Shown: positions 1 to 64,000 of the stretch, in pieces
How positions within the stretch are numbered: the stretch's first letter is position 1
How the letters are laid out: the number at the start of each line of letters is the position of its first letter
Assembly (NCBI GenBank): GCA_040217195.1
Contig: JAVJNR010000004.1
Coordinates: 1 to 64,000 of the forward strand
DNA: 64,000 nucleotides
DNA from: Leptospiraceae bacterium
GTDB lineage: Bacteria; Spirochaetota; Leptospiria; Leptospirales; Leptonemataceae
Reading direction: 5' to 3'
The notes under the pieces: model-generated
What the model was told of the DNA's origin: nothing
Seen by the model: the letters and a program-made list of their open reading frames with translations, nothing else
Databases searched by the model: none
Made by a program: the position numbers and the translations under genes

Positions 1-29
1 TGGACTGCTCCAGTTTTTTCGGACACCTT

Positions 30-845
30 TCAGGCAACCCTTTGCATTTCAAACTGCTCCGGGGATATATTCCCCAGGTAGCTATGCTTCCTTCTACGAT
101 TGTAGAACAACTCGATATAGTTAAATATCCGATTACGAGCATCCTTGACGTTCTCGAACGATCGGCAGTTCAGTTCTTTCTTCATGCTGGCAAAGAAGGA
201 TTCCGCACAAGCATTATCCCAGCAATCTCCTTTCCGACTCATACTGGATAGAAACCCATATCTTCCCAGAGTCTGGCGGAATTCGTGACTGGCATACTGA
301 GAACCACGATCCGAATGAAAGATCAACCCGGAATGGATCCCTCTCTGAAGAGTGGCCATTTCAAGAGCATCTCTCACAAGCGAAGTCTCCATGTGCGGTT
401 TCATCGACCACCCCACAATGCGTCTCGAATACAGATCCTGAATCGTGCATAAGTAGAGCCAACGGGAGCCTGCACGCACCTGGGTGATATCAGAGACCCA
501 GACTTTATTCGGGCTTGCTGCATGAAAATTGCGCTTTAGAAGGTTCGGACTGATCGGGAACGAATGATTTGAATCTGTGGTACACAGTCGAAATTTCTTT
601 CGCTTTTTACCGGAAATTCCGGCCTTTTTCATAGCTCGAGCCACGGTCAGTCGGCTATAGGCATAGCCTTCATCCTTCAGCGCATCCCATAACCTGCGAA
701 GACCATAGCACCGTTCATGGAGATCATACAGGCGTCGCAGCTCGATAATCAGCCAGGATTCAACCGCATCAGGCTCTTTGCCTTCGATTTTCAAATGGCT
801 GTAAAATCCAGATCTCGAGACTTCCAGAAGTCTGGCCATGCGCAC
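30..845 (-). CDS. IS3 transposase OrfB (DDE integrase core)
   Basis: WVSDIT, HSDRGSQY, GDCWDNACAESFF and YNRRRKHSYLG motifs; the N-terminal junction with OrfA is out of the expected frame. Confidence 0.95.
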   Translation of the reverse strand: MRMARLLEVSRSGFYSHLKIEGKEPDAVESWLIIELRRLYDLHERCYGLRRLWDALKDEGYAYSRLTVARAMKKAGISGKKRKKFRLCTTDSNHSFPISPNLLKRNFHAASPNKVWVSDITQVRAGSRWLYLCTIQDLYSRRIVGWSMKPHMETSLVRDALEMATLQRGIHSGLIFHSDRGSQYASHEFRQTLGRYGFLSSMSRKGDCWDNACAESFFASMKKELNCRSFENVKDARNRIFNYIELFYNRRRKHSYLGNISPEQFEMQRVA

Positions 846-882
846 TACTGAAAACGTGTCTTTTTCATGATCTCAAAGCGCT

Positions 883-1167
883 TCAGTCGTCCCGGGAGAG
901 CATGGCCGCATACTTTTTTAAGATCGCATTATCCATCTTCAGATTCGCGTTCTCTTCTTTTAGCCGTTTAATCTCTTCAGCATCGTTTCCACGCCTGCGC
1001 GGTTCCGGCTGATCTTTTTGGTTCTTGATGTACTCCTTACGCCACTGCCTGAGAGTCCAGTAGCTGATACCCAGACCCTCTGCTATTTCACGTATGGATT
1101 CATCCCCTGTTAGAGTCTTACGAACGGCCTGTTCCTGGAACTCAACGGAGTATTTTGGTTTCTTCAT
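883..1167 (-). CDS. IS3 transposase OrfA (HTH)
   Basis: YSVEFQEQAV HTH start and LKEENANLKMDNAILKK leucine zipper; A6G slippery motif at 913-919. Confidence 0.93.
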   Translation of the reverse strand: MKKPKYSVEFQEQAVRKTLTGDESIREIAEGLGISYWTLRQWRKEYIKNQKDQPEPRRRGNDAEEIKRLKEENANLKMDNAILKKYAAMLSRDD

Positions 1168-1350
1168 CTTAACCTCCTATTCAGAGGTTGCCCAAATGGG
1201 CTGTCCACTATTTCTGGAGCAGTCCATATAGGCATCGCCGACGATGAAAGACACCAAAGCCTCAGCCACTAGCGGTGCATTCGCAGTACCACGAATATAT
1301 AACTCCCTGGCTAATCCGGGCCCATAGTGGTAAGCTGCACCTATTCCCAA

Positions 1351-1812
1351 TTAGAATGATGGAGCAAAGTTGCACAACTCCATATCCGCCACTTCGTATA
1401 CTTCGCCTTTTTGTATGCGCGCTACAGAATCTCTCTTTGTCAACCCTCCATCTGCGGGCCATACAATTTCTCCCGAAACGTCAGCAATCTTTCGGCCACT
1501 CAAGCTTCGTATTGCTTCGCTTTGCATTTCGACTCTCCTAAGCATCGTATCAGAAACAGACGGTAGCCAAATGAAAAAATAGGCCATTTCTTCTCCTTTG
1601 GGCCCATTATTCCAAGTGGCCGAGTCGAAATACTTGCAAACTGTCCCTTCGCAGCGCGGATGCACCGTTGCAATGGTAGGTGCTGGTGTGATACATTCCG
1701 AAAACTCAATTTGTTGATTGGCGGTGCCCAAGGGCTCCTTTGTGCAATAGAGGGCAGCGCAGCTCCACAAAGCGTAAAACAGTGCCATACTGGACCAAAG
1801 CTCTACTCGCAT
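1351..1812 (-). CDS. putative exported immunity protein for the upstream C39-like toxin
   Basis: GGAGGA RBS then ATG at 1812, 4 nt after the toxin stop; hydrophobic N-terminus ending in Cys. Function is inferred from position only. Confidence 0.6.
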   Translation of the reverse strand: MRVELWSSMALFYALWSCAALYCTKEPLGTANQQIEFSECITPAPTIATVHPRCEGTVCKYFDSATWNNGPKGEEMAYFFIWLPSVSDTMLRRVEMQSEAIRSLSGRKIADVSGEIVWPADGGLTKRDSVARIQKGEVYEVADMELCNFAPSF

Positions 1813-1816
1813 TCTC

Positions 1817-3540
1817 TTATCCTCCTGTTTCTGCGACCCACCGAAAAGTTCCGTTTTCAAAAGGATCCTTGTACCTATATCGAGGCCCTGAGGGATACTC
1901 CTTGAGCCTCCACCGACCCGGACGATCTGGATCTGGCTCAAATATCGGTGACTGGACTTGCCTTTGAAATGGGAAGGTGTCGGTTCTATCACTTCGCTCG
2001 GTTCTGTACGGCTCCATGTATTCGATTCTGTCGACAGTTCTCGATTCGTCTGCAGCTGCTAGAGCATTTGGGTGCAGCCCATTCGCTATTACGAAATGGG
2101 CTGAATTAGGATAGATAAAGCCGGTATCGGATTGATACATCACTGGTGCACCGGAATTGACGGCGGCTCGGACATTCGGCTTAGATTGACCAATGAGGCT
2201 TCTTAGCCTGATCTTCCCCACTTCCTGCTGGGTCATGCCATTTATTTTGGCCCAATCGCTGGACTGAAAATCTTGCATTACTTTCTCCATACTGGCCCTG
2301 TCCAGTGTCTTCACCGATCCTATCCCCATCAAATCACTGTTGTGCTTTGCCGGTATTACAGAGCCGTCAGCGGCGAGCTTCCGATTCGGATGATTGGGAA
2401 TAAGTGTGTGTTGGTTTTCGAACTCCATTGTAGACAGGTTGGGATCGACCAGCCCCAACTGTTTAAGAGAATTCACCAGCGACATGCCATAGCACTCGAT
2501 TGAATTTTTGCGCGAATTGGGCCATTCCGCCTCGCCCTGCTGGGACCCTATGTAGTTGAATTTTCCGGAACCCGTTTCGTTGCGGTCAGCCACATTGTTT
2601 CCTGGGCCTCCACGTTGGATGCTTTTATCTCCCATATCGGAGACAATTTGATAGAAAGCACTTCTATTCGCTTCGACATAGTTAACCGAACCTATTGCTT
2701 CGTCAATGGATTGCCCCGACGAGTTCAACACTTTGGATAATGCCCGATTATCCGAGAGCGTAATTTCGCGCCCGTCCTCGGTGACAATGGTAATGGATGT
2801 TTCGCCTTTCTTTCTAGTAATGCGTCCCTCTTTAAAGACAATATCCACTGGGACAGTATCTTTTGTAAGCAAATCTTTCAAGGCCAGCTCAGCGCTGGAG
2901 TAATCGCCACGGCCTGCCAACTTGTTCAGTGCCATTTCCATTGCAATAGCGCCGGGTGAAGACCAATCTTGCTGGCCCGCGAATACTGTCTGGCCAACCC
3001 GATAGGCGTCACCTTGCGCATTATGCACCACCACACCCTGATCCGTCACCAGATACGTATGGTTCTCCGCCACCTCGAAGTTATACACCTCTTCCGAGCG
3101 CGCATCCACATGCACTTTCGTTATGCGCAGAGTGCCCTTGTCCGTCTTGCTCACATCGCCGGGGCGTAGCTCTTCGGCTTTCACCCAGCAAGCAACCTGA
3201 AGAACTGCTTCGCAGTTCATTAATCGTACTGCCGCCTTCCAGTTGGCCCATTCAATATAGAACGGATGGCTCCAAGTGGTTTCAATTACAGTGCCATCTT
3301 CATATGCCAGCTGATAGATTTTATCTGCAGTTCGAATGAAGTTCTGCACCACCGGCTTGTATTTGCTGGCCACGGATGGCCGAATGCCGCGGAGGACAGG
3401 AAGTCCGAGAGCGGCCAAACTCGCCTGTCTTCTCATTCCATGGTAGAACCAGGTCTTTGGCGCGAACGTCTTCGACGTTCTTGTAGAATTGGCCCTCCTT
3501 CTCAAACGCACCCGGCGTGGACTGGTGCACTCTTACAAGC
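1817..3540 (-). pseudogene. orphan polymorphic toxin cassette: pretoxin HINT plus C39/papain-like peptidase tip; HINT frameshifted by a 52-nt insertion
   Basis: IETTWSHPF...WVKAEELRPGD...VYNFEVAENHTYLV...VVVHN; tip with ECYGMSLVNSL, AHFVIANG, IEYMEP. The HINT N-part (KNVEDVRAKDLVL) is in another frame (ORF 3321-3530). Confidence 0.85.
3362..3413. repeat. 52-bp GGA-hairpin mini-insertion inside HINT
   Basis: Separates ...GEFG from YKPVVQNF; contains GGCCACGGATGGCC and GGACAGGAAGTCC hairpins; identical to 44005-44056. Confidence 0.85.
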
Positions 3541-3600
3541 GGAATCGGTGGCGAAGCGTGGCTTCGCCTTTACCATACTCTCGCCTTTCAGTTGAGCCCG

Positions 3601-3780
3601 CTACGAAGCAATTACCGAAACCGTAAACATTCTCCGCGTTCTGATCATTTTCCCTGGCAGCAATTCTTTCCGGTACAGCGTTTTTCTATAGGCACCTCCA
3701 GACCGGGCAATGGCACAACGGAAGCGGGATCTTGTATAGAGATTTTTTCCCTTAGCAGCCGAAGCGGCTAAGGAGGCCAG
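3601..3780. repeat. 180-bp island repeat, copy 1
   Basis: Aligns without gaps to 17177-17356; the first 25 bp recur at 38877-38901. Confidence 0.9.
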
Positions 3781-4145
3781 ACCGCGCCGGGCGCGATCTT
3801 TGCTGAGAGCGATTTCTAAAATTGAAAGCAGATTTCTGGAAATGCAGGGGCTGGAAAACGCGAGCCTGCAAAAGGTCCTCCCCTGTTGAACCCGCTCTAA
3901 AAACTTCCAATTAAAACGCCAGGAGGGGTAAGCCCGATGGGGGGCGAGGCTCCACTGGAGCCTCGAGGAAGCGCAAACTTTTCGACTGCACTCAGAGTTT
4001 GGGGGGCCCGGCAAGGGGCACACTTCGAGCAATGCCGAGAAGTGTGAAATCGCCCGCTGCCCGGAAGGGATAGCGGGCCACTCCATCCACCGCCAGAGCG
4101 TGGTGCGGTCCCGCGCGCGGTGGGTGGAGTGCTTGGGTTAAGACA

Positions 4146-4308
4146 TTACTTGGGCTGCTTACTATCCTGATACATCTTCGGGGATTTTCGCTTCGATATA
4201 CTTCTGGAATGCTTCGAAGTTCATGCCTTCTGTTTCTTAGCTGATTCGATCGCGGATGGCTCGCATGCTGGCGACCGCATCAAAGTCTTTTTCCAGCTTA
4301 TTTGTCAT
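4146..4308 (-). pseudogene. small antitoxin-like protein (KDFDAVASMRxIRD), nonsense at codon 24
   Basis: In-frame TAA at 4237-4239 and a short 3' deletion relative to the paralog at 40012-40185. Confidence 0.65.
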
Positions 4309-4319
4309 AGAACAGCGAT

Positions 4320-4481
4320 CTATTTTCCGGACTTTCCCCTGGAGCTGCCCTGAGGAACGATCTTGATACTCGGACGCTCGACTGTTGGAGGATCTTTCAC
4401 GCCGCCCTGGCGGACTTTACCCTCTTCAAGGGGCAGCCGGTTATTAACGTCTTTTGCGATTTGTTTTTTTGCCTCGGACAT
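4320..4481 (-). CDS. 53-aa basic, Pro/Gly-rich micropeptide
   Basis: Homologous to 40196-40360 (PLxExKVRxGGxKxPPxxxRPxIKIVPQG conserved). Confidence 0.7.
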   Translation of the reverse strand: MSEAKKQIAKDVNNRLPLEEGKVRQGGVKDPPTVERPSIKIVPQGSSRGKSGK

Positions 4482-5151
4482 GGGAGGAACCTCTAGTTTC
4501 AGAATGCTGAACGGATGGCGGGCTGGCAACAGGAATTTCCAGACTTAAATCATCTGGCTGACGGGCAAAATATAGGAAAGGTACGTTGTACAGGTGGTTT
4601 CCGGTATCATTTGAATAGACCTGGACATCTTTCATTATGAGTTCCCGTTGCTTTTCGGAGTCCGAGTAGACGGAGACCGTGCCATAGTAAATCAAATCGA
4701 GTCTGTGGTCACGAACGAGAACCCAGCTAAAACTGGGACTCTCCACATTATGGAAGAAAGACCAGACATCCTCATCACCAAAATGCCGCGTTACCTTGAG
4801 CTTTTGCCCGACGCGGCTGATCCACTTATGGGTATGAATGTAGGTCGCAATAAACGAGATAATCACCCCGGTGGCTGCTGCTCCAAACACCTCGGCCGGA
4901 TTGAGCTTCTGCTCCTCGTCCAGCAATACATCGAAGAAAACGAAATCCGGAATACCCGAAAAGACCAGAGATAGAAGCCAGTTGAAGATTCCATACAGCC
5001 CATAGCTGAAGACAGCAAAAACGATGATCTCCAGGTAATCTTCCCAGTCCTTCCGGGGGTTACGACCGCGCAAGAGCCTGAACAGAGAACTTGCAATAAT
5101 TCCAGGAAGAAGCAGAAAGATAATACGAATTAGGAATCCGGTTACACTCAT
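4444..5151 (-). CDS. membrane protein with 3 N-terminal TM segments and a soluble C-domain (DUF6338-like)
   Basis: LLLPG N-terminal motif, hydrophobic segments, YYGTVSVYSD...RELIMKDVQVY; paralog at 40372-41031. Confidence 0.75.
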   Translation of the reverse strand: MSVTGFLIRIIFLLLPGIIASSLFRLLRGRNPRKDWEDYLEIIVFAVFSYGLYGIFNWLLSLVFSGIPDFVFFDVLLDEEQKLNPAEVFGAAATGVIISFIATYIHTHKWISRVGQKLKVTRHFGDEDVWSFFHNVESPSFSWVLVRDHRLDLIYYGTVSVYSDSEKQRELIMKDVQVYSNDTGNHLYNVPFLYFARQPDDLSLEIPVASPPSVQHSETRGSSHVRGKKTNRKRR

Positions 5152-5184
5152 AGAATACTCGCCAGAAATGAAATACGCATCCCC

Positions 5185-5460
5185 TCAGTCAAACAGGCTG
5201 TCTGACGTCCACGGATGGCCTCATGCGCCGGAAACCATGGACGGCCTGGAGACGCCTGACCCAGCTTTTCCAGCTGATCAAGCACAGACTTCTCCTCTTT
5301 CTTTGCCTTCTTCAATTTCTCTACCAGTAGCGAGATCAAGTTTATGGTCGAGGACAGTTACCCCTTTAACTTCTCCACTTTTTTTACGATCCTTCTGCGT
5401 AAGCTGCACGGACGGATCCGGAACGCCAGACCGATGCGGCTGCTGCCCTGCTCCGGTCGT
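5185..5460 (-). pseudogene. degenerate copy of the 41065-41457 coiled-coil gene
   Basis: SVQLTQKDRKK...KKAKKEEKSVL similarity, with frameshifts and a ~53-bp insertion. Confidence 0.75.
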
Positions 5461-5472
5461 GCAGGCCTCCAC

Positions 5473-5580
5473 GTTCGCCTTATTGCTGATTAATGACAAT
5501 AAGGCGAACCGGGGCGCTGAAAGTAAAAGGCCGCCTTATGGCTGCTTGATGACAATAACGAGCCCCGGGCGCCGAAGGCG
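5473..5580. repeat. pair of 37-bp inverted-repeat sites followed by a CGCCGAAGGCG hairpin
   Basis: GTTCGCCTTATTG-N11-CAATAAGGCGAAC at 5473-5509 (perfect 13-bp arms); degenerate duplicate at 5529-5565. Confidence 0.8.
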
Positions 5581-5637
5581 AATTCAATATCCAGACCATG
5601 GGGCGCCTCATTTCACCTCCCGCGAAGTACCTGCTCG

Positions 5638-5809
5638 CGAGCCAACGGCCTGGATTCCTACTGGTATTTCAGGTATCTGCTGGAAAAGTTAAGCTATCCT
5701 CAGAGCCGATCAGAATTTGAAGCGCTGCTTCCGCACCGGATTGATCCCAGCATCATATCCGAATATCAGAAGAACCAGAATTAGTCCAGAGGGAGGATTT
5801 GGCGCTTAC
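5638..5809 (+). mobile_element. IS66-family remnant (TnpC C-terminus and right end)
   Basis: Translates ANGLDSYWYFRYLLEKL...FEALLPHRI; ends GGCGCTTAC, the reverse complement of a GTAAGCG IS66-type terminus. Confidence 0.7.
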
Positions 5810-6087
5810 GGAGGTTCTCACAGCTCTCGCACCTCCTGCGCTTCGCTGCATAAGGGCATCCTTGCCCAAAAATGCCGCCGGAGGCGTGGGCGCCACGGAT
5901 GCCGAACATGGATGTTCCAATGTCGCCGAAGGCGAAAGGCCGGGCCAGGCGAAATAACAGTCCGCACCTGACTGTTGGAGTGTCAGAGCTATTACAACGA
6001 GGACCGGACTCATTCATCGATAGAGCCGGCGGGCGCCCATCGGTCGCGATCCGCACGCAAGATTAGCTCCGAATCCGTTCGTAGCCT

Positions 6088-6813
6088 TCAATCTATCTTC
6101 GGCAACGTACTCACATCCACAGTACTCTCATAACCGTTCCGGAGGCGCTCCTGGTAGGTTGCATCTTCAGCGATCATCGCCGCAAATCCCGGCTTATCCC
6201 AATAGCATTCGCCTGGCAATACTGGATTCTGATCTTGATACAACAGGCGGTAGTAATCCCAAATACAACTCCCATATGGGAAAAAATCTCCTGGATCGGC
6301 CCCGGTATCAACAAAGCGCAGGAAGTTCTCTGTAGTGAATCTAGTGAACTCGAATTTGTCATCACGCAACACCTGGTGGCGAACAACAAGAAACTTCAAC
6401 GCACCTCGGAAAAAGAGGAAAGCAACAGCAAGCCGTTCCCGGGTCTCCTGACCGGAGACACCCGCCCCGACAACCGCTTTCGACTTCCCACCAATGTAAC
6501 GTATCACCCGATCGATTGGGAAGTAATCACCATCAACCAGGTAAGGAATTGGCTTTTCGAAGGTAAGGTGCCCATTTGTATTCGGGTATTTCTCAACCAC
6601 TAATTCTGGGGCCATATCTCTCCTAACGAAACCACGCAACTCCACCAGGTCCAGAGTAACCGGCGGGCCGAACCTGGTTGTATCTTTCTCACGTGACTCT
6701 GCAGGCATGCCGGAAAACAGTAAAAATGCCGTTACCCCCAATGTAAATCTCCTGCTGCGCCCCAATCTACTTACAGTTCTCAATATGCTGAAAGCATTTC
6801 TCAAAAGCATCAT
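6088..6813 (-). CDS. exported putative immunity protein (lipase-toxin-associated family, member 1)
   Basis: GGAGG RBS, signal-like N-terminus, overlaps the toxin-fragment stop; close paralog of 37967-38668. Confidence 0.75.
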   Translation of the reverse strand: MMLLRNAFSILRTVSRLGRSRRFTLGVTAFLLFSGMPAESREKDTTRFGPPVTLDLVELRGFVRRDMAPELVVEKYPNTNGHLTFEKPIPYLVDGDYFPIDRVIRYIGGKSKAVVGAGVSGQETRERLAVAFLFFRGALKFLVVRHQVLRDDKFEFTRFTTENFLRFVDTGADPGDFFPYGSCIWDYYRLLYQDQNPVLPGECYWDKPGFAAMIAEDATYQERLRNGYESTVDVSTLPKID

Positions 6814-7130
6814 CGTATCCTCCGTCCAATTCATGGCCTGACCCGCTCCAACGGCCAGATTCCCCGTTAATATAATCGCGAACTCTTGAGGGATCTGTAT
6901 ACATCTCAGGCTGCTTCGAGGTATCTCTATGGGCCCAGGAGTCGTCTGGATTCCAATAATTGTGCCATTTCTTTACCAAATCCGTACGAATGGACTCGCG
7001 GTCCCTCTGGCCCGGAGCCGTCCCGTACGGGCCCGGCACATACTGAGCCCCGCCATACATGTATATCTCTGCATCGATATATTTCTGATGTATATAAAGA
7101 GCTCGGCCCACCACAACGGCCGCCTGACTA
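6767..7130 (-). pseudogene. C-terminal fragment of an alpha/beta-hydrolase toxin
   Basis: SQAAVVVG, MYGGA, YWNPDD, GSGH motifs parallel those of the 42619-44200 tip; 5' end truncated. Confidence 0.6.
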
Positions 7131-7210
7131 AGGATGTGCAGGAGGTGCGGAGCATCGAAAGGTTCCTAACGGGAGCCCAGCTACACGGATGTGGCCGGGC
7201 GAGCGTAACT

Positions 7211-8161
7211 CTACCCAAAGAACTCGGCGATTCTTTCTCTGGTTTCCTGATCTGGAAATTCCCCTCGGGCTGCATTCATATTGTCCAGAAGATGGTCGGG
7301 CTTTCCTGTTCCCGGTATGACACAGGTAACTGCAGGATGAGAAAGAATAAACTTTAGCATTGCATTGGACCAGCTCAGGATACCTGCCTTTCGCATCCAG
7401 GCTGGCAACTCCTGTCCCTGGACTTTCCTGAAAAGATCTCCGCCGCCAAAGGGACGGTTGATTAAAACAGCCACCTGCTTTTCCATGCAAAGTGGGAGTA
7501 ATTCCCTTTCTGCTTCGCGAGCCAGCACGTTGTAATTGAACTGGGCAAAGTCCACATCGTAATCATGAATGGCTTTCATTAGATTATCGTAGCCGCTCTC
7601 TGTATAATGGGTTATTCCTGTGTATCGAATCCGGCCGGTGGCTTTTAGCTCCTGCAAATAGGGCCAGTGAACTTCCAGGTCCAACAGATTGTGAACCTGT
7701 AGTAGATCGATTTCCTTGAGTAAGCTAAATGAATTTTGAATCTGCCTTCTGCCGGCTGTATCACCCTCGGTCCATACCTTGGTAGCCGTAAACAGATCCA
7801 GGGCCAGAGGGCTTTCCGGATCAAGGTTTCCCCGTAGTCGGCCTATCACTTCTTCGGCAAGACCATACATGGGGCTGCTATCCACCACACGTCCCCCCGC
7901 AGCATGGAAAAGCTCTAAAACCGTTCGTAGTCGAATCAAAGATTCAGGATCATCATGGTCGAAAGCCTGCCAGGTTCCCAGGCCCACCACTGGAATGGTT
8001 TCTCCATATCCCGGGATAGGTCGTTTTCTCAGTTCCTGGTCCGGTCTCGGAATTCCAAAAAGTTTTGATAGCTGCATGGGCTGAGTTAAGGTAATTCCAG
8101 CAGCCCCTCCGAGCAAGAGAAATCGACGAAGAAACTGGGCCCGGCTAAATTCGGAACTCAT
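7211..8161 (-). CDS. aldo/keto reductase
   Basis: VGLGTW, DSSPMYG.AE, ATKVW, IDLLQVHNL, VIPGT motifs; Tat-like N-terminal leader. Confidence 0.92.
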   Translation of the reverse strand: MSSEFSRAQFLRRFLLLGGAAGITLTQPMQLSKLFGIPRPDQELRKRPIPGYGETIPVVGLGTWQAFDHDDPESLIRLRTVLELFHAAGGRVVDSSPMYGLAEEVIGRLRGNLDPESPLALDLFTATKVWTEGDTAGRRQIQNSFSLLKEIDLLQVHNLLDLEVHWPYLQELKATGRIRYTGITHYTESGYDNLMKAIHDYDVDFAQFNYNVLAREAERELLPLCMEKQVAVLINRPFGGGDLFRKVQGQELPAWMRKAGILSWSNAMLKFILSHPAVTCVIPGTGKPDHLLDNMNAARGEFPDQETRERIAEFFG

Positions 8162-8444
8162 CCTATAAATGTATTCACTTCCAGACGATTGACCATCTCA
8201 GCTATACGGGAATTGAGTGCAAGGCCTCATAGGAGCATACACTTCGCGCCTCTGTTCGGCCGGGCAATGCTGAGAAGGTGCAGTGATCCATCAATCCTTT
8301 GAATGGATACCTCATTTCCTGCTTCATGAAAGCAGAAAGGGCATCGGCTCTGCTGCGGGATAACTTGAGGCCCTTCTGAATTTTTTCGGTTTTTTTCTTG
8401 CGCGACCATTGGTCAGGGGCTTTTGTATGAATATGGAAGTACGG

Positions 8445-8651
8445 ATGGCCAATGAACTGGGAATGAAGAATGTAAATTACTTCAAGCCATTGCAGAGCTC
8501 TCAGCCCACAGAGAATCCGGCTAACATTCCAGGAGTTCCCACTGCGGATCGCCAGCTGGCCGATCAAAGGCGAGCCATGACAGCGCTCAGTCCTAATGCA
8601 ACATCAGACCGATACCAGATAATCGGCGGCACAATAAACGTGATGGCCTGA
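8445..8651 (+). CDS. small hypothetical protein (start uncertain)
   Basis: Open frame in an otherwise empty interval, ending GGTINVMA. Confidence 0.5.
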   Translation: MANELGMKNVNYFKPLQSSQPTENPANIPGVPTADRQLADQRRAMTALSPNATSDRYQIIGGTINVMA

Positions 8652-8883
8652 CTTAGGCTTCTGAAGCCGATTTTTCAATTACTGCCTACTGCCGGCCTGC
8701 TAACGCTATACTTGTATATTAAATAGCATAACAACCGGTTTAAGTAGCATAAGCACCGAATCCACCCACATATGACGAATTTAACGGGCATTATGTCCGT
8801 TAAAAAAATGCGATTAAATGAAACGGATTGCCTACCGATGCATTCGTATAGGAATCAGGTTGTTTTGAATAGAAGAGAAAGGC

Positions 8884-9249
8884 TTACTCTTTATAGAATA
8901 GTTCCAGAAGATGGCCGTCCGGATCTGAAACCAGAAGAGACTCCCCGCCTTCAATTAGAAGAGGTCCTTTGATGATTTTGATTTCCCTTTGCTCTAACTC
9001 TTGAATGGCTTCCGTAAAGTCATCCACATCCAGAATAAAAGAAAGCGAATACTCACCTGGATTCTCAATTGAGGCAGTAAAATCAGCGATCAGGTTGAAT
9101 CGGAGGGCAACCGGGTCCAGTCGAACCAGAGCATGATTCTCAGATTCTTCGAGCAGCTCGAAGTCAAGCACCTCCGTATAGAACTCAACAGACCGTTTAA
9201 GATCGGATGAGCCAAGAGAGATGTGATGTAGTCCTTCAACGAGTATCAT
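8884..9249 (-). CDS. VOC/glyoxalase family protein
   Basis: LHHISL..SDLKRSVEFY..VL and DPDGHLLEL motifs. Confidence 0.92.
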   Translation of the reverse strand: MILVEGLHHISLGSSDLKRSVEFYTEVLDFELLEESENHALVRLDPVALRFNLIADFTASIENPGEYSLSFILDVDDFTEAIQELEQREIKIIKGPLLIEGGESLLVSDPDGHLLELFYKE

Positions 9250-9372
9250 AATTTCCTCTGGAAAAGCCAGATTTCGGTATCAATGGTCCAGGATCAATGA
9301 TTTTCCATAAACCAGCACACCCCTTAAGCATTCTAAAGGATGACCGAAAATGACATAGGCGCTATCGTAATC

Positions 9373-10662
9373 ATGAAAACTCGAAATGCAATTCTTTTCT
9401 CATCTATTCTGATTCTTATGCACATAAGTGGTGTTACAGGAAAACCGGTTCCTGTATCGCAATCCCCTTCTCTGACCAACCCGCCCCGGGGTTTAAATGA
9501 AAGCACAGAGGAAACCGTCCATTTTCGGTTCAAGTTATCCACAGGAGATGTTCTGACGGTAGATAAGATTCAGGACATTATCCTCGCTCGCAATGAATCC
9601 AGAGGCAGCAGGGAAGAAAGAAATAAGATTGTTCTAAAGGTAACCGAACGTTCGGATTCCGATCAACCGACTCAGGCACATGCCATCCTTTCGGGGCAAT
9701 TCCATACATACGCCCGCACTCCGGCAGGCCAGGGACCTTTCAAAAAAGAGCAGAGCTATGACAGTCAGTTCTCCATAAGCGACCTGGGGCATTATGAGGT
9801 ACCCGATCGATTTATTATGCCCAATCTGCGAAGTCTGCCCAGCTTTCCAGAAGAGGAAGTCAAGAAGGATCAAATATGGAAAGCACCTGGCATGGAGACT
9901 ATGGATCTGCAGGGCCATAAGATTAAAATCCCGATGACTGTGAAATACCAGTACATGGGCGAAGGCTGGATCATTGACCGTGATGGAAAGAAGCGTAAAG
10001 CTCATAAGATACAGTTTGCCTATAAATTTATTCATCCTGTGAATCGGCCGGGGTTTCCCCTGCGAAGGATTACAGGTATTTCCACGGATGAAATGTGGTT
10101 TGATGCGCAGTCCGGAATTCCCATATACGATGTTCAGAATATCCAGTACCGCTTTGAATCCGTAGGTCAGAAAGTGGATGGAATCTACCGAATTCATAGC
10201 TGGTATGATAAATCCAGAACAGTAAGCGAAGAGCAAAAAGAACAGATGGCAGAGAATATTCGCCAGGATCTGAAGGATAATGCGGATGATGTAAATGTGC
10301 GAAAAACCGATGAAGGTATTGCTCTGGATCTGAGTGATATATTGTTCGAGTTTGATTCAGCGGATCTAACTCCCAGAGCGCGGGCCACCATTGATGGAAT
10401 TGCAAAGATATTGAAACGTTATCCGGATCGAGAAATTCGTATCTCCGGTCATACGGACTCCACGGGACCGGATCAGTACAACCAGAAATTATCCGAGCAT
10501 AGAGCCAGAAGTGTTCTACAGGAATTGCAGAAGAATCATTCGTTTGATGCTACCCGGATGTCCTATAAAGGATTTGGAGAAGAAAAACCAATCGCATCCA
10601 ACGAATCAACGGAAGGGCGAGCAAAGAATAGAAGAGTTGAGATTCTGATCGTTACCGAGTAG
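9373..10662 (+). CDS. OmpA-family protein
   Basis: Signal peptide; C-terminal ILFEFDSA, GHTDSTG, NQKLSEHRA, NRRVEI. Confidence 0.92.
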   Translation: MKTRNAILFSSILILMHISGVTGKPVPVSQSPSLTNPPRGLNESTEETVHFRFKLSTGDVLTVDKIQDIILARNESRGSREERNKIVLKVTERSDSDQPTQAHAILSGQFHTYARTPAGQGPFKKEQSYDSQFSISDLGHYEVPDRFIMPNLRSLPSFPEEEVKKDQIWKAPGMETMDLQGHKIKIPMTVKYQYMGEGWIIDRDGKKRKAHKIQFAYKFIHPVNRPGFPLRRITGISTDEMWFDAQSGIPIYDVQNIQYRFESVGQKVDGIYRIHSWYDKSRTVSEEQKEQMAENIRQDLKDNADDVNVRKTDEGIALDLSDILFEFDSADLTPRARATIDGIAKILKRYPDREIRISGHTDSTGPDQYNQKLSEHRARSVLQELQKNHSFDATRMSYKGFGEEKPIASNESTEGRAKNRRVEILIVTE

Positions 10663-10785
10663 CCTGGATCATCCTCTCCAGCAGTCTGTAACGCGAAGTC
10701 CCGGCCTGTTCTCATTGGACGCCGTGGGGACGCACTGGGAAGCTTGACCCTGGTCGCGAAAGGCACTTACCTGGGGGCTCAGATC

Positions 10786-11385
10786 TCAGGCATCTCCATC
10801 GTGTAATAATGCCACACTTTGTTCTGAACGAAGATTGGGCAGAATACCGATTTTGCGTCTTCCCGAAAAGAAGGCTATATCTTCAATTACCAGATTCTTG
10901 GCCCTGGTAAAATCTTTGAAATCATGGATGGAAAAATACTGCAGATTGGGGCTTAAATACCAGGGATGGGGCATCCTGGTGGTGACGGGGCTTCGTCCTC
11001 GAAGAAGTATCTGAAACCGGGCACGCCAGTAAGCGAAATTGTTAAAACCGACTATGACTCTCTTGCCTACACGGAACGCTTCTTCCAGAACTTTCCATGG
11101 ATCAATGAGCTCTTGAAAAGTACCAATAAGCAATACATAGTCAAAGCTATTCTTTCCGTACTGATCCAGTCCATCCAGAATATCTCCCTGATGCACCACA
11201 AGCCCTCTTTCGATGCAACGGGCGGCCAGAGTGCCATCCTTTTCTACGCCTTCTGCTTCTACTTTTCTGTGCTCAACCAGTCTCTGTAAGAATGCTCCGT
11301 CACCGGTTCCCAGGTCCAGAACTCTGGATCCGGGAGGAACCCAGGCTGCCACTGTATCATACAGTGCCTGAATCATTTGCTGCAA
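10786..11385 (-). CDS. metW: methionine biosynthesis protein MetW
   Basis: VLDLGTGDG SAM-binding motif, NFAYWRAR, PWYLSPN; follows metX. Confidence 0.9.
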   Translation of the reverse strand: MQQMIQALYDTVAAWVPPGSRVLDLGTGDGAFLQRLVEHRKVEAEGVEKDGTLAARCIERGLVVHQGDILDGLDQYGKNSFDYVLLIGTFQELIDPWKVLEEAFRVGKRVIVGFNNFAYWRARFQILLRGRSPVTTRMPHPWYLSPNLQYFSIHDFKDFTRAKNLVIEDIAFFSGRRKIGILPNLRSEQSVALLHDGDA

Positions 11386-12571
11386 TTGCTCCCTGATCTC
11401 TCATATTCCTGTACTCCACATTCAGAAAGTTCCCGAGCACGCCAAACAATTCTACATTGTGGATTAGAAAAGAGTCATGTCCATTGGGTGTTTCCAGGTT
11501 AAGATAGGTTACCGTGACTCTGGACCGCTTCAATGCACGGACGAGTTCCCTGGACTGGGAAGGCGGATAAAGCCAGTCCGATTCGAAGCTTACCACCAGA
11601 AATCGTGCTTCCACCGAAGAAAAAACATCCTCTGGATTGTTTCCTGCCAGTAGATCAAACATATCCAGAGCTTTGGTGATGTAAAGATAGGAGTTGGGAT
11701 CAAATCGTTTTACAAAGCTTTCGCCCTGATAATGTAGATAGCTCTCAACGGAAAAGTACATGGGAAATAAATCTTCCCTGGAAGGAGGCCTCTGTTGTCT
11801 TCTTCCGAACTTATCCTGCATGGAGAATTCGGAAAGATAAGTAACATGAGCCACCATTCGAGCCACAGCCAGTCCATGTTCCGGTCGGCTCTCTTTGCTA
11901 TATTCACCGTCCTGCCATTTAGGATCATTCAATATTGCCTGGCGTCCCACTTCATTAAATGCGATTTGCATTGCCGAATGAGCCATGCATGAAGCCAGAG
12001 GAACACAGGTCTGCACCCGATCCGAATAATGGGTAGCCCATACCAGAGCCTGCATCCCACCCATGCTTCCACCGATCACGGAGAATAGTTTTTGAATCCC
12101 CAGATGATCTATTAGTTCTACCTGCCCTCGTACCATGTCTTCGATGGTTATGGGCGGAAATTCCATGCCATAGGGCTTTCCGGTGTCTGGATTGATGGAG
12201 GCAGGACCGGTGCTGCCATTACATCCTCCAATCACATTGGAACAGATTACAAAGAATTTATCTGTGTCGATGGTTTTGCCTGGACCAACATAAAGATCCC
12301 ACCAACCAGGTCGGCCGGTTTCTCCATGGGAGCCGGCCACATGGGCATTTCCGGAAAGAGCATGACAGATCAGGATGGCATTATCCTTTTCCGGACTGAG
12401 TTTCCCCAGGGTTAGATAATTGATTTCGATTTCTTTTAGTCGGTAGCCGGAACGAGTCTGAAATCCGGAAAGCCTGGCTGTGCGGGTGTGCACCTCTCCC
12501 AGGGGTGATACATACCCTTCAATCTTTCCGTCCTGTAGATCGCCTTCGATAGAACCGTCTCTTCTGTCCAT
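11357..12571 (-). CDS. metX: homoserine O-acetyltransferase
   Basis: LICHALSG, GGSMGGMQ, DWLYPP, GHDSFL. Confidence 0.96.
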   Translation of the reverse strand: MDRRDGSIEGDLQDGKIEGYVSPLGEVHTRTARLSGFQTRSGYRLKEIEINYLTLGKLSPEKDNAILICHALSGNAHVAGSHGETGRPGWWDLYVGPGKTIDTDKFFVICSNVIGGCNGSTGPASINPDTGKPYGMEFPPITIEDMVRGQVELIDHLGIQKLFSVIGGSMGGMQALVWATHYSDRVQTCVPLASCMAHSAMQIAFNEVGRQAILNDPKWQDGEYSKESRPEHGLAVARMVAHVTYLSEFSMQDKFGRRQQRPPSREDLFPMYFSVESYLHYQGESFVKRFDPNSYLYITKALDMFDLLAGNNPEDVFSSVEARFLVVSFESDWLYPPSQSRELVRALKRSRVTVTYLNLETPNGHDSFLIHNVELFGVLGNFLNVEYRNMRDQGAIAANDSGTV

Positions 12572-12677
12572 AGATAAAGGAGCACCGACCGAGAGCCGGT
12601 GCTTCTGTCCATAAAAGCCATGGAGGCTTTCGTTGAGAGCGATTTTTTGCCGGCTACTGGAAAAAGAGCCTGGGCCC

Positions 12678-13985
<1,308 letters not shown>

Positions 13986-14146
13986 TTATCTTTAGATAGG
14001 ATGATATTCCTTCTTTCCTGATTTTCTGCGCTCCCCGCAATACCGGGTCCAGTTCAGTAGCCATATCCTACCATATTACTATGAATTGGCAGGATAGGCT
14101 TTTCGCTGCCGTCGGTCAATCCTGAATCCGCCAGCCCGGCCACTGA

Positions 14147-15454
14147 TTAAAGGATTTTTTTGGCGGCATCCAGGTAGGTCTCCAGGGAATAAAATTCCCG
14201 GGCTTCCGTTCTGCTCCCCTGGCTCTGCAGTATCCAGAACCCCCGGGCATGGGCAAAACCTGCAAAATCCGATGACTCAGTAGAACTATCGCCATCGGCC
14301 GATGCATGGAATTGCCCCTCCCTTTCAGAGGATGGATCATGATTCCGGACAGTAGCCGGTACGGCCTGTACAGACCCTCCTCGAGCCGAAAGTATCCACA
14401 GATCCCCCTTATATAATTCTAAAAAAAGTTCCGGATACTGCCAGCCTCTAGCACTGTCCGCATTCCGGTCCTGATTGAACCGCGACAGGAAATCTTCCAG
14501 GATGGACAGGATTCCGGCCGAATTTTCGTTCGTTGCCCATAGATGGATTCCTGTGGCAGAGCAATGGCTCCAGACCGATTGATTTAATGCCAGCTCGTCC
14601 AGATACTCCTGCCATTCCAGGATCCGTCGGGCGATGGTATCCGCCGCGGCGGAATCTGAAAGTCCTGGGCGAATGAAATGCTGAAGTTCATGAAAGCCCA
14701 GTTGCAGGTAAGTTCCCTGGATTCGCCCCGCACCAGGCCCATGATTTCGAAAAAGGCTCTCCCGTTCGGTATCCAGTAGCCAGCTCCACAGGTTTCGGGC
14801 TCCATCCGGCAGATGTAGTCGGCGGCCGGCGGATGAGCGGGGCTGAAAATCCATGAAAAATCGTCGTAGCTCCAGCACCAGGTGAGTAAGCCTTACCGGA
14901 ATCACGCTTCGTCCCAGCAGTCTTGCGCGAATAAAGATGAGCAATGGTAGCAAAGCCACAGAAAGTAGAGTAGCCCGAATCAAAGAGCGAATTGGGTCGT
15001 TCCCGGCAAAGAACTGAAATTGTCCGGAAAGAAGTAACAATGCCCCTACGCCGGATACATACAAGACAGTGAGTAGAATGCCAGTGTTCCGTCCGTAAGC
15101 CAGAAACCAGATTAGAAGTAGAACAAAACGAAGCTCTCCGCCAGCATCCACAAGAGTAAGATATACCGATATAGGCAGACTTAAAGCAGCGGCTACCCAG
15201 AGTGCAAGACGATGCATGGTCTGGCGGCCCAGACGGCCCAGGCGAAACGCAGACCAGAGAGCCAGAAAAAGAAATAGTTCCAGGGAGAGTCCGTAGAGTA
15301 AGAACTCATAGGGCAATTGTCTGGAGCGAATCCACTCAAGAGCGATGAATGCAAAAGAAACCGCAAACAAAGCCTGCAAAGCACGAATGCCCAGTTGCAG
15401 ATCGAATGCTGGCTGGCCGACCTTACCGCCGGCTTTCCGGAACCGTTCCCACAT
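14147..15454 (-). CDS. multi-pass membrane protein with a soluble C-terminal domain (start uncertain)
   Basis: 435-aa ORF with about 6 hydrophobic segments. Confidence 0.7.
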   Translation of the reverse strand: MWERFRKAGGKVGQPAFDLQLGIRALQALFAVSFAFIALEWIRSRQLPYEFLLYGLSLELFLFLALWSAFRLGRLGRQTMHRLALWVAAALSLPISVYLTLVDAGGELRFVLLLIWFLAYGRNTGILLTVLYVSGVGALLLLSGQFQFFAGNDPIRSLIRATLLSVALLPLLIFIRARLLGRSVIPVRLTHLVLELRRFFMDFQPRSSAGRRLHLPDGARNLWSWLLDTERESLFRNHGPGAGRIQGTYLQLGFHELQHFIRPGLSDSAAADTIARRILEWQEYLDELALNQSVWSHCSATGIHLWATNENSAGILSILEDFLSRFNQDRNADSARGWQYPELFLELYKGDLWILSARGGSVQAVPATVRNHDPSSEREGQFHASADGDSSTESSDFAGFAHARGFWILQSQGSRTEAREFYSLETYLDAAKKIL

Positions 15455-15833
15455 ATACTGAAGTAGCTCCCGATGAACGCACTTGATCTACTAGCTGAAC
15501 CACCTTGCCATGGGCAAGATCCGAATCCGCATTGATCAGTATTCTGGACTCAGATGGATTTTTCATGGAGGAAAGCCTTTCCTTGAGCTGAGTTCCGTCC
15601 ACAGGCTCTCCGTTCCAGTACATCTGGCCGCCTTTTTCTGCAGCAATTGTGACTGTGTAGTCCGAACGATTGGCTCCTGAGCTGGTTCCAGGAAGTTGAA
15701 TTTTAAACGATGCCTGATAGAGACCGGGAGCAGAAATCATGAAGATAATTAGCAGTACCAGAATTACATCGGTAAATGGCGTGATGTTAATGGTACTGAC
15801 CAGAGAATCATCGTCTTTCTTATAGCGAACCAA
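15423..15833 (-). CDS. exbD: ExbD/TolR biopolymer transporter
   Basis: INITPFTDVILVLLIIFMIS motif. Confidence 0.9.
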   Translation of the reverse strand: MVRYKKDDDSLVSTINITPFTDVILVLLIIFMISAPGLYQASFKIQLPGTSSGANRSDYTVTIAAEKGGQMYWNGEPVDGTQLKERLSSMKNPSESRILINADSDLAHGKVVQLVDQVRSSGATSVYVGTVPESRR

Positions 15834-15925
15834 AGTATTACTCCTGAGATCTGCTCTTTATGCCAGGTTAGAATTCCGGCCCGGTAAAGGACAATCTGGT
15901 TGGCTGCAGATTTCGCAGGCCAGTT

Positions 15926-16555
15926 TCATCGAAGGGATTCCTTGAGGCGAGAGGCCTGGACTTCCATGGATAGTACGTAGGCCTCGGCCTTCTTCTTCAG
16001 GAAGTTATATGCGAAGGTTGCTGGAATAGCAACTAGAAGACCTGCCGCTGTAGCAACCAGCGCTTCAGCGATACCAGCATTCAATCCGGATAGATCCCGT
16101 CCACCGCCACCAAGTTCCACAAAAGCTCGGATAATTCCAAATACGGTACCCAGAAGACCAATGAATGGACTCACAGAACCCAGAGTAGCCAGCAAAGTAA
16201 AGAACCGCTCTAGCTCAGGTAATTTCTCAGCAATGGCACGACTTTTCACTTCTTCGAATCGTTCGCTGTAGTTCGGCTCCCCTGGATTTTCACCGGGACC
16301 AGAAAGACATTCAGCCAGAACGTAGGACACAGGGGATCGGGCCGACCGAGCATAACTCAAAGCCTCCGATCCTTTTCCGGCAGATGCAAGGCGCAGAATC
16401 TCATCGTATTCTTTGCTACTGTCCAGGTTTTTGAAATACATCCAGCGCTCTGCAATAGCGATTAGAGCAGCCAGAAGGAAGATTATCAGCAGAATCAGTA
16501 CCGGACCGCCGGCCTGAATCATCATTGACCAGGTAAATTCCATTGTTCGGGTCAT
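15926..16555 (-). CDS. exbB: MotA/TolQ/ExbB proton channel protein
   Basis: SPFIGLLGTVFGIIRAF and GIAEALVATAAGLLVAIPA. Confidence 0.9.
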   Translation of the reverse strand: MTRTMEFTWSMMIQAGGPVLILLIIFLLAALIAIAERWMYFKNLDSSKEYDEILRLASAGKGSEALSYARSARSPVSYVLAECLSGPGENPGEPNYSERFEEVKSRAIAEKLPELERFFTLLATLGSVSPFIGLLGTVFGIIRAFVELGGGGRDLSGLNAGIAEALVATAAGLLVAIPATFAYNFLKKKAEAYVLSMEVQASRLKESLR

Positions 16556-16582
16556 TTATGGGTCGCAGGGCGCGACTTGCAA

Positions 16583-16816
16583 TCAGCTTTCCTGGGCACT
16601 GCTTCGCATGCTTAGACGCAGTTCATCGTTCATTATACTTCGGACCCTGGACTCGCATGTTCCACAGCCAGTGCAGCAGCGAGTTTCCTGCTGGAGCTCC
16701 AAGAAATTGGAAGCCTTTCCCGAAGAGATGGTATTGCGGATTTGTTTTTCCGAAACTCCTCGACAGATACAAACCTTGGGCGGCCGCATCAGTGCATATA
16801 GCTGGGCTTCATCCAT
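16583..16816 (-). CDS. BFD-like (2Fe-2S)-binding protein
   Basis: VCICRGVSE...CCTGCGTC. Confidence 0.88.
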   Translation of the reverse strand: MDEAQLYALMRPPKVCICRGVSEKQIRNTISSGKASNFLELQQETRCCTGCGTCESRVRSIMNDELRLSMRSSAQES

Positions 16817-17176
16817 TCAGTTACAAATTAGATATACGGGCCTTTAATTTCCATCAAAATGTGAATTGTTCTTTTGAAGGTACCGCAGGATCTGCATGGA
16901 GATAATGCGATAGTTTGCCCGTCTAATGGGGCATTCTATGTGCACATCCGGACCAGGAAGTAACATCAGGGAGGCCTGCGGCCTGGCCCGGGGTCGCATA
17001 AACAACCGGAATAAGTTTTTAACCGAACCGCCTCTTTCCCAGGGGAGGCCCATCTCCGGAGAAGCCCGGATCCAGAGTGGCAGCACCGATGCGCACGGAG
17101 GGGCTGATCCGGTAGGAGCCGTGGATGACGAACATGGATCGCGAGAGGCGGCGAGCCGGGGGCACGGTGCTTCGCG

Positions 17177-17356
17177 CTACGAAGCAATTACCTGAACCGT
17201 AAACATTCTCCGGGGGCTAATCATTTTTTCTGGCAGCATATTTTTCCGGTACAGCGTTTTTGTATAGGCACCTCCAGACCGGACGATTGCACACCGGAAC
17301 CTACTTTTTGAACAGAGATTTTTTCCCTTAGCAGTCGAAGCGGCTAAGGAGGCTAG
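17177..17356. repeat. 180-bp island repeat, copy 2
   Basis: Ungapped similarity to 3601-3780. Confidence 0.9.
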
Positions 17357-17367
17357 AGCAGGCTGAT

Positions 17368-17754
17368 TCACCAGATTACATTGGCAGGATAGTTCTGAAG
17401 CTCGATGTCTTTAGAAATGAGCGCAGACTGAGTGTGGATGGCCGTGGCCAAAATGATACGATCATGCAGTTCCAACCCCTTGAGACCGACCGCAATTGTC
17501 AGGACTTCCGGAGTCAACGATTCGATTACATAGGGATCCGAGTCGGCAATTTGCCGATAAAAAGCCGAATAGTCCAGATTGATACGCCCCTTTTGACTCA
17601 GATGAAGGATCTCAGCCAAGACTATTACCGAAAGATGGATCCTGCCAACTGTTTCTGCATCTTCAATAGTTTGCAGAGCAAGGGCAGACAATCGATCGTT
17701 CAAAGAGGAATCCAGATACCAGACCAGCGCATGTGTATCTATAGTTACCTCCAC
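17368..17754 (-). CDS. vapC: PIN-domain (VapC) toxin
   Basis: IDTHALVW, LAEI, LHDRIILATA, LISKD; reading frame intact. Confidence 0.9.
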   Translation of the reverse strand: MEVTIDTHALVWYLDSSLNDRLSALALQTIEDAETVGRIHLSVIVLAEILHLSQKGRINLDYSAFYRQIADSDPYVIESLTPEVLTIAVGLKGLELHDRIILATAIHTQSALISKDIELQNYPANVIW

Positions 17755-17927
17755 TGGGATTGAACTTCCTTCAAGTCCGCATCCGTGATATTAGTATTCG
17801 CAAACAGTCCCCTCAAAGACACACGGTCTTCTTTTCTCTTCAGGGCAGATTGAAGCGAATCAAGCAAAAGTCGTTTTTCTTCCTCAGAAAGGTGCTCTAA
17901 TTCTTTCCTTATTTCATCTACCGTCAT
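17745..17927 (-). CDS. putative antitoxin of the adjacent VapC
   Basis: GGAGG RBS, 60 aa, SLRGLF motif, overlaps the PIN start. Confidence 0.75.
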   Translation of the reverse strand: MTVDEIRKELEHLSEEEKRLLLDSLQSALKRKEDRVSLRGLFANTNITDADLKEVQSQWR

Positions 17928-17987
17928 TGGCATACCTCCAGAATGCGTATCTGAAAATGAATAGTCGAGCAAAAATCCGTCTCTCCA

Positions 17988-18053
17988 TCCCAGGAGGATC
18001 TGGGAAATCTCTTGGATTTGAACTACAATCATATTGGACGCTTCGAAAGGGGG
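17988..18053 (+). pseudogene. XRE HTH fragment
   Basis: SQEDLGNLLDLNYNHIGRFERG, nearly identical to the start of 41655-42017. Confidence 0.75.
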
Positions 18054-18122
18054 CCAACTACCAGGCGGTATTATCGCCCAAGAGTTGCGAAGCAATTCCT
18101 CTGGTTTTCCCTGGCCATCTGC

Positions 18123-18270
18123 GCACAAGCTGAGAGCTGGTGCTGCACAGGATGTGCGGAGGTCGCGGAGGACAGGATGCCGGACAAGGATGTCCCAATG
18201 TCGGCGAAGCCACGGAGGGCGGGAGCCGACGAGTCAAGGAGCGACCCAGGAGGGCCGGAGGCGGCCCAGT
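18123..18270. repeat. cluster of GGA-hairpin mini-elements
   Basis: GCACAGGATGTGC, GGACAAGGATGTCC, GCCACGGAGGGC; left end matches 41753-41787. Confidence 0.75.
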
Positions 18271-18316
18271 TCTGAAGCAGATACACTGATCTGATGCATA
18301 ACCATTTTCTGTGTAG

Positions 18317-18427
18317 GTGCGGCTTATGGCCGAAACCGCGCTATAAGGCGAACCTCTGAACTCCCCCGGCAGAGGTTCGCATAATACCTGACTCCCCACA
18401 ATAACCCGCACCGGCCCGCCGAAGGCG
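18317..18427. repeat. pair of 37-bp inverted-repeat sites followed by a CGCCGAAGGCG hairpin
   Basis: Sites at 18317-18353 and 18375-18411, 21 nt apart. Confidence 0.75.
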
Positions 18428-18613
18428 AAAGGCCGCGCCAAGAGTTGATATTCGGGAAATCAGGTCACAGTCAAGAGCGGCTAGACTGCACCGAAGGCAT
18501 TACATGCAGGATGCTGTATTATTTGTGAGCCTATAGTACAGGCCAGAGTATTCCAACGATAGAATATGGGGTTGTAGAACGCGGTTCCGCTTTCTTTTCA
18601 AACCAAAGTGCCA

Positions 18614-19339
18614 CTATTGTTCCCGGTCCTTATGACCGAAGACTTCATAAGCATCGTAACAACCGGCTTTTTTGCCCTTTCTTTGTCTTTCTCTCAACTG
18701 CTCCCATTCTTGCGTGGTAACATCCTGCGGGACAGTCCCACAGCGGGCTTCGAGCGGCCACTGCGCCCAGTATATTGTCGCATCATCCAACACATTCGGG
18801 TAGGTCATAGATGGCTGGTAAGGACTATCGGAATAGGGCCCCCGCTGCAACTCCCCATATGGATTATCCGGAGCCACAGAGTGGTGTACGAAGATTTCCT
18901 GAACGTTTCCCACCAATAGGAAAACGGCTATTCAAATAGTTTCTTTCGTCAGATACCCTGAAGGAGACTTCTCGACTTTGGCCCATTTGTAGAACATGAT
19001 CTGGTTAAAGGAGAACTCTTGGCCCTTGAGGTCTTTCTGCAATGGTTCGACAAAGGTCCATTGGCGGTAGGGGATCGGCCCAAATAGCTTCCTAACATCC
19101 TCGATACCCTGTACGATATCCGGATTCCTGACAACAGAAACGTCCAGTATAGAAATCGGTGGAATAGATCGCCTGGCAGCCTTCATGTCTGCTTTCAAGT
19201 AGGCAGGGACGTGACGACCCGGTGCATTCGCGTCGTAGGCACTTCCGCAACCAGAGGCCCCAGGTGCAGGCAAACTGATCAGCCAGAGCGTCACAAGACT
19301 ATGAAGCGGGAGGGTAAGAATTTTCCTTTTGATTTCCAT
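18614..19339 (-). pseudogene. immunity-family member 2, split by an in-frame TGA
   Basis: ORFs 18932-19339 and 18614-18916 share a frame: SGYLTKETI*IAVFLLVGNVQEIFVHH matches the family motif. Confidence 0.75.
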
Positions 19340-19860
19340 TAATGACCTGCAGCGCGCCGCGGTGGAATGTCGGGATTACGATCCGGCATGTAGAAACCGT
19401 TCGGATCATCGCATCTATCCCGGTCGCCATAAAAGCACCCTATGGAATTCAAGTAGTTACTAACGAAATGCCCGAAGCTAGCGCCGGAGCCGTCACGAAA
19501 GTAATCCCATTGTTTGGCTTGATCGATCATTTCTTCACGACCATCGAATATGTCCCATCGGATTGGTTCTACCCATTTATTGACAACGATCTATAGCTCG
19601 CATAATGTTCCTGGCTCAGGTAGATTTCGAATGCCGTTCCAATCGTTAGCATTCTAGTACTTTTGAGTCCAGAAGTGTTCTTATTCTCAGCAGCCTTCAC
19701 AGATTGCATACAGAGAGCTCCACCGCCACTATGCCAGATGAGGTTGTTGACACGACCCTCTGGCAACAATTCAGATAAGTCAGTAGCATGAACCTGGGAG
19801 GCGTCCACAGCTCTTAGTTTGCCAGTCTGCTTTTCGAGATGAACGAAGCTGCCGCATGAG
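19339..19860 (-). pseudogene. frameshifted alpha/beta-hydrolase toxin fragment
   Basis: LIWHSGGG, MLTIGTA, then after a frameshift IVVNKW...SFGHF; its stop overlaps the start of the immunity gene. Confidence 0.65.
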
Positions 19861-19967
19861 AAGGATGAGATTTTCGAGCCTGCACTACAATGCTACGTGA
19901 CTCATACAATTTTCTAGCCTTGAAAGACAGCAACGGCGCATGTGCAAATCAGAGTATGCGAAAAATA

Positions 19968-20825
19968 TCAGTCAAGGTTTGGTGCGCAAGGCCCCACAGC
20001 CGAGGAAAAACCACAAAATTTTGAGATTTTTTCTTCCTTATCCAAGAGCCATTCCAGCTTGTAGCCAAGACCTGTCTTATTGTCCATATAATCCTTCACC
20101 AACACTCTTGCACCGTCTCGATTTCTCCTACCCCTGTAAGAGTCTACCATTACTACCTCATCCGCTTCAATGGAGTACTCGGTCTCGAGTAGTCTTTTCT
20201 CCCGGTCACTGACAGGGTTGCCTTCTGTCCGTTTACTACCTGTATTAGCGTCGCAAATCTCGTAAAAGCCATGGTCACAGGCCCATTCCTTTCCACGCAA
20301 CCGAGCGTATCGCCGCATATCTTTCTGCGAACCAGGATATACTTCATTCGGACTCACATTTCCAGTATTAAAGCGACCAAAAGAAAACTCTGAATTACCG
20401 TTCACTCTTACTCTGTGTGTTATAGAATGTCCGGTGACAGTCCCTTCGCTGAGAAATACGGCCAAGGTTAACGTCTCGAGAGTAATCTCTTGTCTTGCCA
20501 TCTGTCCTGCCTCGATTCGAAACTTCTTCTCGCTTGTCTTAGCTTCACCGTATATCCATATTTGGTCCACCAGTATTTGCTCGGTTTCGTGCTCCCGCAT
20601 GAATCCTCCGGGAAACGATATTCGCTTTCGGGGACCGGCCGGATATTTCCTGTTAAGGTCACTTGTTGTCGTTTTTCCCGGAATTATTGCAAAACCTGCA
20701 TCAAAGGAAAAATCCCACGCTTTCTCGGGACGCATATGATCCTCATGAAAACCTTCTATGGCGTTTGCACACTGCACGAAGGTCCCCAAACTAATGATTA
20801 AACTGATCCATCGATAAAATCTCAC
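19968..20825 (-). CDS. lipoprotein, immunity-family member 3
   Basis: GTG start VRFYRWISLIISLGTFVQC; YP..P..RISFP...VDQIWIY...LAVFLSEGTV...ITHRV. Confidence 0.7.
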   Translation of the reverse strand: MRFYRWISLIISLGTFVQCANAIEGFHEDHMRPEKAWDFSFDAGFAIIPGKTTTSDLNRKYPAGPRKRISFPGGFMREHETEQILVDQIWIYGEAKTSEKKFRIEAGQMARQEITLETLTLAVFLSEGTVTGHSITHRVRVNGNSEFSFGRFNTGNVSPNEVYPGSQKDMRRYARLRGKEWACDHGFYEICDANTGSKRTEGNPVSDREKRLLETEYSIEADEVVMVDSYRGRRNRDGARVLVKDYMDNKTGLGYKLEWLLDKEEKISKFCGFSSAVGPCAPNLD

Positions 20826-20839
20826 CTTCCAAGCCTCTC

Positions 20840-21250
20840 TGGACCACTCCAATTTTTTCGGACACCTTTCCGGCAACCCTTTGCATTTCAAACTGGTCCG
20901 GGGATATATTCCCCAGGTAGCTATGCTTCCTTCTACGATTACAGAACAGCGCGCAATGGTTAAATATCCGATTACGAGCATCCTTGACGCTCTCGAACGA
21001 TCGGCAGGTCGTTTCCTTTTTCATCCTGCCGAAAAAGGACTCCGCACAAGCACGATCCCACCATGTCCCGTTTCAGCTCATGATCGATAGAAAAGCGTCG
21101 CCTCCCAGGATCTCCCGGAACTCATATTTCGCGTACTGACAACCACTGTCCGAATGAAAGATACAACTGGAATGGATGCCACGCTGAAAAGTAGCCATTT
21201 CAAAGGCAGCAGTAAAGTGCGAAGTCTCCATGTGCCAATTTATCGACCGC
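20840..21250 (-). mobile_element. degenerate partial copy of the IS3 element
   Basis: Right IR TGGACCACTCCAATTTTTTCGGACACC and decayed orfB 3' half, similar to positions 1-410. Confidence 0.9.
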
Positions 21251-21278
21251 CGGATCGCGGAGCGTGCGGGCTAAGACA

Positions 21279-21473
21279 TTACTTCGCTTGTTTGATTTCT
21301 GCCACGATTTCCTCCAGGCTTTTTTTTCCCAGAATCTCGTGACGTTCTTCGGTCCAGTTGCCCTTGTTGATCCCAAGCCCCTGAAGAAATGTAATCATAC
21401 CATCCACTCCGAGCCGTTCTCGAAGCGCAGCCATACCTTCCTGATAAATCTGTTCTTTGGACATTTCACTCAT
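21279..21473 (-). CDS. putative antitoxin downstream of a PIN gene
   Basis: GMAALRERLG...FL...GNWTEERH, typical of small PIN partners. Confidence 0.75.
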   Translation of the reverse strand: MSEMSKEQIYQEGMAALRERLGVDGMITFLQGLGINKGNWTEERHEILGKKSLEEIVAEIKQAK

Positions 21474-21920
21474 GGCTCTAAACCTCCGGCCTGAAACGCG
21501 AGCGGATTCATGGCCTGGAACGGGAAACTGTGACGATTGGCCTTCTTAGTAATTTATAGTCAGTGGTCAGAAAATGTCAACTCTTGCTTTCTCTGCTGAA
21601 GCGAGATGAAGAGCATCGATGGCGGCAATTCCGGACTTGTGCAGCTCTCCACCACGGGCCTCTCCATCAGGATCCAGAGCAATCCATTCCGTGCTCAAGC
21701 CTTCCAGAGAAAGCACTCTGCGCCGGCGCTCCTCGGATGGGTTTTGCAGAATCTCATAACGCAATACCGTGCCAGAGACAAGTAACCAGTGTTGCTCCGA
21801 GATAGCTAACAGGATAGAACGTACAGCCGTGGATTCTGCTCGAACAGTTGGATGACTGGCATCATCAAACGGACGATTCAGGCAACAGCAATCCATGTAT
21901 AACCTCAACCCCTGTTTCAT
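21470..21920 (-). pseudogene. PIN-domain toxin, frameshifted near the C-terminus
   Basis: LYMDCCCLNRPFDD...DALHLASAE; the expected FLTTD continues in another frame after 21567. Confidence 0.8.
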
Positions 21921-22016
21921 GAGGCCGGTCTCGCAATCGGATACAATAAGTCAAACAGGGCTACAATGACCCAATAGGAAAAGCCCTAGCACGATTGTCC
22001 GATGCTCCTGTCCTCT

Positions 22017-22628
22017 TCACTGCCAAATCAAGCCCTTAGACTTGAGATAGTCCAGCCATAGGAATACTTGCCGAGACGGTTCACAGCTTTCCGAGTCGAC
22101 GGGGAGAGTCTCTCTGGATGGTTTCCCAGACTCGTCTGATAAGAAATATTTGGTGCAGACACCGTGGGCGCCGAACCCGAAATAAAAATCATCTTTTGTT
22201 CCCCTTCTATTCTTTCTCGTAGGGTACCTCATATAATTTCTCTTGATGTCTCTTTCTACGAGATCCTTTGAAGCGTGAACCTGGAGTTGCTCAGTCCATT
22301 CTCCTCCCTGGATCAATAAGAGAGAAATGTTGCCCACTGTCCTCTTGTAGAAGCGAAAACTTCCGTAACTAGTGTCAGCAAATAGAAACTTACAGGCCTC
22401 AGCCCCGTGCATTTCCGGTGCTGCCATGTCGGATCGAACCTCAGTCACAGATTCCCAATCATCAAAAAAAACGGACTTAACAGCAGCGCAGGCCATTTCG
22501 CCCTCTATCTCCTCATTGATCTTTAAGGAAATGGAACATGCCCCTAAGATGCTGAGAAAAATCAAACCGACTCCAAATCTCCAACGTATTTCCAGCAATG
22601 ATACCAATCGAACGGGTATGATGGCCAA
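22017..22628 (-). CDS. lipoprotein, putative orphan immunity protein
   Basis: AGAGGAG RBS, LGAC lipobox, downstream of a HINT remnant. Confidence 0.6.
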   Translation of the reverse strand: MAIIPVRLVSLLEIRWRFGVGLIFLSILGACSISLKINEEIEGEMACAAVKSVFFDDWESVTEVRSDMAAPEMHGAEACKFLFADTSYGSFRFYKRTVGNISLLLIQGGEWTEQLQVHASKDLVERDIKRNYMRYPTRKNRRGTKDDFYFGFGAHGVCTKYFLSDESGKPSRETLPVDSESCEPSRQVFLWLDYLKSKGLIWQ

Positions 22629-22737
22629 TTATTCTCTCCTCTATTATGAGTGAATGGGACCTGATACAGCAGAGAATTATCTATGCCACAGGGCTCTAAG
22701 GACGAAACAGCCCGAAGCGCTATGCGGCCCCTTCCCG

Positions 22738-22800
22738 ATATTTATGCTCCAACACATCACTGTTGGTCACAAAGAATGTATGTTCCTTATCCAGGTAGAC
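22738..22800 (-). pseudogene. degenerate HINT C-terminal remnant
   Basis: Translates VYLDKEHTFFVTNSDVLEHK, resembling VYNxxVxxxHTYxVTxxxVxVHN. Confidence 0.55.
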
Positions 22801-22867
22801 GTAACTGTCTGCTGTGCCGGCTGCATCCGAATACCAAATTTCAAACCCCGGCCACCTCTCAGTACAT

Positions 22868-22898
22868 AAAAAAAGGGCAGCGCTATTGCACTGCCCTT
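22868..22898 (-). terminator. intrinsic terminator of the LipL45-like gene
   Basis: AAGGGCAGTGC-AATA-GCGCTGCCCTT followed by a T tract on the minus strand. Confidence 0.85.
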
Positions 22899-22921
22899 CT
22901 CTTCGTTCAGATCGTTAGATC

Positions 22922-24067
22922 TTAAAGGAAGTTTTGAGAAGCAATTTCAGACTTGCTTACTCGACGAACTCCGTTCGCAGTGTGAATCACCAGGACGTTT
23001 CCTGTTTGAGCCACAGTTGCACCGCGGATTTCTTCGCCGTTCTTCAGCACAATTCTTTCCAGTGCCTGGTAGTGCTTACGAATTTCTTCTTCAGACTCCA
23101 GCTTCTGGCTTTCAGCTTCTTCTTCGATTTGCGCCAGGATCTGCTCTTGCTGCTTCTTGCGGATGTCTGCAATTTCGTCTGCAGCTTCCTGGTTTGAACC
23201 AGCTTCCAGTTTCTCCAGCATCTCAGGAGTGGCAGCAGTTAGAGTAGCAGATTCCATACGGTCTTTTACAGTAACTTCAGCCTCTTCTTTGATCATGGCG
23301 TTATCTTCGCCAGCGGAGCTGGAGATGTCATCAGCCTGCTCTTCAGCTATCTTCAGAGCTTCAGTGGAATCACCTTGCTCATTGGAAGCATTGTTTAGCA
23401 GTGCTACTTTTTTCTCCAATTCCGGATCCATGGATCCTCGGCTTGCATCGTCCAGGATAATCTCTTTACCCTGAAGCTCTGCCAGTTTCTTCAGTTTTGG
23501 GCTCTTATCAATATCTGCTTGAGATACATTTTCGAGAGCTACGATTCGAGGCTTCATGGCCACCTTTCCGTCCAGAACACGAACAGAAGAGTTGGACACT
23601 CGGTTATCATCGAATCCTTCGAAGACCTGAACTTCAAATGTGGTTCCTCGAACACCCGCAATTGCGGTTGGTGTTACTACATTGAACTCTTGATCTGAAG
23701 ATGCTTTCTTAACATTAGCCAGAATTTGCCCATGCTTCATTTCGATTCGAGTTTCCCCTTTAGTTCCCATTAGACTGGAAACGGAAAGAGTAGTCATCTC
23801 ACGAACTCGCACAGCGCTACCATCTCGGCTTTGCAGGTCGACGGTACCCTGAGTAGTCTTGATTACATCATTTTCCTTAACGACGGTTCCTACTTTCGCA
23901 GGAATCGACTCACCATTCCGGACAATACTCGCATCCCCGGAAGCAAACACGATCACCATAGAGCGAGATGCTTCCTTGTTCGCCTGTCCCTTACAAGAAA
24001 TTGTAATGAGGAACAGGGAGGCAGCGAGCAATCCGGCTGTTTTCAAAATTGCACCATGCTTTTTCAT
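22922..24067 (-). CDS. LipL45-like FecR-domain lipoprotein
   Basis: TISC lipobox, FNVVTPTAIAGVRGTTF FecR motif, C-terminal LERIVLKNG domain. Confidence 0.85.
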   Translation of the reverse strand: MKKHGAILKTAGLLAASLFLITISCKGQANKEASRSMVIVFASGDASIVRNGESIPAKVGTVVKENDVIKTTQGTVDLQSRDGSAVRVREMTTLSVSSLMGTKGETRIEMKHGQILANVKKASSDQEFNVVTPTAIAGVRGTTFEVQVFEGFDDNRVSNSSVRVLDGKVAMKPRIVALENVSQADIDKSPKLKKLAELQGKEIILDDASRGSMDPELEKKVALLNNASNEQGDSTEALKIAEEQADDISSSAGEDNAMIKEEAEVTVKDRMESATLTAATPEMLEKLEAGSNQEAADEIADIRKKQQEQILAQIEEEAESQKLESEEEIRKHYQALERIVLKNGEEIRGATVAQTGNVLVIHTANGVRRVSKSEIASQNFL

Positions 24068-24179
24068 CAGCCTTCTCCTAAATTCTTTGTTACCGGTGCC
24101 CAAGCATCCGGCCCTTTCACCTTATAAACAAGTGCGCGGCAAATATTTGCATTTTGTCCGCATTCTCTGAAAAAATCCA

Positions 24180-25196
24180 TCAATTTTCGTACACAATTTC
24201 CTGAACATTATCCCTTCGAACTACCACTACTCCGGACGTAGTGTGCAACATTAGACGGTCTCCCTGCTGGGCGGCCACCACTCCCTGTAAAATTCGGCCA
24301 TCTTTCAGGATGATTTTCTCCAGTGATTGACCGTACATCTCAGAGATTTGCTTCTCTTCTCGAACTTTGTCCAGTCGCTTCATCTCGGGGATCCACTTCC
24401 TGGCCAATAAGTCAGTACTATTTCTTAGGCTTTCCGCCTCGGATTCCGTATTCGCAGGCGCGGCCTGAGGCTCAATCTCCAGAGGGGAATCCAGGCCTTT
24501 TCGTGCCATATTTTGAGCAGGAATGGGGGTTTCGGCCATTTTCAGTGTGCCCTGCTCCAGGTAGAGTTCTGATTTCTGTTCATCCACAGTAAGACGAAAA
24601 ACAGTTCCTGTCACCAGAACATTTGTATGCGGAGTCTGGATCTCAAGCGTTGCATTTTCGCTGCTCGAATCATCCTTCTTGCGAACTTCAGCCAGAACCG
24701 TTCCTTTTTCCTGTCTTAGCTTTAATTGCCCCATAGATTCTTTGATCTCAATTACGCTTTCAGGATAGATTCTAATAATTACGCCATTGGATGCCATAAG
24801 ATCCAGGGATTCATTGCCCGTTCGAATGATCTGTCCTGAATTTAGTACACCCAGGTTCCAGTGCTGAGCCACTTCTTTGCTGGATTCTACAGAAACACCG
24901 GTTCCGGTAGCTGCGCCGTATAATTCAATTGGAGTGGAACCCTGAACACTTAGATAGGGATATACGAAATAGAGACCGGCTGCCAGCAAGATGGCTGCTG
25001 CCGCTGAAAGGAATGCTCGACTACCAGGAAAGGATAAGATTTTCCCTCCCTGGCCCTCGTCGCGGTAAACCGCCGAGGGTTCCTGCTCCAGCCATGCTGG
25101 ATCAAATGCGGGAACTTCCAGCCGCGGTGGATACTTCAATTGCTTCAGAATTGCATCCGGCAATTGCTCCATTCTATTTTCCCGATCGTTTTTCAT
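24180..25196 (-). CDS. FecR-domain membrane protein (anti-sigma-like)
   Basis: Single TM segment, IQTPHTNVLVTGTVF, directly downstream of an ECF sigma. Confidence 0.8.
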   Translation of the reverse strand: MKNDRENRMEQLPDAILKQLKYPPRLEVPAFDPAWLEQEPSAVYRDEGQGGKILSFPGSRAFLSAAAAILLAAGLYFVYPYLSVQGSTPIELYGAATGTGVSVESSKEVAQHWNLGVLNSGQIIRTGNESLDLMASNGVIIRIYPESVIEIKESMGQLKLRQEKGTVLAEVRKKDDSSSENATLEIQTPHTNVLVTGTVFRLTVDEQKSELYLEQGTLKMAETPIPAQNMARKGLDSPLEIEPQAAPANTESEAESLRNSTDLLARKWIPEMKRLDKVREEKQISEMYGQSLEKIILKDGRILQGVVAAQQGDRLMLHTTSGVVVVRRDNVQEIVYEN

Positions 25197-25302
25197 GAAC
25201 TTCTGGAAGCCCTTACCTATCTAACAACGGCCCTATTATTTTTCCCGATTTTTTGCTCGGTACCGGTCAGGATTGTTAACCTGGTCTTCATCATTCTTCC
25301 CA

Positions 25303-25860
25303 TCAATCTTCAAGAAAGCTAATCTTGAACTCCTCTTTCTTGCTTAACTCTGCCAGACGCTTTTGCGCCTTTTGTATGGTTCTGGAAACGGTGGATACGG
25401 ATGTCTTGAGCACCTCTGCAATATCTTCCAGCCGCATGTCTTCTTGAAATCTTAATAGCACTGCAGTACGGCTGCGCTCATCCAGTTGCTCCAGCATCTG
25501 CTGAATCAAATCTTCAGCATGCTTCACATCTTCTTTTCTGAAATATTCCGAGTCCGGTTGCTCGGATGCAGACGGCTCGGTGGAATCGGTATACTCGGCA
25601 ACCAGGTTCACTCGCTGCCGATACCCACTCTTACTGTGGTTAATCATTAGATTTCGGGCTACACGGAACAGATACATCCGGCATCCAGTATCATCTGGCA
25701 GGGCCTTTTCTTTATAAATACGGAAGAAATTCAGGAAGGTGTCCTGTAGCAGGTCCCGGGCGGTGGCCTCTTCACGCACAGATCTAAGAAGATAGGTCAG
25801 AATATCTCTGGCATTCTCTTCGTAGATCCTCTCAAACCTTTCTGGAGGATTTACACTCAT
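25303..25860 (-). CDS. ECF RNA polymerase sigma factor
   Basis: ARDLLQDTF, YLFRVARN (region 2) and LEDIAEVLKTSVSTV (region 4). Confidence 0.92.
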   Translation of the reverse strand: MSVNPPERFERIYEENARDILTYLLRSVREEATARDLLQDTFLNFFRIYKEKALPDDTGCRMYLFRVARNLMINHSKSGYRQRVNLVAEYTDSTEPSASEQPDSEYFRKEDVKHAEDLIQQMLEQLDERSRTAVLLRFQEDMRLEDIAEVLKTSVSTVSRTIQKAQKRLAELSKKEEFKISFLED

Positions 25861-27274
25861 GGAACTATTGGAATCGCCGGTACAAAAAGTTTCTAACGAA
25901 CCCCTGACCTATATGTTGTCGGGGAGAGACCTCAGGAGTTCAATCATTTTAATTCCGCTGGTACTATTGGGGTCCAATAACCTTTCAGCAAAACCGGTAA
26001 TTAAGGCTCTGGGTACCCTTTCGTCGGGTGCAACGAACAAGGTCCGTTCCGGACTCAATATTAGAAGCAGATCCGTGCAGCTCATTCTAGATCCAAACCA
26101 GTATCCGGCATCCGGTAGAATAGACTCTCCCTGGTTGAAGTTCATGGCAGGCCTGAGATACAGGCCCGGACCACCATCCGCATTTTTTCTGGAGCCAGAA
26201 GGGATATCCTACATTTCCGATATTCCCCATAGAACGTCCCGACCGCTGGCTTTCCTGTCTTTTCCTGTGCTGTCCGGAGGCACAGGCTCTGTAGGTCTTG
26301 GAGCTATTTCTGGAGAACCGGGACCGGGGCTCTTGCTCCATACAGAAAACTCTGTTCTGTTCTGGCATCCAGGGTCTTCGCTGGGCTTTGGAGCTCTTAA
26401 CCTGGCACTTAGCGATAAGTCCGTTTCGCAGCGCCTTTATGCATCGCTGTACAGAGATGCTTCGGGTACCGGAGGATATGGTTCCTATCGTATTGGCGGC
26501 CAATTACACACTCAATTCCAGCTATTAATTCAAGGATTCAGGTATCCTTCCCGGGATTTAGATCCTGAATCGAAAGAACCGTTTTTCCATCGAAAGGGGC
26601 GCTCCGGTGCAGGTTCTGTACAGCTTCATCTACCTAACCTGGAACTCATCGCAGCCGGAGAAGATGTGGGCCTGGACCAGTATCGATTGGGGCGAATCCG
26701 GATTATTTCGCCTCAGTGGATGGGCCTGCATGCTTTGTTTCAGGGACAGACCCTGCGCACCTATCGCTATAACAGCGATCAGGGATATAGATATTACCGA
26801 AGTGCAGGACTGGGACTTCGCCTGGGCCATCGACACCTGTCCGGGGAGGATCGATACTCCCTGGATCCGGTTTACTGGGCACAAATTGTTTTCAGCTCCG
26901 ACTCAGAGAGCCTGGCCGGAGAAATCAGCTTTGTGTACAGGCAGGGCCAATTCTATCTGGAAACCGGATTTAGAATGTCGCATGATGCGGCTCCAGTTGT
27001 GGCCTGGGAACAACAGTGGATGCAGAATCCAGCCATCCGGTTCCGCCAATTACTCAAGCAGAGCTTTCGCATGGAACTTGGCTCCAGAAACTTCTATTTG
27101 AGGTATTCCTACTCTGAAATGAAAGGCCGGGGCGAAATGGCGGCCTTTAATAGTCATTTCTTGAAATTACAGGGAACCTGGTGCTTGCAGAACTGTCGTC
27201 AGGCTCCCCAGGCTAAAGAGAACCTACACTCGGAATTCCTGAATCAAATGAAGGATAAAAGTTACCAGTCCTGA
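25859..27274 (+). CDS. hypothetical exported protein (start uncertain)
   Basis: 471-aa ORF with a signal-like segment and beta-strand-like alternation. Confidence 0.6.
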   Translation: MELLESPVQKVSNEPLTYMLSGRDLRSSIILIPLVLLGSNNLSAKPVIKALGTLSSGATNKVRSGLNIRSRSVQLILDPNQYPASGRIDSPWLKFMAGLRYRPGPPSAFFLEPEGISYISDIPHRTSRPLAFLSFPVLSGGTGSVGLGAISGEPGPGLLLHTENSVLFWHPGSSLGFGALNLALSDKSVSQRLYASLYRDASGTGGYGSYRIGGQLHTQFQLLIQGFRYPSRDLDPESKEPFFHRKGRSGAGSVQLHLPNLELIAAGEDVGLDQYRLGRIRIISPQWMGLHALFQGQTLRTYRYNSDQGYRYYRSAGLGLRLGHRHLSGEDRYSLDPVYWAQIVFSSDSESLAGEISFVYRQGQFYLETGFRMSHDAAPVVAWEQQWMQNPAIRFRQLLKQSFRMELGSRNFYLRYSYSEMKGRGEMAAFNSHFLKLQGTWCLQNCRQAPQAKENLHSEFLNQMKDKSYQS

Positions 27275-27988
27275 TACGATGTAAATGACCATGATGGCAA
27301 ACAACCCTGCAGCCGAAAAATCTCCGCCGTATCGAATACCCAGAAAAATCAAAACGCCAATCAGGAATACGGCTACCAGCCCCAGGCGGACTGGTGAGAA
27401 GCGGCGAACCATAGTAACTTGAACCTTGGAATACTTAAGTGTGGAAACCATCAAATAAGCGCAGGCAACATAAATACCAATCAGTATGGGTGCCGGAATA
27501 AGCAGAGTCTCCTGAAAAGCAAGAGGCATCAATGCGATAATCAATCCAGCAACCGGTGAAGGAAGCCCTACAAAGTGATCATCATCGTGATCCACATTGA
27601 ATCTTGCCAGACGAAATGCAGCGCAGGCAGGATAGATGGCGGCCAGAATCATTCCTGCAGGCAAGGAAATTCGATCCGTTAAAGGTAGCATCAAATCATG
27701 CATGGAAAGAGAATACATCAATGCAGCAGGCGCGATTCCGAAGGTAGTGAGATCAGCCAGGCTATCCAGCTGAGCGCCTACGTCCGAGCTTGCATTGAGC
27801 AATCTGGCCGCAAACCCATCCATTCCATCGCATAGAACGGCAAGAATGATAAGTCCGCCGGCTACCCGAATAAGATCGGGATTACCCACGTTCTGTAATG
27901 AGATCAGAATACTGAAAAAACCAAGCCAGAGATTACCCAGGGTGAACAGGTTCGGAACCCATCCAAGTCGGTTTGTAAGAAAACCCAT
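27224..27988 (-). CDS. pssA: CDP-diacylglycerol--serine O-phosphatidyltransferase
   Basis: DGMDGFAAR...GAQLDSLAD, RLARFN, FVGLPSP. Confidence 0.92.
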   Translation of the reverse strand: MGFLTNRLGWVPNLFTLGNLWLGFFSILISLQNVGNPDLIRVAGGLIILAVLCDGMDGFAARLLNASSDVGAQLDSLADLTTFGIAPAALMYSLSMHDLMLPLTDRISLPAGMILAAIYPACAAFRLARFNVDHDDDHFVGLPSPVAGLIIALMPLAFQETLLIPAPILIGIYVACAYLMVSTLKYSKVQVTMVRRFSPVRLGLVAVFLIGVLIFLGIRYGGDFSAAGLFAIMVIYIVSGLVTFILHLIQEFRV

Positions 27989-28155
27989 AGAGAGGGAGAA
28001 ATACCCGGTTTAGCATGCGGTAAACCAATTTTTATAGGCCCGATTTTCACTGCAATGCCGCAGAAGAGTTAAAATATTAGGAAGGCTCAGAACATGGGCA
28101 CTGGTCGGGCAAGTAAACGGTTCGACAGATTGGTTCGACAGTTCGATTCACTGAG

Positions 28156-29181
28156 CTACCGTCGGCTGGAGACGGGAAAATCCAGACCGCTACGTACACC
28201 GGCCTGGAACAATCGGAATCCCAGAGCTCCTACCATTGCAGCGTTGTCCGTGCATAGCTTTCGATCCTCGGGATAGTGTAGTTGCAAATCTTTTTCTCTG
28301 GCAATGGAGTTCAGTACCGTTCGCAGCGAACCACTGGCCAGCACTCCGCCGGAAGCGACAATGGTCTTTAATCCGGTATGATCGATGGCTCTCAGTAACA
28401 TTCGTCTTACCAGTTCAAAGGAGGTTCTTTGAAAATCGAAACAGATCCTGCCTGTATCTTCTTCCTTTCTGGCTGCCTGGAGAACCGCTGTCTTTATTCC
28501 AGAGTAGGAAAATGCAATACGATCGCCTGGCAAATCTTTAAGTAGTCTTGGAAACATGGACGGTGCATCATATGCATCTGGATTCTCCGATTCATATCTC
28601 AGGGCCTCTTTCTCTACGTATGGGCCCCCCGGATAAGGAAGGCTCAGAACCGAAGCTGCTTTATCAAAGGCTTCTCCCAGAGCATCGTCCATAGTGGTAC
28701 CCAGAAGCTCCATTTCCTGAGGTCCATTGATCTGGAATATGGCCGAATTACCCCCGGAAAGCAAAAGTCCCAGGAATGGATACTGTGGATTCTTATCTTC
28801 CAGAAATACGGCGTACATATGAGCTTCAATATGATCTACAGTGATCAGTGGTGTTCCATGAACCAGATTCAGGCATCGGGCCATTTGACCGCCAATCATC
28901 AACGATCCAGTGAGTCCCGGGCGAGACGTAACAGCACAGTAATCCAGTTCTGCAGCCGAGATACCGGCTACCTCCAGCGCTTTTTCGAATACCGGATTGA
29001 TCTTCAATAAATGTGAGCGACTGGCAATTTCAGGCACCACTCCGTGGAATGGAGCATGCTCCTGGATTTGAGAATAGATTTCGTTGGATAGAATTCGGTT
29101 TCCGTTCTCGATTACAGCCACCGAAGTTTCATCGCAGGAAGTTTCAATTCCCAGACCGACTACTCTGCTGCACTGTTCCAT
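28156..29181 (-). CDS. tsaD: tRNA N6-adenosine threonylcarbamoyltransferase
   Basis: GIETSCDETS, GVVPEIASRSH, HIEAH, DDALGEAFDK, TDNAAMV. Confidence 0.96.
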   Translation of the reverse strand: MEQCSRVVGLGIETSCDETSVAVIENGNRILSNEIYSQIQEHAPFHGVVPEIASRSHLLKINPVFEKALEVAGISAAELDYCAVTSRPGLTGSLMIGGQMARCLNLVHGTPLITVDHIEAHMYAVFLEDKNPQYPFLGLLLSGGNSAIFQINGPQEMELLGTTMDDALGEAFDKAASVLSLPYPGGPYVEKEALRYESENPDAYDAPSMFPRLLKDLPGDRIAFSYSGIKTAVLQAARKEEDTGRICFDFQRTSFELVRRMLLRAIDHTGLKTIVASGGVLASGSLRTVLNSIAREKDLQLHYPEDRKLCTDNAAMVGALGFRLFQAGVRSGLDFPVSSRR

Positions 29182-29212
29182 ACTTCGAAATTGCAGAAAA
29201 CCCTGAACCGGC

Positions 29213-30577
29213 CTACTTTCTGGCTTCGATCCAGTTCATAGCCCGATCCAGCTGAAAGTCCAGCTCTCGCTCAGGAAAGGGTGATGCAGGATACTGAGAT
29301 CGTAAAAGTGTAAGAGCGGCTTTTTCGCTCAGCGGATATCCTTTAGACTGAACAAGCTTACGGAATTTTTGTACCGCCGCTGAATTAAAATGAGAATTGC
29401 TTTTCACAAATTGCTCAAGAATTCCTGCACTGCGAATCTTATGTGCATGATATCTGTCTTCCATCGTAGGGTCCCAGCTGGGGACTGGAATGTCAGGCTT
29501 CAAACCGACTCCATGTATGGATCGGTTGGCAGGAGTGAAATATTTCTGAGTTGTGATCAATGCCGCCGTATTACCCGGTAATGGGCGAAAAATATTCTGC
29601 ACCGATCCTTTACCAAAACTGGTTTCGCCCAGTAGAACAGCCCGCTTATGATCCTGAAGTGCTCCGGCCAGGATTTCAGAAGCGCTGGCACTGCCCTCGT
29701 TTATAAGAACCACCACCGGAATACCTTCTGACAGTCTTGTATCCAGCTTCCTGGATAGAAATACATTATCCTGATCTTCGTTGCGGCCCGAAGCTTTGAC
29801 CACAACCTTATCTGCAGGTAAAAACATGCTGGCCAGGGTCACTGCCATTTCAAGATGCCCTCCACTGTTGTTACGAAGATCCAGTACAACTCCTTTTACT
29901 TTCTTCTCATCAAAAGTCTGCACCCAGTTGCGAAAGGTTTCCACGGTGCCAGTGTCTTCACCAAAGAACTGAGAAAGACGAATGTAGCCAATGTTTCCAG
30001 GAAGAATCTTTCCGCGGCAGTAATCCACTTCCACAATTTGACGGGTAATGGAAAACTCCAGAGGTTCCAGCATATCTTCGCGAATAACCTTTAGTTGCAC
30101 CACACTTCCCGTTTCGCCGGTCATGATTCGCAGAATTTCAGCAAACTCTTTGCGTTCGGTGCTTACACCATCGATTTCGATGATCCTGTCTCCGGGCTGA
30201 ATACCGGCCCGGGCTGCCGGACTGCCATCCATGGGTGCTATTACGCAGGGCACATTCTGGCACATAGTTACTTCTACACCAATTCCAACAAGAGCGCCGC
30301 CTTCGGATCGAGAGAAATCCGAATTCTCTTGCGGATCCAAAAAGCGAGTGTAAGGATCTCCAGTGGCAGCAAGCATACCTCGAATGGCGCCCAGCAATAG
30401 GGTCTCTTCATCTACATCTTCTACGTAGTTCTCTTTAATGCTCTGTAGAAGGATTTCCAGAGTCATGCGATAACGATCGCTCAATGCAGGCTTCTCTGAA
30501 TAAAGGGGCTGCAGTAAATATCCAGATAGCAGAATTAGAACAGTACCCATCCAGAAGAATCGCTCATTCTTCTTCAT
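29213..30577 (-). CDS. ctpA: S41 carboxyl-terminal processing protease (PDZ)
   Basis: LDLRNNSGG, SASASEILAGALQD, SFGKGSVQ. Confidence 0.93.
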   Translation of the reverse strand: MKKNERFFWMGTVLILLSGYLLQPLYSEKPALSDRYRMTLEILLQSIKENYVEDVDEETLLLGAIRGMLAATGDPYTRFLDPQENSDFSRSEGGALVGIGVEVTMCQNVPCVIAPMDGSPAARAGIQPGDRIIEIDGVSTERKEFAEILRIMTGETGSVVQLKVIREDMLEPLEFSITRQIVEVDYCRGKILPGNIGYIRLSQFFGEDTGTVETFRNWVQTFDEKKVKGVVLDLRNNSGGHLEMAVTLASMFLPADKVVVKASGRNEDQDNVFLSRKLDTRLSEGIPVVVLINEGSASASEILAGALQDHKRAVLLGETSFGKGSVQNIFRPLPGNTAALITTQKYFTPANRSIHGVGLKPDIPVPSWDPTMEDRYHAHKIRSAGILEQFVKSNSHFNSAAVQKFRKLVQSKGYPLSEKAALTLLRSQYPASPFPERELDFQLDRAMNWIEARK

Positions 30578-30721
30578 GAATGAATCCTTCCGGGCGCCGT
30601 TTTCCTTTTGATCGGTACTATTGAACATTGCTATCTCCTGAACATTCCTGAAATTGGGCAGCTACCTGACCCGAATCGTGTACTATTTGGACTTCAATCC
30701 CTTTGCGGGCCATTGAGCGGA

Positions 30722-31069
30722 TTATTTATTCAGCTCCAGCTCCAGTGTTTTGTAGAATTCCGGATCCGATTTTTTTAGCTCATCCAGCACCCGGTCGCAT
30801 TGCACATTGTTATGTTTGCAGGCCATTTGAAACAGTCTGTCATCGGACAGGCCTTTTAGTTTGGGCTGTATCTGGGATTGAAATCGAAGATGTAAAAACT
30901 CATCTTTTACTCTTTGCACATCCGTGGCATTGGGCTCTGCATTGCAGCCAGCCAGGGTAAACAGTAGCAGCAACAGTCCAGTTAGTAGAAAGATTTTGCT
31001 GGCAGACCTTCGTCTTGCTGTATTGGATTGATTCAAACTCAACCTGTCCATATTAGACACCATAGACAC
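30722..31069 (-). CDS. hypothetical lipoprotein
   Basis: LAGC lipobox, in operon between radA and ctpA. Confidence 0.7.
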   Translation of the reverse strand: MSMVSNMDRLSLNQSNTARRRSASKIFLLTGLLLLLFTLAGCNAEPNATDVQRVKDEFLHLRFQSQIQPKLKGLSDDRLFQMACKHNNVQCDRVLDELKKSDPEFYKTLELELNK

Positions 31070-31072
31070 AAG

Positions 31073-32473
31073 TTATAGAAGTGCTTTTGCCTGGCCATCG
31101 GTTTCCCGAGCTTTTCCGCCTTCTGCAAAAAGTGCTCCAGGAATCTCCGAAACACTTTTAAGACGCTGCCAGGAGATGGAAGGATGACTCTGCTGAATCT
31201 CTTCCACCGCTGATCCTGAGGACACTACCAGTTTCTGAAATCCCAGAGCGGACATTTCTTTAAGCCTCAAATTTTCCCGGGAGGCCGGGCGTAGCTCTCC
31301 GCTCAGGCCCACCTCTCCCAGAACGCCGGTATGACTACTGACCGGTTGCTCATTAAAAGATGATAGAATAGCTACACAGAGAGCCAGGTCCAGGCCCGGT
31401 TCATCAGCTCTGAATCCGCCGGCAATGTTGGCAAAAATATCATAGTCCGAAAGCCGGAGCTTAAGGTGCTTTTCCAGAACGGCGCTCAGTAATAGAAGCC
31501 GACCTGTATCCAGGCCTTCTGCTACACGTCTGGCCGGTCCGTAGGCGCTACGAGTCACCAGGGCCTGCACTTCTACAACAATTGGACGGCTGCCTTCCAG
31601 AATCACCGCATGTACACAGCCGGCCGGAGACTCCTCACTTCTGGTGCTGCTCAATCTCTGAGCAGGAATCATCCCATCGCTTCGCATCTCCAGAATAGCC
31701 GCCTCGCCCACAGGCCCAAACCGATTCTTGGTCGATTTTAGAATGCGATAATGATTGTTACGATCACTTTCAAAGTATAGAACCGTATCCATCATATGTT
31801 CTAGCAGCCTGGGACCACCAATGGATCCTTCCTTCGTGATGTGGCCGGTAAGAAGAACAGGAACCTTGCTGCGTTTGGACGCTTCCAGTAAAGAAAAGGC
31901 TGCATCCCTCAGTTGACCGGGGCTCCCTGGAAGATTACCTTCGCGGGATGAAATAGTCTGAACGGAATCTATCACAAGCAGGTCTGGCTTTTCTCTGGAC
32001 ATTCGATTGCAGATCTTATCCAGTTCAATTTCACGAGATATTTTTATGCGACTTCCATCAATTTTCATTCGATCGCTTCGCATACGAATCTGACCCGGGC
32101 TTTCTTCTCCGGAAAAGTAATAGATTCGTCCGGTGAATCTGCGAGATATCTCGAGTATTAGAGTGGACTTCCCCACTCCCGGTTCGCCGGCCAGAAGTAT
32201 CAGCTGACCCGGTACCAGTCCTCCGCCCAGCACCAGGTCTAGATCATCCAGTCCTGTGGTTTTTCGTGCGGTTTCCTCGGGATTAATATCTGCAAGAAAT
32301 GGCAATTCATCCATGGGTCCCGCTGGAACCGATTTACCTGCTCCCACGACTGGAGCGGAGTGATCCTCATCGATGCTATTCCATTCATTGCACTGAGTAC
32401 ACTTCCCCTGCCAGCGATTGTAGGTGGCGCCGCAAGAGTTGCATATGAAGGTCCTGGAGGATTTCTTTGCCAT
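31073..32473 (-). CDS. radA: DNA repair protein RadA/Sms
   Basis: CNSCG..CTQC zinc finger, GEPGVGKST, KNRFG. Confidence 0.96.
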   Translation of the reverse strand: MAKKSSRTFICNSCGATYNRWQGKCTQCNEWNSIDEDHSAPVVGAGKSVPAGPMDELPFLADINPEETARKTTGLDDLDLVLGGGLVPGQLILLAGEPGVGKSTLILEISRRFTGRIYYFSGEESPGQIRMRSDRMKIDGSRIKISREIELDKICNRMSREKPDLLVIDSVQTISSREGNLPGSPGQLRDAAFSLLEASKRSKVPVLLTGHITKEGSIGGPRLLEHMMDTVLYFESDRNNHYRILKSTKNRFGPVGEAAILEMRSDGMIPAQRLSSTRSEESPAGCVHAVILEGSRPIVVEVQALVTRSAYGPARRVAEGLDTGRLLLLSAVLEKHLKLRLSDYDIFANIAGGFRADEPGLDLALCVAILSSFNEQPVSSHTGVLGEVGLSGELRPASRENLRLKEMSALGFQKLVVSSGSAVEEIQQSHPSISWQRLKSVSEIPGALFAEGGKARETDGQAKALL

Positions 32474-32690
32474 TTTATCTAGAGCTCAACTTTAGAAATA
32501 ATCGGTAATGATTCGTAGCGATGCATATCCTTCATGAATCATGGAGCCTGGAGCAGACCAGGAAGTATGTATTGGAAAAAGAGCAATCCGCGGATCCCTA
32601 TCTCCCGGGCAATGAAAGCATCGGGCCCATCTTTTAAAAATAACAGATCGGCTAGCCCGTATCCACAATGACGATTCATGCAAGCTTATC

Positions 32691-32910
32691 AGATGCTCGC
32701 TTCCATCATAGCGCTGACTGCGAACTTTCCAGATCCCGGCTTCCGTCCTGGCGATGCCTGCGAGCTCTTCAGATCCCCGCTTCCGTCCTGACGCTGCCTG
32801 CGAGCTCTTCAGATCCCCGCTTCCGTCATGGCGCTGCCTGCGAGCTCTTCAGATCCCCGCTTCCGTCATGGCGCTGCCTGCGAGCTCTTCAGATCCCCGC
32901 TTCCGTCATG
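32691..32910. repeat. 40-bp tandem repeat, about 5.5 copies
   Basis: Unit AGATCCCCGCTTCCGTCATGGCGCTGCCTGCGAGCTCTTC at 32691, 32731, 32771, 32811, 32851 and partial 32891. Confidence 0.95.
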
Positions 32911-32973
32911 CTCTTCGGATATGACATTTCAGGTCGATCAATTCGACCAGGCCATCGGGCCGAAGACTTAGCT

Positions 32974-34347
32974 TCAAGCTTCCGTGCTTCCAGCATCCAG
33001 TAAATTATCAAAACGAAACAATTCAGGTCTGTAGGCCAGAAAAAATCCGCCGGTTCGACCGGCCCGGTATTTGGAAATAATGATCTCTGCCTGTCCGGAA
33101 TGCTCGGACTGATCTTCTCCATCGGCCGGAGCATCCCTGTGAATGAACATTACCATATCGGCATCCTGCTCCAGGGCGCCGGACTCTCTAAGGTCCGAAA
33201 GCTGGGGACGGGCGGATTCCCCTCTTCGTTGTTCCACTGAGCGGTTCATCTGCGAAAGAGCGAGAATTGGTACATCTTCTGACATGGCCAATTGCTTCAA
33301 TGCCCTGGATATACTGGCAACCTCCATCTGACGCCCAAACTTGCGGTTTTCTGGATCGCTCATTAACTGAAGATAGTCCACAACAACAAGACCCAGCTTC
33401 TGTCCTTTCTGACGAAGCTCCATGGCAAGCTTTCGCGTTCTGCTAATACAATCCCAGATGGAAAGTGCTCCAGTATCATCCATGAATATGGGACTTTTAA
33501 ATATTGCATCCATGGAAGCCTGGATAGAGGCTTTCTTACCCTGAGGGATATGCCCTCTCTTAAGGTCTGCATGGTTGGTCTGGGAATGGGCACAGAGCAC
33601 GCGAAGCAAGACTTCCAGCCGGCTCATCTCCAGAGTAAAGAATAGGATGGGTGCCGGTTGCTCTGAAATGGCCAGATTCATGGCAATATTCATGGCAAAG
33701 GTAGATTTTCCCATACCAGGACGTGCTGCGAGAATCAAGAGTTCGCCGCCTCGCAGACCGGAGGTTCGATTATCGAACTCTTCGTACCGAGTTGGCAGTC
33801 CGGACATACCACCCCGGGCTGCGATTAGATGCTCAAAGTAATCGAAGAAGTCCGATTGCATTTCTGCAGCCGATAGAACGCCACGAGAACTTGTCTTGGA
33901 TGTAATCTTGAGGATTGATTCTTCAACCTGCTTGAGAAAGCTTCCTTCATTCTCCTGAGGTTCCCTGGCATCCACCTCTATCTGATGGGCTGCATTAATC
34001 AGATCCCTGCGAAGTGCAATATTTCGGATTCTCTCCGCCTGCAGAGGAGCATTGTTCGGCGCCAGCACATCCTCCACCAATCGCATGATGTAAGCATTCC
34101 CTCCAGCAGGGTTTAGCTGGCTACGATCCTGAAGGTACTGAACTACCGTGATTGGATCAATGTCATTTGAAGAGTCGTTGCTTAGCGTGAGGATAGCATC
34201 GTAAATGAAGCGATGGCCATCGGAAAAGAAATCATTTCGACTGATAATAGAACTCACCTGAATGGTAAGATCTGGCCTTAAAATAAGAGAGCCGAGCACC
34301 TGGCGCTCGGCTTCTATATCGGCAGGGACCTGGCGCGGATCAGCCAC
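32974..34347 (-). CDS. dnaB: replicative DNA helicase
   Basis: AARPGMGKS, VDYLQL, LSQMNR, SDLRESGALEQDAD. Confidence 0.97.
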   Translation of the reverse strand: MADPRQVPADIEAERQVLGSLILRPDLTIQVSSIISRNDFFSDGHRFIYDAILTLSNDSSNDIDPITVVQYLQDRSQLNPAGGNAYIMRLVEDVLAPNNAPLQAERIRNIALRRDLINAAHQIEVDAREPQENEGSFLKQVEESILKITSKTSSRGVLSAAEMQSDFFDYFEHLIAARGGMSGLPTRYEEFDNRTSGLRGGELLILAARPGMGKSTFAMNIAMNLAISEQPAPILFFTLEMSRLEVLLRVLCAHSQTNHADLKRGHIPQGKKASIQASMDAIFKSPIFMDDTGALSIWDCISRTRKLAMELRQKGQKLGLVVVDYLQLMSDPENRKFGRQMEVASISRALKQLAMSEDVPILALSQMNRSVEQRRGESARPQLSDLRESGALEQDADMVMFIHRDAPADGEDQSEHSGQAEIIISKYRAGRTGGFFLAYRPELFRFDNLLDAGSTEA

Positions 34348-34358
34348 GCTGGTATTCC

Positions 34359-34934
34359 TCAGTCTTCCTTATTTTCTTCGGTAGCTTCTGCAGGCTCTGC
34401 AGTTTCACCGCTTTCGGCTGCTTCTGCAGCGGCAGCCTCTGCGGCACGCTCGGAAGGAGATTTGTATTCTTCTTCCTCCTCTACCTCATTGAGAGCCACT
34501 ACATTGACTGTAAGAGGGACTGTAATTCCTTCTGCAAGTTTCACTTTTGCTTTGTAGGACCCAAGTGCACGCATGCTTTCTGGAAGGTCGATCTTTCGCT
34601 TATCGATGCTGTATCCTTTTTCTTCCAGAGCTTTGGCCACAAGCAGAGGAGTGACGGAACCAAATAGCTTTTGCTTGGCTCCTACCATAACTCCTACGTC
34701 CACCTCTTTGATGGAACCCATTTTGCCGGCCAATTCTTCCATGGCCTTTTTGCGACGTTCCGTTTTCAAGGACAGAAGTCTTTGCTGATGCTGAATGGCG
34801 CGTGCGCTGCCTGCATGAGCGGGCAATACTAGTTTTCTAGGAAGCAGATAGTTACGTGCGTATCCGTCCTTTACTTCTTTTACTTCGCCTGCATCTCCCA
34901 GGCCGTTAATATCTTTCTGTAGAATTACCTTCAT
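34359..34934 (-). CDS. rplI: 50S ribosomal protein L9
   Basis: MKVIL, VKDGYARNYLLP, KLFGSVT; acidic tail. Confidence 0.97.
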   Translation of the reverse strand: MKVILQKDINGLGDAGEVKEVKDGYARNYLLPRKLVLPAHAGSARAIQHQQRLLSLKTERRKKAMEELAGKMGSIKEVDVGVMVGAKQKLFGSVTPLLVAKALEEKGYSIDKRKIDLPESMRALGSYKAKVKLAEGITVPLTVNVVALNEVEEEEEYKSPSERAAEAAAAEAAESGETAEPAEATEENKED

Positions 34935-35071
34935 GGTCCTTTCCTTTCATCTCTGCCCGGCACTTCCAGCGGCTCTTCGCGGGTTCCAGGTCTTCTATTC
35001 TAAAAAACAACTTTGTATAATCTATGCACTAAAAGAAATACTGATTCGATTCTCAGATTTACGATCCGCCA

Positions 35072-35560
35072 TTAGAACGGAATATCGTCATCTTCAGGCA
35101 ACGGTCCCTGATCCACATAGGGAGGCTCCTGATACCCGGAATCGTTACTCTGGCCGGAAGAGCCGTAGCCTCCGCCTGAGCTAAAACCACCACCGGAACC
35201 GGAATTGCTAAATCCGCCTCCGCCACCGCCCTGAGCACTTCCCAGAAGCTGCATGTTTTCCACCGTAACTTCTACAATGGACCGTTTTCCTTCCGGGCTA
35301 TCCCAGCTTCGCTGAGTCAAACGGCCTTCCACCGCTATTTGTTTGCCCTTCTGGCAATATTGCTGAATGATCTCCGAAAGCCGGCCAAAGGAAACACAGT
35401 TTATAAAGCTGGTCTCTTCCCGCTTATTCCCATCTACAACATAGGTGCGGTTATTGGCAATGCTGAACTTACAGAAACTCTTGCCATTCTGCGTTTGCTT
35501 GATTTCTGGATCCCGCACCAGCCGACCGATGAGGACCACCCGATTTAAGTCGGATGCCAT
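35072..35560 (-). CDS. ssb: single-stranded DNA-binding protein
   Basis: LNRVVLIGRLVRDPE; C-terminal DDDIPF. Confidence 0.97.
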   Translation of the reverse strand: MASDLNRVVLIGRLVRDPEIKQTQNGKSFCKFSIANNRTYVVDGNKREETSFINCVSFGRLSEIIQQYCQKGKQIAVEGRLTQRSWDSPEGKRSIVEVTVENMQLLGSAQGGGGGGFSNSGSGGGFSSGGGYGSSGQSNDSGYQEPPYVDQGPLPEDDDIPF

Positions 35561-35562
35561 GA

Positions 35563-35838
35563 TCAGGCCACAGATTTAATCATAAACTGAAGAAGTCCAC
35601 CCTGGATTTTCAGTTCCCGGGAGATTTCTTTCACGGACTCAGGAGGCATTTTACACTGGAATATATGGTAGCTTCCTGCACTCAAGTCCTGACGAGCGTA
35701 GCTCAGGTTCTTCCGTCCCCAGGTTTCCTGGTTAGAAATCTGCCCTTTGTATCGAGTAACGATTTCCTGCACGCTTTTGACGGTCTCGTCCACGGACTCA
35801 GACTCTTTCAATATGGTAATTAGTTCGTAATTCTTCAT
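35563..35838 (-). CDS. rpsF: 30S ribosomal protein S6
   Basis: MKNYELITIL, WGRKNLSY; upstream of ssb. Confidence 0.9.
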   Translation of the reverse strand: MKNYELITILKESESVDETVKSVQEIVTRYKGQISNQETWGRKNLSYARQDLSAGSYHIFQCKMPPESVKEISRELKIQGGLLQFMIKSVA

Positions 35839-35996
35839 TTTGGCCCTTTTCCGGTAAAGGATACCATACGGAACAAGGCCATCGCTGTGTCAAGTAGAAG
35901 GTGCAGGATCGGTACTGGAGCAGAGTTCCTGGAGCCGCGCCGCCGCCTGATGGGAATCTCATTGACGGAGGATCGTGGCGGACCGGCTACTGGGAA

Positions 35997-37103
35997 ATGC
36001 GATTTGTGGCTTTGCTTGCCTGGATCCTTTTTGGGTTCACCTTTCTTCTGGCCGCTCGCTGGCCAGCTCTTGCCCGAAGTCTGGGCGGACTGTCCAGGTT
36101 ACATAGAATTCATCACATCCTGGGATTGAGCACCGGAGCCCTGGCCGTGTTGCATACCTTGCATCAGATCTGGAAGGATCCCGAAGTAGCCTTTTACTTT
36201 GAGGATCCGTTCTTGCTTCTGGGCTGGATCTCGCTTCTACTTCTGGTGGCCGGACTGGGCCTCTCATTTCTTGGCCGATTGCATCATCGATGGTGGCTCT
36301 TGCTGCACTGGAGTCTGGCCGGTGCCTATCTGGGAGCTTTGTTCCATAGTTACGGATTTCTGCAACATGGAAGATGGCATGAAGTTGCATTCCTTGCGGG
36401 CCTGGGCCTGGGAGGCCTGGGTCTAACGCTCATTTTTCTATACCGCTGGAAAGGACAGAACTGGGTGGTACAGGAAGTGAAGAATACAGGTTCAGGACTG
36501 TTCGAGCTGATCCTGAAACCTGAAATTGCCAATGCCAATGCTCCCCGGGCCGGCTCTTTAATCTATCTGCAATTTGGATCTGGATTCACGTCCAACTGGC
36601 ATCCATTTTCCGTAGCCTCTTGCAGAATGAGTCCTGAACTTCATGTTTTGATCAAGAATGCTGGCCTGGATACTTCGCATTTGCTGGATATGAAACCAGG
36701 ACATGTCTTGCGATTGCAGGGTCCTTTCGCCGAGTTTCAGGTATCGCAGGATCCTCAGCTATGGGTAGCTGCAGGCACCGGGCTGGCTCCCTTCCTGGGA
36801 ATGGCTCGATGTTTTGATTTTACTGGTGCCGGCACAGTAGAACTCTACTTTTTTGAAGCGAAACCAGAGCCCATCGTAGAAGCAGAACTGGACCGAATTT
36901 CACAGAGTCATCCAGAGTTTCGCTGGAAGGCCCATTACGGTAAGTCCGCAGACTTTTCAGAAATGGTAAAATCTGCCAGAAGCCAGCAAGGACAGATACT
37001 GATTTGTGGTTCCCCTGGATTCATGAAAAAGGCTCGAATGTCATTGCACGCTGCTCAAATTTCTGGAGAAAGAATCCATACAGAGGAATCCGTACCATGG
37101 TAG
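35997..37103 (+). CDS. ferric-reductase-like transmembrane / FAD-NAD(P) oxidoreductase
   Basis: His-containing TM helices, WHPFSVAS, GPFAEF, AAGTGLAPF, LICGSPGF. Confidence 0.88.
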   Translation: MRFVALLAWILFGFTFLLAARWPALARSLGGLSRLHRIHHILGLSTGALAVLHTLHQIWKDPEVAFYFEDPFLLLGWISLLLLVAGLGLSFLGRLHHRWWLLLHWSLAGAYLGALFHSYGFLQHGRWHEVAFLAGLGLGGLGLTLIFLYRWKGQNWVVQEVKNTGSGLFELILKPEIANANAPRAGSLIYLQFGSGFTSNWHPFSVASCRMSPELHVLIKNAGLDTSHLLDMKPGHVLRLQGPFAEFQVSQDPQLWVAAGTGLAPFLGMARCFDFTGAGTVELYFFEAKPEPIVEAELDRISQSHPEFRWKAHYGKSADFSEMVKSARSQQGQILICGSPGFMKKARMSLHAAQISGERIHTEESVPW

Positions 37104-37489
37104 TTAGAAAACAAGCGATTAAGAATGCAAGACCAGATAGGCCAAATATGAAATCCAACAGTTTCTTCGTTGATGAACGCTTCCCGCTCATCGCTATTTT
37201 GATTCTTCTTTTTTTGGGCAGCCCTGTCTGGTCCAATACCCGAACGATAAGCGCAGGCGAACTGGCTCAGCATTCCACTTCCAATAGCTGCTGGATTGCC
37301 ATTTCTGGCAGCGTCTATGACATCACCAATTATCTAAGCGAGCATTCCAACGATCATAATTTCAGCTTATTACCCTGGTGTGGAAAAGATGCGACGAAGG
37401 GCTGGAAGGACAAGGATGGAAAAGGAAAGCCGCACAGCCGAAAGGCAACTATTCAGCTAAAACGCTACAAGATCGGGGAGCTTGAATAG
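37097..37489 (+). CDS. cytochrome b5-like heme-binding protein
   Basis: ELAQH...CWIAISGSVYDIT.YL..H, CGKDAT, HSRKA, YKIGEL. Confidence 0.88.
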   Translation: MVVRKQAIKNARPDRPNMKSNSFFVDERFPLIAILILLFLGSPVWSNTRTISAGELAQHSTSNSCWIAISGSVYDITNYLSEHSNDHNFSLLPWCGKDATKGWKDKDGKGKPHSRKATIQLKRYKIGELE

Positions 37490-37585
37490 GAAAGACACCT
37501 GGCTACGAATATTCAGGGATGATGCCCGGTGATAGGCATTTCCTGGTCTCGGCAACGGAATGGAATCTGATACAATACAAGGCAG

Positions 37586-37836
37586 GTTCGCCTTAATCCC
37601 GATTCGCCGCGCAAATGTGAACCGCTGTGAAGTGCGGGGCCCAGCCGCGAGTTCGCATAATAACGCCTCACCGTGCAAATACGAACCGCCGGGAAGTGCG
37701 GGGTCCCAGCCACGAGTTCGCATAATAACGCCTCACCGCGCAAATACGAACCGCCGGGAAGTGCGGGGGCCAGCCACGAGTTCGCATAATAACGCCTCAC
37801 CGCGCAAATGCGAACCGCCGTGAAGAGCGGGGCCCC
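37586..37836. repeat. tandem array of four 64-65 bp units, each containing the GTTCG...GAAC site
   Basis: Units start at 37586, 37651, 37716 and 37780; core GTTCGCATAATAACGCCTCACCGCGCAAATRCGAAC. Confidence 0.92.
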
Positions 37837-37966
37837 GGACCTGCCCGGTTACCTGGAACCCCATCAACGGCTTCAGCAGGGATGTCTGCCCGAGAGCAGA
37901 GAAATTCTGGATTCTGTTCCAGGCAAAAGAATCCTTTCGTCGGACCAGAATTGGCGGCCTGCGATT

Positions 37967-38668
37967 CTATTTCTCTGGCAAGGTACTCAAATCCACCTGG
38001 CTTTCGTAGCCGTCTTTGAGACGATTTTGATAGTGGCGATCTCCGGAAACTCTTACGCCAAAGGCCGAAGAATCCCAATAACAGTGCCCTTCCAGAATTG
38101 GCGGTGTGTCCATATAGAGCTTCCTGTAGAGTTGCCAAACACAGCTACCATTCGGGAAAAAGTCGCCGGGATCAGCCCCGGTGGCAATAAATTGCAGGAA
38201 ATTTTTGGTGGTATGTTCTGTGAAAATGAAATCGTCCTTCTCTCGCACCTGATGTCGAACTACAAAAAGCTTTAGCTTTCCCTGAAAGAACAGAAATGTG
38301 ATGTCCATTCGCTCCTGAGTCTGATAGCCGGAATAACCTTCGCCCCTCACTTCCCTGGAATGAGCGCCCAGATACCGAATCACTTCATCCACAGGATACA
38401 GAGTTCCATTCATTAAGTATGGGATAGGTTCAGCAAAATTGAGCCGACCGTTGGTCCTGGGATACCGATTCAGAACTTCCTCCGGCGCCATATCCTTTCG
38501 AACAATAGTCTTCAATTCCGCCAGGTCGAGATTCACTGGGGGGCCCAGCCTTTCCTGATCACCTGGCCTGGGCTGCCGGGCATGAGCCATTTGAGTACAA
38601 AGCCCAAATAGGAAAACGGGGCAGACTAGCAAGAGGCAAATAATGAATCTATGGAGAGCGAAACGCAT
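37967..38668 (-). CDS. exported putative immunity protein, family member 4
   Basis: GGAGGA RBS, signal peptide; GPPVNLDLAEL..VRKDMAPE...YPRTNGRL.F.EPIPYL shared with 6088-6813. Confidence 0.78.
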   Translation of the reverse strand: MRFALHRFIICLLLVCPVFLFGLCTQMAHARQPRPGDQERLGPPVNLDLAELKTIVRKDMAPEEVLNRYPRTNGRLNFAEPIPYLMNGTLYPVDEVIRYLGAHSREVRGEGYSGYQTQERMDITFLFFQGKLKLFVVRHQVREKDDFIFTEHTTKNFLQFIATGADPGDFFPNGSCVWQLYRKLYMDTPPILEGHCYWDSSAFGVRVSGDRHYQNRLKDGYESQVDLSTLPEK

Positions 38669-38807
38669 TTTATATCCTCCTACATCCATGGCAGATCAAT
38701 CGGAAAGTAATACCAGGTTAGCCACGCTCCGCAATGCTACTGGAGCCCATAGCCTAATCAATGGTCTCGACTTTCGGGCGAACTGGCCGCAAGGTCGCAA
38801 TCCGCAG

Positions 38808-38844
38808 GTTCGTCTTAAACCCCGTTCACTGCGTAAATGCGAAC
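38808..38844. repeat. 37-bp inverted-repeat site
   Basis: GTTCGTCTTAAACCCCGTTCACTGCGTAAATGCGAAC, preceded by a half site GGGCGAAC ending at 38783. Confidence 0.75.
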
Positions 38845-38924
38845 CGGCCGCTGGGCTCACCGTTTAAGCGTTCCGGCTACGAAGCAATTACCGAAATCGT
38901 ATGAAGATCAGCAGTGCCGTCTAA

Positions 38925-39310
38925 TCAGCGGACGTACGGTTCTCGAACCTGCAGGTCATCGATTGCTTCATAATGGTTCTGATTGAACGTATAGATAATA
39001 CCCCCACTAGCCACAGCGATTTGCCCGATCAGGGCATCCAGAATTCCCGTACCGTGACTGAGATACAATCGGGCAAAGCTATCAAACGCCTTTCTGCATG
39101 CATCCTGATCCGGCCAGAGCAGCTGAGCACCAGAAAAGAAAGCCTCTATTTGCCTCTGCTCCTCAAGCTTCCGGGCTCCTTGAATCAGCTCCATGGCAAC
39201 GAATCCCGGAATACCGAGCGGGATCGATGCAAGGTTTCTCAACCACTGCAGGGCTGGCGGATGCCCTCGGAGGGGGCATCAATAAGCACGTCCGTATCGA
39301 CGATTATCAT
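38925..39310 (-). pseudogene. PIN-domain (VapC) toxin, frameshifted in a C run
   Basis: MIIVDTDVLIDA, then two extra C (GATGCCCCCTCCGA) before LRGHPPALQWL...MELIQG...ILDALIG..TFNQNHY. Confidence 0.85.
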
Positions 39311-39546
39311 TCGCGATTCTGAGCTTGATGACGCAGAGCCCTGGCAAATCCCATGGTGTCATTAATATCTTTGCGATCTTTCCAGAGACCGACGATGTTC
39401 GAAGAAAGCCGGGCATCCGCCGGAAGCCCGGAGCCACGCGCAATTTGAATAAAGATCTGGAGTCGATCACCTCGGCGTACTGGCAATCCGGAAAGATGAA
39501 GCTCACCGTCCTCTTGAACTGCCTGCTCCAATCGTATCACTTCCAT
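39307..39546 (-). CDS. putative antitoxin
   Basis: VQEDGELHL..LP...GD, VGLWKDRKDI; ATGA overlap with the PIN start. Confidence 0.8.
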   Translation of the reverse strand: MEVIRLEQAVQEDGELHLSGLPVRRGDRLQIFIQIARGSGLPADARLSSNIVGLWKDRKDINDTMGFARALRHQAQNRE

Positions 39547-39590
39547 GTGATAAAGCTGAGTGCTTTGCGCGGCTCAGTCGACCATTTTTC

Positions 39591-39875
39591 CACGGCGGTC
39601 ATGTAGGCAAGTATGAGCGAGGCCAGGTTCTGCCCAACGGAGATACACTCATCCAGATTGCCCGGACTCTCGAAGTCTCTCTGGATTACCTGCTTCTGGA
39701 CAGCCAGTCCTCCGAAAACCCGGCTGCCAAAATCCAGGACCGGGAACTCTTACAGGGATTTGAAATCGTAGACAAGATGCCGGACAAAGACCGGGAAACC
39801 ATCAAGTCGCTCATTGATGCCTATATCAAGAAAAGGCAGATTGAAGGGATCATGACCGAGAAGTCGGCCTTGTAG
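39591..39875 (+). pseudogene. XRE-family repressor, 5' truncated
   Basis: HVGKYERGQVLPNGDTLIQIARTLEVSLDYLL...DRELL...IKSLIDAYI; no start codon. Confidence 0.85.
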
Positions 39876-40011
39876 AGGGCCTGAAGGCATTCTCTATGGG
39901 AAAGCCTTCGAAGGATTGTGCGCAAGAATGGGAACGTTATCGCTTGATCAGATGAGTTTTTCGGGCCTACGTGGTCCCGCGCGCGGTGGGTGGAGCGCGC
40001 GGGTTAACAGA

Positions 40012-40185
40012 TTACTTCGGCTGCTTACTATCCTGATACATCTTCTGATACTTTTCGGGGATATTGGCTCCAATATACTTCTGAAATTCTTCGAAGTTCA
40101 TGCCTTCTGTTTATTTGCTGATCTGATCGCGAATTTCTCGCATGCTGGCAACCGCATCAAAGTCTTTTTCCTTCCTGGCGTGCAT
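40012..40185 (-). pseudogene. small antitoxin-like protein, nonsense at codon 25
   Basis: TAA at 40111-40113; paralog of 4146-4308. Confidence 0.65.
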
Positions 40186-40195
40186 GAGGAGAGGC

Positions 40196-40360
40196 TTATC
40201 GACCATTCCTAGAACTTGAAGTGCGGCCCTGGGGAACTATCTTGATTTCGGGGCGAGGAGTACGCGGTGGAGCTTTCCGACCGCCCCTGCGGACCTTCAC
40301 TTCTGCCAGAGGAGATGGGCCGGTACCGGTTGATTTAGATTTCTGATTCTTTTCGGACAT
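40196..40360 (-). CDS. 54-aa basic, Pro/Gly-rich micropeptide (not in the ORF track)
   Basis: GAGGAG RBS; MSEKNQKSKSTGTGPSPLAEVKVRRGGRKAPPRTPRPEIKIVPQGRTSSSRNGR. Confidence 0.7.
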   Translation of the reverse strand: MSEKNQKSKSTGTGPSPLAEVKVRRGGRKAPPRTPRPEIKIVPQGRTSSSRNGR

Positions 40361-40371
40361 TTTTAGACTCC

Positions 40372-41031
40372 TCAAGCCTCAGAATGAACACTGGAGGCCG
40401 GACTGGCAACAGGAATTTCCATACTCAACTCATTGGGCTGACGAGAAATATAGAGATGCGGCACAGAATACAGAAGCTTCCCGGTTTCATTGGAATAGAC
40501 TCTTACATCCCGCATCAGTAACTCTCGATCCTGACCGGAATCCGAGAAGATGGCAACCGAGCCAAAATATACCAGTCCAATCCGGTGGTCCCGAACTATG
40601 ATCCAGTCAAAGGCAGGATCGGGAATATTGTGAAAATGAGTCCAGACATCCGCATCGCCGAAATGGTTTGTAAGGTGTAATGCATGCCCCACGCGGTTGA
40701 TCCACTTATGGGTATGAATGTAGGTCGCAATAAACGAGATAATCACCCCGGTAGCTGCTGCTCCAAACACCTCGGCCGGATTGAGCTTCTGCTCCTCGTC
40801 CAGCAGTACATCGAAGAAAACGAAATCCGGAATACCCGAAAAGACCAGAGATAGAAGCCAGATGAAGATTCCATACAGCCCATAGCTGAAGACAGCAAAA
40901 ACGATGATCTCCAGGTAATCTTCCCAGTCCTTCCGGGGGTTACGACCGCGCATAAGCCTGAACAGAGAACTCGCAATAATTCCAGGAAGAAGCAGAAAGA
41001 TAATGCGAATTAGAAAGCCAGTTACACTCAT
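40372..41031 (-). CDS. DUF6338-like membrane protein, copy 2
   Basis: Paralog of 4444-5151. Confidence 0.75.
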   Translation of the reverse strand: MSVTGFLIRIIFLLLPGIIASSLFRLMRGRNPRKDWEDYLEIIVFAVFSYGLYGIFIWLLSLVFSGIPDFVFFDVLLDEEQKLNPAEVFGAAATGVIISFIATYIHTHKWINRVGHALHLTNHFGDADVWTHFHNIPDPAFDWIIVRDHRIGLVYFGSVAIFSDSGQDRELLMRDVRVYSNETGKLLYSVPHLYISRQPNELSMEIPVASPASSVHSEA

Positions 41032-41064
41032 AGAATTCTCGCCAAAAATGAAATACGTATCTGC

Positions 41065-41457
41065 TCAGTCAAACAGGCCATCCTGACCCAGCCTTTCCAG
41101 CACAGACTTCTCCTCTTTCCTTGCCTTCTTTAATTCCTCTTCCAGCAGAGAGATCACGTTTCTGGTCGCGGCCAGTTGCCCCTTTAACTTCTCCACTTTC
41201 TTACGATCCTTCTGCGTAAGCTGTACGGATGAATCCGCCGCGCGGGATTGGCCTGGTTCGATCTTGCCTTTACCAGAAGCAGTCGGAGACTTCTGCTTTT
41301 TCTTTAGATCGGATACCAGGCGTTTGGCCGTACCTTCCGTTACCTGAACTTTGGACTTCTTCTGGATTTCCTCTGCAAGAGAGCTTTCCCCCTGAAGAAG
41401 TTCATTGAACTTCTTGGATGCCTGTCTGTGATCGGAGCCCGGGTTTTCACGGTTCAT
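41065..41457 (-). CDS. Lys-rich coiled-coil hypothetical protein (possibly a 5'-truncated remnant)
   Basis: 130-aa ORF with a degenerate copy at 5185-5460. Confidence 0.55.
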   Translation of the reverse strand: MNRENPGSDHRQASKKFNELLQGESSLAEEIQKKSKVQVTEGTAKRLVSDLKKKQKSPTASGKGKIEPGQSRAADSSVQLTQKDRKKVEKLKGQLAATRNVISLLEEELKKARKEEKSVLERLGQDGLFD

Positions 41458-41550
41458 TGAACCTTGATTCTTTCCCCGGCGGCCGGATCCCAGGGGCTAG
41501 ATGGGTCGATGACCGGCGTTGCGGGCGGGTCCTTTCTGAACCCGGGCTGG

Positions 41551-41645
41551 TTTCGCCTTAGATCCTCCTCCACGCTCTAACCCGAACTCCGGGGAGCCAC
41601 ATCCCCCGGTTCGTATGATGTCCCACACTGTGCTTTAAACAGAAC
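41551..41645. repeat. pair of 37-bp inverted-repeat sites
   Basis: TTTCGCCTTA...CCCGAAC at 41551-41587 and GTTCGTATGA...ACAGAAC at 41609-41645, 21 nt apart. Confidence 0.75.
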
Positions 41646-41654
41646 GGCGCTCCA

Positions 41655-42017
41655 TTGAAAGATCTATCCCAGGAAGACCTGGGAAATCTTGTAGACTTGA
41701 ACTACAATCATATAGGCCGCTACGAGCGCGGGGAATCCCGGCCTTCGGCACACACAAGCTCAGAGCCGGTGCTGCACAGGATGTGCGAATGTCGCGGAGG
41801 ACAGGATGTCCCAGAGCGACCGGATGCCCTGGGAGTTACTACCGATTATCTACTCGGCGGATCCGAGGACAACTCTGTGCGCGCCGATCTGGAAGATCAG
41901 GAGCTTCTGGATATGTTTCGCCGGGTCCAAAAGCTACCGGAAGACAAGAAGCGATCCGTAAAGGATTTCCTGGAAGCCTCTCTGTTTCGCGAAAGAGTAA
42001 GAGAGGATATTGCTTAG
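41655..42017 (+). pseudogene. XRE-family repressor, 5' truncated and carrying an in-frame mini-element
   Basis: LSQEDLG...IGRYERGESRPSA[insert]DALGVTTDYLL...DQELL. Confidence 0.8.
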
Positions 42018-42094
42018 GGGCAGCGAACGAGAGCGGGTGCTTCGCGCGAAGATGCTGTTTCTCAGATAGCTTTCCTTCCGCGACAACGCATAGC

Positions 42095-42622
42095 CTAATC
42101 AAGAGGTTGACCAATTTCACGATAGTAGTCAGCGATCTCTTGGCGCGAGCCCGGCCAAAATTCGAAGTGTTTCCCTATAAATGTGTTGTCAGGTGCGGGA
42201 TTCATCTTACCTGACTCGTCCAAGGCATTATGCTTAATTACAGAGTGCTTTACAATGCCGTCTAACAAGAATACTGTAATTGTGTAGCGCACCTTGGCAT
42301 CGTAACCTGAAACGCCGGGCTCACTTATTTCAATATTTTCGCCGTAGAAATAGGCATTCACTGCATCATAGGAAAACTGGTCACCATCGATGGTTTTCGC
42401 GCGTGGCTTGCCAAAGACCAGTTTGATGCCAGGACAATTCTCGGTCAGTATCTGTGGCAATGGCTCACCTACTTCAGGTTGACGTTCCAGGATCCGGGGG
42501 AGCTCCGGAGCGTCCCAACCTCGAGATCCAAGCGGACAACGATCAGGCTCAGCTCCTTGCCCCCGGCAGACCGAGCCACCGGCGGTAACGAGGCATAAAA
42601 GAAGATAACCGCCTATTTTCAT
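42095..42622 (-). CDS. lipoprotein-like immunity protein, family member 5
   Basis: ATGA overlap with the toxin stop; PGIKLVFGKP...DGDQFSYD...SGY...ITVFLLDGIVK...KH. Confidence 0.78.
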   Translation of the reverse strand: MKIGGYLLLCLVTAGGSVCRGQGAEPDRCPLGSRGWDAPELPRILERQPEVGEPLPQILTENCPGIKLVFGKPRAKTIDGDQFSYDAVNAYFYGENIEISEPGVSGYDAKVRYTITVFLLDGIVKHSVIKHNALDESGKMNPAPDNTFIGKHFEFWPGSRQEIADYYREIGQPLD

Positions 42623-44200
42623 AGTCCCCCTCCATCCTTCAAAATTTCTTTGAGCGATTTCTCGATGGAACCCATATACTGATCATAATCATGATCTTGC
42701 CCGCTGCCCTTTTGAGTTCCTTTATCATAAAAATCAGAGTGATAACGGCGGTACCATTGATTTATTTTACGATGCGGGAATTTAGGTTCTCCAGCCAGAG
42801 GTATATGGTCACCCGGATTAACGTAGCGACGGAAATGATTGAGACGCTGCGGATGAGGCATTTCATCCGGGGACTGAGCGGGCCCCACACATATAGAATT
42901 CATTGCGGAGATATCATTGTTTATTCCGTATTCTTTCAATGCGATTCCGCCCATAATACCTGCCTGGCTGCGTGCGATGATAGTCTTGATCTTACCGGTG
43001 TTTATCAAGGCCCTAATACTCGCCATCTCAAGTCCGCGACCGATCGAAGATTCATTGGTTGCTTTGAGAGTCGCCGATTCTAAAGTATCAGTCACATAGG
43101 GTACGCCCCGCGTGGGGTTATGAACTGATACAACGTTATCAATGCCATATTTTTGCAGCAAGAGCCACGTTTTATCCAGACCGGCCATAGAGGCCCTCGT
43201 ATCATAATTCTGACCGAACAATACGCCGCCGGTGGAATCTGGCACCTTCAATTCGTTTAGCTTCTGTTGGAACGAGGGCTTTCCATGGGAGTTCATCACT
43301 ATCACGTCGCCTGGCAACAGAGTATGACCATTTATCTCCATGTTCATCGGAGGTGAACGACCCAGCAAATTGGGTTTTGCCGGAAAATCCCTGCCGGGAA
43401 AAGTCTCCTTTATCTTGTTTCCGTATTTATCCGTAAACTCGACCGTATATTCGTTCTTCTCACTGTTGTATAGGACGCGCTCGCCGTTCTTGCCTTTGTA
43501 GACTCGCGTGAACCCTTCCGGACCTTTTTCATATCCCGCAACATATTGCGCGGCCTCAAGATCCATGAGAATCTCTTCGCCTAACCACTCCGTCTTGAGA
43601 ACGCCGGTTAAGCAGCCCTGTCCGCAGCAATTGCCGCGCTCAACCCATTGGTAGTTCGCCGCATTATGCACCACCACACCCTGGTCCGTCACCAGATACG
43701 TATGGTTCTCCGCTACCTCGAAGATATACACTTCCTCCGATCGCGGATCCACCTGCATTTTCGCAATCCGCAGAGTGCCCTTGTCCGTCTTGCTTACATC
43801 ACCGGCGCGTAGCTCTTCTGCTTTCACCCAGCCAAAAACCTGAAGAACTGCTTCGCAGTTCTCCGATTCTACTGCCGCCCTCCGGTTGCCCCATTCAATG
43901 TAGAAAGGATGGCTCCAAGTCGTTTCGATTACAGTACCATCTTCGTAGGTTAGCTGGCAGATTTTATCTGCGGTTCGAATGAAGTTCTGCACCACCGCCT
44001 TGTATTTGCTGGCCACGGATGGCCGAATGCCGCGGAGGACAGGAAGTCCGAGAGCGGCCAAACTCTCCGGTCTTCTCGTTCCATGACAGAACCAGGTCTT
44101 TGGCGCGTACATCTTCGACGTTTTTGTAGAATTGGCCGCCTTTCTCAAACGCTCCCGGCGTGGACCGGTGCACTCTTACAAGAGTGCCCGCAACGAAGCA
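42619..44200 (-). pseudogene. orphan polymorphic toxin cassette: pretoxin HINT plus alpha/beta-hydrolase (lipase-like) tip; HINT frameshifted by a 52-nt insertion
   Basis: Starts CFVAGTLV at 44200; HINT ends VVVHN; tip has IIARSQAG, CVGPA, YVNPGD, QDH. Confidence 0.85.
44005..44056. repeat. 52-bp GGA-hairpin mini-insertion inside HINT
   Basis: Identical to 3362-3413. Confidence 0.85.
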
Positions 44201-44221
44201 GACTCGGATTTTAAAACTGCC

Positions 44222-45121
44222 CTACATCCCTCCGGTGGAGAAATCGATCATATTGTTGATCTTAACGTTTCGATCCAGTTCAGCCTCTGCAGCCGCCTGG
44301 GCCAGATGACGATCCACAGCTCGCAGTACCTTCTTATAGGCCTGGATAATTCTGAACTGCTTTTCATAGGGGATGGGATCCTGTGCATTATGAAGCTGGA
44401 TTCTTTCTTCGGGTTCCACTCCCATGTTGGGTAATGGAATTCCGTCCCATCCAACATAGGTGGGCTTCTGCGAGGTTGGATAGGTATAATACGAGAGGTT
44501 AATTTCACTGTTGTCCAGCAATTGCACATCGGCCCCCGGGGGTTTATTCAGTGCCTGGGCCACATCCTCCGGATTGGGATGTTCAATCCGTCGAACTTCC
44601 CTGGTGTGCTGGATTCCGCTATAATTGATTCTATAGAATTGAACAATCATTCTATCCAGGCCCTGAGTAATATCTTCGGGGTTCTTGGGATACAGAAATA
44701 CATGAGATTCATAGAGATAGATATTGGGAAAGATATCGGTGCTAAAACTCAGACCATGCCGCAATCTCATTCTATAGAAACGTTTTCCCTGCTGATCCAG
44801 GGCAGAAATAAATTCAGTTCGCGCATCCTGATCGGTGAGCACCTCTGCAGACTCCGGATACGGCTGGGCCTTGCCCAGGGCTGCCACGGTGGCTAGATTT
44901 CTGGTGATGCGGCCGTGCAGGTTATCTATTTCAATGTCTCCAAATCCACTGGCACGGTTCTTCTCCCGAATCTCTTTTTCCACAAGGTTGAGCTGATCCG
45001 GACCGATTGCATGCACAGGACGAACCAGCAGCCAGAGTAACAGCGCAGCCTGCGCAACAGCCAGTATTACAGCCAGACCTCTAAGTATTCTGGATCCTTC
45101 ATGGTTGCTTCTAGTTCTCAT
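44222..45121 (-). CDS. hypothetical exported protein
   Basis: GGGGAG RBS, N-terminal hydrophobic segment, 299 aa. Confidence 0.75.
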   Translation of the reverse strand: MRTRSNHEGSRILRGLAVILAVAQAALLLWLLVRPVHAIGPDQLNLVEKEIREKNRASGFGDIEIDNLHGRITRNLATVAALGKAQPYPESAEVLTDQDARTEFISALDQQGKRFYRMRLRHGLSFSTDIFPNIYLYESHVFLYPKNPEDITQGLDRMIVQFYRINYSGIQHTREVRRIEHPNPEDVAQALNKPPGADVQLLDNSEINLSYYTYPTSQKPTYVGWDGIPLPNMGVEPEERIQLHNAQDPIPYEKQFRIIQAYKKVLRAVDRHLAQAAAEAELDRNVKINNMIDFSTGGM

Positions 45122-45202
45122 TGTTCTCCCCTGCTTCGCACCGCGGCGCAGCTCTACCTATTCTTTATCGAACCCGGCACAGCCCAATCTTAAAGACCTG
45201 AG

Positions 45203-45685
45203 CTATCTGTTCTTAATAACTAGATTTAAGAGCTGTTTTTCCAGCTTTTCCATGTGAAGAGCATCTGCTTCGGAAGTCTCATGATCATAACCCAAAAGAT
45301 GATACAATCCATGAATGGTGAGTATTCTGAGCTCATGCAATGGGCTGTGTCCTTTTTCCAGTGCCTGTTTCACGCATTGGGGACGAGAAATTACAATGTC
45401 CCCCAGAGTCAGCGGGCCTGAATCCGGAAAATCCAGGCCTTCTACCTGGGAAAAACTCAATACATCTGTAGTTCTATCTTTATCTCTAAAATCCCGATTG
45501 AGCTGCTGCATTCTGGAATCACCCACCAGGCTAAACGATAGAATTACAGGACGCCTGATTCCCTGCTTTTTCTTGAACATTGGAAGAATCGTATACAATT
45601 CCTGAAGCAATTCTTCATTCGAAGGAAACCCTGCAGGAGGTTTACCGGAAAGGCCTTGAAAAAGTATTTCATCCATGGGTTCCAC
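45203..45685 (-). CDS. ybeY: rRNA maturation endoribonuclease YbeY
   Basis: LNRDFRDKDRTTDVLSF, LGDIVIS, HGLYHLLGYDH. Confidence 0.96.
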   Translation of the reverse strand: MEPMDEILFQGLSGKPPAGFPSNEELLQELYTILPMFKKKQGIRRPVILSFSLVGDSRMQQLNRDFRDKDRTTDVLSFSQVEGLDFPDSGPLTLGDIVISRPQCVKQALEKGHSPLHELRILTIHGLYHLLGYDHETSEADALHMEKLEKQLLNLVIKNR

Positions 45686-45879
45686 TCCAGGAAATCATCT
45701 GAAGGTTAATCTGGGGATTAATCGAATCTTAGACTTTGAATTCATCTGAGTTCTGGTTATTTCGTTTCGTCGAGGCCGGGTATCTATGAGAAAGAAGCAG
45801 TCTGGATTTCAGCGATGAATCTCTGTTGAAATAAACCTGATCGAATAACAAGCTCATGCTGCTGCGAAATTAGACAGTA

Positions 45880-48330
45880 TCAGGATTTCTTCCTGGCAAC
45901 ATTGCGATTGCTGGATTTATCGGTGGAGCCTTCCGATTTCTTTTTTCCCGTTGCTGCTCGTTTTTTGCCGGACGTCGCCTGGCGCTCGGATTCAAGCTTC
46001 TGAGTATCCTGAGCATTCGGATACTTGGGTCTGAAATGATAGGAACTTTGAAGCACTTCTTTAAATGCCTGTTTCACTACACTTAGATCTCCCAGGGTAA
46101 GGCCTGAATCATCCAGCTGGTTTTCAGCCATCTTAATATTGATTATCTTCTGGATTAAGTTATCCAGAGCCGATTCGCTATAATCATCCAGACTACGACT
46201 GGCCGCTTCCAGAGAGTCTGCAATCATTACGATTCCGGTCTCCCTGGACCTGGGTGTGGGGCCTGGATAACGAAAATCCTCTCGATTGACTTTTCGTTTC
46301 ATTTTCTCCAGAGCTTTATGATAGAAAAAAGACATGGTGGATGTGCCATGGTGCTCTGGAATGAATGCGATGACTTCCCGGGGCAGCCTTGCCTGACGGG
46401 CCATTTCAATACCGTCCAGTACATGATCTATGATTACCTTCGCAGCCTTCTGCGGATTGTTTTTATCGATATTCTCTTCTCGTGGAATCAAATGCTGGTT
46501 TTCTACAAAAAATCCGGCCCGTTTCATCTTTCCGATGTCATGATAATAAACACCGGTTCGAACCAGCATTGTATTCAATCCCAGTCTTTCGCAGGCTTTC
46601 TCTGCCAGAGCAGCCACCATCAAAGTATGCGTCCAGGTAGACGGAGCGCGACGAAATAGATCCTGGAGCAATCGGTTTGAAGAGTCTGCAAGTTCAATTA
46701 GCTTGAAACGAGTGGGCACATTAAACAATGTTTCGAATACAGGCAGCACTGCCATGGCCAGAATGGTGGCCAGACCGGATCCTATCTGGGCCCGCAGAGC
46801 TTTCAGAAAACTCAACGAAAATAAAGTTGTTTCTTCGCCTGTTGCAAGAATGGGCTTCTGACTGTATAAATATCCGGCCACCACAATGACGCTGCCTACC
46901 AGCGCAATAGTCAGACCAGTGGTAATGAAATGCAGACGATTCTTGATTCTGGACCCGAGGATTCCTGCCAGAAGGGCACTTGCAAAAGCAATTAGCAATG
47001 AGTTGCCATCGTAGTTACTTGCAATAAAGACAAGAAAGCCCAGATAGCAACCTACAATCAGAGCAAGAATCTCTCCAAAGATAAGAGCGATGAGTACTAC
47101 AAAGAATCCAATGGGAATGTAACTTCCGAAGAATGCGGATAATTCCAGACGAGCCCTGTCTTCCTGCCATAAATTGAGCACAAAAAGTAGCAGCAGCCCA
47201 AAGGACCAGACCACCAGATAAAGCATCATATTGCCGGAAACATCGTCCAGCTTGTGCCGCGCAAATCTCATGGACAGGTAAAGAAGCAATGCAACCAGCA
47301 ATATCTGTTGAATAAACAAAGCAGCCACTCGACCAATGCGATCCCGATTCATGGCCTGGTTGTAGAACTCAAGAGCGCGATACTTCTCGCTTGTAATCAC
47401 ATCCCCTTTCTGGACCAGCACTTCCCCTTTCTTGGAGCGATACATTGGAGGCTTCACTTCTTTGGCCGCCAGGGCACGCGCTTCTTCTGTGGCCTCTGGA
47501 TCAAACCTGGCCGGTTCCATATAATAGAGATAATGCACGGTGAGCTGTACTATAGCCTCCCGGAATTGCCCTGCCGGACTTTGAAGCTTTTTGGCTGCAA
47601 TGTCTCGAATTACGGATAATACATTACCGGAAACAAGCAGGTTCCTTCGAATGAGCCTGTCCGCCGGCAAAGTGCTTTCTGTGGGTGCACTGCCAGGCTG
47701 AATGTCCTGTACAACCACAAGATTGCCCTTGAAGTCCCCGCTATCCGGATATTCGTGCAGAATAATAAATTCCTGATAGGACAGGTTGGCCAGCTGCTGA
47801 AGCTGCTTTCGCACATATTCGGATCTGTAAGCAAGTATGGTTTCCCATTGCTTCTTACTCAGACCGGATAGTCGCCAGATTCTCAAGTCTCCTCGCACAC
47901 AGGCTCGACGCTCGTTGAAATTCGCATACTCGAAGCGACATCGTTTAACTGCCTGGAGATCTGAATTCAGAGTTTTCTGGAAGCTACCTTCCGGGCCCAG
48001 TATGGCCAGATCCCGGATGAAATGGAGTGGAGCATTCTTTTGCGCATCCTCGCGAGCCAGTTTATATTGCTCCTCCAGAGTAAATTGAATATCGGTGGTA
48101 GCAACTACGGTTTCCGGTGCCGGTTTTCCTGCAGCAAATGAGCCGTCCGGACCAAGTTTCAGTTCCTTTTTAATGATTACAGGATACGAAAGAACCAGAG
48201 TAAGTATAATAACTGTAAGAGCCAGCAATGCCAGCTGTAGCTTTCGCACGAAAGCAGCCGGTCGGGAAGCTGTTAGAAAATCGGATAACCGAACCAGCCA
48301 GCCTTGAAAGATGGATTTAATTGAGAACAC
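45880..48330 (-). CDS. 7TM-HD phosphohydrolase (PgpH-like)
   Basis: Extracellular domain, 7 TM segments, APSTWTH, YYHDIGK, EHHGT, FRYPGP, ADSLEAASR. Confidence 0.92.
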   Translation of the reverse strand: MFSIKSIFQGWLVRLSDFLTASRPAAFVRKLQLALLALTVIILTLVLSYPVIIKKELKLGPDGSFAAGKPAPETVVATTDIQFTLEEQYKLAREDAQKNAPLHFIRDLAILGPEGSFQKTLNSDLQAVKRCRFEYANFNERRACVRGDLRIWRLSGLSKKQWETILAYRSEYVRKQLQQLANLSYQEFIILHEYPDSGDFKGNLVVVQDIQPGSAPTESTLPADRLIRRNLLVSGNVLSVIRDIAAKKLQSPAGQFREAIVQLTVHYLYYMEPARFDPEATEEARALAAKEVKPPMYRSKKGEVLVQKGDVITSEKYRALEFYNQAMNRDRIGRVAALFIQQILLVALLLYLSMRFARHKLDDVSGNMMLYLVVWSFGLLLLFVLNLWQEDRARLELSAFFGSYIPIGFFVVLIALIFGEILALIVGCYLGFLVFIASNYDGNSLLIAFASALLAGILGSRIKNRLHFITTGLTIALVGSVIVVAGYLYSQKPILATGEETTLFSLSFLKALRAQIGSGLATILAMAVLPVFETLFNVPTRFKLIELADSSNRLLQDLFRRAPSTWTHTLMVAALAEKACERLGLNTMLVRTGVYYHDIGKMKRAGFFVENQHLIPREENIDKNNPQKAAKVIIDHVLDGIEMARQARLPREVIAFIPEHHGTSTMSFFYHKALEKMKRKVNREDFRYPGPTPRSRETGIVMIADSLEAASRSLDDYSESALDNLIQKIINIKMAENQLDDSGLTLGDLSVVKQAFKEVLQSSYHFRPKYPNAQDTQKLESERQATSGKKRAATGKKKSEGSTDKSSNRNVARKKS

Positions 48331-48332
48331 TC

Positions 48333-49487
48333 TTAAACCTCGGACTCTTCTTCTTCAAATGCAGCCACTATGCGCTCCACAATGGCATTACGTACTATAT
48401 CTTCTTTACCAAATCGAATTACCGAAATACCGTTTACTCGTTCCAGAATTCTGACTGCTTTAAGCAAACCGCTTTTGCCCGGATTTAGATCTACCTGGGT
48501 TTCGTCCCCCCCCAGGCACATATAGGAATTCCTTCCAAGCCTTGTAAGAAACATCTTCAACTGCGCCAGAGTACAGTTTTGGGCTTCATCCAGTACTACC
48601 ATGGCCTGGTTTAAAGTTCGACCTCGCATATAAGCCAGAGGAGCGATTTCAATTCGACGGGCTGCAATCATGCTATGCACTTTTTCCATACCCAGGCATT
48701 CATAAAGAGCATCATATACAGGACGTAAATAGGGATCCACTTTCTGGTTCAAATCGCCAGGCAAGAAGCCCAGACTTTCGCCCGCCTCTACTGCAGGTCT
48801 GGTGAGAATGATTCGATCCACATCTCCGTCCAGTAGCTTTCTGCAGGCCATAACAATGGCCAGAAAGGTTTTACCTGTTCCAGCAGGGCCCAGACAAATT
48901 GTAACCGGCTTGTTTTGCACCGATTCCAGATAGGCAGCCTGTCTATGTGTTCTGGGGTATATGGGTTTTCCGCGAGCCGTGACAAAAACCTTCTGTCGTG
49001 TGCTTTCCAGGGCTTCTGCGGATTCTACATTATCATGATCGGTTTGATCTTCGCCTTCTTCCCGGCTCCTATCGGACGAATGGTGGGCTCCATCGCCGGA
49101 AGGAATTTCTGTGGGCTGCAGATCCGATTCTTTCAATGAACCGTTTCCATCCTTTCTGGCACTCCCGGTATTTACAGCATTCCCGGCGCTAATATTCCCA
49201 TCCGAATGGTCATTCTTATCTTTCTTTTGCAACATGGAGTAGATATATTTCAGGTCGAACTCTTCAATACTGTGCCGGGGTCTATGATCGTAATCTCTGG
49301 AAATTCGCTCGAATAATTGACGGGCCAGTTCTACCGTTTTTCCTTCCCTTCCCTGAATTACAAATCCGTTGCCCCTGGGAATTAACTGTACGGAAAGAAT
49401 TCGTTCCAGGGATGCCACATTGCCATCGGCTATGCCACAAAGGGATCGAAACAATTCAGGATTTTCGAACTGGAAGCGGGCCTCCAT
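48333..49487 (-). CDS. phoH: PhoH-family ATPase
   Basis: [35 protein letters not shown]. Confidence 0.95.
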
Positions 49488-49666
49488 ATAGTTCAGCGGA
49501 AACCCTCTTCGAGAGGAAAGTGAGGTCTGTTCAGTGCCATGCAATCGATGGGCTCAGTGAAAGGTGCCTTTCAATAGAAGGCAAGATATTTTCCCGTCTG
49601 AAAAACAGCAAATTAGCAATCCAAACCATAAGACGCGGCCGGGAAAGTGCCATCCGGGCCGAACTC

Positions 49667-51484
49667 TTAGGAGGATCCGGAACCGCCTGTCAGGGAACGA
49701 AGTCTCAATTCCTGCAATTGCTTGATTTCCACGGTAGATGGTGAATCGCTCATCAGGCAGGTACCTCTCTGAGTCTTGGGAAATGCAATAACATCTCGAA
49801 TGGAGTCCCGGTTCATAAATAGCATCATCACTCTATCCAGACCGAAGGCAATTCCTCCATGAGGAGGGGCACCGTATCGCAGAGCATTCAGTAAGAATCC
49901 AAAGCGTTCCTCTGCATCTTCCTGCGAGATACCCAGTGCATTGAGTACAGTCATTTGAGCGTCAAAACGATGTAAACGAATGGAGCCACCACCGACTTCG
50001 CTGCCATTGATTACCAGGTCATAGGCCCGACTACGAATCTTATCGCCTTCTTTCTTAAACCTTTCCGGATCTTCCAGGATGGCCATATCTTCGTCCACGG
50101 GCGCAGTAAAAGGATGGTGAACGCTATACAGCTCTCCATTTTCGTCTCGATCGAACAGTGGAAAGTCAGTAATCCAGGTCACGGCATAGGTATCCGCTGG
50201 AATCATGTTCAGTTGTTTGGCCAGGCGAAGACGCAGAGCCCCCAGGGTAGCATGTACGATGTATTCTTTGTCCGCACCAAAAAGGATTAGATCTCCTTCT
50301 TTAGATCCGGTGGCTTTCGAAAGTTCTTCCAGTTGATCCGCTTCAAAGAATTTCGAGATAACGGATTTTAAACCCTCTTTTTCGTGCTTGAGCCAGGCCA
50401 GACCGCCTGCCCTATAATCTGTTTGCACCCAGTGCGTAAGATCATCGATGTCTTTGCGCGAAAGTTTTGCCCCTCCGGGAACACAAAGAGCTTTTACTCT
50501 ACCGCCGGACTCCAGAGCTTTTTTGAACACACCAAAGTTAGAGCGCATTGCAATGTCAGCCACATCCACAAGCTTCATTTCAAAGCGAAGATCCGGCCGG
50601 TCGGAACCATAATCTTCCATGGCCTGATGATAACTCATTCTAGGAAATGGAGTGTTCAGTTTAACATCAAAAACAGTCTTCAATACGCTGGTCCACAGTC
50701 CTTCCAGCTCATCCATCACCATGTTTTCATCTACAAAGCTAAGCTCCATATCAAGCTGAGTAAACTCCGGCTGACGATCCGCTCGAAAGTCCTCATCTCT
50801 AAAGCATTTTACAATTTGAAAATAACGTTCCAGTCCACCTACCATCAGGAGCTGTTTGAAGATCTGAGGAGACTGGGGCAGAGCATAGAATTTCCCTGGA
50901 GATAGTCTGGCAGGAACCAGAAAATCTCTGGCACCTTCCGGAGTGGATTTGTTCAATACCGGGGTCTCAACCTCAAGGTACTGTCGTTGCTCCAGGTACG
51001 CTCGAATAGCCTGATTCAAACGGGAGCGCATAATCATAGCATCCCGTAACTCATCCCGGCGCATATCCAGGTAGCGAAACTTCAGTCGGGTCTCTTCTCC
51101 TACGTCTCCGTATTCATCCAGAGGAAATGGAAGAGCCTGGGACTTACTGAGAATTTCAAATTCCCCTACAAGAATCTCAACCTCACCAGTATTCAAAGAT
51201 GGGTTAATGGCCTCTTTGTCCCGGAGTCGAACCTTGCCATGTACGGCCAGGACGAACTCACTGCGGATGGTACTTGCCAGGTCAAATTCGGAAATCTCCG
51301 ATCGATCAAAAACCAGCTGAACAATGCCTGAGCGGTCTCTTAAATCTATGAAAATCAAACCACCCTGATCCCGGTAACGAAATACCCATCCCAGAACGTA
51401 GATTTCTTTTCCATCGTGACCTTTGTTCACATCATTGCAGTGAACTCGCTCTCTGTAGGCCTTATCCATCCAGCTTGCTACCAT
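49667..51484 (-). CDS. aspS: aspartate--tRNA ligase
   Basis: FIDLRDRSG, ALPQSPQ, FRDED, GAPPHGGIAFGLDR. Confidence 0.97.
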   Translation of the reverse strand: MVASWMDKAYRERVHCNDVNKGHDGKEIYVLGWVFRYRDQGGLIFIDLRDRSGIVQLVFDRSEISEFDLASTIRSEFVLAVHGKVRLRDKEAINPSLNTGEVEILVGEFEILSKSQALPFPLDEYGDVGEETRLKFRYLDMRRDELRDAMIMRSRLNQAIRAYLEQRQYLEVETPVLNKSTPEGARDFLVPARLSPGKFYALPQSPQIFKQLLMVGGLERYFQIVKCFRDEDFRADRQPEFTQLDMELSFVDENMVMDELEGLWTSVLKTVFDVKLNTPFPRMSYHQAMEDYGSDRPDLRFEMKLVDVADIAMRSNFGVFKKALESGGRVKALCVPGGAKLSRKDIDDLTHWVQTDYRAGGLAWLKHEKEGLKSVISKFFEADQLEELSKATGSKEGDLILFGADKEYIVHATLGALRLRLAKQLNMIPADTYAVTWITDFPLFDRDENGELYSVHHPFTAPVDEDMAILEDPERFKKEGDKIRSRAYDLVINGSEVGGGSIRLHRFDAQMTVLNALGISQEDAEERFGFLLNALRYGAPPHGGIAFGLDRVMMLFMNRDSIRDVIAFPKTQRGTCLMSDSPSTVEIKQLQELRLRSLTGGSGSS

Positions 51485-51564
51485 ATGGTCTCATTTCTAC
51501 GGCGGTACATACAGGCGAGTAGAAAAATCGTTCACCGGCTGGGGCCCTGTTCTAAACCGGTCTC

Positions 51565-52779
51565 ATGCTGCATGGATTCCAGCCTTTCCCATCCTACACC
51601 GCTCAACGGGGAAGCCTGCGTCCGGCCAGAGGCTGGATTCTGATCTTTCTACTTTGCATATCCGTTGTTCAATGCCAGGAAACGCCGGAGGAAACCATTC
51701 TGCGCCTGGAACAGCAACTCCAGGCCGGCCGATTCAAAGAGACCAGAACAGAAATTGACCAATTGATTCAGCAGAACAACGAAGAGAATTCCCTGACTCT
51801 TTCTTCCAAACCTGCAGATCGTGTTTTTGCAGTGAGTCTCGATCATACAGCTTTTTCCTGGTACGAGAATGGAAAGCTGACTTACAGAACCCTGGGAATA
51901 GTAAAGGAAGTGGGCCTGCCTCAGAAGCCGGATCAAATCATACTTTCCTATTCAGGCAAGACAGCACTGGCGGAGTACAGAAACAGAGCCGGTAGCGAAG
52001 GAAAATGCAGCTACGATCTAATTCAACTGATTCAGGGAAGCATTAAACCGGATATCCTGGTCACAGATTGCGAAAATCAGCCTGCATTGACCGATACCGG
52101 TGATCGAGTGTATTTCTCGGACGGCAAGCATCTGTTTTTGAAGGATGTCACAGATGATAAAACTGCCATGGTAGTGCCCAGAGGAGCTTTCAAAGAGAAG
52201 TTCAAAAAAGTGAAGAACCGGTTTCATCTGGTGGGACTGCCTTCAGGCTCCATCTGGATATTTTATGGAGAGGCAGGGTACTATAACCTTTACTATTACA
52301 CGGGCACCGGTCGGCCGGAGCTTTTTATCGAAGGGGTTGCCAGTCCCCGGCTTTTTGGCTCAGTGCCTCGGAATTTTCTGGAAGGCGATGGAAATGAACA
52401 ACTCCAGGCAGAGAGCCTTTTTTCCGGCGATCCAGCTGTGTTTATGTACACCGGTGCTGCCGGAAATTACAAACTTCAAATGGTGAATCTACCCAATCAA
52501 AAAGGTCCGGAATACGATGTAGGAGTCCGGGATGATCTATTTTATGTCGCGGAAAAAGAGGAATTCCTTTTGCAAAGGAAGGATTATCTCAGTTTCCTCA
52601 ACCCAACGAGCAGAAAATACACACAACTTCCTCTGGAAGTAAAAAGAATCTTTGTATATTCAGAGGGTGTAGCTTACGTTGATCTGGAAGGCAAGCTACT
52701 GCTTAGATCCAGAGGATTTTCAGATTTCGAAAAAAATCTGCACCGACTTAAAGAAGAAGTGGCCTCCGAGAGTCGATAA
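51565..52779 (+). CDS. hypothetical lipoprotein, beta-rich
   Basis: VVQC spirochaetal lipobox, 404-aa ORF; start uncertain. Confidence 0.7.
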   Translation: MLHGFQPFPSYTAQRGSLRPARGWILIFLLCISVVQCQETPEETILRLEQQLQAGRFKETRTEIDQLIQQNNEENSLTLSSKPADRVFAVSLDHTAFSWYENGKLTYRTLGIVKEVGLPQKPDQIILSYSGKTALAEYRNRAGSEGKCSYDLIQLIQGSIKPDILVTDCENQPALTDTGDRVYFSDGKHLFLKDVTDDKTAMVVPRGAFKEKFKKVKNRFHLVGLPSGSIWIFYGEAGYYNLYYYTGTGRPELFIEGVASPRLFGSVPRNFLEGDGNEQLQAESLFSGDPAVFMYTGAAGNYKLQMVNLPNQKGPEYDVGVRDDLFYVAEKEEFLLQRKDYLSFLNPTSRKYTQLPLEVKRIFVYSEGVAYVDLEGKLLLRSRGFSDFEKNLHRLKEEVASESR

Positions 52780-52801
52780 TCGTACCGATTCGGGGAGAAT
52801 T

Positions 52802-53434
52802 ATGCGAACACAAAAATTAACCATTCTATTGCTCTGCGGCCTACTGGCACTGAGCGGATGTACCAGCGACGATGAAGTTGCCGAAGGGGATCTGATCGGA
52901 CCTCTGGTGGGCACGGACGGATATATCACTTTTTTTGCAGAACTGGATAATGATCAGACTCCGTACTGCGGCGAATCCAAAGCGGAATCTTCGGACTCTG
53001 AAAGCGGTTCCAGTTCCAGTTCAGAGGATGCAGACAGCTTTGATATAGAAAGCTTCTACACATTCAAATATGGCGAACAGATGATCCTTCGCTATACCTA
53101 TGACCGCTATAGAACTAAGTACAGTCTCACTCCCATCTCGGCCACCAGTCAGACCTGCTCAACAACAGATGGAATTACCTGCGATGGAGTGGGTCCACTC
53201 ACCTGTCAGACTTCCGATGGGCTTACCTGTGGGCTTTCCAAGACTTTTATATTTGTAAGTACCTGGCAGGGAATTTCCTTCACCGCATCCAGCGGTAGCA
53301 TCAGCTGGAGGGATGGATTTTCCCTATCCACCGATAACAGTACCGTTCAGTATGCGGATCTGGAAATGAATATGGTGGATGCTTCCGGAACGATCTTCCG
53401 AGGAACAGTCAGGTGCAGAAGTGATCTCAACTAA
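52802..53434 (+). CDS. Cys/Ser-rich lipoprotein
   Basis: LSGC lipobox; TCxTxDGxTC motif twice. Confidence 0.75.
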   Translation: MRTQKLTILLLCGLLALSGCTSDDEVAEGDLIGPLVGTDGYITFFAELDNDQTPYCGESKAESSDSESGSSSSSEDADSFDIESFYTFKYGEQMILRYTYDRYRTKYSLTPISATSQTCSTTDGITCDGVGPLTCQTSDGLTCGLSKTFIFVSTWQGISFTASSGSISWRDGFSLSTDNSTVQYADLEMNMVDASGTIFRGTVRCRSDLN

Positions 53435-53446
53435 GCATCTGAATCC

Positions 53447-54601
53447 ATGACCCGAACAAGACCCACCCTTACCGTAATTCTACCAACCTATAACGAATCT
53501 GCAAACCTGCCTATTCTCCTGGGAAATCTGAAGACTACTCTGTCTCAAATTTCCCATGAGATTCTGGTGGTGGATGATAACAGCCCGGATCGCACCTGGG
53601 AGATTGCAGAGGATATTGCTGCAGGCGACGATACCATTCGTGTGATTCGTCGCATTACGGATCGCGGACTATCCAGCGCGGTGATTACTGGAATGGAAGT
53701 GGCCGAAGGGGAAATATTTGCTGTAATGGATGCTGACCTGCAGCACGATGAAAACCTGTTACCTGGAATGGTGAAGGCGCTACAGGGCGGCTATGACCTG
53801 GTGGTTGGCTCGCGTGCAGAAGAAGGCGGAAGCTATGGTCAGTGGTCCAAGAGGCGACGATTCATTAGCTGGGTGGCCACTTTCCTGGCCCGAGTATTTC
53901 TGCCACTGGAAATCAAAGATCCTATGAGTGGTTTCTTTGCACTGAAGCGAGAAGTATTTGAGAAATCGGCCAATCGAATCAACCCCAGGGGATTCAAGAT
54001 TCTATTGGAATTTGTGGCAAGAAGTCCAGGCCTAAAGATGAAGGAGCTTGGATATCACTTTCGCAATCGACAGCATGGAGAAACCAAGCTCAGCGGCTCG
54101 GTGGTGCGAAACTATCTGGTAGCTCTGTTTGATTTAAGATTCGGTCATGTACTTTCATCTACGTTTGCCATGTATGTTTCGGTGGGAGCCACCGGTATTA
54201 TCGTAAACACATTGGGCTTCTATTTCGGAGAGGCTCTGGATTTTCCCAAAGTGGATACAGGGCTTCTGGATGCTCTGGGACCTGTACATCTTTCCGTACC
54301 GTTCGGTTATCAGCTGGCTATCGTATCCAATTATCTACTGAACAACTATTTGACCTTTTTCGAAGTTCGTCACAGACGATGGGATTTACTCAAGGGCCTA
54401 CTTTACTTCGAGCTAATCTCATTGCTGGGGCTTTTTGTGCAAATCAGCGTTTTTCAATTATTGTATACAAATGGATTTCTGGGCTCCACAGATTCAGAAG
54501 CTATCAGTAAATACGGCGCTTATGCTGTTGGCCTGGCGGCAGCCACTGTCAGCAATTACTTCCTGAATAAGAACTTCACCTGGAAGGACTTTCGATCATG
54601 A
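53447..54601 (+). CDS. GT2 polyprenol-phosphate glycosyltransferase fused to a GtrA-like domain
   Basis: PTYNE, VDDNSPD, MDADLQH, DPMSGFF; C-terminal four TM segments with NYFLNKNFTW. Confidence 0.9.
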   Translation: MTRTRPTLTVILPTYNESANLPILLGNLKTTLSQISHEILVVDDNSPDRTWEIAEDIAAGDDTIRVIRRITDRGLSSAVITGMEVAEGEIFAVMDADLQHDENLLPGMVKALQGGYDLVVGSRAEEGGSYGQWSKRRRFISWVATFLARVFLPLEIKDPMSGFFALKREVFEKSANRINPRGFKILLEFVARSPGLKMKELGYHFRNRQHGETKLSGSVVRNYLVALFDLRFGHVLSSTFAMYVSVGATGIIVNTLGFYFGEALDFPKVDTGLLDALGPVHLSVPFGYQLAIVSNYLLNNYLTFFEVRHRRWDLLKGLLYFELISLLGLFVQISVFQLLYTNGFLGSTDSEAISKYGAYAVGLAAATVSNYFLNKNFTWKDFRS

Positions 54602-55743
54602 AACTAGAAAACGGCACACCCGAAATCAATAAACAGTATCCGACATTGGGCCGTTTCCGGTGGAGGAATCCAGCATGGTCTGCGACATTGATTATAATAA
54701 TTACGACGTTGATACAATGTGGAACCGCCGCTACCATCGCCTCCATTGATCGCCCTCGCCCGATTATCGATCTTGGTCGTGTTGTTCTGGAGCCAATGCA
54801 GAAGTCTTCGGATGGTCAGGCCAGAGTCATTGTCCGAAAAACCCGGGAAGGTCAGGACTATATGCTTTTGAACCTTTCTTTTCAAGGCGCAGGCATCCAT
54901 CTTGTAGAAGCAATCAAGCAAGGCAGGATTCTGGAGCACCGAATCATTGTGCGAAATGCAAAAGGAGAGATCCTGGGTACCAACCCGATTAATTTTCAGG
55001 CAGTGAAAGTAACCAGAACCAGAATTCAGCAAGATGAACAGGAAGTTCTGGTTACAGAAGAAAACACTACAGTACCTTTTGAAGAGGCGGCAGGAGAAAC
55101 GGAAACCGTTAAGCGTAGCTATTCTCTAAGATCCTTTGATGAAGATGATCGAATTCCTCAGTCCATTGTTCTGACGAAAGTGCCTCAAGCAGGAGACTAT
55201 GTAACCGTCTACATCGAATTGAGCCTTGTAGATCCAGTGCTACAGGAACTGTGCACAACTATTGAATCTGGAGCCTGCCCCAGAGCACATTCCATGCCTT
55301 TTCGAGAAGTGCAACAGGACAATGAGGATGCCCTGAATGAAATCATTCAGCGATACAAAAATTATGAGAAAGGCCCGTTTCGCTTCTCTCTGAAGAAAAC
55401 TCCCGATTACTACAGAGATTCCATCAAAGAAGAAATCGAAAAACTAAACGAAAGAGATACTCATGATCGGTATACTCAATTCCAGACTCCGGCTGGTAAT
55501 AAATTCGAAGGCTACTCTAACGTCGCTAGAACTGGAAGCAAGGTGTTCTATCGAGAGTGGAAACTGGTGGGAGAGCCCCGGTACTTTCAGGTTTCTCTGG
55601 AAAAGGATGTGGTAGAATCCATCGAGCAGAAGGAAAAGAAAGAGCAGGCTAAAAAGAAACAGGACCTGGAAGGTAGAGATGACATGCTGCGTAACCCGGA
55701 AGGATCCTACGATGAAGTCTACAAACCAGAGGGCGGCTATTAG
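54598..55743 (+). CDS. hypothetical lipoprotein
   Basis: LIQC lipobox-like segment, ATGA overlap with the upstream gene. Confidence 0.7.
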   Translation: MKLENGTPEINKQYPTLGRFRWRNPAWSATLIIIITTLIQCGTAATIASIDRPRPIIDLGRVVLEPMQKSSDGQARVIVRKTREGQDYMLLNLSFQGAGIHLVEAIKQGRILEHRIIVRNAKGEILGTNPINFQAVKVTRTRIQQDEQEVLVTEENTTVPFEEAAGETETVKRSYSLRSFDEDDRIPQSIVLTKVPQAGDYVTVYIELSLVDPVLQELCTTIESGACPRAHSMPFREVQQDNEDALNEIIQRYKNYEKGPFRFSLKKTPDYYRDSIKEEIEKLNERDTHDRYTQFQTPAGNKFEGYSNVARTGSKVFYREWKLVGEPRYFQVSLEKDVVESIEQKEKKEQAKKKQDLEGRDDMLRNPEGSYDEVYKPEGGY

Positions 55744-55848
55744 AAGCCCATGGTAAATCGAGTATCAGATTAGACCGGTGCTTCCCGGTGTAGAACGTAA
55801 TTCTGGAAATCCGGCTCTGGAATGGGCCATTAATCTCCGGAGTTGAGC

Positions 55849-56790
55849 CTATAGATCCAGAACATCACCCTGTTTTGCAAGTAACAGTTCCAGCTTATTT
55901 CCGTACTGTTTATTGTGCTCCACCGCTTCCTCGAATAGCTTATAAGTAGTGAAATCATCGTGGGCCGGTTCGTGGTGAGTCAGGGCCAGCTTTTTAATTC
56001 CCCATTCTATAGCACAATCCACAGCAATGACCATTGCTGTATGCCCCCATCCGATTTTCTGTTCGGACTCCTTGAGCGAGTACTGTGCATCCATAATCAA
56101 TAGATCAGCGTTCTTGAAAAATGGCTTCTTGGCCTTGATCAAATCCTCCAGATCCGGACCGTAGAATTCTGTATCTGTGGCAAATATGAAAGTCTTGCCT
56201 TCCCGATCCACTCTGTAGGAAGTACTGCCTCCGGGATGAATCAGTGCTTCGGTCTTAATATCGAATTCACCAACCTTGAAGCTGTCTCCCTGTTCGTAAG
56301 TATGGAAGGTCTTATCCGCCATCATCTGCTCGAAGCTCAAAGGAAAGAATTCGAATTGCTGCTGGCTGGTAAAACGCTTCTGGCAATCCGGAATGCAGGA
56401 ATGAAAATGCACATGATTTCCAGGAATGAATCCAGGGGCAAAGAAAGGCCAGCCCTGAATATGATCCCAGTGTGTATGGGTCATTAGAATATGCAGATCC
56501 CCTTTATGGCCGCGGGCCATCATATCATAGCCCAGCCTTCTGGCTCCGGTTCCCATATCAAATATCAATTGCTCATCGCCGCTACGAACCTCTACGCAGG
56601 TTGTATCGCCGCCTACGATACCGGCCAGGGGAGGCGACAAACTTTCATAGACTTCATCCACGGAAAGCTCAGGATCCTTCTTCCACGCAGCTCTGGCCTT
56701 ATCCAGTATTTCATGGACTCGACTTCTGTAATCCCGGGGATCCAGAGGGGATGGCAGGGAGCCTCGGACACCCCATAATTTTATTTGCAC
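55849..56790 (-). CDS. MBL-fold metallo-hydrolase
   Basis: WGVRGS, THTHWDHIQG, HPGG, GWGH, THHEP. Confidence 0.92.
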   Translation of the reverse strand: MQIKLWGVRGSLPSPLDPRDYRSRVHEILDKARAAWKKDPELSVDEVYESLSPPLAGIVGGDTTCVEVRSGDEQLIFDMGTGARRLGYDMMARGHKGDLHILMTHTHWDHIQGWPFFAPGFIPGNHVHFHSCIPDCQKRFTSQQQFEFFPLSFEQMMADKTFHTYEQGDSFKVGEFDIKTEALIHPGGSTSYRVDREGKTFIFATDTEFYGPDLEDLIKAKKPFFKNADLLIMDAQYSLKESEQKIGWGHTAMVIAVDCAIEWGIKKLALTHHEPAHDDFTTYKLFEEAVEHNKQYGNKLELLLAKQGDVLDL

Positions 56791-56883
56791 CGATTCATCC
56801 TCATAGAGCAGTGTTTCTTCTCAAACAGGCGTACTCTTGTATTTTCGGCCACTTTTGGACCGTATAGTTGGAAAAAAGCAATC

Positions 56884-57576
56884 ATGACCTCCTTAACACT
56901 ACAAAAGAAATTGTTCCATATTGCATCCAGACGCAGGAAATTCCTGGAGCACAGGGCCGTTATCTCCTGGCAGGAATTTCGAGCCCTGAGAGAAGATGAG
57001 ATCTTTACCAGAACCGACAATCCCAGGGTTCTGGAACTGGGTAGTGGATGGGGCGAATTTGCCATTCAATGGGCCCAGACTCATCCAGAGCAGGAATTTG
57101 TGGCCATGGAGATCAAGCCGGATCGCATATCCTCCACTCTAAAAAAAATCGATAACCTGGGACTGGAAAATCTGAAAATCCTTCCGATCAACTTCTCCTG
57201 GTTTCTGGAGGAGCTATTTCCGGCTCATACCTTTGACACAGTGTTTGTAAATTTTCCGGATCCCTGGCCCAAGAAGAGACACTGGAAACATCGACTGGTG
57301 CAGCCTTCCTTTCCTGAAACAATTCATAGACTTATGAGGGGCCATGGTTTGTTACATCTTGCCACAGATCATGGTCCTTACAGCAGACGAATTCTCCAGA
57401 GATTTAGAGAATATCCCGATCTTTGGAAAAGCAGAATACCGGCACCTGGCTATACTCTGAACAGGCCAGAAGAAATACCGGAAACCAGGTTTGAGAGAAT
57501 TCAAACCCGGCTGGGCTTTAAGCCCAGATTCATGCAATGGGAGCGATTAGATGAGCGATTCGCAAAAAGCCAATGA
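56884..57576 (+). CDS. trmB: tRNA (guanine-N7)-methyltransferase
   Basis: LELGSGWG, NFPDPWPKKRH, LATD, TRFE. Confidence 0.93.
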   Translation: MTSLTLQKKLFHIASRRRKFLEHRAVISWQEFRALREDEIFTRTDNPRVLELGSGWGEFAIQWAQTHPEQEFVAMEIKPDRISSTLKKIDNLGLENLKILPINFSWFLEELFPAHTFDTVFVNFPDPWPKKRHWKHRLVQPSFPETIHRLMRGHGLLHLATDHGPYSRRILQRFREYPDLWKSRIPAPGYTLNRPEEIPETRFERIQTRLGFKPRFMQWERLDERFAKSQ

Positions 57577-57802
57577 AAAAGCTGTACCTTCCGGTTCGCC
57601 GGCGGACAATTCCGGTAAAGGTAAGCGAATCAGTCGTCAGACCATTGAAACGCTGATAGAACAGAACCGTCGGATGCGAGACCTCCTGGAAAGCTGGCCC
57701 CCTCGAAAGATCATGATGGGATTTGAAAAGGATTGGAATGAAAAAAGGAAGCGATTCCTGGATAATAATTCTCCTGTTTCTCTGGGGTCCGATCAGGAAT
57801 GA
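57551..57802 (+). CDS. small hypothetical protein
   Basis: 83-aa ORF overlapping both neighbours in the same orientation. Confidence 0.55.
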   Translation: MSDSQKANEKAVPSGSPADNSGKGKRISRQTIETLIEQNRRMRDLLESWPPRKIMMGFEKDWNEKRKRFLDNNSPVSLGSDQE

Positions 57803-59712
57803 TTCCTGTTTTATTTCTGCTTTTTCTGGCAGGCCTTTCCTTTACTACCCCTGGAAACCTGGGTTTTGGACTCAAGCATTACCACGGACATGCAGCAATT
57901 ATTCTAATTCTGCTGCCTCTGGCCCTGCCATTTGAAACCTATCTTCGAAACACTCCTCTGGTGCGAAAGCTAGAGGCATGGAGTCATAGCCCTTACCCGG
58001 GTCGTTTTCCCTTTACCAGACCTACCTGGCGCAGCATTCTCTGGACCCCGGTTATTGCTCCTCTGCTTTTTTATGGACTCTGGATTATTCGGATGAGGCG
58101 TTTTCTACCACCTCCGGAGGGTCTTGGAGATAGCCTGCTGCTTCTGGAGCATCTACCGGCCCATGCAATTCATCTGGGTTATCTTGGAACCTTCGATGAA
58201 ATCCTGGCTCTGTTCTGGCGCTCCAGGATATATCTCTGGCTGAACAATAGTACCGGTATGTCAGCTGCAGATTCCATCGGTCTGGTAAGTTGCCTGGTGG
58301 GAACTCTACATGGTCTGGCAGTATATCTATTCACGGATCGCCTTAAACCTGTAAGACGTCTGGCAGCCATTGCATTACTTTTCTGCGTTCCTGCGATGCA
58401 ACTGTATGCCGGATACGTAGAGAATTATAGTTCTGCTTCCTTTTTTCTATTCCTTACCGTTGTTACTGGAATTGTGCAGCTGGAGCGATGGAAAGCGGAT
58501 CGACCGGTGTATCCAGAGTATCCTGCACTTTTCGCAGCACTGGGTGCAGCCCACCATATGATCGTTGTATTTTCGCTACCGGCTCTTCTATTGCTGGTTC
58601 TCATTCTTTCCAGCAAATCGAGGAAGATCAACTGGAAAGAATTTTTGGTCCTGTCTTCCCGGGCGGCCGTTGCAGGCCTACTGGTTCTGGGCATAGTATG
58701 GTACTATTTCTTTTTTGTGATCTCCAACCCGATTGAGTTGCATAAGTCCTTCGCATTTCAGCCAGCTCTGTATCCCATTAAGAAGTTAATCTCTTTCAGT
58801 CATCTAATAGAAGGATTAAATGTACTGGTACTGGTGGCTCCGGCAATCATTGGATTGAGCGGTGTATGGCTACCAGGTCCTGGAATCTGGATTCCAGAAG
58901 CCCTGGCATGCCTGCGAAAATTGCCCCGGAATATCAAAGAAAGTATCGAGAAAGCACAGGACGGAATCGGAAAAAAATCAGATCCGGAACAGCCCTCCGA
59001 GGATGGGGGCAATCAGAGGCAAGAACCGTTATCGGAGCAGTCCAGCAAATCTAGTTTCCGGTTCAAGCTATGGAAAGCAATGGCCGGGCTTTTTGATCGA
59101 TTCTGGCAATATGCTGAGAAGCAACCTGCAGAGGTATTTTCTCTGGCCGTTTTTTTCTGTTTTCTGGGCCATAGCTTTATCTGGAACCCGGTGATTGGCT
59201 TTCCTGCAGACTGGGATCTATTTTCATTCTACCAGGGGCCTCTGCATATTTTTCTTTATCTGCGAATCTTTGTTCGTGAAGAGGCCTTTCTATTTCTGTG
59301 GCTCAGAAGGGCCCTTCTATTTACCCTGCTTCCTGCATTTCTATGGATTTCCGAGAATGCACGGTATTCCCGCGAAAGCCAGTTTCACATCGCCCAGGCC
59401 AACAGAAACCTGGTTCAATTTCTGGGTCTGATGCAAACCGAAAGCATATTCTTTCGCATCCCTACTCTGCAGAGACAACGCACCTATATTGAAGTGCGAA
59501 TGTTCATTGTGAGAGCCTGGAATCAAATACCCTATCTTCGGGTATCCGAAGATAAGAAAGATGAACTGAGGGAACGCCTGAGGCAGGGACTTATGAGATT
59601 TCAATCCCTATCTTTACAGAGCAAGGAAATCTACGATGAGCAACTTCCCGACGTTTACTATTTTCTGGGCGATTTAAATGCTGAAATAAGTGAGTTGCAG
59701 AGAATTCGCTAG
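57799..59712 (+). CDS. polytopic membrane protein, possibly GT-C fold
   Basis: More than 10 hydrophobic segments, GD in the first loop, YVENY and DWDLF motifs. Confidence 0.65.
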   Translation: MIPVLFLLFLAGLSFTTPGNLGFGLKHYHGHAAIILILLPLALPFETYLRNTPLVRKLEAWSHSPYPGRFPFTRPTWRSILWTPVIAPLLFYGLWIIRMRRFLPPPEGLGDSLLLLEHLPAHAIHLGYLGTFDEILALFWRSRIYLWLNNSTGMSAADSIGLVSCLVGTLHGLAVYLFTDRLKPVRRLAAIALLFCVPAMQLYAGYVENYSSASFFLFLTVVTGIVQLERWKADRPVYPEYPALFAALGAAHHMIVVFSLPALLLLVLILSSKSRKINWKEFLVLSSRAAVAGLLVLGIVWYYFFFVISNPIELHKSFAFQPALYPIKKLISFSHLIEGLNVLVLVAPAIIGLSGVWLPGPGIWIPEALACLRKLPRNIKESIEKAQDGIGKKSDPEQPSEDGGNQRQEPLSEQSSKSSFRFKLWKAMAGLFDRFWQYAEKQPAEVFSLAVFFCFLGHSFIWNPVIGFPADWDLFSFYQGPLHIFLYLRIFVREEAFLFLWLRRALLFTLLPAFLWISENARYSRESQFHIAQANRNLVQFLGLMQTESIFFRIPTLQRQRTYIEVRMFIVRAWNQIPYLRVSEDKKDELRERLRQGLMRFQSLSLQSKEIYDEQLPDVYYFLGDLNAEISELQRIR

Positions 59713-59778
59713 AAACCTGCCAGAGCCTGTTTCAGGGCTCCGGGTTGGTATCAGGGCGCCGAATTGAGGGTCCTCGGC

Positions 59779-60042
59779 TTAATCGGACACAGACAGGAAC
59801 AATGCAGATGTGCTGCAACGGGCATCACAATCGGCTGTACAGATCTGAAAGGCCCGGAAATCTGATCCATCCCCCGGATAACCTGTAGTAGTGCTACAGG
59901 TATCGTAACAGGAATCAATACCGGTGGGGCAAAGCACCAGATACTCGATTAGAGCTTCCTGAGTTGCATCAGGATCTTTCTTGCACTGCCCGAAAGAGAA
60001 GGCTACTATGCTGATAAGAAGAATGATTGCGATTCGACCCAT
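59779..60042 (-). CDS. small Cys-rich lipoprotein
   Basis: FGQC lipobox and six further Cys residues. Confidence 0.7.
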   Translation of the reverse strand: MGRIAIILLISIVAFSFGQCKKDPDATQEALIEYLVLCPTGIDSCYDTCSTTTGYPGDGSDFRAFQICTADCDARCSTSALFLSVSD

Positions 60043-60060
60043 GTCCCACCAATTCCCGAA

Positions 60061-60597
60061 TTGTCTATGATTGCACAATCCTTATTTTACCGGTTTTACG
60101 CCCTTCTGTCGCGCATGAATTTTGACCTTATTCAAAATGACAGAATAAAATACATATACCTGGTATGGGTACGTAGCGGCAAGGAAATTCTTTCCTCATT
60201 GCTCACCGGCCACCGCAGGGGTTTACTTCTTCTTTTCACTGTTCTTTTTCTGATTACTACGGGCTGTTCTACAGTCCAACATGGATTCAGTCTTTCGGAT
60301 GGAAACTGTGATTGTAGGCGCAGCTTCTATTTTTTGAGCCAGAACCATCCCCGGGGGGCGAAGTTGGCTCTGGAGGGGGACTATGCGGGAGCTCAGCAAG
60401 TGTTCAAACAGCAGCTGGATGCAGCCCATTTTGAAGAGGCCTGCTTGATAGAAAACAATCTGGGCCTGGTGGCCATGCTTCAAAACCATCCCCAGAAGGC
60501 CCTGCAGCATCTCTGGGAGGCCCATTCCCGGTGTCCGAATAACTCTACGATAGAAGAGAACCTCAAAAACCTGCTTTCCAGAATCCCGGCATCCTGA
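60061..60597 (+). CDS. TPR-like lipoprotein (start uncertain)
   Basis: TTGC lipobox; NNLGLV..A...L..A...P TPR pattern. Confidence 0.65.
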   Translation: MSMIAQSLFYRFYALLSRMNFDLIQNDRIKYIYLVWVRSGKEILSSLLTGHRRGLLLLFTVLFLITTGCSTVQHGFSLSDGNCDCRRSFYFLSQNHPRGAKLALEGDYAGAQQVFKQQLDAAHFEEACLIENNLGLVAMLQNHPQKALQHLWEAHSRCPNNSTIEENLKNLLSRIPAS

Positions 60598-60608
60598 CTT
60601 TTTTCCCT

Positions 60609-61079
60609 GTGAATTCCCGGGAAGACTCACTGCTAAACGGTCTCGCTATCAGGATGCGAGCAAATGCGTTTTGCCTGCTTCTGGGCAGTTTATTCTTATC
60701 CGGAAACTGCGAATCTCCTGATCCGGTATCCTCTGAGTATTATCTACTTTCGCCTCTTCTAATTGCCGGCATTCAGCGCCCTTCGGCGCCTTCGAATCTA
60801 ACGGTGGCCTACGATTTGCCTTCGGAAAGTATCTATTTGCAGTGGCAGGCCTCTGTAGACCCGGATACCGGAGCTATCTGGAATGATTATAGAATCTATC
60901 TTTTCTTAAGCACTCCTCCGGCCAATATCTATCAAGATCGGTATCGTTTGGCCAGCACATCCAGAACCTACTATTCCCTTCCTTCCGATCCATTCAACGG
61001 AACCGTATATTTCGCAATTACGGCCCATGAGAGAGGTTCGGAAAGTCATCCAAGTAATTTTGCAGAGCTGAGTTTATAG
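60609..61079 (+). CDS. fibronectin type III-like lipoprotein
   Basis: PSAPSNL, LQWQAS.D, YRIY, YFAITA, ES.PSN. Confidence 0.72.
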   Translation: MNSREDSLLNGLAIRMRANAFCLLLGSLFLSGNCESPDPVSSEYYLLSPLLIAGIQRPSAPSNLTVAYDLPSESIYLQWQASVDPDTGAIWNDYRIYLFLSTPPANIYQDRYRLASTSRTYYSLPSDPFNGTVYFAITAHERGSESHPSNFAELSL

Positions 61080-61089
61080 GTATTTCGCA

Positions 61090-61824
61090 ATGCGATTTTC
61101 ACAGGAGCAAATTCATACATTGGTGCAGACCTTTAGTTTCAATAGTTCAGATTCCGGGCAGCCTGATCTGGCCATTCAAGATTTAACATCCAATACATTT
61201 GGCCCCGGGTTTCAGAACGATTCCGCTATTTCCAGTTTAACACCATCAAACAGACGGTTCCACGGAGGCAAACTCCAGCCTCCCGGCAAATGGCTGCTAC
61301 GAGTTTTGCGGATTCTGACTCTACCGATTTTACTTTCAATAGTGATTCCAGTTTCAGCCATCCAGGCCAGTCCGGATACCCCCCATGCAATCTGGCCTGA
61401 AATATTCCTGCCAGGTTATAATGCATTTAGAAACGAATCCTACGTTGGCGCTGGATTTATGCTACTTGGGCGAATACTGACTTTCTATGGAGCGTATCAT
61501 TATCACAATCGCTACGTAAACTACAACAGCGCGGCCAGTGCTGCCAGGGTGGCGGATCTGTACTACGGGCCCGGGCTGGAGTATGCAGATCCATACAGCA
61601 GAGATTATTTGAGCAGTCAGGAAATGGAGAATCGGGCCGGACGTTCGCAGAACTACTCCCATCTGGCGATTGCCATCCATCTGGGCCTTACCGGCGCCGG
61701 TTTGTTTCAGGGGTATCGCATTCAGCAGGGTATCCAGGAAAGAAACCTGAAGGAGCTACAAATCAAGGCTGCCTCTACTGGCCACAGGCCAGGTCTGCAA
61801 TACACCTGGAGAATTGATTTCTAA
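61090..61824 (+). CDS. hypothetical membrane/exported protein
   Basis: 244-aa ORF with an LPG motif, TM segments and C-terminal Phe. Confidence 0.6.
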   Translation: MRFSQEQIHTLVQTFSFNSSDSGQPDLAIQDLTSNTFGPGFQNDSAISSLTPSNRRFHGGKLQPPGKWLLRVLRILTLPILLSIVIPVSAIQASPDTPHAIWPEIFLPGYNAFRNESYVGAGFMLLGRILTFYGAYHYHNRYVNYNSAASAARVADLYYGPGLEYADPYSRDYLSSQEMENRAGRSQNYSHLAIAIHLGLTGAGLFQGYRIQQGIQERNLKELQIKAASTGHRPGLQYTWRIDF

Positions 61825-61839
61825 TCTCTAATTTGCGAT

Positions 61840-63573
61840 CTATCCGATGAGCTCTGCCACGGGCATGGCCTGCTGATCCAGTGTATCTGGCAGATATTTG
61901 CGAAACATGGGCAGCAGTATATGGACGATCAGCGGCCCCAGAATCCCAAAAACAGCCCGGTCCCGAAAACGATACTCCGGTTGGGTTCGAATTAAGGATT
62001 TAAAAAGAAAACCCAGTAAGGCTTTTTGCATCCTTCCTGGTTTTTTCTCCATTCGAACCGTTAGATCATAGGCCCCTGGATATCGATCAGAGTACTTCTT
62101 AAAGAATTCCTGCAATTCCTGAACCGCCGATTCCTCCGTAAAAAGCAATGCCCTTTGAGACAGTTGAAATAGTTGCATTGTGTCTCGATGAAACCTGGAC
62201 CTGTATCGAAGCCTTAGCTTTCTGGCCAGGTCCTCCATTTCAGAAAGACCATCCATGGCAGCACAGGACTTATGCCAGTCAGATTCTGCACTTCCCGAAT
62301 AAATGCGAACCACCTCTGCCAGAAGAGATGTAACTGTAATTCTATCCCAGAGTACATGGATCAGCGATGGAATGCGTGAACGATTCAGATACAATTCCCG
62401 GGATGCGAAAGAGGGTATGTATAGAACATGCTTGATTAGATCGTCTGAAAGCTGCAGAAATCTCCGAATTCGGATGAGCTCGCCGGATGAATAGCCGGCC
62501 TTTAGCAGCGAAGCATCCAGGTCTCCGTTGCTGCGAAATAGATGAACTGTCACCGCAGTGTTTAATTCATTCCAGTAGGACCTGCTCTTTAGAAAGCTGT
62601 AATTTTTGAATCTAGACCAACCGCCTGTCTGGCACCATACGTGGATTCCACGAAGCCTGGAATTGTTTCTCAGCTGTCTGGCATAATCCGAATAATCGAA
62701 TCCAACAAAACAGGGAAATTCCCCAAATCCTTCGTACTCCCGCCGGGTCTGCAATTCAAGAATGTAGGGCGCAGGACTATTCAGTGCATAGGGATTGAGC
62801 TTCTGGTAGCGAGTAAAATCGGATTGGGAGAATTTGTAAGATAAAAGAAAGTTATCGCTGCTCAAGCATTGCACTGGAAGACTCTGCAGCAAAGTGTTTC
62901 TATTCCAGAGCAAATCTCCAATCTTTCCGGCCCCCAGAGTCCAGGTACGAAAGATTAATGTCCTTTCTGTCTCCTGGAAAGCAGGTAGAATTGTCTGCAG
63001 ACATTTTCTCAGATCTGCAGCGGTTTTTACCATCAACTGGCTGCGAAAGGGACTTTCCACATCCACTCCATCCGACTCGCCCACTCGCAGAATTATTCCA
63101 CCCAGTTCTGGAAAGTCCTTCAACAGGCCTCGAAAGGACCGGGCCATGTGCTCAAACAGTTCTCTTTTTTTTGCACCTTCCGGAGTATGAACAAAATACC
63201 AGACATCTGCGGTAAGATAGGGTGTCATCCCGTGCTCCAGAGCGATGCGAAACAGCTTTCGATAATACTTTCTGTATTTCTGAACCCATTTCCTGATAGG
63301 AAGAGAGTCCACTTCCCTGACTGGCCAGAGCAGATACGCCGCTTCATCGATGGAAAGAGAATTATAACCCAGTTTGCTCAGACGTTTTACATAGACCTGG
63401 AATCCTTCGCGAATCTTCTTATGCGTTTTTCGCCGCACTTTATTGTTTTTTAAAAGATCATGTGTAGGAGCTTTGGACCAGTTTATGCTCGGTTCCGCAG
63501 ATTGCTCTTTCTTTTGCTTCTTGCGCACAAAGAATGGTGCGCTGGAATCCACCATATAGATTTTCTTTTTCAA
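61840..63573 (-). CDS. putative glycoside hydrolase (alpha-glucuronidase/GH67-like barrel)
   Basis: GIILRVGE, LIFRTW, K...SDF, ELQTRREYEG.GEFP, WCQTGGW. Confidence 0.55.
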   Translation of the reverse strand: MKKKIYMVDSSAPFFVRKKQKKEQSAEPSINWSKAPTHDLLKNNKVRRKTHKKIREGFQVYVKRLSKLGYNSLSIDEAAYLLWPVREVDSLPIRKWVQKYRKYYRKLFRIALEHGMTPYLTADVWYFVHTPEGAKKRELFEHMARSFRGLLKDFPELGGIILRVGESDGVDVESPFRSQLMVKTAADLRKCLQTILPAFQETERTLIFRTWTLGAGKIGDLLWNRNTLLQSLPVQCLSSDNFLLSYKFSQSDFTRYQKLNPYALNSPAPYILELQTRREYEGFGEFPCFVGFDYSDYARQLRNNSRLRGIHVWCQTGGWSRFKNYSFLKSRSYWNELNTAVTVHLFRSNGDLDASLLKAGYSSGELIRIRRFLQLSDDLIKHVLYIPSFASRELYLNRSRIPSLIHVLWDRITVTSLLAEVVRIYSGSAESDWHKSCAAMDGLSEMEDLARKLRLRYRSRFHRDTMQLFQLSQRALLFTEESAVQELQEFFKKYSDRYPGAYDLTVRMEKKPGRMQKALLGFLFKSLIRTQPEYRFRDRAVFGILGPLIVHILLPMFRKYLPDTLDQQAMPVAELIG

Positions 63574-64000
63574 GCAGAACTCCTTTGATGGTAACGATAG
63601 GATTCTACCATCGCAGCCATTAAGACCACTCCACCGCCCAGAAAGGTAGCCACAGACGGAATTTCGTCAAAGAATAGAAAGGCTGCCAGAGCGCTGTAGA
63701 GAGGTTGCACAGAAGCGATGACTCCTGTCGTCCGAGCAGACATCTTTACCACGGCACGGGTTAGCATGGTATGCGCGATTGCGGTAATTAGAACACCCAG
63801 AATAACAATCAAGATCAGATCATTGAGACCGGGTCTGAAATTTTGCTGTACGGTGTAGAAAATCAACGCCGGAGACAGGAGCAAACCGGCCACGGAGATT
63901 TGCCCCAGCATGATTTGAGAGCTGGGCCAGTGGGAAAGCTTTCTGCGGACTACAAGGTTTCGAGCTGTTATTAAGGCTGCAGCTGCCAGACCCCAGAAGA
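63570..64000 (-). CDS. DMT/EamA transporter (5' end outside the window)
   Basis: LGVLITAIAH, QPLYSALAAFLFFDE, GGGVVL. Confidence 0.85.
   Translation of the reverse strand, partial: FWGLAAAALITARNLVVRRKLSHWPSSQIMLGQISVAGLLLSPALIFYTVQQNFRPGLNDLILIVILGVLITAIAHTMLTRAVVKMSARTTGVIASVQPLYSALAAFLFFDEIPSVATFLGGGVVLMAAMVESYRYHQRSSA

Follow-up and report, generated by a model that had tools for sequence, protein, structure and literature searches.

A 36/37-bp inverted repeat in the window (the whole 64,000-nucleotide stretch of DNA analysed here), known from one genus of marine spirochaetes, is a genuine feature. Its units are best explained, with a probability of about 0.5 for the full model, as binding-only sites whose candidate binder is an integron integrase and which have gained a further use throughout the chromosome's terminus half. 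The length of the unit was fixed and its arms followed RGTTCG(C)(C/A)T(T/A)(A/T), with a free centre. The host genome (G000) contained 82 units at 28 loci, compared with 1-2 in shuffled sequence, and the strict pattern gave 6 matches in the window vs 0.26 expected. The 36/37-bp length was retained in 82 of about 100 host matches of any length from 26 to 57 bp and in 155/172 matches at the loci of relatives. Paired bases between the arms were no commoner than base frequencies predict; this lack of covariation argues against a hairpin and makes the unit a candidate double-stranded protein-binding site. Each unit held two inverted tyrosine-recombinase-type boxes with a spacer of 16-17 bp, supporting the resemblance of the arms to such boxes that had been proposed earlier. 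The spacer exceeds the 6 bp of a crossover site by about one helical turn, so a unit is predicted to be bindable but not recombinable. Like dif, the units have 11-bp Xer-type arms, inverted and in the same helical phase; unlike dif, both arms are of one type, and the true dif of this genome is different and lies elsewhere.

Copies in the window are given in Table 1. The motif was present at all 11 sites of the original prediction, including the four tandem copies (the first of 37 bp), but at unequal strength: nine scored 26-31 bits, and 5529-5565 and 41609-41645 were degenerate. The GTTCG...CGAAC ends were exact in 5/11 sites and inexact in the others. The perfect arms at 5473, the 19-21 nt spacing of three pairs, the hairpin after two pairs and the start of the XRE fragment 10 nt past a unit were all confirmed. 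Housekeeping blocks of the window were free of sites, as described; genome-wide, however, most loci sat between housekeeping genes. A strict 38-bp match at 33741, inside dnaB, was probably due to chance. The 5473 unit was near-identical to a copy at G000:C4:616065, the 37586 array lay downstream of a cytochrome b5-like gene, and the 41551 pair was kept with the XRE fragment as one block in G004 (L263). Searches of the window with Rfam and ARAGORN gave no match.

Table 1. Repeat units and associated features in the window.
Feature	Position	Strand	Score or remark
Unit, 37 bp, perfect 13-bp arms	5473..5509	.	28.6 bits
Degenerate second unit, then CGCCGAAGGCG hairpin	5529..5565	.	9.6 bits; 82% to 5476-5513
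Unit, 37 bp, left edge of middle island, overlooked by the original prediction	16992..17028	.	23.8 bits
Unit, 37 bp, first of island-type pair	18317..18353	.	30.7 bits; homologous blocks in islands of relatives (L259, L261, L262, L268)
Unit, 37 bp, second of pair, then hairpin	18375..18411	.	27.5 bits
Four-unit tandem array, period 64-65	37586..37815	.	28-30 bits each
Array members	37586-37622, 37651-37686, 37716-37751, 37780-37815	.	
Unit, 37 bp	38808..38844	.	30.8 bits
Unit, 37 bp, first of pair	41551..41587	.	26.4 bits
Degenerate second unit, 10 nt before truncated XRE	41609..41645	.	11.3 bits
5'-truncated XRE gene, in-frame insertion of another repeat	41655..42017	+	Pfam HTH_3; full-length relatives
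Junction repeat GC(T/A)ACGAAGCA	44190..44200	+	also at 3600, 17176, 38876

An integron- or rAID-like recombinase encoded elsewhere had been postulated, and a rAID-type, non-IntI tyrosine recombinase was found at G000:C6:2980-4023. Attached to it were attC-like sites of 234 bp, the bottom strand of which folds into a long hairpin, in a cassette array with R''/L''/L'/R' boxes; 278 such sites were counted in G005. Judged from its sequence, the C6 system is one that shuffles cassettes. The integrase showed no IntI-specific insertion when aligned with XerC/XerD and scored 182.7 bits against TIGR02249, below the integron-integrase cut-off of 265. With its 5' Xer-like recombinase, co-directional downstream genes and repeated intergenic sites, the locus matched the layout of Bacteroidales rAID-1 (bioRxiv 10.1101/471110) and Treponema-type co-oriented integrons (PMC3607928), as outlined in the consulted sections of these sources. 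The rAID-1 layout fitted the C6 locus and not the islands of the window, which lie outside the C6 system.

In all five genus genomes compared (G000, G001, G002, G004 and G005), units filled the region of about 200 bp between the recombinase and its attI crossover, the fixed position upstream of the core that attI accessory sites occupy beside a cassette-shuffling tyrosine recombinase. These regions aligned almost gap-free, with arms at -197, -183/184, -169/170, -132/133, -119, -106, -69, -65, -28 and -17 from the crossover, each scoring at least 3 bits in 3-5 of the 5 genomes. The accessory region of G004 lay after a first cassette, with unchanged arm geometry. The attI core consisted of arm + 6 bp + arm. 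Its left arm scored 12.0, 9.1 and 7.4 bits in three genomes; the remaining two left arms and all right arms were low (-6.0 to 4.7 bits), so a protein other than the integrase might bind the accessory region. On the unit-arm matrix, the common attC R'' box scored 7.5 bits, and the unit arms resemble the boxes of the integron itself. A 20-kb slice of the array with 23 attC sites was free of units, as was a secondary cassette site, and a 6-bp core beside unit arrays was found at attI and at none of the dispersed arrays. Related integrases in other genera were 41-49% identical, and none of 7 readable regions downstream of them held 36-bp units. G003, a genome 78% complete, had units and no integrase match.

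We propose that paired inverted boxes 16-17 bp apart would be bound but not recombined, most likely by the rAID-type, non-IntI integrase of the genus. The roughly ten boxes at fixed offsets form an accessory region upstream of the attI core that would act in the manner of the accessory sites DR1/DR2 in attI1 of class 1 integrons (PMC8946536, in the part consulted). Like DR1/DR2, they are extra integrase-type boxes at a fixed distance upstream of the core and are not crossover points; unlike those two direct repeats, they extend over about 200 bp, mostly as inverted pairs, and unlike a class 1 integron the system has an integrase without the IntI insertion and dozens of box copies elsewhere on the chromosome. 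The accessory region, observed in its position and conservation, would load the integrase and favour cassette insertion. Binding-only copies would have arisen at many other loci and then been amplified locally in tandem, and selection on arms and spacing may retain them in the main chromosome's terminus half. There they would most likely hold and titrate the integrase close to its large cassette array and, at some loci, would sit in phase with a sigma-70 promoter. On our best reading, either the integron integrase or a paralogue of it that is catalytically dead would be the binder.

It is possible, if somewhat unlikely, that the non-IntI superintegron integrase or the dead paralogue has become domesticated, serving as a DNA-binding protein that organises the chromosome or acts as a regulator, and that its attI accessory box has spread to dozens of fixed, promoter-flanking positions marking the terminus half. 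If true, cassette shuffling would be linked to chromosome architecture. The box of the attI region marks half a chromosome, a distribution otherwise described for dedicated terminus systems alone. The conservation across five genomes defines a long attI with many boxes for the rAID-type integrases, which are poorly understood, and shows that an enzyme without the IntI insertion can sustain nearly 280 cassettes in one array, which searches based on IntI would overlook as a complete integron. No described terminus-organisation system in Leptospirales was found in the literature searched; for such a system the units offer a concrete site open to testing, with three candidate binders named.

All 28 host loci lay outside an origin-centred gap of 2.41 of 4.30 Mb (P about 6e-9), and the corresponding gap in G005 was 2.23 Mb (P 1.3e-4). 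The other tandem repeats were evenly spread (28 vs 29), and so was intergenic space (189 vs 178 kb). Apart from 2/40 mapped loci of relatives (L038, L085) within 0.9 Mb of oriC, units were enriched toward the terminus and absent around oriC. Both orientations occurred on one skew, so there was no Ter/Tus-like polarity and replichore-linked polarity was ruled out. The MatP/matS and XerD/XDS systems exclude SMC from the terminus (PMC11894783, PMC11840125, in the parts consulted). The units resemble both in being repeated sites confined to the terminus side, and XDS also in using Xer-like boxes without recombination (PMC11840125, same part); unlike matS and XDS, their arms do not match the XerD box of the genus, and they are far more numerous, form tandem arrays, cover a zone of about 45% of the chromosome and are tied to an integron. 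The consulted sections on rAID-1 (bioRxiv 10.1101/471110) and Treponema integrons (PMC3607928) describe no dispersed terminus-biased accessory repeats. Nothing tested accounts for an integrase needing terminus-biased sites.

ArgR and PepA act as host accessory factors at cer. A comparable role at the integron, combined with coating of the terminus half as a MatP/XDS-like organiser, could fall to an Xer-like protein with an altered catalytic site whose gene adjoins mfd (G000:C4:235170-235844); it is an unlikely binder on balance. Its gene was found in G000 and 5/6 other genus genomes, G003 included. The first catalytic Arg is replaced by Gln and both His are lost, so DNA binding would be its likeliest job; in this genus it is also missing the N-terminal domain found in most orthologues of the family. 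The terminus bias, the SMC-excluding precedents (PMC11894783, PMC11840125, as above) and the presence of a Smc-like gene, scpB and a parS near oriC agree with such a role. However, the protein has orthologues throughout the family in genomes that lack the motif, its short versions in G019, G022, G206 and G286 accompany 0-4 weak matches, its own gene has no unit upstream, the unit-bearing zone is far wider than described terminus domains, and a Pfam SMC hinge was detected in 0/5 genomes and gave no match to the Smc-like protein. An AlphaFold model of the protein (mean pLDDT 43) was left unused.

The host XerC or XerD might instead bind units without recombining them, as B. subtilis XerD does at XDS (PMC11840125, in the part consulted). 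Terminus bias and Xer-box-like arms are consistent with this, but the comparison with dif makes it very improbable. The E. coli-type dif pattern had no credible match in G000 or the genus; the host dif, located via cross-species conservation at the KOPS switch, was RCTTCCGATAA-N6-TTATGTC(T/A)CA(T/C) in 40/42 family genomes. Its XerC-side arms carried CC in 89/90 listed (the search pattern itself required CC), whereas units carry CG (99%/94%). On the unit-arm matrix the XerC arm scored at most 2.6 bits and the XerD arm at most -12. The units therefore differ from dif in their arms as well as in their 16-17-bp rather than 6-bp spacer. XerC/D are present throughout the family and the motif is not.

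The original prediction had described the units as binding or crossover sites used by a recombinase to put together toxin-tip, immunity and TA modules. This model is largely refuted and we give it very little credence, although parts of the islands fit it. The islands are mosaics with modules common to several species, XRE genes are truncated in three different ways at points 10-35 nt from a unit block, and a contig of sequencing run X1 joins the 37586 array to 44219 with 41 letters between, skipping the island. Islands are also enriched for units, with 9/28 host loci near markers that cover 1.2% of the genome, but for 6 of these 9 the argument is circular, the markers having been taken from the window. 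The other 19/28 loci were away from toxin/XRE markers, showing that the motif is spread genome-wide and not island-restricted, and 4/83 homology edges in relatives fell within 15 bp of a unit, against a background of 3.9%; module edges do not map to units. Genome-wide scatter and boundaries off the units were two of the outcomes named beforehand as counting against the model. The intergenic space of the 37586 array also has two units in island-free G002 and units in G005. Island junctions lay instead at the GC(T/A)ACGAAGCA repeat, the HINT C-terminus or another dispersed repeat; the right-hand one (44190-44219) was at another repeat, 2.5 kb from any unit, and one of the two X1 junctions was near a unit array. 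The 5185-5460 remnant had been placed with its edge at a unit; its homology to the 41065-41457 paralogue ends at 5420, 53 bp off. Island stretches without cover by a sequencing-run contig were excluded as evidence. In addition, the spacer is too long for crossover, unit centres are unrelated between loci, and the three attC-like sites of G000 are all at C6, none on island genes. On the proposed model, the unit copies in the islands are passengers and not crossover points. No credible serine recombinase was found by motif search in the ORFs of G000.

A function as XRE operator was not borne out: in 9 other genomes the surroundings of related XRE genes, 12 regions in all, held 0 units of 36/37 bp, and G002 had 15 exact motif matches yet no match to the XRE of the window. 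The XRE fragment is the remnant of a Leptospirales XRE/toxin element and not the unit binder. More generally, units could be operators of a dimeric transcription factor, with arrays and attI copies secondary. Among 442 unit ends, TTGAC(A/T) occurred 19 times at 20-24 nt outside the unit (0.9 expected, five offsets) and 7 times at 13 nt, counts that take in orthologues and tandem copies and represent about 9 independent loci. One unit-linked promoter was a 12/12 sigma-70 match. This phasing is equally compatible with a regulator, and in 11/20 genomes of a Leptospira-family genus one gene is preceded by a closely similar 37-bp site that is single and intergenic, with no integron adjoining. However, 3/28 loci lay between divergent genes and 10 between convergent genes (P 0.054 and 0.061), several promoters pointed into the 3' end of a convergent gene, one array was in frame within a coding sequence, neighbours shared no common pathway, and avoidance of half the chromosome is unlike a regulon. 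Operators are thus decidedly unlikely as the primary role. Identity with the Leptospira LexA1 box was rejected, that box being CTnnACnnnnGTnnAG (PMC4756842, in the part consulted).

REP/BIME elements are short palindromic units in intergenic tandem arrays. The units likewise form intergenic tandem palindromes, mostly between tandem or convergent genes; unlike REP/BIME they show no hairpin covariation and no common tetranucleotide tag, and a Y1 transposase was found in 0/5 genomes. Neutral REP-like or satellite repeats without a selected binder would explain why arrays were homogenised within loci and gained and lost between species, with one inside a gene, and Leptospira interrogans has families of non-coding satellites (PMC6749651, in the part consulted). 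Nevertheless, this explanation is scarcely credible against a fixed spacing around a free centre, a base-exact attI geometry, an origin exclusion not shared by other repeats, and positionally conserved loci. At 11/21 loci of G005 a unit occupied the same intergenic space in G000; genes of the two genomes are about 77% identical, and unit centres differed at these conserved positions. A single transposed master for all loci was rejected (best cross-locus centre identity 11.5 vs 10.6 null), and this comparison contained one clear duplicate pair of loci. A SAM_4 profile search returned mainly other integrases. Across GTDB, the strict pattern gave 13 single matches in unrelated taxa vs about 17 estimated by chance. 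Matches in Leptospira and Brachyspira-like genomes were mostly within coding genes, and viral contigs held 5 single matches.

The strict pattern of the unit (the 36/37-bp inverted repeat with two conserved arms and a free centre) matched six times in the window, compared with 0.26 matches expected. A half-site matrix trained solely on the 11 sites of the original prediction, used at a threshold of 20 bits, recovered, in a first scan of the genome, 17 matches at a length of 36 bp and 47 at 37 bp; no other length gave more than three matches, and the shuffled sequence gave none. The iterated matrix found 82 units (27 of 36 bp and 55 of 37 bp), with one or two matches in each of three shuffles, and these clustered into 28 loci of 1-9 units. 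The repeat is real and unusual, a two-arm site of fixed length. Nine of the 11 predicted sites were strong and two degenerate; one further site, at 16992, had been overlooked. Across the genus (237 units, 81 loci), the arms followed the consensus R-G-T-T-C-G-(C)-(C/A)-T-(T/A)-(A/T) and the centre was almost unconstrained. Arm-arm pairing in this set was not above that predicted from base frequencies, which argues on sequence grounds that the unit is a double-stranded protein site rather than a hairpin.

Exact matches numbered 5-26 per genome in five of the six other genomes of the genus, the sixth having near matches, and were absent from 18 genomes representing other genera in the family. None of 400 genomes surveyed in the phylum had more than a few matches. 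A scan of 185,579 genomes returned 23 stretches in total, of which ten came from four records with the label Leptonemataceae, Leptospiraceae or Spirochaetaceae and 13 were singletons, about the chance level. The exception was one 37-bp look-alike site in a Leptospira-family genus, where 11 of 20 genomes had it 5' of one gene (context examined in nine). One genome (G026) had an additional, non-complementary copy of it, and another (G393) a second look-alike site upstream of a gene that we take to be patatin-like.

Four tyrosine-recombinase matches were found in G000, the window's own genome: an XerD-like protein, an XerC-like protein, a 347-aa SAM_4 integrase on contig C6 and a 225-aa protein with the catalytic domain only. 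Located 3' of the C6 integrase and co-directional with it were a region of about 230 bp, a crossover G|TT and then cassettes, which were bounded by 234-bp attC-like sites whose bottom strand folds into long hairpins. The integrase scored under the integron-integrase cut-off and lacked the IntI insertion, indicating that the system works in an integron-like way without being an IntI integron. Its layout is that of rAID-1 (10.1101/471110), and it shares the co-oriented layout of Treponema integrons (PMC3607928). In genome G005 of the same genus, 278 attC-like starts formed a very large array under this non-IntI, co-oriented recombinase; only three attC were assembled in G000, where one cassette encodes a LexA-like protein. 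G005 also had two cassettes, unaccompanied by units, at a secondary site distant from the integrase.

Units occupied the accessory position of this attI. In all five readable genomes the pre-crossover region carried unit-type arms at identical offsets between -197 and -17. Three 36-bp units lay among them, with 5 bp between the last two, and this pair stopped 27 bp short of the crossover; the attI core was arm + 6 bp + arm. Related integrases of other genera had scattered arms and no such units beside them. In class 1 integrons, two accessory boxes of attI favour attI x attC (PMC8946536), and the multi-arm region of the genus looks like an expanded analogue of them. The original reading of the units as recombinase sites was right at the attI of the C6 integrase and did not extend to the toxin islands. 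We put the probability that the C6 integrase binds the units at about one half. Binding would leave the DNA uncleaved, the spacer being one helical turn too long.

One main rival assigns the binding to a pseudo-recombinase, the product of an Xer-like gene with altered catalytic residues that adjoins mfd and is conserved across the family and shortened in the genus. The host's true dif, 28 bp long and identical in G000 and G005, lay at the KOPS switch, and its consensus was present in 40 of 42 family genomes. G000 had three copies, suggesting that contigs C8 and C9 are separate replicons. On the unit matrix, integron boxes scored up to 7.5-12 bits and the host dif arms at most 2.6 bits, which ruled out the unit as host dif. 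The likeness to a XerC arm noted originally held for the E. coli-type arm and not for the host's own. Two genes that we assume to be WYL/PafBC-like lay directly 5' of xerC in the genus.

The other main rival is binding by some regulator distinct from both the integrase and the pseudo-recombinase. A -35 hexamer lay 20-24 or 13 nt outside the unit in 26 of 31 occurrences (442 unit ends); these positions were conserved at orthologous loci, and one belonged to a perfect sigma-70 promoter. Because several of these promoters faced a convergent gene at its 3' end and divergent loci were if anything under-represented (3/28, P 0.054), a plain regulon is unlikely. A sigma-70 promoter between two units, facing the lysS 3' end and kept in three genomes, possibly yields a small or antisense RNA. 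Upstream of rtcB, two modules of unit and promoter flanked a GC-rich structured stretch, which may be a non-coding RNA. A YhgA/Rpn-family gene had units directly upstream in G000 and G005.

Coordinates of the features discussed (G, genomes, with G000 that of the window and G004 and G005 of its genus; C, contigs; L, extracted loci)
Feature	Position	Remark
Leptospira-family look-alike, conserved 37 bp	L105-L112, L190-L193, L223	278-aa gene without Pfam family lies ~53 bp downstream of the site
dif copies	G000:C5:423391-423418, C8:51859, C9:32124	
mfd-linked pseudo-recombinase	G000:C4:235170-235844 (L186)	
WYL/PafBC-like genes (presumed)	L120:2-1865 (G000:C4)	
Cassette array	G005:C4 about 4256000-4505000 (L079, L334, L335); G000:C6:1-4023 (L118)	
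Secondary-site cassettes	L333:9226-10977 (G005:C4:574227-575998)	
Promoter between two units	L073:5354-5498; G000:C5:500463-500607	
rtcB upstream modules	G000:C5:169425-170027	
Units upstream of YhgA/Rpn-family gene	G000:C10:288236-289419; L066	
GC(T/A)ACGAAGCA junction repeat	window 3600, 17176, 38876, 44190	island modules join here, also in related genomes
Second palindromic repeat family	window 3366-3420, 5800-5950, 18124-18260, 41753-41821, 44009-44063	
Coiled-coil gene and unit pair in tandem	G004:C13 (L084:6663-10083)	
40-bp tandem repeat	window 32689-32910	radA-dnaB interval
IS3-family element	window 30-1167; 20840-21251	contig start; broken copy in middle island
Smc-like protein	G000:C6:64516-67294	

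The units of G000 lay mostly between housekeeping genes, and 19 of the 28 loci had no HINT, PIN, XRE or island-repeat marker within 2.5 kb; one array in G005 was in frame within a coding sequence. The enrichment of units near island markers (9/28 loci) was partly circular. The islands were true mosaics across species, and of their 83 distinct homology edges only 4 lay within 15 bp of a unit, compared with 3.9% by chance. Given these edges and the distance of most loci from the markers, the proposal that units shuffle toxin modules was wrong. Clusters of module edges coincided with GC(T/A)ACGAAGCA, the HINT C-terminus and a further dispersed repeat; the GC(T/A)ACGAAGCA repeat is preferable to the units as a candidate shuffling junction. 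In sequencing run X1, one contig omitted the third island and ran from the 37586 array to 44219 through 41 intervening letters, and in run X3 a joint from 44192 to 38879 linked two copies of the GC(T/A)ACGAAGCA repeat. In genome G002 the third island was missing from this position, yet the corresponding gap held two units. The islands represent the remains of an XRE/primase/recombinase/toxin element, the labels other than XRE and HINT being our assumption from the sequences. Units as XRE operators were rejected: 12 neighbourhoods of related XRE genes, from nine genomes, contained none. A second dispersed palindromic repeat family, containing a CGCCGAAGGCG hairpin, inserted into genes, in frame in XRE. 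Other repeats were a coiled-coil gene amplified with its unit pair in five tandem copies in G004, a 40-bp tandem repeat of 5.6 copies and an IS3-family element.

On a map of G000 with dnaA at C2:75 kb and the contigs in an order deduced with 20 G005 probes, all 28 loci were at least 1.1 Mb from oriC, so that 2.41 Mb out of 4.30 Mb was free of them (P about 6e-9). Around dnaA in G005, the 21 loci obtained by pattern searches left 2.23 Mb unoccupied (P 1.3e-4). This terminus bias of the units was not shared by other tandem repeats or by intergenic space, both evenly distributed, and C8 and C9 had no unit. Among small island remnants, none of three in the origin half carried units versus six with units in the terminus half. 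Against exclusion from the origin, two of the 40 loci mapped in relatives were less than 0.9 Mb from oriC (50 examined, a non-random sample). Positions were conserved: 11 of the 21 G005 loci were common to G000, with diverged centres, and arrays were also gained or lost outright. The dispersed copies might titrate or position the integrase, or mark the terminus as do XDS and matS (PMC11894783, PMC11840125). A literature search, covering few subscription papers, found no account of the unit repeat, such an attI or a Leptospirales terminus system. The unit is apparently undescribed. G000 also encoded a short Smc-like protein (926 aa) with no Pfam hinge match, and an exact parS lay 37 kb from dnaA.
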